A stretch of 46,619 nt of DNA from Asterionella formosa (Eukaryota). The notes under the pieces are model-generated. The model was not told the origin of the DNA, searched no databases, and saw only the letters and a program-made list of their open reading frames with translations. Positions 1 through 46,619 of the stretch are shown here, in pieces. Positions within the stretch are counted from its first letter, which is position 1; each line of letters opens with the position of its first letter. A program made the position numbers and the translations under genes. The stretch is taken from NCBI GenBank assembly GCA_002256025.1, contig NKIB01014164.1, positions 1-46,619 of the forward strand. Reading direction: 5' to 3'.

Positions 1-172
1 GAAGTTGAATGGTGATAGGGTTGGTGGTAGGTCGTTTGTTGATGACAGGTAAATCAACAGTGGCGTAATTGCCAGAACTACCAGAATCAGCAATGAGTGT
101 GACGGGGGGACAAGTGATGGGAGATAAGTTTGTGTTAATAGTATTATCGACAGCAACTTGCTCCCCTCCACA
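1..172 (-). CDS. pol: Start of Copia pol (aspartic protease), in frame after the gag TGA; truncated by the window edge
   Basis: Manual translation of 172..1 gives CGGEQVAVDNTINTNLSPITCPPVTLIADSGSSGNYATVDLPVINKRPTTNPITIQL, containing the IADSG protease motif. Confidence 0.8.
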
Positions 173-1267
173 TCAAGCAAGTGGTGAAGGTGGCGGTGAA
201 ACACGGGGTGGCCGGGTAGGACGGGGACCATCACTGAAAAGACGGACGCTGCCACCCAGACGTCGATCAAGGGTGGCATTGAGTTGATGGCCAGAAGCTG
301 GATGATTGCAAGTTGCACTGGTATGGTCAGGGTTTTTGGTAAGACCATGAGTCCAACAATAGCCTAAGTGGACATTGTTGTAAGTGTATCCAGAAGGGAC
401 AGCACGAGCAGTGGCAGCAATAGCTGGCAATGGGGGAGGGCCACTGGTTTGAATGGCAGCATGGGCACCATGATAACCGGCAGTGGTGGCGGTGGCAAGG
501 CGCAATCGTTCCTTATCAGCATGCATGAAATGCGGGCAAAAGTTAACCCATGTACGGTCCAGCTCAGCGCGATCACGCCAAGTTTGAATGCTACTATGAG
601 AATATACACCAGCCTGTTCTAAAGCAGAAAGAGTCAATCGCATGACAGTACTGTCAGAGAAAGGTTCCCCACCAGTATCGGCAATGGCACGAAGATGTTT
701 GATGCGGATCCATAAATGCTCAATAGGTTCCTCTGGTGGCCAAGCATCGGCCAAGCGCATGCGATTGAGTTCCAAATCATCCGCACTCAATGTTGCATAT
801 GTAGATTCTAAGTGAGCAAGTAAGGTCAGAACAGTGATGTCTGCATATCCAAATGTAGCATCTTCCAGAACGTTGTAGTAAGTTGGGTCAATGGCTGTTA
901 GAATTTGTTGTCGGAGAATTTCACGGATTTGGGAGTAACGGCGGAATGCGTCAAGGGAGGTGTCAAAGAGACGGTTGGCAGCAGGGATTTGGGACTGTGT
1001 TGCAGTAGCACTGTGTGGCGGCTGGATGCCGGGATGTTCGGGCGGTACAAAGGGTTCACCGGCACATAAAAGATAAGGAGCAGCAGCCATGACAATACCA
1101 AGGAAACCATTGGCACCAGCACCACCACTGGTACAGTGGACAGAGCGAGCATTGGCAAAGAGTTCCTTGCGAAGGCGGTTTACAGTGAAGGCTGTAGGTT
1201 TGCCCGCGATCGGTGTCAAGAGCGGATGAGCGAATGGGAAAACAGCGGAAACGATTGGAGTCGTCAT
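173..1267 (-). CDS. gag: Ty1/Copia (diatom CoDi-type) Gag
   Basis: Intact ORF (first ATG at 1267) with a C-terminal YCWTHG..H.SATC.HP..GH...AT...R.GGS knuckle typical of diatom Copia Gag; a protease follows in frame. Confidence 0.85.
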   Translation of the reverse strand: MTTPIVSAVFPFAHPLLTPIAGKPTAFTVNRLRKELFANARSVHCTSGGAGANGFLGIVMAAAPYLLCAGEPFVPPEHPGIQPPHSATATQSQIPAANRLFDTSLDAFRRYSQIREILRQQILTAIDPTYYNVLEDATFGYADITVLTLLAHLESTYATLSADDLELNRMRLADAWPPEEPIEHLWIRIKHLRAIADTGGEPFSDSTVMRLTLSALEQAGVYSHSSIQTWRDRAELDRTWVNFCPHFMHADKERLRLATATTAGYHGAHAAIQTSGPPPLPAIAATARAVPSGYTYNNVHLGYCWTHGLTKNPDHTSATCNHPASGHQLNATLDRRLGGSVRLFSDGPRPTRPPRVSPPPSPLA

Positions 1268-1327
1268 GGTGGAAGAAGGCCTGAGAGACAGGGACAGCAA
1301 ACGGGCAAGCGGTGCTGGACGGTTGAT

Positions 1328-1584
1328 TGTTGAGATCAGTGCTGGTTTGCACTGCTGTCGACAAGAGCCGCAACGTCGCAGGTGCGGACAAGAGAGAAAG
1401 AACAGATATTGTAGTTCTGTTGAGGGGAACCTTATCGTGAATAAAGGTGAACTACAATATTATGACTATTCAATTGCTGTTCCAAGTACATCGTTGTTAG
1501 CACTCACGCATGTACCTAATCTGGTGGCTTCGCCGGTATGGTTCGTACGGCGCATCTATGGAGCATCATATGCAGATATTGACA
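1328..1584 (-). mobile_element. Putative 5' LTR of the Copia element
   Basis: Minus strand reads TGTCAATATC...GATCTCAACA (TG..CA with imperfect terminal inverted repeats), 60 bp upstream of the gag ATG; the partner LTR lies outside the window. Confidence 0.5.
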
Positions 1585-1836
1585 CATATACCCGGTAGTC
1601 TACCGGAGCTGGTAGGCATTCTTCCAGGAAATCCTTTCGCAGCGTTTGCTACCAGTACATAGGTCGCTCCCATGATCAACAGGGAATGGGGATCACTTCT
1701 CGTCATAATCAGTTTTACCACAACTACACCTGGTAATTCTTCTTCATCAGCCATTTAGACAATTTCATACCGGGTAATATCTTTTCACCGTTTTATACGA
1801 TCGCTCGAGATCGCTGCAAAACCTACCTCTGTTGCA

Positions 1837-4293
1837 ATGGCGCCGATACCTCCCCTCCTAGTGGAGTCGGCCTTCCGACCTGCTGTATTCTCCAATACAG
1901 AAGCTATCGAAAAGTTGCACAATAACATTCCGAGGGCTGGATACTCAAACAACTTGCTTCCGCTGATCCTAGGTCCGAAACAACAAGGCAAGGACTACGT
2001 CAAGGGGTACGTTGTCTCTGATTGTTCTTACTATCATCACGTACTATATATAAAGGCTATGCATGATTTCTGTCATCAGTCCCCTGTTTGTTGATTCTCA
2101 TCCTCATCCTCATCCTCCACCTGTTTCTATCATAGTGTTGTGATTTTTGTATCCGTCATCTCGTTAGCGTTCTTCATTTGGTCAGCTCTTATTTTAACAT
2201 TCAAGTGCTGCTTCCCAAAGAAAACGGGATTCTTTTCTGGCAAACCACCCATGAAACCATTGACCCCACAAGGATATGTCAATAAGGGGCATAATACGAT
2301 GAAGAAGGAGCATGCAGATGGCGACGAGCACGAACAGCAACAAACGTCGGTTATGGAGAATGATATAGACCCATCGAAATGTAATAGTACCGCTATCGAA
2401 TTGAATCAATCAGAACTATTACTATTACCTCCCGAAGAAAACATTCCTGTTACCATCAGTAACAAGAACAAGAACAACGAGGAGGCATGTCGATCACAGG
2501 AAGGACCTAGTATGGCTGATAATCATCCTCTCGAAGAAGGCAATGCTAGTATTCATAACGAGACCAATGATCAAACGAATCTACAGGAAATTGAAGACTA
2601 TGAAAATGAAGTTGCACGGGTCGATAAACTTTTAAAGCGAACTCGAATTGTGGTATTTGTTGCAGGTGGTGGAGTCCTGGTCTTTTCAATAGTGTTCATG
2701 TTGCAAGGCATCAATGGACTCAATGCAGGTGTGAATGATCTGATCCTTGGATTGGAAAAATCTAAAGCCGTTGTTGCGGATGGCGTAGCCCTTTGCAATG
2801 ATTTCGTTACTGAGCAGGGGGCACTTAATCAAAATTTCGTGAAGAATTACGAAAATTATAGCAACTTTGGGTGGTGCCCAAGACTGAAAAATACGTTTCT
2901 TCAAGAATGCGGCAATGGAACAGAATTTATCATTGAGAAGCTGGAAGACTTTCGCTTCGTCAACTTTTCCCTTTCTGAAAATATGGCATGCACTGACATT
3001 ATCGGCATTCCCATTCAGGTGGGCATTGATTTTGCCAAATTATTTGCACAAAAAATACAAAACAGAATTTTCAAGGAGGCACTTAATTTGGCGAGCGACT
3101 TGATGGAGATCAATAAGTCTATCGATGTTTTCATTGGGTACTTTGATTTGTTCCGGTGGGCCTTTTGGACTAGTGTTGGATTCACTATATTATTGGATCT
3201 TGTTGTTCTTTTTTTGCTCGTTGGAGTTATACTAGCTTGGCGGCAACGCATCCCACGACCCTTCAAATGTGCCCGTTCGTTGATCATTGTTCCTCTGTTT
3301 GTATTAAATATTTTTTTGGTATGGTTATTTGCCAGCATGGCTTGTATTACAGCAGTGATGGCTTCAGACTTTTGTTACGATTCACCCGCCACCATCCTGA
3401 AAGCTGTCTTGGTGGCCAACAGGCAAAAATTTTCTTCAGTCGTGTTCAAACTGGGGATATATTACATATCAAGCTGTCCATCCGAATTATCACCAACAGT
3501 TTCATTGGCCAATAATTCTGCCGTAATCCTCGCGATACAAGCCATCTGGGCAGTACATGATCTAATTGAGAAGTCAAGCACAGTGGAATCTGCTGCGTTC
3601 GAAAACATTTGTGGTAAAGATCTTTTGCCATTGAATGCACTTGGAAAGGAGCTTGATGCCCAATTCCACATTATCTTTGATGCCCTCGTGGGGATAAGGA
3701 ATCTTTTTTCTTGTTCCTCAATTTCCCCCATTATCACCACGGTTTCCTACCAGGGTAAGTGTTTGTTGTCATGCTTGATCATCATTGATTGCATTCCCAC
3801 TCCTTTGTTGACATGATACAATAACTTTAATTCACACTCTTGTCCTCTATATTCAAAAGGCATATGTTACCATGGAGTCAATGGTCTATACAAGGTACTT
3901 ATCTCTCTTTTCTTAATTGTTGTTTTCAGCTTGATCATGATCACACTACGTGCTGCATGGCAAGAAGAAGAGGCACTGCCTGATGATTTGTATTTTTTGG
4001 AAGAGAAGATGGATGAACCAGTCTCACAAACAGAAGATCCACCAATTTACAGTGGAGAAGGACCAATTCCTCCTCCACAAGTGGATACAAGCAATGACAA
4101 TGATTCAGCACCACCGATGGAGACAATGAATGACAACATGGTTGAACCAGTCTTGCAAAGGGAAAATCCACTTGGAGAAGAGCAACTACCGCACATACCC
4201 ATGCATTTGAGCAGCAATGGCAATGATCTACCACATACAGAGGTAGTGAATAACCATGCTGTTCTTGAAACCCATACTCCAGCCACTGAATAA
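1837..4293 (+). CDS. Multi-pass membrane protein, Tweety/prominin-like topology; exons 1837-2006, 2136-3754, 3860-4293
   Basis: GT-AG introns 2007-2135 and 3755-3859 join three ORFs in frame; about 5 TM segments, two large Cys-containing helical loops, MASDFC motif and GICYHG before the last TM. Confidence 0.7.
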
Positions 4294-5094
4294 ATTGTGA
4301 CAAGGAAATCAGCTCAGATCTTCTTTCAGCGTTGCCATCTTTACGTGAACATGACCGCCCAGAGATCAAAGTCCAATCAGCAATATCAATAATATGGGTT
4401 GAAGTGTTACATTGGATTTGAAGTGATCCATTGCATTTGAATTTTCTATTTTGGCCAAGTTCTCAGATCAAAAGTGAATTAAATATATTGGATTTCACTG
4501 GTCTATGTTGTGATGTGGGTCTGACCATCACATCATGAGCTGATGGAGAATAGTTGAGCTATAATCTCCATTTTACGATAAGCGTGTTAATGGTATGCAT
4601 AACGTTTTGATGATTGAGTCGTTTTCCAGCTAAAGTAGACGACAGTTGAACTAGAACTACACTTCCTTTCGTCCGTTCTATCTGAAGGTGTTGAGGGGGC
4701 TCAAAGCCGAAGTGAACGCAAAACCCAAAAGTACGACTTGCATACTTTCGTCCGCCAAGTCGGCATAGTGGGGTCTCTAACAATGTACATGAATAGATTA
4801 TGAGCACATGTAATCATATGTTAAAATAGACGACAATATTCCAGATACAACTAGAACTAACCTTCCTGGAATGTGCATAGTTGCTCGTTGGCTGTGGTTG
4901 AAATTGTGGGTTAAAAAAGCATAGTACATCTAGGACGCCAGAGTGAGTATCAACACGAGCAGATGGACAGGACTAGAAATGAAACGCACTCTGTCGAAAA
5001 ACCATTTTAGGTATTCCTCGGAATGCTGAAGAACTTTGCCTTGTCATGGAAACGGTTAAACTACAGTAATGTACCGGGTATAGTAATTTTTTGA

Positions 5095-8000
5095 TTACAC
5101 CAAGAAACTACATGTAAGGCTAAATAGCCAAATCAATAAAAATGCAGAAGGTCGATCCAACCCGAATGCACTGGAGGTGGGTGTCAACAGAACCGGCATT
5201 GGTGTTGACTTGCCAGAAACAGTGGGCGTCAGTGTTTCACCTTCATTTGACGGAGCCATGGAAACTGAAGGTGCTGGCATGGGCGATGTTGTTGGCTGGA
5301 AAGAGGTAACTGGGGGCACCATTGTGGCGCCACAAACCGTATTGTTGAAGGGAGTACAGTCTCCCAGGCAGTTGTTCGAAGAATCAAGACACTGACCTCC
5401 TCCATTTACAACAAAGATGCCGGGGCATGAAGTCACCAAGCTCTCCCCATAATTCTGATTAGACTGTTCAATGGAGCTGTCAACAAAGACCGGATACAAT
5501 TGGTTTCCTCCGATGAAGCAAGAATCCGTGATACTGAGATCCGACTGGTTTACAGAAATAGTGACTTGTGCAACTATGTCTTCAAATATCGTTCCTGTAA
5601 CTTGAACTTGGGATTCAACTGCAACAATGACACCAGTAGGGAGGATCAAGCAAGATGAAGAAAGGCATGGTGTGATTCCCTTAAATAGCGAGTTGGTTAC
5701 TTGAAGAGTGGAATCGGTTTCCACGGAAATGAAAGGCTTCACCCAAGGTCAGTGAAAATCATGTTGAGAAGCAAGACTGATGGTGCCGTGCTACTTACCT
5801 TCGCTTGATCATTCTCGAATACCATGGTGTTGTTTTCGATCCTAGAGTTTGTAATCCTCATCACAGCCTTGTTGAAGACACCAATGGTTTGCTGAAAGAT
5901 AGATCGATGGTTAGGAAATAATGGCTAGGCAAACTATCATTTTTGCCGCCGTCCATATAAGACAGGCAGGCATTTACTTACTTTGACAGTCGAGTAATCG
6001 ACAATAGCCACTTTCTTCAGAAATATCCTTCCATATGTGGTCTGAATCCCCAAGTGACGGTTTCCTTCTTGATTAGAACGAAATTCGCTCGACACGATTC
6101 TGACTGTCATCGCTGGTTCTGTCGAACCATCCAAATTCTCATAATCAGTGGGATTCTGGTTGAGTATCGAGAAAGTTCCTCCAATCTCGGTCCATAGACA
6201 AGATATAAATTCGGCTGTGACATCTGGTCCACCATGGGCCCATACACTTGTCGAGAGTTTCATACGGGAATCAACCTTGACCTTTCTGAACGTAATGCCT
6301 CCAAAAGCAACATAGGTCAATGGCACAGGTGAGATGAGAAAAGTATTATCGCGGGACTTGTCAGAAATTTCTACTTGAAGAAAGCCACCAACAATGGTAC
6401 AATTGTTACTGACAGCTCCATCAGCTCCACACACAATAATGGTATCATTGAGAATGGGGTAAATTGTATCTCTTGTTTCATCCAAGACTTCATACATTCT
6501 ATTTTCACACAGTTGGTATATAAATGGTGCATCTCGGAATGGCACACCATTTATATTGGCTTTGGCCTCGGCACACATGGCACATCTCAAATCCAACAAG
6601 CTTTCAATGCATCCCATTGTACCATTATTTGAACTCGCGCTACAATCCACGCTGCACGTTGGAATACCTGGAAGTTGTTGCTCGTCGACACTGCATACTG
6701 TTGCGTCAGTAGGGAGACATTGGCCGTCACAGCCACTACTGTTTGATGGATAAAAGCATGAGCTTCCTTCATTTTCGACAAAAATTCCAGTGCAATTGGA
6801 ATCTCGAACTGTCACATTTTCAAAGACATTGTCATAGGTCAATAATCCTACATCACCAGTAATGAAGATGGGTGGAAATGTGGTTCGACCACGAAAGCAC
6901 GAATTCGAAATCGTTGTATTGGACAAGGAATACACTGCATGCGTGGATTGTTCACTTTCCACAATACACTTGTCCATAAAAAGTGTCCCTCCCAGCCCAG
7001 ACACTGTAACGAGGGCAAAGGACCGTCCAGACAAAAAGGTGTCAGTCAAAGTAACAGATGCCCCAGTTGCTGTCATGCGAACGAGTGCCCCCAGGACACC
7101 CCCTGGAAAATTTTGCGACAGTTGCGACCCCGTCACTTGTGCAGTTCCACCCGATTGGACCCATAAGAAATTACTAAAGACATTTTCCTGGACTATGGCA
7201 TTCTTTATGAAAATGCTCCCATTGTACAACAGCACAAAGTCTTGAAACCCCTCTGGGTCTTTGAGGGTATTTCCAATAATGGTCGTGCTTGTCATGGTCA
7301 TGTTAGCTCCACCACTAATATCCAAAAATCTCGAAACGTTGTAATTCGTCACGGCACAATCTTCCATGGATATAAACCCATTGGACGAAACAATCCCAAT
7401 TGTCATTGGAAAACTAGCATTCCCACCATTGAGAGTGGATGATGAATCAGTATCTGTAAAGGAACACTGTTGCAAGACTACAGCCATGACATTCCTATCA
7501 TTGGCTGAGTTATGAATGGCCATTCGGTTCGTCATGCCCTGAAACATATGTCAATACAGTATAGTGTATAAAACAGTGTGAGATACACATGAGAGAAAGA
7601 AGCATTGATAACCAAATTGGCAAAATGGACCAAGAAAACGAAATGACTTCCCATAGTGTCCACTCCAAAACGATTCCAATTTATCCTTACCTTCCAATGA
7701 CAATCAACAAAATAAGCCGTGACATCACTATTGGCGAGTGCTTGAATAGATATTGTGTCATTCATAATGGCTGCTATAGCTTGGTCCGCACTAGTAAAGG
7801 TCAATCCATAAAAGTCCACTCGTTTCAGTGGCAAGGGACTTTGGGGCGACGTCGTTGCATTGGTTGACATGTCGACTTGAACGGCCCCTCCAATCAGGAT
7901 ACATGCATTCGTACTGGACCCACTTGTGCCACAAGAAATAATGGTTTGGTCCAATTGCGGGACAATGGGAAAGGCAAACGTATCCTGATAGAGCGTGCCC

Positions 8001-8260
8001 GGACACAGCGTATACAGAAAGGGAGGACTTCGCGCGGTGTCCGGATTGGCTTGAATGGCTGCAACTTCATCGTCCATGGCGCATCGTAAGCCGGCGAGAG
8101 TGGCGAATCCGAGAATGCTGGGGTCATTGGGACATCCGATGGGACATGCAGAGGGAGCTTGCGCCAAAGTCGAAAATGGAGCCAACAGTAGGAATGATGC
8201 CATTGATATTGACACTGAAACTGATACTGATATTAGCGATGGAACAAGTGCGTTCCTCAT
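5095..8260 (-). CDS. Secreted, probably GPI-anchored Cys-rich surface protein with two repeated modules and beta-helix-like stretches; exons 8260-7691, 7538-5982, 5891-5799, 5736-5095 (about 953 aa)
   Basis: Three phase-0 GT-AG introns join the ORFs; signal peptide; duplicated LRCAM...Y.LC....Y...I.P.L..TII.CG..G...N.C...GG..QV module; Pro/Ser/Thr stalk; SSA plus hydrophobic C-terminus. Confidence 0.75.
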
Positions 8261-9334
8261 GATGTTGGGAGAAGGATGAGTGGCAAGGAGGTCTTGCTAG
8301 CTGATAGTCTTTTATATACGGTGTGTGTGTGTGTGCAAGGATTGAATGGCTCGCTCCTTTCTTGATGGTTGTTCTGCAAAAGGATTAATGATATTATACG
8401 ACCGGTTCTTCCGGTTGCTTTTCACAAAAAAGAATCGTGCTTGTCTTTTGTACCGCCGATAACAATAGTACCGGTACCAGTACTCCTACAAAACAAATCC
8501 CAGCATCACGTGAAAAAGTTCCTATGATTTGGCTATATTGATATACCGGTAGGGGTAAAATTCATATTATGGTGGGACCGGTACCGGTTTATGTTCTACA
8601 AAAACTTCTAAAAAATGCATATATATATATCTATGAATGAAGTTTAATCATCCCAAATTGAGTTTGAACAGACAAATGTGTCCCATTTAGCTACATATTT
8701 AGCCTTTTTAAATTTTAAAGATATACATATACGATTATATGTATTTAACAAATGACCTTTTTTATTCAGATGAATACCAGTACCGGTACTACATAAAAAG
8801 GTTTATTATATAGACAGTTTCGGTGATCTAATGAATTTTATGTCCACGTACACGTCAATATATCCAACAAGGTCCAAATATCCTGTCGATTCAATGTTAG
8901 TAGTCTACAGTATCAATTTTTGAGACTCCATATTGATTTATATATTTATACATTACATTTATACTGATTTGCCGAATAGCTAGCAGTACATACACTCAGT
9001 ACATGATGATGTGCCACAATTATTTCATAAAATAATGCAGCATACCGGTACCGGTAGTAGAATGATTCCGGTACCAGGTACCCGTATTCATATTTCGTGA
9101 CATGATAGCTACCGGCTGTTTACTAGCTACACAGAGTACCTGGTACCGAATACCCTAATTACCTTGACGTAATACAAGTACCGGTACCGCTTTAGAGAGA
9201 CGCAATGAATGGCTATACCAGAGGTACCAGGTACATTGAAACAAACAGAAAACATGACTTAAAATGAAAGAACAAAGCAAGCAATAGTATTGGAAGCAGT
9301 TGAAATTGTATTTTTACCCATATTGTACTCCTAG

Positions 9335-11459
9335 CTAGTCAAATCGGATTTTCTTGTTCACTCTCTTGGGTGTTGGCTTCTCGTCAATATCTCTCTTGGC
9401 CTTGTCTCGAAGAGTATCCAAGTCATCCTTGTCATCGGCCCATTCTAGTACCAAATGTCGTCCGTACAAGTGAGTACGGGACAAGGTATGCATAGCTGAT
9501 TGAGCTTCTTGGCTTGTCAAGAACTCAATAAAGGCAAAGCCGCGATGACCACCATCAAACTTTTTGGGCAGGCGAACCTTCTTCAACTGACCAAATGACC
9601 CAAATAACTTCAAGATTTCGGTCCGTGATGCCTGGAAGGGGACATTTCGAACCATGAGCTTGGTTGGGTTTTTTCCATGTGCCTTGGCATCAGGAGCCTT
9701 GTTGGCTCTAGTACCTACAGCTTTGGACGATCTCTTCAGCTCGAGGGCATGCCCGTCAAGAACATATCCTTGCAACGACGTGATAGCCCTCCGGACTGAT
9801 TCTTCGGAATCGCATTCAACAAAACCAAATCCCATAGATAACAACACATCAGACTCATCCGCTTTGCTAGTTTGGCCCTTTTTGATGGCTGCCACCTTGG
9901 TTGGAATTTTCACGGCACGTACTGTCACATGCTGGGTAAAGAGCTGTAGCAACTGATCTTCGGTTGTTGCAAAGTTTAAATTTTTGACATAAATGGAGTA
10001 CGAAACATTGGGTGACATAGAACCATTGTCCAAGGCGTCCTCCTCCGCTTCAGCAACATCAACATTTACCACCGACGGTTCCGAAGGCACCAACACCGTA
10101 GCTGCACCCTGCTTTTCCGTATTTGCAGCCAGTGGCGCCCACTCCAAATACAGAGGCACATGCTTAAATCTCTTGTAGGCTAACTTTTTGAATGCTCGCT
10201 TGGCATCAGAAGCATGATTGTATTCTACCATGGCTATGGTGCGAGACGGTGGCAGCAATATACGATTTGGGGCATCTCCAACCCCACTAAAGAGTTTCAT
10301 CAGATCCTCTTCCTTAGTATCAAAAGGTAAGTTCTTCACTAGAATGGAATTGGAACTTCTAGTTCCGTCATCCGTTGGTGTCTTGGATGATGACGATACT
10401 AAAGCGTCCATGTTGATTCCATGAGAACGGAAATACTCTCGATTTTCTTCAATGAGCTGCGTTTCTGCCAAGGCCAATCTAACTGCAGCATCACCAGAAT
10501 TTAGCCCATCCTTAAGATTGAAAATGTCTCCCTTTCGAATTCCCAGTCGTTCTGCCAAATTGTCAACGACAGCGTCTCCACGCACAAAACTCGCCGACCA
10601 CCCTTGATTGGTCTGTAACGCTTGTTTCTGTCGTAGCAATTCTTGCGTTTGTTTGTACGAGGTCGAATCAATGTTAGCTTCTTCCTCCACTACCGCAGGT
10701 CGTGCTGGGAGGACATGAATCCAACGTCCTTGAAAGTCGGACGAATTCAAGGCCTCCAATGCAAGGTTGGCGTCTTGCAATTTTTCAAAAGTACAAAAAG
10801 CAAACCCCTTGGTTCTTTTTTGATCATCCACAGGTACATGGCATTCTAACAATGTTCCATACTGTCCAAAGTGATCTCTCAAGTCTTCTTCTGTGGTTGA
10901 AAATGGCAAATTTCGAATAAACAGTCGGTTGGATCTGGGGATATCGTCATTATTGTTGTTGGTTGTGTCAGTAGTAGTTGCTGTGGTGAGAGTTGGATCC
11001 TTGTTTTTTGGTTCATCACTTTTAGGTGACGTCGCTTCTGCTATCTTTTCTTCACTGGAATCACCTGACGATGATTCATCACTGGAATCATGTTCTTCGA
11101 AAATCTCTGGTTTCATGGGAACTTCAATTTCATCATCCTCATTGTCCTCATCATCACTATCAAGATTCACTTTGTTAGTTGTGTTCTTTCTAAGAAAATC
11201 TTGATCTGTCAATACTGTTCCAGGAGCAGCTGTTACTTTTTGACTTGTAAATGCCTCCGCATCATCATCATCGGACGACGAAGATGTGGAGGATTTGGTG
11301 GAAGTCGATGAATCATCGGCTACAACAGTGTGATCCTCATGATGGTCTGCTACAACAATAGCATCTGCACCACCATCATCATTTTGCCAAAATTTTGGTT
11401 TATTCTCTGAAACTCCCATGGCTGATAAAAATTCTTGTTTCTTCAAGTCTTGTTTTTGC

Positions 11460-11491
<32 letters not shown>

Positions 11492-11971
11492 CTTCATGTT
11501 GATTTGTTTGGTTGTATCAGAAATGGTTGGCTCTACCTCCATGTCTTTTGCATTTGACTTTTGATTATTTTTCGAGTGTTTGGCTTCATATTTGGATGAT
11601 CCTTGACTATGTTGACTCCATGGTCGGTGTTGTTGTTGTTGTTGTTGTGGTAACATCTTGTCATTCTTTCCAAACGCCAAATCTACAGCCAATTGACTGG
11701 TTTGTGCATATGTGTGATGAAATTGATTGACAATCCATTGTGCTTGTTGAGATGTCTTGACTCCAACAAAGCAAACTTTACGTGACTTTCCTTGAGGATT
11801 ACGTAATACTTTACAATCCGTAATGACCAATTGGGTAGGGACAGTGGAGGAAGATGAGGATAATGATGACGACAACAAATGGGCCTTCACTTTGGATTCG
11901 TCCCATGATAATGGGATATTTTTAATACAAACACGTGTTGACAAAGACGACGACGACGACGACGACGTCAT
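9335..11971 (-). CDS. MRD1: Multiple-RRM pre-rRNA processing protein Mrd1/RBM19
   Basis: Five RRMs (KGFAFC, MGFGFVE, RGFAFIEF) plus the conserved AAVRLALAET, PLYLEWAP and THLYGRHLVLEWA motifs. Confidence 0.95.
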
Positions 11972-12705
11972 GCTGGATGCTATTTATTGCTAATGGCTAC
12001 GAAACTTGAGTTGTTGGGCAAGGAGTAAAGAGCAAGTAATCGAGAATTGAAAGAACAAAATGATGCAAGGGGGCGGCGCCGTTCAGATGTGTAAAATGAC
12101 TCTCAGTAAGAGTACCGGTAATGAAATGAATAAAGTAGCTAGGTATATATAATAGTCGTACAGAAATAAAATATGATTGATATTTTTTTAATGGAGGCAT
12201 CCCAAAATATATGAATTTTAAAGGTTGTTCTTTTCCGCAAACTGTAAAATTGATTGGTTCCAACGATAACTGGTGGGGTTTGATTGTGTGCTGGATGGTG
12301 GGTGGTGGTGGCTGCCAGGGTGCAAATAAAGAAAACAGACCCGGAGTTTCTTGTTCCACCAATTCTACACGGACATCCACATTCATGTGCGTATGAATAG
12401 TAGCTACCTACACAGCTCCTCCTATTCAATATTAACCACTCGAGGCAGGCAGGCAGGCAGGTACGATACAGGTATACAGGTACCTCCGTTGGACCAGGTA
12501 TTTTGTGTGTAGGTGTCATAGTATTTTGCTTGCTTGCTTGCTCGATCGATCCTCGGCTGTCTGCTTCCAAATTCAGTACCGGTATCATTGTTATTATTTA
12601 ACCTGCGTCCCTGGTACCAGGTATCGTACTGTATTACAATTACAGCATTCGATATTTAGTACCCATTAGTATCCTCGTTAGTCTCGTACTAATACCTATT
12701 CCACA

Positions 12706-15116
12706 ATGACATCGACTTGGAACGGCGCTGCCATGTCCCAATGGGACATGATGGAGAAGGACACAGTCTTGGTATTGAATGACAACGATGAGATTCAGGG
12801 TTCTGCTAGCAAAAGGACCTCGCACGTGTTTGGACCGGACCAACCACGAGGGATTCTTCATCGAGCCTTTTCCGTCTTTTTGTTCGACGCATCCACCAAC
12901 GAATTGTTATTGCAGAAACGAGCCAGTACCAAAATCACCTTTCCCGACGTAAGTGCATATAGCTTCTGCCGGTTCGTTTCTTTCGATTGACAAACAAATG
13001 CCTGAGCACTCATTTCATTTGCAAAACTCGAAATTCCAGGTCTGGACCAACACTTGTTGCTCTCACCCACTCCATGGGATGGAACCCAGTGAAGTCGATG
13101 TATCCATTGATGCCGAGGGGTCCGTGCGAGGGGTCAAACATGCGGCCATTCGGAAATTAAACCATGAACTGGGCATTCCACCAATGCAACTAAATGTTGA
13201 CAAATTCAAATTCTTGACACGTCTCCATTATTGGGCGGCCGATACGGTCACTCATGGACCCAAGGCACCATGGGGAGAACATGAGATTGATTATGTTTTA
13301 ATTTATTGCATTCAAAACAAGAAGGAAATGACTCTGCACATCCATCCTGATGAAGTCGATGCGATTGAATGGGTGACCTTGGAGCAGCTTGAAATGCAAA
13401 TGGCGGATCCTAACTTGTTGTTTTCACCATGGTTTAGGTTGATCCTTCAAAAGTGGTTGAAGCCATATTGGTGGAACAACCTAAAGGAAACTATGGAGAC
13501 GAACAAGTATTGCGATTATGAGACCATTCATAGATTTGATCCTCCAAAGGAACATTTGGGTGGCGCTGGAAATGCCGGACCCTTGTTTCCTGATACCATT
13601 ACTGTCGGGGATGTCAAGTGAGTTTATGATTCTTTCAATCCATCAAAGTTAGTGCTTTCGTATTTACTTACAGTTGCTTTCCTACATGCTCCTTGTTTCG
13701 TTCAGCAAAAAGCAGGGGGGCTATGGCAAAATCAAAACTCATTCGGAATCCAAACTCTATCAATTGACTTTTTTGGACGAAGTTTGGTCTGCCATTACGT
13801 TACTGTACATCAAGCCATTGAAGTCCAATCTCGATACAGAGTATATCCAAAACACTTTTTCCAAAGCTGATCTGGCTTTTTGCGATGAAATTCTTGGAAA
13901 AGTATCTAGATCCTTTGCTGCTGTGATTCGACAACTCCCTCCCACGTTGTTGGTAGACATTATGATCTTCTATCTAGTCTTGCGAGCCTTGGATACCATT
14001 GAAGATGACACAACAGCTTTTGCTTCAAATGACGTTAAAGTCGATCACTTGATTCACTTTCATGAAAAGGCATTGGTAGACCCCCAATGGAGTTTGGACG
14101 GAGTGGGCGAAGCTGACGAAAAGAGACTCCTACAACAATTCCCCAAGTGTCATGCTGTCTTTGCCGCCTTGAAAAGTGATTCCAAATCCATTATTACCGA
14201 CATTACTCACCGCATGGCCACTGGTATGGCTGAATTTGTTGGAAAGGATATGGGACAAGGAACGACAGATGTTGTTGAATACAATCGTTACTGTCACTTT
14301 GTTGCAGGTTTGGTCGGGGAAGGTTTGAGTCGGTTGTTTGCCTCCAGTGGACTGGAAGAACCAAGCCTAGCTTCCCATTTGCATTTGAGTGACCAAATGG
14401 GGCTGTTTTTACAAAAGGTCAACATCATTCGAGATTATTTGGAAGATTACGTTGATGGACGTGCTTGGTGGCCACAGACTGTTTGGAAAAAGTATTCTGA
14501 TACAGGAGATCTTGGATATTTTTGTAACCAAGATGATGCAAAAGTTCGAACAAAGTCTCTCCAGTGTTTAAATGAACTCGTCACTGATGCTCTTGAATTG
14601 GGGCCCGATTGTCTTGCATACATGTCCAAGCTGCAGTGTGTCGAAGTCTTTCGATTTTGTGCTATTCCCCAAGTCATGGCGATTTCTACCTTGGACAAAC
14701 TCTACGCAAATCCTGATGTGTTTACTGGAGTAGTCAAAATTCGCAAAGGTCTCTCCTGCAAACTTTTGCTGAGAACTAACAATTTGTACGAATTGCATTC
14801 CATCTTTCATCAATTTGCCACATCAATTGCTACAAAAGCTCAGAAACGACAAAAGGCTGGACTGGATGATCCCTCCTTTGACCGTACCATGCAAGCTTGC
14901 CATGCCATTATCGAATTGACCATGGCCAAGACAAATCAACACCGTTCTACATCCATTTCTTATTTTGCCTTGGTGGGCTTGTGGGGGGCCGTGCTTTGGA
15001 CGGGAAAGGACCAAATGACCATGATTGCAATTGCTGCATTGATGACGTTCATTGTTAGTCCCTGGCGCGCTCCACCAAACTCGTTGAAACCAGCACACTT
15101 ATTGAAACAGAAATGA
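12706..15116 (+). CDS. IDI-SQS: Isopentenyl-diphosphate isomerase-squalene synthase fusion; exons 12706-12948, 13040-13617, 13706-15116
   Basis: IDI type 1 motifs (LHRAFS, WTNTCCSHP, WGEHEIDY) spliced in frame to SQS motifs (VSRSF, LDTIEDD, YCHFVAGLVG, MGLFLQK.NIIRDYLED, FCAIPQVMA) and C-terminal TM anchors. Confidence 0.95.
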
Positions 15117-15613
15117 TTGTAATGAAGAATTGTAATGGACCTTTTTCTCTCTCTCTCTCCATGTCCGCATGCACTAATTATTACTAGTACTCACAAGAAC
15201 TGTTTCATTTGCAGTCTAGAGTAGATTTTACTGTACTGTACATACGGTAAACCTGCTCTAATCAGCTCAGTCAACTAACCCAGCAACAAACAAGTTCTGA
15301 CAAACAGAAAATCCACCAAAGTTGACGTGGTTTTATGAAAGAAAACCCGATGCATGGTCATTGTGTTGGAATATGTTGTACTATTTCAGTTGTCAATGTC
15401 TTCCTATTTACGGTTCAATCCAATTCTATCTGCTACCGAAGGCTTTTGCTTTGTAAGTGATACATGGGAGGTACCCTTCCCACTAGATCTGATCTGCTTG
15501 TTGCCATTTGCAGCTTGACGTCGTTCCGATAGAATCTGAGTGTGTCGGGAAAAAATAAAAAAATCAGCAAAAAAAACCAAGTTGCAATTGGTTCGAGGAG
15601 GGGAAATTTTTCA

Positions 15614-15619
<6 letters not shown>

Positions 15620-15653
<34 letters not shown>
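15620..15653. repeat. (TA)n microsatellite
   Basis: About 17 TA units. Confidence 0.9.
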
Positions 15654-15656
<3 letters not shown>

Positions 15657-16691
15657 CATTTTAATAATAGAATTACCTCTTCATACTCTTCAATGTCATC
15701 AGTCTTGAGCTCAATGCGAGTTGGTGGTCGTCGGAGCGCCATTTGCTTGTTTCGTTGTTGAAATGTATGTTTGGAACAAAGTTGTTTGTTTTGTTTGTTT
15801 GGGCCGTGGTGTGTGCAAAGTCAAATAAAAATAAAGAAAACAAGAAAACCAAATCGTGCGGCCGTCGGCGCCGGAACAACAACCAACAGAGCGAGTGTGC
15901 TGTGTCTAGGAACGAGTATACCACCAGCACATAGCTGTGGCAGAATGTTGTGATTACCATCAGGCGCGGTTGTACTAGGTACTCTTATGTGCCATCGTTA
16001 GGGTACCAGTACCAGTACCAGGTACCAGGTAGAGAACAGTTCCAAACCAGGTACCTGGCACAGTGGTGCCCCCAAGCAATACAGTACATACATCTGTCCT
16101 GGTCTACGTATATATACTATATGCTGTACAGTCGAGTCTATTGGAAGTATTTAACGGTATATAACGTTTATTAAACGCCCTTCTGCTTGTTTTGGCTCAC
16201 CAATTGCGGAGTAGGTACCGGTAGAACAGTATCATTTTGGTACTCCAGTAGACTACCGGTAGTCTAATAACAGATACGGAGTAACACCTGGTACAAGGGT
16301 AACAGACCATACTGGTATACACATATACCCCTCTGTATGTAGTAAAATAAAGGAGTACAGAACCGGGTGCCTTTAAATTTCTCGCACTTGATGATTTGGT
16401 GTCAGAATCTAAATACAGTCCGTATCATCCAATTACGGTGGTGGTACCAGGTACCTGGTACCGGTATACTCATCGCTCAATGGATGTCAAATCATGATTT
16501 CTATTTTACTACCAGTATATATAGTTACAGGTAGTAAGCTATAATTGTCTCATGCACATCGTGCTCCTTTTTTGGCAACGACCAACACCATTTTGTTTAT
16601 TGTGTATATCCTGGATATCATCTTTGGTGGGTCCTTTTCATTTCAAGTTTTCCCGTTTCGATAGAGGTGATGATATAAGATTGCCTACAAT

Positions 16692-17768
16692 ATGAGACAT
16701 TTCCACACTTTCGTATTACAATTAGTTCTTCTCCTTCTCTTGCCGACTGCAGTACAAAGTACAAAAGTGCATGTTACGCCTTTGAACAATGAAGGCGGAG
16801 TAGACGCAGAATCCAACGACAGTAATGAGGACTGTCGATGGGGTGAACCCTGTTACACCAACGAATCGTCGTCGACTGCACCTAGCATTGATTCCTCCGA
16901 GGGGTCCAACAATAATAATAGCAACTATAACAACAACAACAACAACAACAACAAGAAGGAAAAGCAACAAAGCGTGCCTTTCCTTCGAACGACTCCACCA
17001 GTAACAAAGAAACATGACCCACCATCTGGTTTCATCCTTACGGCACGAGTGTATACCAGCGAACATGACAAAATGGCTCATTTTGATACTACCGAATTGA
17101 CACTGGACTTTTTAACATGTGGCGTTGCGGGGAGTACAACAAGTGGGATACCCATCCAACATGCCTACTTCCGACATGCTCTGTCCAGTAGTAAGCCAGC
17201 TGTATATCAGGGAACTGAATATGGACCGCATCCACAACTGTTGATTGCATTGTCAACTATAAAGATGGAACTCAATTCAGGTGAAACCAGAAATTTTAAT
17301 GAAGGATCGGTGGTGTTGCTAGAAGATGTTGTAAGTGGAGGACACAAACTCACGTCACCCAATGATGGAGATGTGCTGGTGTTGCTCCTTACATTACCAC
17401 AACATTATCATTACGTTGGAAAAGAACGAACGAGTCTTCCGAATGGTCAACGATTGCAATGCAAGGAGGATGGTACATTGCACCGGAAATTGACGAGAAA
17501 ATATATTCTTGGGGGGATCGGGGTGGGATTCACATTGATCATTGCGGATTGGATGGGTAAGGTGGCACCTTTATGGTTGAGTGTGGGTATTGGTGGTGGA
17601 TGTTTTGTTGTTGGTGGTACATGGTTACTGGTTGAAGGAGGCGATCGCTTGGTGGATTCAATTGAATATATGGTGGAGCAACGGAGAATGAAGCAAGAGG
17701 GTGAAGTTGATGCACTTGAGATGAAACCCATGGTTATGGATTCAGAGCCTCTGGTGCACGTGAGCTAA
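16692..17768 (+). CDS. Signal-peptide protein with a cupin-like domain and two C-terminal TM segments
   Basis: Hydrophobic N-terminus, poly-Asn, PHPQLLI...GETRNFNEGSVVLLED..SGGH cupin-like motif, two Gly-rich hydrophobic helices. Confidence 0.7.
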   Translation: MRHFHTFVLQLVLLLLLPTAVQSTKVHVTPLNNEGGVDAESNDSNEDCRWGEPCYTNESSSTAPSIDSSEGSNNNNSNYNNNNNNNNKKEKQQSVPFLRTTPPVTKKHDPPSGFILTARVYTSEHDKMAHFDTTELTLDFLTCGVAGSTTSGIPIQHAYFRHALSSSKPAVYQGTEYGPHPQLLIALSTIKMELNSGETRNFNEGSVVLLEDVVSGGHKLTSPNDGDVLVLLLTLPQHYHYVGKERTSLPNGQRLQCKEDGTLHRKLTRKYILGGIGVGFTLIIADWMGKVAPLWLSVGIGGGCFVVGGTWLLVEGGDRLVDSIEYMVEQRRMKQEGEVDALEMKPMVMDSEPLVHVS

Positions 17769-18196
17769 TGACACAAGAATTGCAAGAAAATTTGCAGTGT
17801 GACTCGACGGTGTACAAGTGTCGCGATTTCTGTGAATGCATTATTCCACGAAGGGTTAGATTTGATCTGTTAATATTGTGTATTGAATGGGATGGATGTT
17901 TGATTTCAACCATTTTGATAAAGGAGTCTCAAGTAGCAGAGATCATCAGGACTTGAATAATGGCGTACTTTTGCAATCACTTTGAAAATCTGGAATTAGG
18001 AAGGACGTCCTAGTTATCAGCAAACTGTGATTGTAGCAGTTAACGAATTTGAGATGAAATGAGCTACTAGGGAACTATTTTTGGTTTGCTACTTCTTTCG
18101 ATCAATGCAATAAGTAATGAATGGTGGACTATTTATTTGAGGTAACTGATTGCAACTCCATTTGTTCAAAAGGAAATGGAGAACCGTACGCGAAGG

Positions 18197-20593
18197 TTAG
18201 AGAACAACTGTCGTCACACGAGCTTGCCGTGACAGACGCTGGCCGTCAGAATGTGGAGCGTACATGAGAAGTTCTGCAAAGCTAGAAGGGTCCATGGGAT
18301 TGGTCTCAATTGGGACGGGGTTGGCTTCAATTAGCAACTGTATAGTCTTCATTGTTCTATGATCTTTCGCGAAATAAACGTCCAGTGGCGTACGTCCTCG
18401 AGCATCAACCTCTTTTGCCGCATCCTTCCACTTTTCGAGTAGAAACTTGATGACTTGAGGTGAGGAGTCATAGTAGCATGCTGTGTGCAATGGAGTGAAT
18501 CCAACGGTAGTCTTTTCCTTGAAGATGTTATTGTATTCACCGACTAGTAATCGAACTTTTCTCAGTCCTAGCTTGTGGCGACAAGCAAGGTGAAGCGGTG
18601 TACTGCCACCCTCACCACTTTTCATCATTATGGTAACCGGATTCTTGCCTACCAGATAGGCGATTTTTTCGTAACAAAAACGATCAATCGATGCAGCACG
18701 GTGAAGGGGGATATGACCATGTTCGTCTTTGGTGACAAGACATTTAGGGCGAGACTCTACTAGCAACATCACCTGATCCATTGTATATGCATGTGCAAAC
18801 TTGATTGCTTCGTCAGCTGCTTCAGGAAAGATTTTGTATGTTTTCTCAACCAAAGGAAGTTTTGCACCAAGAAGGCATATAGCTGTCAGTGGGTACATCT
18901 GTTCTTGGGGAGAAAAAGTAGGCAGGTGGTACCTAGCCTTGAAAATACTTTCGTGAAGGTCAGCCAAATTGCTGACTGTTTCTTCATCCAATTTTGCTGC
19001 TTCAGCGGCGATAAATGGATTCAAATCGAGGTGCTTTAGAAGAGTTTTTTCCGCTTCATTTTTTGAGCTCGCCTTGACGCCGTCGTGATGAGTCGATTGC
19101 CCCAAAGTTGGCGCATCTAGCAACTTGGTCTCCTCAGGAGAAATGAACTCAGATGGCTTATTTATTAGCAGTTGTGGTATCAAAGGACAGAAATCTGTAT
19201 TAACTATGGTAGGATACAAATCAGTCTCTCGTCCCTCATAGAGAACTGTTGAAGTTGTCAATTCACAAGGCTTTCCAGGGAAATTCGCAATTCCCAAAGT
19301 GAGTAGCAGGGTGTCTCGTGTCATCCTATTGGGTGCTTCTAGTTGCAAGCGAGCATGGTGCGACAGTAATGCTTTTACCATACCAGCGTCATCGAGTAGT
19401 CCTATTGGAAAAACGAGATCAAAGGCCTTAGGTTGGCATGGATCTGAAGCAGCCGAAACATTCAGAAATGGCCGCAAATGGATTTGATTTAGGGTATTTC
19501 CAGCCAACTGGTAAATAGTAGTGGCGCTCATCACTTTCTTTTTTATGATATTGATTTCGATCTGAACTCGAAACGTGTGCCCTTTGGCGTTGCCTCGTCC
19601 CTTCAAGTTGCTAAACTGAGCACCACGAACCAGCGCTTGACGTGCACCATTGAAAAGAGACACATCCGCGACGATACAACGTCGTGTCTCACAAGTCACT
19701 GTTCGCTTCTCCAATGTTGTTTCTGTCGGTTCGTTTGCTTCCCGATTAAGTTCTCCTCGCTTTTCAAGAGTGATGAGACATTTCAAGCGATGGCCGACAT
19801 CTGTTGGAGAAGGTTGGTAGGCAGCGTAGGTTGCTCCTTTCAGAAGTACCCATTCGACGGGTACTTTCCCTCGAGCTACGATTTGGGCTTCGCAAAATTC
19901 AATCTTGGCGACTTCACCCACTGATCGAAACCACTGAAACTCATAGCCTTGAACAGGACACGGCTGCAATTCCGACAATCGAGTCACCAAAATCGACGAC
20001 GTTGTAGCTGCGGCAGACGTGGCGGGGAGGAGTTCAAATGTTCCAAAGCTGGTCTGAAGAAAGAGATTGCATGTCAAGGATTTGATGACTTCTTTTTCCT
20101 TCGTTGGTTCCGCGGCCGGACGAGCTGCATGGCGCTCTTTTGCTTCGATTGCTGCCGTTGCGACTGCGGAAGCTGCATTCTGAGCTGTTGTAACTGCTGA
20201 TGATGCAATCTGAGAAGTGGCGATTGCCGACACTGCATGCTGAGCGGTTGCAACTGCTGAGGCAGCAATCTGAGAAGTAACCACTACGGATGCTGCATTC
20301 TGAGCAGTTGCAAGTGCTGATGCTGCGATCTGTGACGTTGCAACTGCAGATGCTGCAATCTGAGCTGTGGCTCGAACACGATACCCCCAAGATGACAGCT
20401 TTCCAAGAGTGGAATTATCGGGTTCGACGTTGTCGACTGGTTGTAAATGTTCTGATTTGAATTGTCCTTCGGAACTTTCTGAAATGTGTGTAACAGGTGG
20501 AACTAAAGCTTCTTCGACGAGATGGATTGTGCTTACAAATTGATTCTCGCTCACTCCACAGTTTTTGACATCTCCTATCGTAAGTTTCAACAT
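18197..20593 (-). CDS. Protein with Ala-rich 10-aa repeats, an Ig-like (AIR9 A9-like) domain and C-terminal ankyrin repeats
   Basis: 798-aa ORF; FQWFRS...YQPSPTDVGHRLKC; ankyrin motifs GHIPLHRAA, GSTPLHLAC, GFTPLHTAC, GRTPLD. Confidence 0.75.
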   Translation of the reverse strand: MLKLTIGDVKNCGVSENQFVSTIHLVEEALVPPVTHISESSEGQFKSEHLQPVDNVEPDNSTLGKLSSWGYRVRATAQIAASAVATSQIAASALATAQNAASVVVTSQIAASAVATAQHAVSAIATSQIASSAVTTAQNAASAVATAAIEAKERHAARPAAEPTKEKEVIKSLTCNLFLQTSFGTFELLPATSAAATTSSILVTRLSELQPCPVQGYEFQWFRSVGEVAKIEFCEAQIVARGKVPVEWVLLKGATYAAYQPSPTDVGHRLKCLITLEKRGELNREANEPTETTLEKRTVTCETRRCIVADVSLFNGARQALVRGAQFSNLKGRGNAKGHTFRVQIEINIIKKKVMSATTIYQLAGNTLNQIHLRPFLNVSAASDPCQPKAFDLVFPIGLLDDAGMVKALLSHHARLQLEAPNRMTRDTLLLTLGIANFPGKPCELTTSTVLYEGRETDLYPTIVNTDFCPLIPQLLINKPSEFISPEETKLLDAPTLGQSTHHDGVKASSKNEAEKTLLKHLDLNPFIAAEAAKLDEETVSNLADLHESIFKARYHLPTFSPQEQMYPLTAICLLGAKLPLVEKTYKIFPEAADEAIKFAHAYTMDQVMLLVESRPKCLVTKDEHGHIPLHRAASIDRFCYEKIAYLVGKNPVTIMMKSGEGGSTPLHLACRHKLGLRKVRLLVGEYNNIFKEKTTVGFTPLHTACYYDSSPQVIKFLLEKWKDAAKEVDARGRTPLDVYFAKDHRTMKTIQLLIEANPVPIETNPMDPSSFAELLMYAPHSDGQRLSRQARVTTVVL
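20161..20370 (-). repeat. Coding tandem repeat, 30-bp unit x7 with a 60-bp higher-order period
   Basis: Encodes AQIAASAVAT/SQIAASALAT/AQNAASVVVT/SQIAASAVAT/AQHAVSAIAT/SQIASSAVTT/AQNAASAVAT. Confidence 0.85.
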
Positions 20594-20867
20594 TGTTTAG
20601 CAATATAATGCCTTCTTCCTTCTTTGAATTATTATTGATCAGTTACTTCTTCCGGTAGCGTTATTATTTTGTGGGAAGCTTCTGAAAGTGACAATAGAAA
20701 TTTGAAACAATTTGAAATCCATGGAAGCCAAAAAATGACGAACATTGCCAAAAAAGCGGAGGTCGTAATTTCAAAATGAACAACATAAATGTGAATGTAT
20801 TGTACATCACGCTTTGCATGCTTGAAAATTTCCCGCAACACTATCTCGTTTACATCAAAATAAAGCA

Positions 20868-22001
20868 TTATTGATGTTTCTTCTTTTTTGTTTTCTTCTT
20901 CTTTCCTGACGATGGTTTCAGTTTCGCATCCTTCCACCGATCAGTAATATAACTTGGTAATGGACGATAAGATGAATTGTCTTTTGCACCAAAGCAATAT
21001 ACCAAATGTGACAACCTGTGTCGTGCATTCATTTTCAGTCTAAGATCGAAATGAAATGCAGTGTGCTCACAATCTGTTGTCCCGTCCTCTTCATAGCCGC
21101 TATATCGGGCAGTTCCGTTCAGCAATGACATTCGATAAATTGCAAAGATACTAAAGGATGATTCCACCTCAATCAAACCATTGGGCCATGATGAGGCGTT
21201 GTCAAAGAGGCTAGTCAGGTTATGTTCATATATGTCAAAGTCGTCGAAATACGGATTGTCTTGTCCCTTGAACAAAAAGTTGTGTGGCAGCATGACCGGA
21301 TGTCGGAAGGCCCACCAGTCGTAATAAGGAATTTGTCGAAACGTCAAAACATCCCATTGGTCTCCTAGTTCCCATATTACGTACTTGAATATATTCGGAT
21401 CGTAGTTCCCTTCCCAGTCGGATGAGCAAATCATATCTGGATCCATCATGACCATGTAGTCATAGTGTGCATAGTGCTGTTCGGCATACTCCAACACAAT
21501 GTTCCGTGCCTTGGCAAGTCGTAATGTCTTTGGTGCGTAATTGTCGCCTAGTCCTTTTTCGAGGAGCAAATGGTCGTTCGCGCCTGGAACATTGTCTTGC
21601 ACTAAAATGGTACAAATACTTGTATTACCACCTCATTGGTTCAGCAGTTCATTACGAGTGTTGTCCGTGGAATCATTTTCGTAAAACACAAAATGAAACT
21701 CGCGTGTTATTGTTTTGGCCAAGGCAATAAATTTTGGAACATTGTCCTTGGCGCTGATTTCTATGTTTCGCCAAACGGCACAAAAGACAATCTTGGGCAA
21801 GATGTACGGCACGCGTCGTTGTCCGGTGATTGCAGGTTCCGGTAGTAGTGCCGTGGAATCGTTGTCATAGTAAAAGTTGAAGCGAAAATTTTTGGATGGA
21901 ATTCCTTGTAGAAGGAAAAGTGAAGAAATTGTAATTAGCGCAAGTGCAAACGGCAGGATTCGGATCAACTGACGGTGACTTAAGAAAACGCTAGCCGACA
22001 T
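20868..22001 (-). pseudogene. Type II membrane GT-A glycosyltransferase (CAP59-like motifs) with one in-frame TGA at 21635-21633
   Basis: Two ORFs in the same frame read YENDSTDNTRNELLNQ*GGNTSICTILVQDN...; LAKARN, MMDPD (DxD), VESSF..FAIY and DCEH..FH motifs; N-terminal TM. Confidence 0.7.
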
Positions 22002-22147
22002 TCTCTCAGGCTGCAACAACAGAAGGGAACGACAGAGAAATGAAGACTGGACACGTTTGTTTTGGCCATTGTTGATTCCAAAAGTAAGAACCGTCTTCTA
22101 CTGTAAGGCAACAAGAGAGGTTCGATCTGTTACGTCACGTCAATTTA

Positions 22148-23260
22148 TGTTAATCTCATAAGTATACCGGTATACCGGTATATGTATTTGGAGACGGACA
22201 GACGGAAATTCTGACGCGTCACCTAAATGATAATGACACACGATTAAGCTATGTTGGCAATTTGCGTTGGGCAATAGAATTAGGCCGCATTGATCTGGCA
22301 CATACAGGTGCAACAATGGCCACATTCATGGCAGCACCCTGCAAGGGACACATGGTCGCCATTTTGAGAGTTTTTGCTTGTTTACGAAAACACATTTCTT
22401 GTAAGTTGGTTGTTGATCCACGAGAACATGATTGGTCCAATAAAATATGGATATCTGCAAATTGGAAAGAATTTTATCCAAACATTAAAGAAGATCTTCC
22501 TTCAAATGCACCAAAACCACGTGGAAAAGCATACAATTAAACATGTTCTGTGATGCATCACATGCTACAAACCTGGTGACAATATGATCTACAACAGGCA
22601 TTATCATCTTTCTGAATGGCACTCCAGTCAAATGGTATTCTAAAAGACAAAATACAATTGAGTCATCAACTTTTGGATCTGAATTTGTTGCATTAAAAAT
22701 AGCAGCAGAAATGAATGATGCCATGCATTATAAGGTACACATGTTGGGTATTCCCATAAGTGAAGCTACAAAAACTTTTTGCGATAACAATAGTGTTGTA
22801 CTGAATGTAACACGACCTGAATCTACATTACAGAAGAAATACAATTCTATCGCCTATCATAAAGTGTGTGAATGTGTTGCAACAGAGGCAATGTGAATTC
22901 ATCATGAACCGGTAACCAGCAACTTGGCAGATGTCTTAAACAAATGGTTACCTCCCCATAAACATCTTGAATTATTTTGTTGCATGTTATGGCATTAACA
23001 TCAAGATGAAAATTAACATTTCCTTCTTGAGGGGACTATGTTAATCTCTTCATATACATATATTTTTGGCGACAGACAGATGGAAATTCTGACGCGTCAC
23101 CTAAATTCTGATTCTCTTGTGCCCTCGACTTTATTTTGTTTTACTTTGTGTAACTTAATAGTTTTTTTACATCTTCCTTTATCCCTTCCATCATTGTCTT
23201 CACCTCTGTACCCCGTTTGTAATCGTTTTCATTGTCTACCACATTAGCGAGATCTTAACA
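22148..23260 (+). mobile_element. Internally deleted, degenerate Copia LTR retrotransposon: partial 5' LTR 22148-22228, RT end and RNase H about 22240-22998, PPT, 3' LTR 23039-23260
   Basis: Both LTRs share TGTTAATCTC...GGAAATTCTGACGCGTCACCTAAAT; LRWAIELGRID, CDASHA, WYSKRQNTIESSTFGSEFVA and CDNNSVV motifs; GAGGGGAC before the 3' LTR; ends TTAACA; AATTT on both flanks (one base offset on the left). Confidence 0.9.
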
Positions 23261-24272
23261 AATTTGAAATGATAAGAGCATGCAAAATCTTGCGAATAAT
23301 TTAAATTTATCTAGCTGTATACAGGTACTCCGCCACTGATTTATATAGCGGTACTCTAGCACTGATAACATACCGAAACCGGTGAACAATTAAGGTTGGC
23401 CCAGAGTACGTTGCGGTTATTGGCAATTAACATCATGGCCTACATTTCAGTTAGAGAAGTTAGTAATATCCAAATCTTGACAATCTCGCCAATAGGCCTT
23501 CTCTCCATCCACCTAATTCAACGTTGGGGCTTTCATTGTCCACATCTCCTTTTCCTTTAAGCCACTATCATCAATTTAGGATCGACCCCTCCGATTAGAA
23601 CAAAACTGATTCGCAGCACCGAAATGCCGAGAGCCGGGGAGATCCCACTCACTCTCTTAACCTAGTAGCTCGTAAGCTTTAAGTCGACTCTGTACCATTC
23701 AGAAACGGTTGGAACCAATCCTGGCTGACAAGAACTGTCATCTTGGATTCAAAGATCATCTAGTGATTCAATTCAGGGGTGGGGGTGGGAAATTTTCTTC
23801 TCCTCCTAGATTCGACCTTGTACCCCGCCAGAGGATGATCAGGTCCTCCGAAGCAACAACCAACAAGAATGAGGCTCAACAAGTGTACAACTTCTCTAGA
23901 ATGCGTTGTGTCAACGAATTCAGAGAGTGAGCTATTTTATCCCTCACAAGCACCAGTGGATGTATACGTAAGTAGTAGTACATATATTATTCTGAGGCCA
24001 ACAGCTGCCCGAATAATTTTACTGACGCTCCTCTGCTGTTCTTCATGTAGTCCTATATCTTAGCTGGAACCACGAGATAATACGTAGAAGTACTGTACAG
24101 TGGTGACTACCGGTATTCGTTATGCATGATAGCAGGCAGGCAGCCATTAGCAATAGAATGAAGGTGTCTGTTAGTTAGCAATAGTGAAAGCGTGAAGGGT
24201 GTCCTTAACCTCGCTTACAATTTTGAAAATTAATCCTTTAAAACAGCTTAACATGTAGCCCTTTATCACTTA

Positions 24273-24572
24273 TCTACTAAGTAAGTCACTATTTTGGACT
24301 TCACACAGCCACATGGACTTGGTTTATCAGACCCAACGCAGGAAGCAAGAGTGATGATAGAGGAAAGACGGTAAGGCCAGCGGAAATGAACCGAATGGTG
24401 AATGAATTTTAGCGATGCGATGTTGCCAAAGTGTCGATATTTCCGGATACACTAGCGACGGCTGGATGTGGACTTTGCTTGGAAGCACACAACAATGGAT
24501 AGAGAAAGGGAATCCTTCTCAATTCCTAGCGCAGCGAGCGGCCAAGCAAAGCGATACTGATCATCTCACTAG
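24273..24572 (+). mobile_element. Possible non-autonomous Helitron (300 bp)
   Basis: A|TCTACTAAG at the 5' end; GC-rich GCGCAGCGAGCGGCCAAGCAAAGCGA shortly before a terminal CTAG; the next base is G rather than the usual T. Confidence 0.35.
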
Positions 24573-25959
24573 GTATTAGCGGAACAAATAGTCTACGACA
24601 AGAACTCTAGCAATTACTGAATAGAAAAAGACGAAGCAAAGGATGAGGAGCATAAATTTGTGTAGAAACAGCTGTTGCATATTTTAGCATTCCTTGCATG
24701 TCGCTGTAATGACTCAAATTTGAGATGTGCCGCAATGGCCTTCTCCTTCTCGGACTGGCTAAATAACGTCTACGTTGATCACTGTAGAAAGAACTATTTG
24801 GGAATTGAAGCAAGGAGGACTGAGAAGCTGAGTACCATCTGCTTCATTGAATTCAACATCTTCATAATCTCTATTTTTGGCAATATTTCGCACTTTTTCT
24901 GCAAAACAGTCAATACACTCCATAAGCATTTACTGATGTCTGATTTGAGCATTACAACTCTGTTCGAGAAGCTTTGGATGATCAAAACGATAAAACACAT
25001 CAAATAATAGTTGTAATTGAGATGTGCTGCAATGGTATTCTCCTTTTCGGCGCAGCTTCCAATAAATCACAGCGATAACTTCAGTAAGCAAAATAAAGTT
25101 ACGCAGCAAGTCACGAAGAGCTGTGGTCAATCGAATTTATGGAGCTAAACAATTTCTTGCAAATTTTAGCACTCATTGCATGTAGCCGTAGTCAGTCGAA
25201 AATATGCATGGGATCTGCCACTCATAGTGAAATTCCCTAGACTTTTGCCTATAAAACTTCACAAGTAATACAATAGGTCGAAAGATGACGCAAAAGGAAG
25301 ATTAAAGTAAGGTTAGTTCCTAATTCATATTTCAATTGACAATGTTCAATTTGTCAATATTGAAATTCATGTTCACTAAACCAAAGTGAAGTTCAATTTT
25401 CTTGCAACATCTTTCATTAAAATTTTTAATTACTCATACTCACTCCTCGCTCCATTTGCCACTTTGATTCTTTCATCTGTCATCTCCACTGATTCTTCAT
25501 CTAGTTTGCTTGTCATGAACATGTAAAATTTCCTACGCAACTTTGCGTAAATCTTCTTCTTTGCCACTTTGTTGTATTTCCTCTTGCCTTGCTGCAACCT
25601 CCTCGAACTTCTAAATGTAGCTCTCATCATTCATGATACCTTCTTTAATTTCTCCAAACAGTTCCGGGGGTGCACTGTTCTGATCAATACAAGTCTAATA
25701 GATGTCATTCTTTCTTTTTCTTCATCCGAAGCTCCACATGCACCTTTTTCTTCATCTGTTGAAAGTACCAATATTTGGCTCCCTTGACTTGGTCTGGGGG
25801 AAAGTGAATAATCATGTTCGAACTCTTTGCACTCTTAATACTACTGGCTGTTACTGTTGTAGTTCTTCCCGAAATAACTGATGGAGTAAATCTACTGATG
25901 AAAAGAGAAGAGGCCGGAGTTGTGAATACTGGAAGAGAAATGGGAACTACTAGATCCAA

Positions 25960-27070
25960 TTTCATCAATCCACAGGCTTTTTATTGGAACCATTTCGTGA
26001 TCCCGACAAGTATTATAAGTTGTTTCTCATGGATTGGATAAAACAAGAGTTTACTTTCAAATCGGTATGATAATTGGTGATACAGACAAACACAATAAAA
26101 TATAGGGCTTTAGAGGAGGAGAGACTGGGAAATACAGACTTCATTCCTGTAGAGATTGTAGAGTTTTCTAATTGTAACTTGGATAATCCAGATGCTAAAT
26201 GCGTGGTACCATGGCTTGTGATATACTACACTAAACCATATTTGAAATGGGTGCGGAATAACCGTAATCATTCATATGGAAAGGTACAAAGTTTACCCTC
26301 TCACTTTGAAATCGAGAAAAATCACCAAAAATATGCGACGAGAGATGCTGAAATGGCGGTGTAGACAAATATCACAAAACATTATTATTCTGGCACTTAT
26401 GTACCACTATTTCGGTGGTGACATAAAGGGTATCAATTTTGCTACACCTTTCAAAACCTTATACCAAGTTTTAATTAGATTGATGAATCTGGTGTTGATG
26501 ATATAAAGCAATTTAACCTACATACCCAATGCCAGGACAAAAATTCTATTGGAACTATGTCTGTAAAGATTCTAAGAATCAATCTCTATTGTTACCATGT
26601 TACTTTTGTTTCCAAAGATGAAAGTGCAAAAACAATTTTAAGATGCAATCCGATTTGGAACAAAAAGGATAATTGCATTCATCAAACAAATTTCTGGTTT
26701 GATTGAGTTGAAGTGAGTTGGGGAAGTTGGAACGATAATTACTACACTGTACAGGCAAAAATACTTTTATGGGATAATACATGTCATCTTCTCAGATGGA
26801 ACCCAGTCTTTTCTGGCATCTGTTTGTTCGTTGAGAAACAACCCCATGAAAATGACAGCCCAAGATCGCATGCTTTTTGCTATGGGAATCTATATTTGCG
26901 ATGAGAATGGTACTGGTTTAAGCGTTGTTGAGCATAACAACATACTTTACACAGCATTTGTAGTCCCCGTTTTACAACCAGGTACTAACAATAAATGAAT
27001 GATTACAAGAGAGACCATATCAGCCATGGAATCTGTCGTAGCTATAAATTGACCAAAGCTTTTCATTTCG
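25960..27070 (+). pseudogene. Degenerate DNA-transposase C-terminus, Plavaka/CACTA-like
   Basis: Stop-riddled frames give ILRCNPIWN...WFD*VEVSW...VQAKIL and VVEHNNILYTAFVVPV, resembling the Plavaka-type C-terminal motif. Confidence 0.4.
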
Positions 27071-27472
27071 ATTAGCAAACAAACAATCAAACTTCGCCAG
27101 CATAATTCCCCATCAATATCGAGACCATATTATTCGTTATAAGACTGAGATCATCGTCGTCCCCGCAAGAAGGTAGCTTGTAAGGGATTCAACAAACGCA
27201 CATGGCTTGTAAGAAATTCGATTACTGATATGCAAATGGAGAGATAATGACGAATAATACCAGTACAAGAATTGGATCAAAGCATGTACTGGTAGAGCAT
27301 TCAAATCGGAATGGCAACAAGGATCGCACCGTTGTTGCACAGAATTCATTCTGATAGCCTTGTTGGGTACAGGGTTTACATAAAGCACGTAAGGTGATCT
27401 ATGAAAAGTCATAACCTTCGCTAAAACAATAATTGATCAAAGAACAACAGCTATTGATCAATCAAACAATGT

Positions 27473-27824
27473 ATCAATATATCAAAGCATTTGGTTAGCA
27501 TATTAGTTTTGATAACTAACATATATGACTTCTATCTATGCGTAAACTGACGTGTGTAAGAAAGTAATATGACAAAGTAATCTGACAAACAAATTTGATT
27601 GACCACACCGACACAGTCATTGATATATCATAATTATCATCAACATAACACAACATTTGATCAATATATCAATAATTTTGGTTAACCGATTAGATTTGAT
27701 AACTAATATATATGAGTTCTTGCATATGCATAACCTAACATATGTATGCTACTACTAACCAAATGTATAAATTTGATTGATCATACAGACACTGCCGTTG
27801 ATATATCAAAATTATCATCAACAT
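27473..27824. repeat. Diverged AT-rich direct repeat, about 187-bp period, two copies
   Basis: Both copies run ATCAATATATCAA...TTTGATAACTAA.ATATATGA.TTCT...AAATTTGATTGA.CA.AC.GACAC...TTGATATATCA.AATTATCATCAACAT, starting near 27473 and 27660. Confidence 0.85.
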
Positions 27825-27899
27825 GTCAAAATATTTGAATGATCAATCAGTTTTTTAACGTATGCTGAGTAAAATGTTAGATCTAATGGAAAATCGAAA

Positions 27900-29660
27900 A
27901 TCTATTCACAGACATTGCCGATTTGCTGTTGATGAGACACCGCCTTTATGATAGCCGCCTTGGTAGTTCCTGATGAATTGTTTCCAGGGGGAAAGGCGAA
28001 TGCAGAGGACTGGTTGCTTAACAAATGATGTATGTAGGCCACGAAAACGTGAGTGATGCGATGTCCTCCTGGCACATTGCGAAGCTGAGAATCGAAAAAG
28101 TCATTCGAAGTCCTCTATTGTATTTCATTTTTGGATTGTTACAGGTGAGGAGATGCTCTGTTGTTTCAAAAACTTTGCAATGAGGACAGGATGTCCTCCC
28201 TTTGGAGATGAGAGCGCGTCTTGAGCCGGTTGGTATCCAGCTATGGATGAACTTTGTGATCATCACTCGTTCATTTGCCGATTTGGCTTTAAATGCTTGA
28301 GAAATGCCACCCAATGAATATTTGAGTAAGAAAACTCTATACTATGTTTTTCTGAGAAGAATTTCTTGTACAGTTTTTGTTGTATCGCAACTCTCACTCT
28401 GTGAGAAGTTGCGCTGTGTATTCCTGTGTTTCCGATAAGCACACTGGCTCCCATTTGTGGAAAATGTGGTCTATTTGGACGCAGATAGCCGGTTAGACCT
28501 CTGGGATGCATCAAAAGATATCGCTCCGCCAGAGGATCTGCTCTTACATTTAGTTTCGTTGACAACAAGAGTCCCTCTATGTCTCTAGATGTGTCTTGAT
28601 GCAATCTTACCCAGCAAATCCACTTTCATTTCAGTTGGTGTACTGCCAACAATCTCTTGAAGTATGGAGACATTGTCGGCATTAAGAGGAGGTCGACCCC
28701 TTGATATGCCTTCCTTGATAACCTGGACCTGTTTGATCGCCACAGCACTATCACTCCAGATATACAGAGGAGTACTCGATGTATTCACTGCATGATACTT
28801 AATAAATTCTGTAAAGAACCGTAAAACTGAGGCGATTGCAAATAGCTCAGCTCGTGTAGAGCTGCTTCACTCTGGATCCCCATCAAGCGGGGGGCCTGAG
28901 CAAGAAACTGTTTCCCATGGAATATTCATATTTCCACTCTTCAGACGTAATGACCACGCGTAGGAGGATGCCCCATCCTTAAGTGAGTCGTCTCTTCCCA
29001 CTTGGCACGGAAGTCCCAGTCTCAGGTGGCGTATTAGCCTCGATTCTGTCGCAGTTGTATATTTTAGAGAGTGTGTCAATTTTGTAAGTATATTGAGAAT
29101 GTACCTTGATGATTTTGAAATGTGGTTGGGGAAGAGATAACATGTGAGCCATCTGTTGTGAGTCATAGGTCTGTGGAGTAGCCATGTTGTTTTGGTTTGC
29201 TGCCAAAGTTGTTTTGTAGATACTGAGTAAAAAAATTTCCACATTTGTGCTGGTGGACCTGTCCATTTTCCGAGACATTGGTGAAGGTATAGTGCAACCG
29301 ATGTCTTGGTCTTCAATAAGCATTTGGTTTGAGCTGATTTCCAGTCTGCTTTTTGCTGGTCTGTAGGTCAGGTTGGTTTGGCCAGAGAAGCGTAGATTTT
29401 CTGTCCTTCAATTTCTTGCATTTGAAAATTTCTGGGCGTAAACGCAACCAGTCCGCAGTGTCTATATCAGCAACCGTGGCAATTTGTGGAAATATCCGAC
29501 AACAGTTGAGATGGAACAATTTGAAATTGCTAATATTCGACTCCGAAAATGTCTCCATCAGAACTCTATCATGTCATATTGAGTGATTTGAATATGTCAA
29601 ACGGATTCATGCCTTGGCTGCATACAAAATCGTTAATTGGAGTAAAAAGTGTCCATGCAT
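27900..29660 (-). mobile_element. 5'-truncated, frameshifted non-LTR retrotransposon remnant (post-RT region, RNase H, CCHC knuckle)
   Basis: Fragments LNCCRIF..IATVADI...WPNQP; SLKDGASSYAW; SSTRAEL; IWSDSAVAI; LNVRADPLA; KFIHSWIPTG...CPHC...ETTEHLLTC. Confidence 0.8.
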
Positions 29661-30239
29661 GTATGTTGATCACATTTTTAGGGTATTTATAGTACATACA
29701 GAGAGTTTTTTAAAATATATTTAGCGATTTCGACAAGGAATCTATGTACATATTCTCAAATTTCCACTGAATAAAATATTTCAAATGGAATCACATCATT
29801 CAAAAATAGCTAATAAAATTCTCAATTGCAGCACCGATTGCACCACTATTACTTAGAGAAACCAAAATTTCACCATCAGATTACCCATAAATAAAATCCG
29901 TGGTACTACGGCCTGCACTACCATAGTGATATTTACTACGTAGGATCACGATCAGATTCATATTAGATATGTATTTTGTAGTAGCCACAACCGTAGGATA
30001 CCCGGTACATAAATGTGATTGGAAATACCGGTACTAATAAAGTATTGCAAGCATTTTGTATCATATACCGGTATATAGGTTACTACCGGTAATGAATTCT
30101 TAACAAAGACACTCCGTGCTGACCTCATATTGTCGCTGCACCACATTGCACCACCATAGACATACTGGTACTTCATTTGCAGAAGTGTCAGCCAATCAGA
30201 AAATCTATTTTTATTTTCAATTTCAACTTGTAGTCGTTA

Positions 30240-30299
30240 TCAGCAAATTCTACTTGTAATCAGCAAATTCTAGTCATAGTCAGAAAATTCCAAATGTAG
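30240..30299. repeat. 20-bp tandem repeat x3
   Basis: TCAGCAAATTCTACTTGTAA / TCAGCAAATTCTAGTCATAG / TCAGAAAATTCCAAATGTAG. Confidence 0.7.
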
Positions 30300-31249
30300 A
30301 ATGATTCCTATTTGTATTTCAAAGCAAGGAGATGGTTTGTTGAACCAGTAATTTGGTTGATCAGGCAGCAAATCCGTGTCATGTTTAGGTTTGATTCTGC
30401 AAATCGTCATAAGTCAAATGTGTAATGTATCCTGAGTTGTTACTTAAGGATTAATATTTTCATCAAGAGCTGGCCTGTCTCGTCTGGCAGGTATGGGGCA
30501 AATCATTGGGAGTGAATTGTAACTGAAAAGGTGTGCATAAAACGTGCGGTAACTGGTACCAGAGCATCCAGGAGAATATGGTAGATGCATGAGCGTCAGA
30601 ATTATCACGATAAAATAGGCTGTAAATATATGTGTTGTATTCCTACAATGTAATAGTATTCTACATAAATATAACGGGAGCACTAATGTGATAGAACTCT
30701 TCTCATCATACCGGTACACCCCTCAAGTTTTATGCATGATGGTGTTCACCACTTGAGGGTCAGTAAAATACCTGAACAGATCCTGGAGCTGATTGTTTGT
30801 CCACACAGCTGTCATACAATCCTTGTCCTGTATGGTTACATTCATCAGCAGGTTTATACTATGGCTGAGGCATACTCGCAAGTTTCTTTTGTTCCTATGA
30901 TGCTACTCCTGCAACATTCTTCTCTCCTTATCCTAGGTCATGATTGTTATTGCAATTGACATACATCTCCCCAACAACAAACTTTATTCAGCCCTTTACT
31001 TCTCCTCACCACCTGACTTGTTGAATTCAATTCCCTAGAGGAGCGAGCTGTCCATGCTGCCTGCCAATAAGGCCATTTTCATGAAACCAAAGATATTCAA
31101 TTAATTGATTTCCTTTTGTTCTTTGCTATTCTTCCATCCATTTAATGTTGATCACCTTGAAGATATTGTTCATGCATCTAGTATACTCTTAGGCATACCC
31201 TGCCCTAGACTATTAATATTTGAGGAGGAGTCAAACATTTATCAATTTT

Positions 31250-34200
31250 TTATTGCTTAGCTTCAGCAGTAGCACTTGCTGCCAATAACCCCCCAAAGAC
31301 GGAAGCTGGAACTGCCTTTGTCTTCACACTTTCAATTGGCCGGCTAATGGGAGTTGCTGCAGCCTCGTCATCGTCCTCCTCCAAGTCATTTATATCAATC
31401 TCATCATTGTCTTCATCACGTCCTTCATCCTCCTCCACCATGTTTACCCCAGCAGTGGCTTTACGAAGTTTGGCAACACGATCTTCAACAACTTCTAGTT
31501 CTGCATCCCCAGCCTTGCGTTTTTGTGCAACAAACCCGGACACCCTAGACTTGTCATTTTGTTGGCTTTGATGATGATATTCCACTCCTTCTTGATCTGC
31601 AATCATACTCATGGCTTGCTCATCACTAAGAGGGTTCATATCTTGATCCATACCAATCGCATTATAATTCACAGTAGAAAATGCAGCCTGCACAGAACGT
31701 TTGATGCGCAACATTTCACGAAAGGTTTCTTCATTGCCATGCGAAACTTCAAAATCATGCCATTTTCGCCAATACTCAGGCAATCGCCGTGGATCTGCCA
31801 TTTGGGCCCCATACGTTAGGACCGCACGCGCCCGATCAAGCTCCTGCAACGATGCTTCCATGTTACAAAAGTCCAAGCAAATTCTTGCTGCCGATTCGTC
31901 ATCTAAGGAACTAATGGCTTCTTGATAAATGTCACGTGTGGCAGTAACTCCCATGTATTTGATCGTTTTGGCAATGTACAGCTGATACGCCATGTACTTG
32001 TCTCCTTTTGGAACACGTTGACACATGTCCTTATACACATTCAGAGCACGTTTGGTCAGACCAAACTCTTCCTCAAAACTACCATTCATCAAACAAAATT
32101 CCGATGCCATTTCGGCAGGGCACCCTTCGAGACATCGTTCAAAGAGGTCTCGAACTCTCTCGACCTTCTTCCCCTGGTACCTTGCAATAAAATCATCAAG
32201 GTAAGCCCTCCAAAGGATCTTGGATGCCGGAAAGGTAAACAGTTCGACTCCACGCTCGTATGCAGAAAACGATTCTTCAAAGTATTTATGATCCTTGAGA
32301 AAGGCAGCAAAGTTTAAAACATGCATAGGTGTTGCAACCTTGATTTCAAGTGCTCGAGAATACGAATCCTTGGCTGTGGCCAAGGTACCAAGTGATTCTT
32401 CCAGATCCAACAAGAGGTCCCACAAGCGCAGGGACTTTGGTAATGTCTTGACCAACTTGGCCATACTTCCGGTTGCAGTACCATCAGGAGATGCCACCGC
32501 TTGTCGAGCAAGCGATAGTGCCTCGTCCCACGCTTCGTGTCGTAGTTCTAGTTCGACCCAGGCAGCATAGCACTGAGCCAGATCATCCACATCGCGAAAC
32601 GTATAATCATAGTCATTGCAGATTCGATGAAAAAGATTCCTAGACGATTCAATGTCAGATGCTTCATACAGTTTACTGAGAGCAAGGACAAGTTGACATG
32701 GAGTTCCATTGATAGCCTTTCTTGCATGAACTTTCGTCAATGCTTCTTCCAGAGCAGCAGTTGCCATGGTCATTTGTTCTTGCATTTGGTAGAGTTCAGC
32801 TCGACGAAGCCACTCCCTAACATTGTGTGGATTTTGTTTCAATAACACTCTGTTCAATAAAATTGGTCGTCGTGATATCAAATTTTCTGCCCGAGCCAAG
32901 GCAAGTTCCATATCGGCTGTATGAGAGGTCGCCCCTTTATTGTCCACCAATAATATATCCCAATCCTCGTCATCAGTTCGCCTCGTTTCCTTATTGTTTG
33001 ATTCTTCTTCGTCATCGTCGTCGTCTTCATCTTCCATCATGGCCTCCATGATTCCTTCTTCAAGTTTAATGTATGCATCGAACAGAATCGAAAAGTCTCG
33101 AACCTTACTAACAGCCTCCATCCCTTCTTCATACGTCGATCTTGCCATATCAAAGTCCCCCATGCGCGTATAGTAATCTGCCAATTTCGCCCAAAGGCTC
33201 CCCTCCAATTCTCCTAAATTCAACAAAGCGGTGGTGGTTGTGGTTGGTACATGAGCATCCACGTTGTCATGTTCATTTTCAACTTCTTCTTCCACAACAC
33301 TCCACGATTGTTTGGTCGGGACCAAGACACTTCGTACCAACCTTGGAAAATCAATTCCCACCTTGAGTGTTTCTTCTGGATAGTTGGTACATACATTGGC
33401 CAATGTCATCCATAATTCTGATTTCGTTGATAGTGTTGGATGATATGGATCATTCATGACAGATACAAGTAATGTTGCAGCTTCTCCTGGTCGATTCCAT
33501 ATCGGTTGTACACATTTCTGTGCCAATGTTTCTCTTGCTGTTAAGTCATAATAAAGTGCATGTCGACGAAAGATTCGTAATGCTGATTCTACAACAGGTA
33601 AGGATGTTTCTGCCCATTGTAGCACCGTTGGCCATATTTTGTCATGTTGTGTCACGGGGAGTGCTTCCAAACAGCGTTGTACCAGTCGGCGACAATGTGT
33701 ATAGTAATTATTAGTATCAGTATCAGTATCGGTAGGTGTTGTCAAAGGGTGATTCTGTTGGGCGCACGGCGGCGTGGGCCCTACCTGAACTAGTACCAAA
33801 TGCAGATAGTCCAACCACACTCGTGGCATACGTGAAAGCCTCATAAGACACAACTCAAATGCTTCTACAGCACGAGTGTACCTGAGTCGTTTGGTGGACC
33901 ATGTCAATGTAGATGACGGGACTTGGGAGGATAGAAAGAGCAAATGATTTCTCCATAATTTGTAACTTCCTGGAAGCAAGCGTGTGGCTCGAGTGGCGAC
34001 GGAGATTCGAACAGCGATGAGTTCCTTCTTGTACTCCTTGAATACGCTTGGTTTCATGTCGGTTCTGCCACCAATCGTGGCGAGCTTGGAGTCCTTCTTG
34101 TTGGAGTTGCTATTGTCCTTGTCACGCAGAGCTTGCAATAGAGAATCTATTTCAATCAGATACAGAACCCAGCCCTGCACGTCGTAGGGAGTTCGCAACA

Positions 34201-34279
34201 TGGACTCTTCATGATTCAGTAAGGATGGATAGGCGACTATTGATGCAAGAATGGACGACGAAGACGGCAATGGCGACAT
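31250..34279 (-). CDS. SYF1: Pre-mRNA splicing factor SYF1/XAB2 (HAT repeats)
   Basis: LPGSYKLW, MPRVWLDY, LPVTQHDKIW, LKQNPHNVREW, FEESFSAYERG and HGNEETFREMLRIKRSVQA motifs. Confidence 0.97.
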   Translation of the reverse strand: MSPLPSSSSILASIVAYPSLLNHEESMLRTPYDVQGWVLYLIEIDSLLQALRDKDNSNSNKKDSKLATIGGRTDMKPSVFKEYKKELIAVRISVATRATRLLPGSYKLWRNHLLFLSSQVPSSTLTWSTKRLRYTRAVEAFELCLMRLSRMPRVWLDYLHLVLVQVGPTPPCAQQNHPLTTPTDTDTDTNNYYTHCRRLVQRCLEALPVTQHDKIWPTVLQWAETSLPVVESALRIFRRHALYYDLTARETLAQKCVQPIWNRPGEAATLLVSVMNDPYHPTLSTKSELWMTLANVCTNYPEETLKVGIDFPRLVRSVLVPTKQSWSVVEEEVENEHDNVDAHVPTTTTTALLNLGELEGSLWAKLADYYTRMGDFDMARSTYEEGMEAVSKVRDFSILFDAYIKLEEGIMEAMMEDEDDDDDEEESNNKETRRTDDEDWDILLVDNKGATSHTADMELALARAENLISRRPILLNRVLLKQNPHNVREWLRRAELYQMQEQMTMATAALEEALTKVHARKAINGTPCQLVLALSKLYEASDIESSRNLFHRICNDYDYTFRDVDDLAQCYAAWVELELRHEAWDEALSLARQAVASPDGTATGSMAKLVKTLPKSLRLWDLLLDLEESLGTLATAKDSYSRALEIKVATPMHVLNFAAFLKDHKYFEESFSAYERGVELFTFPASKILWRAYLDDFIARYQGKKVERVRDLFERCLEGCPAEMASEFCLMNGSFEEEFGLTKRALNVYKDMCQRVPKGDKYMAYQLYIAKTIKYMGVTATRDIYQEAISSLDDESAARICLDFCNMEASLQELDRARAVLTYGAQMADPRRLPEYWRKWHDFEVSHGNEETFREMLRIKRSVQAAFSTVNYNAIGMDQDMNPLSDEQAMSMIADQEGVEYHHQSQQNDKSRVSGFVAQKRKAGDAELEVVEDRVAKLRKATAGVNMVEEDEGRDEDNDEIDINDLEEDDDEAAATPISRPIESVKTKAVPASVFGGLLAASATAEAKQ

Positions 34280-34926
34280 GATGGGGACTGTGGATGTGGT
34301 GATAATACATGTGGTGCTGTTCCCATGGGTATCAGATACACGACGTACATTGAGTACGATTTACCATTAAATACCAGGGGGTTAGTAATAAAATGTACCG
34401 GTATTACGTATACTGTATATATTTATGATTGGAAAATCGACCTGATGTACTTTCTACAAAGAAAATGAAACGTGGTGAGTACAGTATCTGCAACTTGCGG
34501 TAATTGCGCTGTAACTAAACCTTTAGCTTTCTTTATCCTATGTACCGGTATATAAAATTGTTTTTTTAAGGAAAATGACCGCAAATTGTTGGTTTAACAG
34601 ATACTGGTTGGTACTTGCAGAGGGCGGCGGTGTGGTCATTTTGCTGAAACTGATGATAAGGCATCAAGGCACCAGACATCAGACATCAGGCCTGTATTTA
34701 ATGTCATCATGGAAAAACGTCTTAAAATTCATGGTTGAAACCTTCGGCTCCCACTATCAATACCGGTATATAGGTACATTTGCCGGTAGCATGACTCAGG
34801 TCTGCACGACTCCAAAATTTCCCAAGTCTCACAAAACAAACAATCCCTTTCCTACAGCACAAATTCACAATATCGATATCGTTCTATTAATTCTGCAACA
34901 GAGAAGGAAATTGATCATATTTGAAA

Positions 34927-35994
34927 ATGGCCGCCTGCATCAATCATTTCCGGAAGCAGCTCCGTGTCGATTGGAAAGATGTCATCCCAGGAGTTGCTCT
35001 CGTGATCCAAGTTGCATTTGACAATTTCTTCAATGGCGCATTTCCAAAGGCAGCAAGCACCTCTGCTAATACAGACATTGGTAGTGGCCCACAATGCACT
35101 GGCCATCTAGAGCTTGTCTTGCGCACTGTTGCATTTGGAATTACAATGGCTGTGGGTGTGGGATTCATGAAATGGAAGGCTGACGTTTTCCACATGGTAT
35201 TTAATGCTGTCTTTGTGTTTTGTTGGTTGTTTGCTATTTCTGATTTTCCCTTGACATGCTGGATCAATAGTGATGGAGCCCTGACAGCAGGTCAATTGAT
35301 GTTAGTGAGCATGATAAAATTGCTTTTGACTGCAATGATTGCGATTGGTGGGGTACTCATTTCATTACACCGCTGTGCCATGAGAAATGAAGTTACGACT
35401 CGTCATTTTTGTTCTGCACGTCTGGAACAAAGAGGATTAAATTCGCCAGATAGTCAGGGTCAAGATGACTTCCGCACAGTTTGGCAAAAAGTAATCCCAG
35501 AAGTAGCCATTGTGTTCCAATTTTCGTTGGACAGTATTTTCAATTGGGCGTTTCCAAAGTCAACAAGCACCCCCACAGCGAATACTGGTAGTGGCCCACA
35601 ATGCACTGGCGATCTCGAATTTATATGGCGCACTATTGCATTTGGAATTACAGCGGTTGTGGGTCTTGTATTTATGAAATGGAAATTTCAAAATGCGCAG
35701 TATTGGCTGTTCCATTATTTATTGAATGTTTACTTTGTGTTTTCCTGGTTATTTGCAATTTCTGACTTTCCCTTGACATGCTGGATTAATAAGGATGGAG
35801 CTCTGACAACAGATCAACTGATCAAAGTGAGCTTTACAAAATTTTGTATAGCTACAATCTTTGTGAATGTTGGGGTACTTGCTTCCTACACATTGCAATA
35901 CTCTAACATTGGTGGTGAACAGAACATGTCTGCTGAGGCGGAGTCTCTTCCCGAAGCAAAGAGCCAGCAGCATTCTTCACCGGATGATACTTAA
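34927..35994 (+). CDS. Membrane protein built from two tandem homologous 4TM units, DMP/DUF679-like
   Basis: Near-identical internal halves (GSGPQCTG.LE...RT.AFGIT..VG..FMKWK; VF.WLFAISDFPLTCWIN.DGALT..QL); intronless; the family call is tentative. Confidence 0.7.
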   Translation: MAACINHFRKQLRVDWKDVIPGVALVIQVAFDNFFNGAFPKAASTSANTDIGSGPQCTGHLELVLRTVAFGITMAVGVGFMKWKADVFHMVFNAVFVFCWLFAISDFPLTCWINSDGALTAGQLMLVSMIKLLLTAMIAIGGVLISLHRCAMRNEVTTRHFCSARLEQRGLNSPDSQGQDDFRTVWQKVIPEVAIVFQFSLDSIFNWAFPKSTSTPTANTGSGPQCTGDLEFIWRTIAFGITAVVGLVFMKWKFQNAQYWLFHYLLNVYFVFSWLFAISDFPLTCWINKDGALTTDQLIKVSFTKFCIATIFVNVGVLASYTLQYSNIGGEQNMSAEAESLPEAKSQQHSSPDDT

Positions 35995-36690
35995 ACATGA
36001 CAGTTGTGGAGGTCATCATGGAATATGTTAGGAATGTAAGTGTTAGTATCATCATCAAATAATACATATATGGAATCCTTGGGTCTAATTTGTTCGATTA
36101 CTAAAACTAGGAAAACCTCTGCAAGGAAGAGACATGCATACATACTATGTAATGGGAAGAACCACAACCTGGTACTCACAGTCCTACTAGAAAATACTTA
36201 AAAGGTGCTTGTTCATCTTTATGATACAAGAATGTACAGTATACATGTGTATAGGAAGTAGCAAATAGTTTTTTTTCGTGTCATGGAATGACGATATTTG
36301 CCTTCTGTCATGATGCTGTTTGGCAAAGCAATGAGGAGCCGAATAAATAGGATTCATATACCGGTAATAAGAAGAAAACATTCTTTGTAATGTAATTTGT
36401 ACGTAGCTACATAGTATTTCAAATACGAAGTCATATTATGTATTACCGGTTTGACCTGGTCCTATGTACGGCACCCACACCGATACTTCGTTGAGGTTGT
36501 TCGCCCACTACCGGTATGCTGGTCATTTCTTATGACAGCGGCTCAAAATTATCGTCACTAACAATATTTATCTCATTACTATTATATGCAATACTCTCAA
36601 ACTTCGCTCCACAATCGTTTCGTTGCATACACCACAAACAGTTATAAATATCTTTCTTTACTTAAATAACAAGCAGACGAAGACCTAACT

Positions 36691-39600
36691 ATGCTCAAGT
36701 CAAGTATTCGAGGCATTATGGGGCCGCCGCCCATCCTGGCGCAACCGGCAACGACATCGCCCCTCAATCCAGCCACTCTCGTCACAGAAGCGCTTCAACA
36801 ATCCCTCTATCTATCCATTCCATCCTCTGCTGCAACTACTGATACTGCTGCCACTAGCAGTAGCAGTACCATTACTCGCATGAAACACTTGTGCATTCAC
36901 CCCTCCCTCCCACATGTTGTTTACGAACTTGACCCTCAACAATCACCACATCAGGCAGAACCAAACAAACCATTATCGCCCCAACGACAATTGATTGTTC
37001 AAAATTACATGACACGTCAAGTACTGTTCAAACTAAGTTTAGGTGATTTGGCAGGGATGATGTTTTATTTTGATTTGACTGCACCAAATGGGATCGCCAA
37101 ACAAAGCGCGGCTCTCCGATCCTTGGGGAGTGTCCAACGGATTGCCTTTTTTGATTCGGCGACACTGCATGCCACATCCATGGTGTATCAGTACGGAACC
37201 AATGGGGCAACACGGTGGCAATATTTGTTAGTGCAACTGACTTCTCGTGTGGTGGTACTGAACATGCGACAGGGTCCCTTGTCCCAATGTCTTGACTTGG
37301 AACAACGATTACGTGTGCCGACTGTGGCACGATTCCCACCCTTTCGTCCATTTGTACTGTCCATGAGTGAACAATCACTAAAAAGTATGCCCACATCCAA
37401 TGCCTTACCCCTGACACCATCCTTATTATTGATTGGATGTGCAGATGGGAATTTACGTGTCTATGATTGGGTGGAGGAACGAGTGGTCCGATTGCCAGCA
37501 CAAAAACCATCCAGTAAGGAAGCTATCATTCAATTGGTGGCGGTGAATGCGTATAATACGGATATTGGGAACACATTAGACCAACACAACAACAGCAACA
37601 GCGACGATGCCGACCACGATAAACAAATTAAACGAATCTTGTCCGTGGGCAAAAAGGGTTCCAGTTACATTTGGGAAATTGTCTTTAGTGAAGAAACGTT
37701 GATTGATATTCGACTTCCACTGGCCAAATTGGAAGGGCAGTTTACAGTCATTTTAACCAAGGATGGGAAGGAACCATCTGCTGAAAAAACTGTAGTGGAC
37801 AATAATAATGCAGTATTTGATCACAAATTGATCGATTTTGATGCACACCGAGAATTGCTATTTTGGTTGATCCCCACGGGGTACAAATTATCCACAAAAC
37901 CTCATGTGTTGGTATGGGACCTGAAACTTACAGCAAACTTGAAACGTAAGGGAAAGAATGTTATCCCCAAGCAAGATCCATGGATCTTGAGCTTCCCCAC
38001 CATTGAACAACCAGTGACATTCTTGATGGGCTGGATGCACCCCGCTTTTCCAGAAACGGCAATCACATGTGCACTTGTGACACAAGGTGGTGAAGTACAT
38101 GTCCAGTGTGCGTCGATGGAAGAATTCAATACAAGTAAGGTTGTCAAGGCGGTTCCCTTGTTTTCGACTTTGTTGCCATCCTTGATTGCGAATGATGCAG
38201 GGACAATCGGACCACCCATTGTCAAGGTATTCTCAGTCCATACTGCTCGCCGATTAGATACAACATCACTTTTAGTGGGAAGTAACCTGGGACTCATTCA
38301 TATGAGACTTCATGAAAGTGGGTTTGGACCAAAGCATGCCCACTTTGGAGCAGGATTGGGAAGTGAATGGGGCAAGTCCTGCTTAGTTGTGGACCATTCT
38401 GCCATCCTTTGGGCCCCCTTGGATTTGACCAACACAAATCCTTTAGGAAAGGTGGGACTCCGGAAAGCCATGCAAGTCTACCAATCTCCTCCAGCTCCTC
38501 ATTTACCACCAGAGATTCAAAAGAGGGCCATACGGCTACCTCCTCGGTTCTTTCCAAGTCCATCTGGCAACTTCCTTTGTTTGTACTGGCCAGATGAGAT
38601 GCGCTATGAAATTCTTCATTTGGCCAGTATTTTGCGAAAGAATGAAGGCGTCTATACTGTAGCAGTGGCAACTGGCAATGATATTCTCAGTTTTGCGTGG
38701 GTCGGAGATGATGATGTATTTGCCCTGTTGCATCCACCTGCAGAACGAAAAGGCGACTCCAGCAACACTGTAATTACAGAAGGAACAAACTTATCGGGTG
38801 GTTCTAGTGTGGGTTCGGCTGGGATAAAGGCATTTCGAAAACCTTTTCTTCGCAAGACAGGTGGTGGTATGGACAAAACGGTGGCCTCTGCTCCACCTTT
38901 ACGGGCGGAGATCAACAACGATAGTTCACGCTTTATGCCTACTGTTGAGCTGAAGCATTTAATTGCATCTGTTTTAGATTCGACTCAATATGGTGGTTCC
39001 ATTGCAGCTGCGACTGCACTTGGTTTAGGGGAAATTACACTAAGGGGTGGAAACCGAAATCCGCCGACACTACTGTTTGGTGGTCCTGTTCTTTGTGTTG
39101 CCAGTGAAGGAACCAAAGCAAACGATGGGGGAGCTGCTTATTTTTACACTCGAAAACTGAATACTGAGGATAATAAGGCATCAGGATATGTCTCATCAGG
39201 TCCAACCTTGCCAAATCCTGAGTTCGTTGAATGGGATGATGATGGCCGCTTATGTGCTGTGGTAGTTCATGGACTGGTAGCGGTTTATCTGTCAAAAGAG
39301 CCAGAGTTTACTCTCTTAGGCAACGTTCCGCTTGGAACGCCCACCGAACGTGAGATCACTGTGACTGGAGTCAAGTTTGTTCATGGCGTGTTGTATTGCA
39401 CCACCAAAACTTCTGTTCAATGCGTGTTTATGGGAAATGTCGAAGAAGGAATCTGCCAATTGGACAGCTTTATGCTTGCATCTGCAGATGCTCCATCACT
39501 ATTACATCAGTCGTTCTCATTGACTCCACGCACACTCCCCATGACATTGAATCACCCTGTTGTCCTTGGATATCAATCTGGTAGTCTATTGGTCTCAACA

Positions 39601-40236
39601 GTAAATGGCATTTTTGGAATTCCTTTGGATCATCCATTGCTTCGTATTGGCTCCCTCATGGCTGCAGGTATGCATGCCAAGGCACAGCAATGGTTCGAAG
39701 CTATTCCCGAATCAAGTCATGAATCATTGGCAGCATTTCTGGATCGACGGGGTGCTCCTGACTTGGCTGTGACATTGCCAGGACTCTCCATTGAGAGTGC
39801 TGTTGATTTATCATTACGTAATGGATTGACAGGACATCTAGTAGAGCTTGTGCAGAAGTATGGTGTTGATGCACTTCAGAAAGTTGACTTTGGAAGGGGG
39901 ACAACATTTGGTATTCTTGGGCCTGAGGTTCACCATCATTCATTGACTGTTTGTGTGGGTGCCTATTTATTAAGTGCTGGGAAGGCAAATTTAGTCAAGA
40001 TAATGGCAGCTGACTGTTTGAAGTATGGTGATGAAGGTTCCAAGCAAGCTTTCATACTTGCAAGTCTTCTCATGGCTGTTGATGCAGAGGGCGCCAAGCC
40101 AATTGTCCATGGAGCTGTTGGGGAGAAACGGGAAGATCAAGACCCAATGGAGGGTCTAGAACAAGATGTGCCAATCGACACTGTCCTTACTTGTGAGTAT
40201 CCTGTGACAGCTATGGTTCGAGATTACATCTTGTAA
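36691..40236 (+). CDS. WD40/alpha-solenoid protocoatomer protein resembling TSET/TPLATE-complex TTRAY2 (plant TWD40-2)
   Basis: Colinear motifs SPSGNFLCLYWPD, FAW..DDDVFALL, LPNPEFVEWD, LYCTT.TSVQCVF and LDHPLLR...W......HESLAAFL..RG....A..LPGLS, which I recall from TWD40-2. Confidence 0.7.
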   Translation: MLKSSIRGIMGPPPILAQPATTSPLNPATLVTEALQQSLYLSIPSSAATTDTAATSSSSTITRMKHLCIHPSLPHVVYELDPQQSPHQAEPNKPLSPQRQLIVQNYMTRQVLFKLSLGDLAGMMFYFDLTAPNGIAKQSAALRSLGSVQRIAFFDSATLHATSMVYQYGTNGATRWQYLLVQLTSRVVVLNMRQGPLSQCLDLEQRLRVPTVARFPPFRPFVLSMSEQSLKSMPTSNALPLTPSLLLIGCADGNLRVYDWVEERVVRLPAQKPSSKEAIIQLVAVNAYNTDIGNTLDQHNNSNSDDADHDKQIKRILSVGKKGSSYIWEIVFSEETLIDIRLPLAKLEGQFTVILTKDGKEPSAEKTVVDNNNAVFDHKLIDFDAHRELLFWLIPTGYKLSTKPHVLVWDLKLTANLKRKGKNVIPKQDPWILSFPTIEQPVTFLMGWMHPAFPETAITCALVTQGGEVHVQCASMEEFNTSKVVKAVPLFSTLLPSLIANDAGTIGPPIVKVFSVHTARRLDTTSLLVGSNLGLIHMRLHESGFGPKHAHFGAGLGSEWGKSCLVVDHSAILWAPLDLTNTNPLGKVGLRKAMQVYQSPPAPHLPPEIQKRAIRLPPRFFPSPSGNFLCLYWPDEMRYEILHLASILRKNEGVYTVAVATGNDILSFAWVGDDDVFALLHPPAERKGDSSNTVITEGTNLSGGSSVGSAGIKAFRKPFLRKTGGGMDKTVASAPPLRAEINNDSSRFMPTVELKHLIASVLDSTQYGGSIAAATALGLGEITLRGGNRNPPTLLFGGPVLCVASEGTKANDGGAAYFYTRKLNTEDNKASGYVSSGPTLPNPEFVEWDDDGRLCAVVVHGLVAVYLSKEPEFTLLGNVPLGTPTEREITVTGVKFVHGVLYCTTKTSVQCVFMGNVEEGICQLDSFMLASADAPSLLHQSFSLTPRTLPMTLNHPVVLGYQSGSLLVSTVNGIFGIPLDHPLLRIGSLMAAGMHAKAQQWFEAIPESSHESLAAFLDRRGAPDLAVTLPGLSIESAVDLSLRNGLTGHLVELVQKYGVDALQKVDFGRGTTFGILGPEVHHHSLTVCVGAYLLSAGKANLVKIMAADCLKYGDEGSKQAFILASLLMAVDAEGAKPIVHGAVGEKREDQDPMEGLEQDVPIDTVLTCEYPVTAMVRDYIL

Positions 40237-40968
40237 GCCCATTAAGAAAAGAAGTTTTCGTGAACATACAGGACAAATAATTGTTGTAATGCTCTAGCCA
40301 TAATATGCATGATACATCGAATTAATAATTGCAATTGTTTTGATTGTCATTGAGCTAAAGCAAATACAAATAGATTTTTTTTAAATTTGTTTATGTGGGC
40401 AATGATGATGAGAACTGATAAAGTCGCATGGAAGTTTTGAAAAGATTTTTATATTTTAAATTTCAGCAGGGAATCGACTCGAAGTTACTTCGACGACTCA
40501 ATTACCATTACATCATAATTTATGTATATAGACTGTATTCTAATTCTTTTTTGTCATTAAAGGAATACCGGTAACAAACATGCCGGTACCCTGGTAAGCA
40601 CAAACCAAAGAATCAGGCGCGCCAGAAAAATATTGCTCTTGGTATGATGACCTATCCGTGCCCTCCTTGTTCTCGCACTGGTTTGTACTTGTGTACCAGG
40701 TACCTGGCACCAATCTTGTATGTAGACGACATTTCCATGTATGTATGCACGCATATGTACAAAGCAGAAAGAACCCCAACAAGGTTTCGACATGGTGGTG
40801 GGGATAATTATTGTTCAATCGATAATACTTAAGAAAATAGAATTGCTAAATGTTTTCATAGGTTTTTCTGTGATTTGCATCGCTTTTTGTCATAGACTAT
40901 ATTCTTCCACACAGCAATTTAAGTTGCTGTCTTTGAACGTCTTCCCATCGCAGCTTTCCATTACACCC

Positions 40969-42178
40969 ATGGTGCGCCCTAATCTTCGCAGCAACAACAA
41001 CAATGATGAAGTGAAAGTAATGCAGGGTCAAACGGACGAGGAACGCCGTCATCTTCGCGAAGGCTACCGCGCCCTTTCTAAGAAAATTGCCAGCAAGGGC
41101 GAAGAAATGGAAGACTTGCGGAATGACATCTTTGATCAAGTACGAGAAGAGAACAACGGGCTATTCAAAGAGGTCAGATTTACGAGAGAAGCCGTCTTGG
41201 ATGGGGACAATCTGGAAGCTATTAGCAGTCGGGCGGCACGTCAAGTGGATCGACTAGTGCAGGTAAGCACCAAAGCTGATCCGTAATTTATAGTAGAGAC
41301 CTTGTCAGAATCAGTCTAGGTTTGAGCAATGAGACATTTTGCCTTGCATGCATTCTAATGACACACATCTACACCCACTCCTAACACTATGGTACATCTA
41401 TACCCATTTGTATCCTTCGTAGGTCCCTCGGTATGATCCCATCAACTTCACAGAAAAGCTCCGCACCAAATGCTGCAAACCCAATGGCCAATTTGATTGG
41501 CTTGCCCTCGGAATTCAAGCAGGTTCCTGTTTTAACAAAACCATGGCACAAGTTGCCTTTTTGGGTGGACCACTTGAAGCAGACTATACTCCCAAGGAGC
41601 GCAAAAAGTCGACTCGCCGCACCACACAGGACGAGGAAGTCGAGGCGGAAGAGGAACAACCAGAAGACGTCAAGGAACAAGCCAAGAATGGGGATCAATT
41701 GTCGGCGGTGGAACGTAATATTTTGGTTCTTCGTAGAGTATTGCGCAAAAAATGTCATGAAACACAAAAGCGGCAATTGGAAGAACTGAATGCCATGCCA
41801 GAGGAGGAACAAGAGCCAGCTCGTAAGCGGCTTAATGATACTCAAGGCGAGATTGATATTGTACAATACCTGTTCGACCCAAAGTCCTTTACTCAAACCA
41901 TTGAAAATATTTTTCATTTTTCCTTCATGGTGAAAGATGGTGAAGCCCGCATGACTACTCGGAAAGACGGAGATGAACCAGGTGTCAAGGTCAAGGTGAT
42001 AGCCGGAGGAGGAGCAAATGGGGATGAACCAAAGGGACCCACGAAACAAACGATCACGTCGTTGAATATGCGTGATTGGAAGCGATTATGTCAGGCGTAT
42101 AATGTTACAAAGGGAGACATTCCTCATCGAACTGGATCCAAACATATGAAACAAGAAGCGTCGCAAGTCTTTGAGTAA
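40969..42178 (+). CDS. NSE4: SMC5/6 kleisin NSE4; exons 40969-41262 and 41423-42178
   Basis: ERRHLREGYR, LFKEVR.TREAVLD and FDPKSFTQTIENIFHFSFMVKDG motifs; phase-0 GTAAG...TAG intron. Confidence 0.92.
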
Positions 42179-42519
42179 ATACGTGTGACCAAACATTAGT
42201 GATCCGTAATTGTCGGATGGGTCGAGCAGTAACACTTTGTGTAGTAATGTTACTACATTTCTTAACAAGAGGAAAAATACGAATAGGTCTATAGTTTTGT
42301 TGTCTGGATGTTCCAACATTGTCGCTAATAAAATGAGGTAGCGTTCACTTTTCCACTTTGAGAAATGGAATGAAAGATATTTGTATGCAAAGCTGAATTG
42401 TGTACCATTTTACAATCCAATGCAGTAATTGTAGCATCCCCATATATTTGTGAGGTCGTCGAGTCCACAAAAAGTTGCATCTACCCAAAACGTAATGCAC
42501 CATTGAGACAAACATTGCT

Positions 42520-43452
42520 TCATAAACTCTCCTGTACATAATTCCATTCAATAATTCTGCATTCACCATTATAAAATTCATCTCCAGTCCATTCTTTCAA
42601 TATTGCCCAATGTGTCACAAGTACTATAGTATGTTCTGGTCGATCTGCCAGCCATTTTTGAAATCGTTTCACACGTTGCTGAAAAACAGATTCAGGTTCT
42701 CCAGGAACGGCATAATATTGACCTTGTCCAAATGGTCTCCATTCTTCATATTGTTCATTATTAGCTACTAATGAATCACCTGTATACCACCATTGGTCTT
42801 GTTGCGGTGATAGTAGTCCAAAGTCAATATTTGGAAATTCCTCTTGTAGGACACGAACTGGTCTACCTGTATCACTCGATGTATAGACTCGTTCGGTCAT
42901 GTCTGGATGAGCTAATATAATAGGAGTAGCAGTAGCAGTAGCAGTACAAGTTTTGGAAAGGAATGGTCGTATACCCAATTCCATGGTTTGTATAGCTCTT
43001 GTCAATGGCGATACGACAACCAATTCCACATTTTGCAATATACATGATGATGATGGTTGTCCTTGGTCTTGTAACAGTTGGCTCATCATACTATTCGCTT
43101 GTTGTTCCCCACGATGAGATAATCGTGCATCTTGCATTGTCCCATCATCATGAAATGTTGCATCACCCCATTGATTCCCAGGACGATTCATATATTCATT
43201 CGCAACAGACGTTCCATGTCGGACCAATATTAGGCGTTTTGTACTTGTTCTTGTTGTTGTTGCAATTGTAGTTGTTAATTCCTTGTTTTTGTTGTGAATG
43301 TCCATTGACATACTAGTATTAGTTGTCCCCAAGGAGCGGCGTCCCAAGCAAGGAATGAAGGATCCAAAGAAATAGGCGGCGGAAGAGGAACCAAGGAGAA
43401 ATGGGAAAAGCAAGACACCAATTACCAGATTCAAATGAGGACGAGGAGGCAT
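42520..43452 (-). CDS. Histidine phosphatase (phosphoglycerate mutase family) with signal peptide and transit-like leader
   Basis: LVRHG, VVSPLTRAIQT, ES...RV and LVTH motifs; hydrophobic leader ending SSSAA-YFF. Confidence 0.85.
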   Translation of the reverse strand: MPPRPHLNLVIGVLLFPFLLGSSSAAYFFGSFIPCLGRRSLGTTNTSMSMDIHNKNKELTTTIATTTRTSTKRLILVRHGTSVANEYMNRPGNQWGDATFHDDGTMQDARLSHRGEQQANSMMSQLLQDQGQPSSSCILQNVELVVVSPLTRAIQTMELGIRPFLSKTCTATATATPIILAHPDMTERVYTSSDTGRPVRVLQEEFPNIDFGLLSPQQDQWWYTGDSLVANNEQYEEWRPFGQGQYYAVPGEPESVFQQRVKRFQKWLADRPEHTIVLVTHWAILKEWTGDEFYNGECRIIEWNYVQESL

Positions 43453-43943
43453 AGTAGGATCACACGAATCTAGTGTGTGTAATGTGTATGATGTAATAGA
43501 CCATCAGGAGGACTGTTGCATTGTCAATATGTGAGGGTGACTGTGCGTGGATGCAACAAGGAGTACCAGGATCTAGGGTACTGATCACTGATTATCACCT
43601 GAGGAGGCAAAAGGAGGAGGATGGTTCATCAGCTTTGCTTGTATTATCCGTCACTGCCTGCTGCCGCGATACTTGTTGAATATACATAGGTATACCGGTA
43701 CAAATGTTGTATATAAATAAAGAATTATGAGTATGCCGGTATGCAGTTCTGGTAGTAGGTGCTGGTAATAAAATTATTAACTTAAAATCGGGTAGTCTAC
43801 CATTCTGTTTATATCAATAGATGCATTCCCCTTGATTGCAATTACTGAACTTTGGATAGTTCAATAGCCATAGTAGCAGTAGCTGTGCTTGCTAGAACAA
43901 ACTGTATACGTAGCCAAAATGATTTGCAATGTAAATTGTATTG

Positions 43944-45113
43944 CTATTGCCCCATTCCATGACTCTCGACCCAACTAATGTTGTGCGTCAGTTGAGCACT
44001 CTCACATTCTAACCTCCACTCAATGGGAGCCCAAGCTGCTCCCATATCATTTGAATTATGTCGATAGGGAATCGAACTCCAAACCATATGTTGTTGTTGT
44101 TCCAGAAGCATGATGGCAATGGCATGGACATTGGCATCTCCAACTCTATATTTGAAAAAGGCATGTTGTTCATTCAATTCATTCCAAATTTTCATCCACT
44201 CTGGTGAACTCCAAAATGCAACAGAAGCAATGTGAAAATTGTTGTATGGCTGTAACCCTATGTAGTCGCCTTGAGCGGTAAGAAAGGGAGTATCCTCTGT
44301 TATTGTAATGTGTGGTTTGGAAATCTCCCATAGTTTATGTACTCCCCAATGATCACTTGCACCACGTTTATAAAGATAATTCAATTGATTATTTTCCATC
44401 TTTTGAAATGGATCTTCTGGAATTTTGTCAATGAATAGCGAGTCATCATCCAATCGCATATAATATTTGTACTTCTTGATAAAGTCCATTTGTTGCAGTC
44501 GTCCACTCCAAAGTCGACACATGCTGGTATATCCAAGATCTCTTCCTTTCACACTCCCTTGATATCCTTCTCTCCATTTCAAAATCACATCTGCAGTAGT
44601 ATTTGGTTCCAAGGCATCCTCTGAATACATATTAATTTCTTGAAACACAATGGTTGAATGGTGTACCCATGATCGTATCAAAGCTTGGTCCCATTCGGTA
44701 TACGGGCCATCTCTTTGTTTGGGATCCAAATTCCAATCCTTGGCAACGAGAATGTAAATTGGATACGGACCATAGTGGGCATTCAATTGTTGATCAATGG
44801 AACGAATGACTCTCATTAGCAAACAAAATCGTGTTATATCGTTCCACCAAGTATCCATGGTCCGTTGAGGAGCTAAAATAACAATACATGCAAGACTTTC
44901 TATACTCCTTGTGCTGTTGTTGCTGCTGCTGTCGCTACTGCTACTACTGCTATCGCTACTGCTGTCATTCACAAATAGCAATGACACCGAGAAAATGGAC
45001 CAAAGGAAGGCAAGTACGAATGCGAAATGAATTGGATTGATTGATATTGCTGTTGGGGCACCTTTCAACGATAATGATGTTCGTCCCATGAATCGTTGCT
45101 GTGAAGTACTCAT
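43944..45113 (-). CDS. GT15 (Kre2/Ktr-like) alpha-1,2-mannosyltransferase
   Basis: N-terminal TM and Ser-rich stem; GYTSMCRLWSG, YYMRLDDDS, YNNFHI and YRVGDA motifs. Confidence 0.85.
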   Translation of the reverse strand: MSTSQQRFMGRTSLSLKGAPTAISINPIHFAFVLAFLWSIFSVSLLFVNDSSSDSSSSSSDSSSNNSTRSIESLACIVILAPQRTMDTWWNDITRFCLLMRVIRSIDQQLNAHYGPYPIYILVAKDWNLDPKQRDGPYTEWDQALIRSWVHHSTIVFQEINMYSEDALEPNTTADVILKWREGYQGSVKGRDLGYTSMCRLWSGRLQQMDFIKKYKYYMRLDDDSLFIDKIPEDPFQKMENNQLNYLYKRGASDHWGVHKLWEISKPHITITEDTPFLTAQGDYIGLQPYNNFHIASVAFWSSPEWMKIWNELNEQHAFFKYRVGDANVHAIAIMLLEQQQHMVWSSIPYRHNSNDMGAAWAPIEWRLECESAQLTHNISWVESHGMGQ

Positions 45114-45686
45114 TGGCGTTTGTCTAACAATTGGTTGGAATCGAATGGTATGACTTGAAAGGAAAGAATGATGATCAATGAGCATGCGATGGAGTGGTAC
45201 ATACACAAATACGGCACCAGTAAAGAAACACAATAACGACTTGTGATGTTATGTGATTGTGGTAGTACCTGGTACCAGGTACTCCTACCAGGTACCATAT
45301 GCCGATACCGGTAATAGCACATGTACCTGTGTACCGGCAGGAGATTGCTGCGAGCGACCAGAGGAAAGAAATTGTAGTGCGTGTTTATTATTAGCCATAC
45401 TAGACTGCCGGTACCAGTAAAGAACTGCTGTGACCAACTGAGTTCTCCTATTCGTTTGATTAGTTCGACTAAACCTATTCCATGCCTTGCGAGAATCAAA
45501 CTTCCAGGTCTTGTTAACCAAAGGAGTCAGCAGGTTGCGGATCAGTCGGTATTCTCATTGAAGGTCGAGGTACTGAGATACGAACCATTTTATGTGGACA
45601 ATATTTGCTGGTAATGGGTCACAGCAGTACTTAAAATTTTATCTATAATTGTATATAATTTTATATACCATTATGATCACGGATTA

Positions 45687-46619
45687 CCCTGTTTGGTTTT
45701 CGCAAAATTATTTTTAAGAATTTTCGCATCCAATATTTATATCACGATCACACACAAATGCATTGAGCCACATTAAATGCTTGTGCCTATCAACACCACT
45801 GCAATATTGCCCTCATCCCTACTAAGCTCCTGCCCTCCCACAAGCACAACATCAAGAGGCCGAATTGGATATGGAGAATGCTTTTCTCCACGGCAACAAG
45901 TCTCCAAGTATCTTGCCAACAAGTTCTGTCTGGTTATTGGAAGCGGCGCATCGCCATTGCGCTTGTACCATGTCACCATTGTTTTCAGTTCAGCTACGTT
46001 GTAGCTTCCAGCTTCCTTTCCAGTCTCTCTGATGGCCTGTACCTTCTGTGACAATTCAAAAAACCGTTGATTCAATTTCTGCTCCTTGTTTTGTTCCTGG
46101 ATTTCATGCCGGCGTTTGATTTCCAGCATATGCTCAAAAAGCGGTGGTCCTAGACAAGTGTTTCCAACAGCAAAGTGCAGTCCTGCGGTCATTCGTTTGT
46201 GTGTGTCGATTGCTGCTTGTGCTGTTTGTTTTCTTTTCCTGGCATGTTCTGCTGCATCATTACCATTTCGCACATCTTCTCTGTTTATGTATTCAACGAT
46301 TTGATTTGTAAGAGTTCCTGAAAGTCCTTCTCGCAGGTTGAGCTGGTCAGGTGTAATAGAGGTTCTGTTGCTGTGTGAGATTCTATTCAATGGGACAACA
46401 CCAAATTTTGTCAGCTGTATTTCAGGATTCAACAAACAATTATAGTTCAAAGGTCCCCAGCCTCGCTCTGCTACCGCTTTTTTGTTTGTGCGTAATCTCG
46501 CAAAACTTTTTTCCCAAGCATGTGCAACAATTCCAACTACATCTGTCTTCTCAATTGCAAATGGAAGATGGTACAAAGCCTTCTTGGTGAGTAAGTCTCT
46601 CTTTGCTTGTGTGAGGTGC
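45687..46619 (-). mobile_element. 3' part of a pogo-like Tc1/mariner DNA transposon; transposase C-terminus ends at 45773, candidate TIR starts at 45687
   Basis: IVAHAWEKSF...KAVAERGWGPLN resembles the end of the pogo DDE domain; TA|CCCTGTTTGGTTTTCGC lies 86 bp beyond the stop. Confidence 0.6.

Follow-up and report, generated by a model that had tools for sequence, protein, structure and literature searches.

The non-coding part of this diatom DNA (the window, by which we mean the whole stretch of 46,619 nt that was analyzed) is rich in the short palindrome TACCGGTA, which raises the question of whether these words are scars of departed transposons or signals that belong to the neighboring genes. 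A sequence-only reading had taken them for mass excision footprints of Tc1/mariner elements. The account that we tentatively favor, at a probability of roughly 0.45, is that TACC-N(0-1)-GGTA is a lineage-specific, promoter-proximal, dimer-type cis-element of this diatom.

A TA-bounded palindrome and its variants

We recovered all 26 exact copies of TACCGGTA that the sequence-only reading had listed, and none beyond them. The excess over chance that it had noted stands, but its expectation of about one copy does not: dinucleotide-preserving shuffles (n=100) contained a mean of 0.19 copies (maximum 2), so the chance level is about 0.2. Its statement that no copy falls in coding sequence is essentially right, because 23 of the 26 lie outside ORFs as masked by a crude criterion (stop-to-stop, at least 150 aa) and the other three (12577, 34543 and 34761) occupy the margins of ORFs without homology support, 5' of the first ATG of real genes. 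The word "saturated" was too strong: by our own arithmetic the 54 exact and variant units cover about 2% of roughly 16.9 kb of non-coding DNA, or one unit per ~310 nt. The sites are listed below by window coordinates, with no strand assigned.

8469..8482: TACCGGTACCAGTA, exact unit and CCAG unit with a common TA, 209 nt upstream of ATG 8260 (minus-strand gene)
8544..8551: exact TACCGGTA
8775..8788: TACCAGTACCGGTA; A at position 8779, but G in sequencing runs X3, X6 and X7 (CpG transition polymorphism), so that TACCAGTA here is TACCGGTA in those runs
9043..9056: TACCGGTACCGGTA; one 6-nt unit absent from contigs of X3, X6, X7 and X14
9072..9080: TACCAGGTA, then CCCGTA; C>T at 9074 in X3
9137..9152: TACCTGGTA, then CCGAATA; 7 nt at 9144 absent in X3, X6 and X7
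9179..9186: exact copy; no other falls in the 250 nt that follow a stop codon (here that of the minus-strand gene 9335-11983)
9225..9233: TACCAGGTA, lost in X3, X6 and X7 via two substitutions (9225, 9227)
12113..12120: exact copy, 142 nt upstream of ATG 11971 (RRM-protein gene, minus strand)
12577..12584: exact copy, 126 nt upstream of ATG 12703 (NUDIX/IDI-like first exon, plus strand)
12615..12623: TACCAGGTA, 88 nt upstream of ATG 12703
16004..16031: four-unit chain TACCAGTACCAGTACCAGGTACCAGGTA, one of only two motif clusters scoring as tandem repeats
16216..16261: exact copies at 16216 and 16254
16445..16466: chain TACCAGGTACCTGGTACCGGTA, three different units with common TAs, 233-247 nt upstream of ATG 16692
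22165..22180: abutting pair of exact copies, 164 and 172 nt upstream of ATG 22001; both missing in the paralogous repeat near 23040
24108..24115: isolated exact copy inside the repeat-rich, ORF-poor 22098-28869
29999..30170: cluster of TACCCGGTA, three exact copies (30026, 30066, 30084) and TACTGGTA
30709..30716: exact copy
34396..34403: exact copy, 117 nt upstream of ATG 34279 (SYF1 gene, minus strand)
34543..34550: exact copy between the SYF1 gene and gene 34927, in their divergent promoter
34761..34768: exact copy, 166 nt upstream of ATG 34927
36359..36366: exact copy, 332 nt upstream of ATG 36691
36509..36516: exact copy, 182 nt upstream of ATG 36691
40566..40573: exact copy, 175 nt upstream of ATG 40741
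40694..40702: TACCAGGTA, 47 nt upstream of ATG 40741
43693..43700: exact copy, 241 nt upstream of ATG 43452 (histidine-phosphatase gene, minus strand)
45266..45313: TACCTGGTACCAGGTA, TACCAGGTA and an exact copy (45306), 81-121 nt upstream of ATG 45185 (mannosyltransferase gene, minus strand)

Among the 16 palindromic NN-CCGG-NN octamers TACCGGTA is the sole frequent one; TTCCGGAA occurs once and the remaining 14 are absent. T and A flank 26 of the 32 ACCGGT sites in the window, and the octamer outnumbers the other five phases of (TACCGG)n (26 copies vs 3-11). The counts support a TA-bounded unit and not one phase of a hexamer repeat. TA on both sides of the CCGG core, which excision footprints should have, is thus found in the window.

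Variants at non-coding sites were compared with a Markov-2 expectation and with a first-order simulation, given here in that order. TACCWGGTA was found at 12 sites (expected 0.34 and 0.14), TACCSGGTA at 4 (0.16 and 0.07), and the CpG-transition forms TACCAGTA and TACTGGTA at 11 (1.27 and 0.68). TACAGTA and TACTGTA together also have 11 sites (5.3 and 3.0), an excess of just 2-3.6x; TACAGGTA and TACCTGTA are at background level with 2 (0.64, simulation only), TACCATGGTA has no non-coding site, and TACATGTA is not enriched in the window (one copy). With respect to spacing, TACC-Nk-GGTA occurs at 23 non-coding sites for k=0 (1.47 simulated) and at 16 for k=1 (0.88 simulated), and is not enriched for k=2, 3, 4 and 5 (1, 1, 0 and 0 non-coding sites; 0.56 expected for k=2). 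Defined half-sites at fixed spacing, as a cis-element should show, are therefore present, at k=0 and k=1 only. Non-coding single-end forms TACCTA/TAGGTA are depleted (7 sites vs 12.8 expected), TACCATA/TATGGTA have 3 sites vs ~5.5, and TACCGTA/TACGGTA one vs ~2.9. The enriched family is thus narrower than the one gathered earlier under a common TA-x-TA grammar: forms with no or one central base and TACCAGTA/TACTGGTA hold up, wider spacings, single-end forms and TACAGGTA do not, and TACAGTA/TACTGTA do so weakly.

Position of the sites relative to gene starts

An exact copy lies 100-250 nt 5' of the first ATG at 11 of 15 gene starts (distances 117-241 nt), in a zone that was picked after seeing the data and relative to our own first-ATG gene models. 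When copies were placed at random in non-coding DNA, a mean of 2.4-3.5 genes received one (maximum 9-10), and none of 5000 trials reached 11. The 0-99 nt upstream of the 15 gene starts contain no exact copy, and only one of 15 gene ends has an exact copy within 250 nt downstream, vs 4.4-5.8 simulated. Exact copies are more zone-bound than variants (12 of 26 vs 6 of 28 in the zone), and the repeat-rich, ORF-poor stretch 22098-28869 (~6.8 kb) holds just 5 of the 54 units. Upstream over-representation with a positional bias is what a cis-element should display, and it is observed here, for a zone chosen post hoc. This narrow zone upstream of gene starts is new here, having been missed by the sequence-only reading. 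The genes behind the 11 motif-bearing starts are unrelated (RRM protein, NUDIX and squalene synthase, SYF1, histidine phosphatase, mannosyltransferase).

Because it lies mostly ~120-240 nt upstream of gene starts, TACCGGTA resembles a general promoter signal more than it does transposon scars. Its two inverted TACC half-sites would suit a dimeric DNA-binding protein, and the candidate site would sit at this distance from the start codon in most genes, whatever their function. Judging from this arrangement, the motif may be bound by a protein and may affect transcription in the manner of a general-regulatory-factor site, marking or opening the promoter and not switching a single pathway. In favor of a cis-element, most copies have no longer shared flank, no terminal inverted repeat (TIR) and no tandem structure. 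Against it, the density is high for a factor site: exact copies outnumber genes, and as many as six lie within 900 nt.

Chains, strain differences and decay of the units

The 54 units fall in 45 separate arrays, mostly singles with unrelated flanks. Nine of the units overlap a neighbor through a common TA; CCGG, CCAGG and CCTGG occur side by side in the resulting chains, which fit awkwardly with independent binding sites. If the motif is a promoter element, duplication of the TA-bounded 6-7-nt unit could generate the extra copies around a primary one and so build the chains, and these copies could be lost through unit deletion and point mutation, quickest at the central CpG.

The window sequence, diatom DNA, is also present in lake and freshwater sequencing runs. 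Among the 12 of 86 indels listed, 6 nt at 9043 are missing in four other runs, where one unit remains, and 7 nt at 9144 are missing in three, the indel sitting between TACC repeats; neither of the shorter alleles consists of a lone TA in unique sequence. The repeat copy near 23040, whose context is diverged and TA-rich, lacks both units of 22165-22180. These comparisons support units being gained or lost whole. The alignment of strains and paralogs for TA versus unit indels, proposed together with the footprint idea, hence returned unit-sized differences but no lone-TA allele in either strain case. Non-coding copies that are one-off number 26, vs 23 perfect ones, and CpG transitions account for 11 of the 26; a neutral-like decay of the copies is supported. 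As one-off and perfect copies are about equally numerous, most copies are under no strong constraint, which speaks against a cis-element. A further point against a cis-element is that strain differences strike motifs at least as often as flanks: of 20 substitutions listed for 8409-9277, five fall inside units, which make up ~12% of that stretch by our own count.

Alternatively, TA-bounded, G+C-cored words could be a functionless, transposon-free by-product of slippage or short tandem duplication in promoter DNA, of which TACCGGTA happened to take off here, much like the TA-C/G-TA islands of related diatoms. Of the 32 loci that have 1 kb or more of non-coding DNA, 10, the window included, contain a significant excess of TA-[CG]1-6-TA words (z 3.7-9.2). 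Moreover, the 9043 indel alters the copy number of a tandem unit, and the 16004-16031 array resembles (TACCAG)2(TACCAGG)2. We nevertheless regard this explanation as improbable, as most units stand alone, only two motif clusters score as tandem repeats, and slippage is unable to seed identical octamers at dozens of unlinked sites or to explain their placement upstream of 11 of 15 ATGs. Classification as a microsatellite or tandem repeat was rejected on the same array and cluster counts, together with the strong phase preference.

In the same runs, contigs from elsewhere pile onto the chains (X3 depth is 1481.6 at 16014 vs ~30 nearby), and CCAGGTACCTGGCAC occurs twice, at 16047 and 40696, as could be the case if the units were decayed pieces of a MITE or another repeat family with the motif in its ends. 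This is very improbable: conserved sequence stops at the unit edges, the loose ends beside the chain are heterogeneous (agreement 0.44), and binned X3 depth over 15537-16870 averages just 70-75, so that a multi-copy interior between the two chains is not apparent. When a MITE or dispersed repeat was considered as a class, families D4, D8 and D16 were found to have only the units in common, with no TIR pairs and no multi-copy interior.

Excision footprints, related lineages and known palindromes

A cut-and-paste transposon that duplicates TA, ends in 5'-CC...GG-3' and inserts in accessible promoter DNA would leave TA-CC-GG-TA upon excision, at times with an additional base in the center; chains would build up as the element re-inserted into the TAs of its footprints and through slippage, and CpG transitions would erode the copies. 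Such an element may belong to Tc1/mariner or to another TA-duplicating family. The sequence-only reading is partly borne out in this respect, by the strict TA...TA phase, the TA-sharing chains of differing units, the whole-unit indels between strains and between paralogous repeats, the neutral-like decay and the lineage specificity. In addition, TACCGGTATA accounts for 10 of the 23 non-coding exact sites, which implies TA in a TATA context as the insertion target.

Other results speak against footprints. No TIR pair ending in CC...GG and flanked by TA was found in the window besides the motif chains themselves, and the 34 window ORFs scanned (16 + 18) contain no transposase domain, so that the search for a resident element of this type came back empty within the window. 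Characterized Tc1/mariner footprints typically include single-end forms, and the Sleeping Beauty footprint is TACWGTA. A spectrum with single-end and partial forms beside the canonical one was not seen here; single-end forms are depleted or absent and only two spacings rise above background, a narrower range than that of Tc1, mariner and Sleeping Beauty. Random re-insertion into ~1365 non-coding TAs would give about 2 adjacencies by our own arithmetic, vs 9 among 54 units, and among the 12 of 86 indels listed neither strain indel has a lone TA in unique context as its short allele. The upstream zone fits footprints only if the element targets promoter DNA, an extra assumption; a promoter element explains the placement more simply. 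We found no literature precedent for such unit density and promoter-zone placement among footprints. The available excerpt of PMC3520976 cites the Tc1 footprint taCATGta (TACATGTA), and there the same idea for TACATGTA in Phytophthora was considered and rejected by the authors.

Across 61 other SQS loci of relatives (383 kb) TACCGGTA is not enriched, and at the level of these sequences the enrichment is thus lineage-specific. Upstream of the IDI-like gene, CCGGTA-like words occur in a few of the 32 relatives' loci listed, about the chance level by our estimate, these relatives being distant (at most 75% SQS identity). The nearest sampled relative has TA-x-TA islands built on other cores, and the cores in relatives are TACTAGTA and TA-C/G/GC-TA. 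The missing enrichment at the 61 loci and the islands of the nearest relative count against a cis-element, and such lineage-dependent cores would be expected of footprints. One related locus (L066) carries a 3.78-kb element with 23-nt TIRs, a DDE_Tnp_4 ORF and TA on both flanks, located within a TA-x-TA island 150 nt upstream of a gene's ATG, which also favors footprints.

As far as the available excerpts of two papers go, TACCGGTA (M94) and TACATGTA (M93, or motif-1) are over-represented promoter palindromes in the stramenopile Phytophthora infestans, read by their authors as sites of homodimeric factors (PMC3597505, PMC3520976). This precedent favors a cis-element: M94 is the identical octamer, M93 has the same TAC-NN-GTA frame, and the motifs are palindromic, upstream of genes and in a stramenopile. 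In those excerpts the P. infestans motifs are tied to expression stages and effector genes, whereas the diatom octamer precedes unrelated genes in a narrow zone; unlike them, it is accompanied by a 1-nt-spaced variant and TA-sharing chains, and TACATGTA is not enriched. Given that TACCGGTA is not enriched at the 61 relatives' loci, it is unlikely that a single conserved site was simply inherited.

In yeast, sites of general regulatory factors such as Reb1 and Abf1 are short and precede a great many unrelated genes at a fixed distance, and which general regulatory factor serves differs between lineages. Those sites are usually single, unlike the TA-sharing chains of the diatom, and the likeness is a functional analogy only. 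HIP1 of cyanobacteria is a lineage-specific octameric palindrome far above chance, but it is spread over genes and intergenic DNA alike, in a prokaryote, whereas the diatom copies keep out of coding DNA and have a preferred position with respect to gene starts. Like the diatom units, Tc1/mariner footprints have two TAs that enclose a short palindromic core, and this core could be 2+2 terminal nucleotides of an element; the two differ in that a matching element was not found in the window and that single-end and partial forms are missing.

We therefore keep the promoter-proximal element as the preferred reading, and consider it doubtful that the units are scars of a TA-duplicating transposon hitting open DNA upstream of genes, one that would have placed a new palindrome in most promoters here and other cores in related lineages, possibly since co-opted by the cell. 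If they were such scars, promoter sequence would owe much to the excision of transposons, as opposed to their insertion.

An excess of TA-bounded palindromes

All 26 exact copies of TACCGGTA, the TA-flanked CCGG palindrome, that had been counted in the sequence-only reading are present at the same coordinates, while 100 dinucleotide-preserving shuffles of the window contain a mean of 0.19 copies and a maximum of 2. Among the 16 palindromes of the form NN-CCGG-NN, TACCGGTA occurs 26 times, TTCCGGAA once and the remaining 14 not at all; the excess is confined to the TA-flanked form. It is also phase-specific, as the five alternative phases of a (TACCGG)n repeat, taken as 8-mers, have 3-11 copies each, and Tandem Repeats Finder scores just two motif clusters, at 16002-16031 and 22162-22182. 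Flank specificity, phase specificity and the presence of only two tandem-repeat clusters indicate that the copies are dispersed TA-bounded units, and a microsatellite reading was rejected on account of the phase preference and the few tandem-repeat scores. The over-representation of the octamer is real and strong. Under a crude compartment mask, in which stop-to-stop ORFs of at least 150 aa define 29,704 coding-like and 16,915 noncoding-like bases, 23 of the 26 copies lie outside the masked ORFs, and the remaining three are found in the margins of ORFs unsupported by homology, 5' of the first ATG of neighbouring genes.

Candidate members of the motif family: noncoding sites, and sites expected under a Markov-2 model / first-order simulation
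TACCGGTA: 23 sites; 0.52 / 0.14 expected
TACCWGGTA: 12 sites; 0.34 / 0.14 expected
TACCSGGTA: 4 sites; 0.16 / 0.07 expected
TACCAGTA + TACTGGTA: 11 sites; 1.27 / 0.68 expected
TACAGTA + TACTGTA: 11 sites; 5.3 / 3.0 expected

The family proves narrower than the list of TA-x-TA variants drawn up from the sequence alone. The 1-nt-spaced forms and the CpG-transition forms TACCAGTA and TACTGGTA are enriched, whereas TACAGGTA/TACCTGTA stay at background (2 sites vs 0.64 simulated) and single-end forms show no enrichment (TACCTA/TAGGTA, 7 sites vs 12.8 expected; TACCATGGTA, 0). For TACC-Nk-GGTA, only k=0 (23 sites) and k=1 (16 sites) are enriched, k=2-5 giving 1, 1, 0 and 0. Single-base variants of the octamer occupy 26 sites vs 4.3 expected, 11 of them CpG transitions and 4 being TGCCGGTA or TACCGGCA; one-off copies are thus about as numerous as perfect ones, which matches steady creation followed by neutral decay. 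The exact, 1-nt-spaced and CpG-transition units, 54 in total, are held in 45 arrays, and in nine pairs neighbouring units share a TA to form a chain, as in TACCAGGTACCTGGTACCGGTA at 16445. The 15-mer CCAGGTACCTGGCAC, present at 16047-16061 and 40696-40710, is the sole shared sequence that extends a few bases past the units. Across the window, TATATATA is over-represented as well (19 vs 0.89).

Placement upstream of genes

We defined 15 gene starts from our own gene models, as the first ATG of the long ORFs together with the NUDIX/IDI-like first exon at 12703. An exact TACCGGTA lies upstream of the ATG in 11 of the 15, within a 100-250 nt zone that was picked post hoc, after the data had been seen, the effect being large nonetheless. 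The distances are 117, 121, 126, 142, 164, 166, 175, 182, 209, 233 and 241 nt, and the 0-99 nt directly upstream of the 15 starts are free of exact copies. When the copies are scattered at random over noncoding DNA, a mean of 2.4 genes (3.5 without the repeat-rich 22300-28869) and a maximum of 9-10 have one in the zone, and 11 genes were reached in none of 5000 trials. Within 250 nt downstream of gene ends, the octamer is found at 1 of 15 genes vs 4.4-5.8 simulated. The 28 variant units are less zone-bound than the exact copies (6 copies, 3 genes), just 5 of the 54 units fall in the ORF-poor multi-copy stretch 22098-28869, and the genes with an upstream octamer have no common function. Of the new results, this promoter placement, which had gone unnoticed in the sequence-only reading, is the most informative; it makes the question testable.

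A narrow band of positions ahead of functionally unrelated genes, enrichment at two spacings alone and few units in repeat-rich DNA form the pattern expected of a general promoter element to which a dimer binds. We rank this reading first, with a probability somewhat short of one half (about 0.45), and tentatively regard the units as candidate sites for such a dimer.

To our knowledge, diatom promoters are poorly understood, and in the diatom literature we found no general promoter motif or core-promoter palindrome described and nothing relevant on excision footprints or mariner elements. Searches for TACCGGTA itself returned primer and barcode matches and, in combination with diatoms, only a Phytophthora paper. 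In two studies of Phytophthora infestans, TACATGTA (M93 or motif-1) and TACCGGTA (M94) are reported as over-represented promoter palindromes and read as sites of a homodimeric factor (PMC3597505, PMC3520976). A Tc1-footprint origin of TACATGTA is raised in the latter and set aside, without a test, for the abundance and conservation of TACATGTA (PMC3520976).

Other features of the gene-bearing DNA were as follows.
12703-15116: NUDIX (IDI-like) ORF followed directly by the squalene/phytoene-synthase ORF on the same strand, an order that recurs in many related loci
15620-15653: intergenic (AT)17 microsatellite downstream of the squalene-synthase ORF
17766-18199: the single clearly convergent (3'-to-3') intergenic region, with zero family units

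Relatives and strains

The window is freshwater diatom DNA. Its SYF1 ORF is 47% identical to proteins of Nitzschia, Cylindrotheca and Seminavis and 99%, 70% and 66% identical to environmental proteins, and window DNA is present in 20 of the 24 runs listed, from 13 studies (algae, freshwater and lake-water metagenomes). A query with the squalene synthase (SQS) ORF yielded 80 metagenome loci, none from the same species and the best at 75% identity, of which 62 were kept after removing 18 near-identical duplicates.

Family counts per locus: exact / 1-nt-spaced / CpG-transition forms
Window: 26/16/12; expected 0.38/0.55/1.9
L008, nearest sampled relative: 0/3/4; expected 0.16/0.19/0.76
L001, metagenome locus from a relative: 1/1/1; expected 0.04/0.05/0.2
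Other 61 loci (383,214 bases): 4/5/13; expected 2.45/2.92/9.25

The other 61 loci are near expectation, and the enrichment of the family is therefore lineage-specific. L008 (75% SQS identity) carries TACTAGTA 13 times in 14.9 kb vs 0.41 expected, and its dense promoter islands (7800-8700, 13880-13900, 14570-14670) consist almost wholly of TA alternating with C, G, GC or CTC; (TAG)n is found within its ORFs too. Of the 32 loci, the window included, whose noncoding DNA amounts to 1 kb or more, 10 have words of the form TA-[CG]1-6-TA in significant excess. L006, L008 and L009 are 99.98-100% identical and thus offer no polymorphism, and upstream of the IDI-like gene the comparison among the relatives listed stands, by our own estimate, at about chance level.

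Two further candidates were dropped. The GGACGTCC excess of L035 is a tandem array and not the same phenomenon: a minisatellite at 1800-2220, with units of ~20 nt each holding GGACGTCC (12 copies) in two inverted blocks, unrelated to the octamer finding. Three viral contigs with a chain-pattern match were judged irrelevant, the matches seeming by eye to fall in coding-like sequence; the closely similar viral contigs L081 and L082 have 3 TACCGGTA per 10 kb and a seemingly coding-like chain match.

For strain comparison, contigs of four runs were aligned to 8200-28199, and the differences reported are drawn from 12 of 86 indels and 40 of 770 substitutions. Among the indels listed, 6 nt at 9043 are missing in all four runs, which reduces TACCGGTACCGGTA to one unit, and 7 nt at 9144, inside TACCTGG-TACCGAA-TACCC, are missing in three of the four. 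The TACCAGTA at 8779 is TACCGGTA in three runs, and other units are altered at 9074, 9116 and 9225/9227 among the substitutions listed. By our own count, 5 of the 20 listed substitutions in 8409-9277 fall inside units covering ~12% of that stretch, so that the units have no visible protection. A paralogous repeat copy near 23040 is without the two abutting TACCGGTA of 22165-22180, and this difference, together with the strain indels, points to gain or loss of whole units. No short allele among the listed strain indels or in the paralog case is a lone TA in unique sequence. At the joints from 16022-16034 to 16435-16444 the sides are short (19-27 letters), and these joints are read as chain-like sequence from other loci.

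Transposons and the origin of the units

Pfam searches of 16 large ORFs and of the 18 ORFs of 22-31 kb found no transposase, and Rfam returned zero family matches in the window. Of 28 pairs of TA-flanked inverted ends in the window (at least 13/16 matches, within 7 kb) none is convincing, and CC-starting pairs are the motif chains themselves or chance. None of the window's repeat families reaches past the units, and we consider it very improbable that the units are repeat fragments. A by-eye impression of a copia-like fragment at 22290-22900 found no support in Pfam.

Two stretches, 24208-24874 and 26876-28199, have in each of the four runs a summed contig depth that exceeds adjacent bins by a factor of tens, and are therefore multi-copy; neither holds a Pfam domain. 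Repeats spaced ~187 nt occur at 27465-27856, and within the multi-copy stretch, at 27258-27294, TACCAGTAC...GTACTGGTA form a 9-nt inverted pair separated by 19 nt, which may be what is left of a very small inverted repeat or a coincidence.

A DNA transposon of 3.78 kb was found in a more distant relative, L066 (50% SQS identity), at 6621-10404; it is bounded by 23-nt terminal inverted repeats (GAGTGACAG...), and its ORF at 7241-8398 matches DDE_Tnp_4 (E 1.1e-07). It has a TA at either flank, an alternative reading being a 5-nt CTAGC duplication, and sits within a CTAG/TAG-rich TA-x-TA island, with an ankyrin gene's ATG 150 nt downstream. Its left end recurs in another relative, L065.

The sequence-only reading took the words as candidate Tc1/mariner excision footprints, and the whole-unit indels and TA-sharing chains are in keeping with this part of the claim, but the window holds no CC-ended element. 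As footprints, the units would have been left by a promoter-targeting, TA-duplicating element; no such element is known, the range of footprint forms is too small, and units adjoin in chains more often than random re-insertion would bring about. We regard this origin as unlikely. That the units are slippage-born words without function appears more doubtful still. A mutational origin is nevertheless kept alive by the heterogeneous TA-sharing chains and whole-unit indels, by the fact that most copies show no visible constraint, by the other TA-x-TA words in relatives, and by the L066 transposon caught in a promoter island. These readings and that of a general promoter element are not mutually exclusive, as scars left by a transposon could later have acquired a use.

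As a mark of a fixed zone upstream of ~70% of the window's genes, the octamer would offer a handle for finding a candidate binding factor; it would aid promoter and gene-start prediction in this lineage and could inform the design of expression cassettes. Should the units turn out to be scars of transposons, we know of no earlier case of excision footprints forming a visible part of regulatory DNA, and the question would be reopened for the abundant TACATGTA of oomycetes.

Follow-up and report, generated by a model that had tools for sequence, protein, structure and literature searches.

Two abutting copies of the 8-nt palindrome TACCGGTA lie in the 5′ long terminal repeat (LTR) of a decayed Ty1/copia element, next to the start of a gene, and they are a derived feature of that LTR. 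In the 46,619-nt stretch of DNA analysed here (hereafter the window), the palindrome is confined to non-coding upstream DNA. We propose that insertion of the element was followed by a microhomology deletion, by a post-insertion gain of the motif in the 5′ LTR and by retention of the new pair as an upstream element, an account that we regard, taken as a whole, as moderately probable. How the mutational steps were ordered and of what kind they were, along with any selection on the pair and any effect on transcription, we infer from the sequence, and these points are worded accordingly below.

The palindrome and its genomic setting

By its gene content, the window is gene-dense diatom DNA. The named relatives of two adjoining ORFs, one for a NUDIX protein (12998–13621) and one for a squalene synthase (13686–15116), are all diatoms (Pseudo-nitzschia, Nitzschia, Haslea, Thalassiosira, Cyclotella and others; 62–72% identity), and together the two ORFs match one fused 743-aa protein at 100% identity. 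The NUDIX/IDI and squalene synthase ORFs are 64 nt apart and many diatom IDI-SQS fusions also match; the arrangement at 12998–15116 suggests either that a short intron separates them or that they form a read-through fusion gene. A protein-atlas comparison of the squalene synthase added no taxonomic information of use. Parts of the window were found in 20 public runs from 17 studies, mostly freshwater metagenomes, and the contigs of four runs (X1, X2, X6 and X7, with X1 the deepest) were compared at 80% likeness.

Several repeats occur elsewhere in the window. The coding region of an ankyrin-repeat gene (18197–20593) holds a 30-nt periodic repeat at 20163–20371, with five copies in register, and the AT-richest part of the window, at 27465–27856, is motif-free and contains two overlapping repeat families, ~180 nt apart and 78–81% identical. 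The 9 kb up to the SYF1 gene are without a long ORF and include TE-like ORF fragments on the minus strand (28018–29367). The summed depth of X1 rises about tenfold from 24136 (24136–24400, and on to about 31200), so that another repeat family begins there. Pfam returned no family for any of eight queries, which comprised the pol fragments and the neighbouring gene described below as well as the four TE-like ORFs at 28018–29367.

The most frequent 8-mer in the window is TACCGGTA, with 26 occurrences; 100 dinucleotide-preserving shuffles gave 0.19 on average and never more than 2, and an order-2 Markov model of the non-ORF DNA (21 kb) predicts 0.54 occurrences. If the form with a 1-nt spacer is counted as well, TACC(N0-1)GGTA is found at 42 sites (26 unspaced TACCGGTA and 16 spaced), none of which lies inside the 25,286 nt of long ORFs. 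Thirty-five of the 42 are located 47–965 nt upstream of an ORF start, and the remaining seven (5072, 24108 and five between 29999 and 30709) fall in stretches without a called gene. Clusters of TACCGGTA and TACCNGGTA stand at 8469–9233, 12113–12623, 16004–16466, 29999–30716, 34396–34768, 36359–36516, 40566–40702 and 45266–45313. Sites often abut: six neighbour pairs are spaced by 6–8 nt, whereas 5000 random placements gave 0.63 such pairs on average and never as many as six, and chains with mixed units read TA, unit, TA, for example at 16445–16466 and 9043–9056. The next most enriched TA-NNNN-TA word is TACCAGTA (n = 8), whose reverse complement TACTGGTA occurs three times; the two are probably what CpG transitions of TACCGGTA would be expected to produce. 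Together with the one-base-spaced TACCNGGTA, TACCGGTA appears to be the dominant upstream element of this diatom.

Outside diatoms, the 8-mer is known from promoters of Phytophthora infestans, where it bears the name M94; in the excerpted text of that study, M94 is absent from the six motifs tested by reporter (PMC3597505). The twin palindrome TACATGTA is described there as very abundant in P. infestans promoters, with 4150 occurrences (PMC3597505, in excerpt). Upstream motifs of 9–10 nt that contain the 8-mer are quoted for oomycetes in a further, likewise excerpted source, namely ATACCGGTAT from Plasmopara halstedii and GTACCGGTA from Seidl et al., as cited (PMC10031896). Like M94, as far as the excerpts of its description go, the motif reported here is over-represented upstream of genes, and it is the identical 8-nt palindrome in another stramenopile lineage (PMC3597505). 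Unlike the oomycete motif, that of the diatom is far denser, stands in most upstream regions of the window, is often chained and has a 1-nt-spaced form. A literature search for TACCGGTA and ACCGGT in diatoms found no diatom report; occurrences of bare TACCGGTA in the full-text literature were, among the matches listed, primer or barcode look-alikes and were set aside. TACCGGTA is best read as a putative stramenopile upstream cis-element.

A Ty1/copia remnant with unequal LTRs

The preliminary description of this locus had placed the motif in an LTR string at 22158–22191 and had quoted a 21-mer as its counterpart in the other LTR. These strings are present as written, with TACCGGTA at 22165 and 22173, and the 21-mer occurs once in the window, at 23049–23069 (no match in 100 shuffles). 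The two motif copies (22165–22172 and 22173–22180) form an exact 8-nt tandem within a perfect 20-nt palindrome at 22163–22182. They belong to a direct repeat whose left copy spans 22148–22228 (81 nt) and whose right copy spans 23039–23106 (68 nt). The first 10 nt of the repeat agree at all 10 positions and the last 49 nt at 44, whereas the middle measures 34 nt on the left and 21 nt on the right, so that the surplus is 13 nt and not 12. On the plus strand, 23049–23069 is the motif-free 3′ LTR counterpart of the variable TA-rich segment, and the 3′ LTR as a whole (23039–23260) contains no ACCGGT. Elsewhere in the 1.1-kb element ACCGGT occurs once, inside the pol coding remnant, and there is no further TACCGGTA.

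That 22148–22228 and 23039–23260 are the LTR pair of a single old Ty1/copia element with an internal deletion is supported by the joint presence of a TG..CA 3′ LTR, a polypurine-tract-like run, AATTT on both flanks and an intervening Ty1/copia pol remnant. The 3′ LTR (23039–23260, plus strand) is complete, with 222 nt, TG..CA termini (the CA end placed by reading) and an imperfect terminal inverted repeat, and the polypurine-tract-like GAGGGGAC (23029–23036, plus strand) lies just before it. The 5′ LTR (22148–22228, plus strand) is truncated to its first 81 nt, which correspond to nucleotides 1–68 of the 3′ LTR. A putative 5-bp target-site duplication, AATTT, stands on the left at 22142–22146, with one extra A (22147) before the TG of the LTR, and on the right at 23261–23265, where it matches the left copy at 5/5 positions.

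Between the LTRs, 22229–22998 (plus strand) holds the decayed 3′ end of a Ty1/copia pol, from the RNase H region, in two reading frames with in-frame stops. It is 89–93% identical to an intact 309-aa relative, P0121 (94/105 and 94/101 in two alignments). Among the matches listed, PF07727 (RVT_2) is present on 119 of the 120 long relatives of P0122, the sister protein, and three have PF00665 as well. With its pol homology divided between two frames and interrupted by stops, this copy of the element is dead. Gag, protease, integrase and RT are all missing from the remnant, and the region of the primer-binding site is deleted. Homology to P0121 begins at query residue 24, that is, at codon 22223, and the LTR repeat ends at 22228; the hexamer CTAAAT at this deletion junction (22223–22228, plus strand) is common to the LTR repeat and the pol frame (L-N of LNDN), and these six shared nucleotides point to a microhomology deletion. 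By such a deletion, some time after its insertion, the element would have lost the stretch from LTR nucleotide 81 to the end of pol. Within the pol remnant (22223–22998), a TGA at 22897–22899 takes the place of an arginine of P0121 (EAMRIHH), a change consistent with CpG decay in an old copy.

Depth and contig ends delimit the same element. The summed word depth of X1 is 10,964–14,874 in the four bins of 22148–23283 versus 884 in the flanking unique bins, a jump that indicates a multi-copy family and supports the borders of the element; unique X1 contigs end at 22193 and start at 23239, and the depth drops after the bin ending at 23283. The left border is crossed by an X2 contig and the right border by contigs of X2, X6 and X7, indicating that the insertion is shared among populations. 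Exact 19–24-mers of the LTR core matched six metagenome loci, all with unrelated flanks and hence chance matches, and had no match in prokaryote genome contigs or viral contigs. With P0121 as the query, a PDB sequence search gave only two chance-level matches (E 0.43 and 0.88), and a protein-guided scan of viral contigs found no relative.

Diatom CoDi elements have LTRs of 153–844 bp, with TG/CA ends in 23 of 26 families, according to the excerpted text of their survey (PMC2806351, Maumus et al. 2009). The present element is like them in its RVT_2-polyprotein-related pol C-terminus, its TG..CA LTR of 222 nt, its polypurine-tract-like run and its putative 5-bp flanking duplication. Unlike the catalogued members, it is a remnant, and its LTR pair is ~90% identical, compared with 94–100% in the excerpted data (PMC2806351). 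Recombination between family members, too, is reported for CoDi elements in these excerpts (PMC2806351), and by that path the two repeats might not be sister LTRs: the left piece could come from another copy or from a recombinant that already had the motif, the difference between the repeats then being a family polymorphism. A truncated 5′ LTR fused to pol does make this a rearranged element, and the target duplication needs its 1-nt offset. However, the AATTT flanks agree at 5/5 positions, a simple 6-nt microhomology deletion within one element explains the fusion, and among the matches listed no contig of the family carries the blocks from which such a piece could have been drawn. We consider a non-sister origin distinctly doubtful and treat the repeats as the LTRs of one insertion.

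Polarity and route of the gain

The two LTRs of an element are identical at insertion, and the pair thereby provides a built-in ancestor for polarising later changes. In the deepest run, X1, two contigs from other copies of the family follow the letters of the right LTR to 23063, then read ATGTA or ATAAA, and continue with the letters of the left LTR from 22185. Both cross the variable segment without CCGGTA, at depths of 1029 and 858, near the single-copy level; they are the two bridging contigs among the matches listed, judged by their junction letters, and metagenome joints below 95 likeness can come from other organisms. The CCGGTA blocks are found in no other LTR-family contig among the matches listed. 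The bridging contigs are without them, which makes the blocks an acquisition of the 5′ LTR. The preliminary description had proposed just such a gain in the gene-proximal copy, naming blocks in the family at large as the contrary outcome; two of two listed bridging contigs without blocks are the opposite of that outcome, and the proposed polarity is borne out.

Each LTR has its own derived changes, as position 23070 illustrates: most other copies (2, 5, 3 and 3 contigs in X1, X2, X6 and X7, respectively) share the base of the left LTR there. Could the blocks have been present at insertion and later have been lost from the 3′ LTR? Slippage can remove short palindromes that stand between TA repeats, and a 6-nt absence is seen at another motif site (24108, see below). 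Against this, the 3′ LTR matches the two other copies up to 23063, and a loss would have had to recreate the outgroup state exactly, which makes a deletion scarcely credible. Nor are the blocks an assembly slip, given that an X1 contig covering 20863–22193 is identical to the window and that an X2 contig from an independent study (22017–22219, 203 letters) has five substitutions and no gap across the blocks. In this second population the gained stretch keeps its length; the substitutions there may touch motif letters.

By which route was the pair gained? The preliminary description had TA become TACCGGTA twice, through two CCGGTA insertions whose removal restores colinearity to within 1 nt. 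With both blocks removed, the lengths do agree to that degree (22 versus 21 nt), but the letters do not (16 of 22 columns match in a hand alignment), and the double insertion is not supported in the form proposed, in view of the 13-nt surplus, the single contiguous 12-nt gap and the exact 8-nt tandem. Under three affine gap settings, the optimal alignments of the left with the right copy place the surplus either in a continuous gap of 12 nt and a single-nucleotide gap or in gaps of 9 and 4 nt (two co-optimal alignments each); with linear gaps, more than 100 alignments are co-optimal. The 3′ LTR reads TATAC and then ATAT, and its C can be the first C of a motif. Insertion of 4 nt and then tandem duplication of 8 nt would explain the pair with no more events than two 6-nt insertions do; two 6-nt insertions at TA also give the observed sequence, but they require loss of the ancestral C of TATAC. 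Between fixed anchors, the net change relative to other family copies is +9 (hand alignment), so that any route needs extra length changes in the TA repeat or three adjacent substitutions.

None of these mutational routes is clearly the most parsimonious. We rank a small insertion plus slippage first, as the likeliest, because tandem motif pairs are common. Along this route, the TA-rich segment of the 5′ LTR would have gained TACCGGTA after the insertion of the element, by a small insertion into an ancestral TATAC/ATAT, and an 8-nt tandem (slippage) duplication would then have yielded the 20-nt palindrome with its two motif copies. Starting from the state of the other copies, a change of ATA to CGG by three adjacent substitutions, combined with an 8-nt duplication, was also considered; it is possible but not preferred, since three specific neighbouring changes are needed.

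A second TACCGGTA, at 24108–24115, bears on the same question. A homologous X7 contig, which joins the window at 24140, is without exactly 6 nt there; 30 of its letters are homologous to 24093–24139, with ~22 matching, and the 6-nt gap has four co-optimal placements. This contig may represent an allele, a paralogue or a relative. The site shows that unit-sized length differences at the motif do occur, and it keeps motif turnover of the indel type a live idea; both the 6-nt gap at 24108 and the 12 + 1 difference between the LTRs also fit slippage or microhomology deletion. The preliminary description had taken the LTR pair as in-window evidence for an insertional origin of the motif. A general insertional origin would rest on this one case and on a weaker one at 24108, and it is unproven. 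Among the 12 of 87 indels listed between run contigs and the window, none is a motif-unit indel, which says little; over the motif cluster at 16000–16470, the number of gaps in a contig is 12 (X6 record 17), 7 (X6 record 18) or 44 (X7 record 25).

The DNA just before 24108 varies in its own right. One joint each in X6 and X7 skips 23410–24135, and colinear contigs are present in both runs as well; in loose ends of short X7 contigs, 23416–24079 is missing by reading. The skipped stretch of ~660–730 bp at 23416–24079 is a structural variant or a paralogue, and the variant is also the one without 6 nt at the TACCGGTA of 24108.

Insertion of exact units would be expected from a dedicated process that targets TA and adds CCGGTA (a duplicated TA plus a self-complementary CCGG), for example as the scar of a cut-and-paste transposon that inserts at TA and whose excision leaves short overhangs of its termini; two hits on neighbouring TAs of the LTR would have made the pair, and the promoter motif would largely be a by-product. 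Transposons of the Tc1/mariner type, which target TA, leave excision footprints composed of TA, a few symmetric bases and TA. The motif unit resembles these in this shape and in adding 6 nt at a TA. The resemblance is formal only; no such element, inverted repeat or transposase was found in the window. Several observations agree with a TA-targeted process: removal of two 6-nt units restores the length to within 1 nt; CCGGTA after TA is among the four co-optimal placements of the exact 6-nt absence at 24108; mixed-unit chains occur (16445–16466, 9043–9056); unspaced and 1-nt-spaced sites are both present (26 and 16, respectively); and the twin palindrome TACATGTA is very abundant in P. infestans promoters, according to the excerpts (PMC3597505).

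Other observations speak against it. A TA-flanked CC..GG element was sought among 5687 TACC/GGTA pairs, 60–8000 nt apart, in the window, and none was found: of six matches, five are tied to motif sites or arrays, and a convincing inverted repeat is absent from all six. No transposase family was found among 16 long ORFs scanned. In the LTR, the surplus is 13 nt, a 12-nt block is preferred, the ancestral C fits the motif and the tandem is an exact 8 nt; at 24108, the contig is only ~22/30 identical and may come from a paralogue or another species, and the TA repeats of the palindrome would allow an ordinary microhomology deletion to remove the 6 nt between them. We therefore think a TA-targeted process at this locus quite unlikely. 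Its broadest version would hold that TACCGGTA and TACCWGGTA in diatom promoters, and perhaps TACCGGTA and TACATGTA in oomycetes, are primarily scars of TA-targeted cut-and-paste with self-complementary 4–5-nt overhangs, that repeated hits build the chains and that transcription factors adopt the scars later. This we regard as highly improbable; were it true, the LTR pair would have captured two of these events and would be the first dated record of them.

The neighbouring gene and the fate of the pair

Why might the pair have been kept at this place? The neighbouring gene (20868–22001, minus strand) has a signal-anchor N-terminus and is glycosyltransferase-like by language-model features only. 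It contains an in-frame TGA at 21633–21635 in the window and in X1, and X2, X6 and X7 have T>A at 21633 (TGT, Cys); the TGA looks like a strain-specific nonsense allele. The old element, which is of the Ty1/copia type and like CoDi of diatoms, would have inserted ~146 bp upstream of the start codon of this gene and displaced its original upstream DNA by ~1.1 kb. Today, 164 and 172 nt separate the two upstream motif copies from the ATG at 22001, distances that are usual for the motif. No other full motif is found within 2 kb upstream of this ATG, the next being that at 24108, and the displaced upstream DNA beyond the element contains only near-motif forms, at 23320 and 23378. It seems reasonable to suppose that the pair compensates for the displaced promoter of the gene, and it was probably kept because it supplies the dominant upstream element at the usual distance from a gene.

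Alternatively, the pair could reflect neutral instability of the microsatellite type, with a TACCGGTA that arose by chance, was duplicated by slippage and stands near a gene by accident, without function or selection. The TA-rich LTR segment is of low complexity, and its length also varies among the 3′ LTR and two other copies; tandem motif pairs are common; and the neighbouring gene is interrupted by a nonsense codon in this strain. On the other hand, with 0.54 occurrences expected in 21 kb of non-ORF DNA, a chance appearance of the 8-mer is unlikely, and more so at a typical promoter distance; no TACCGGTA was gained elsewhere in the 1.1-kb element, nor any ACCGGT beyond that in the pol remnant, and the surplus length is conserved in a second population. 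We judge a purely neutral origin unlikely and favour retention of the pair as an upstream element.

Transcription-factor sites are known to arise in transposon-derived DNA, through exaptation of transposable elements and through binding-site turnover. The present case would be like such exaptation in that a cis-element appeared de novo in a promoter-located LTR, after the insertion had displaced the older upstream DNA. It would differ in that the site was not carried in by the element and arose afterwards, by a change in length and not by point substitutions alone. The locus is a clean single-locus example of motif birth in transposon-derived DNA; it is an instructive anecdote rather than a discovery, and its weight is modest. 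Here the logic of LTR pairs, in combination with outgroup copies, dates the birth of a putative promoter element in transposon DNA, at a place where an insertion displaced the upstream region of a gene. The wider question is whether this stramenopile palindrome turns over by substitution, by slippage of existing copies or by insertion of exact units at TA, and the route of turnover matters for understanding the maintenance of a promoter motif that is so dense and nearly universal.
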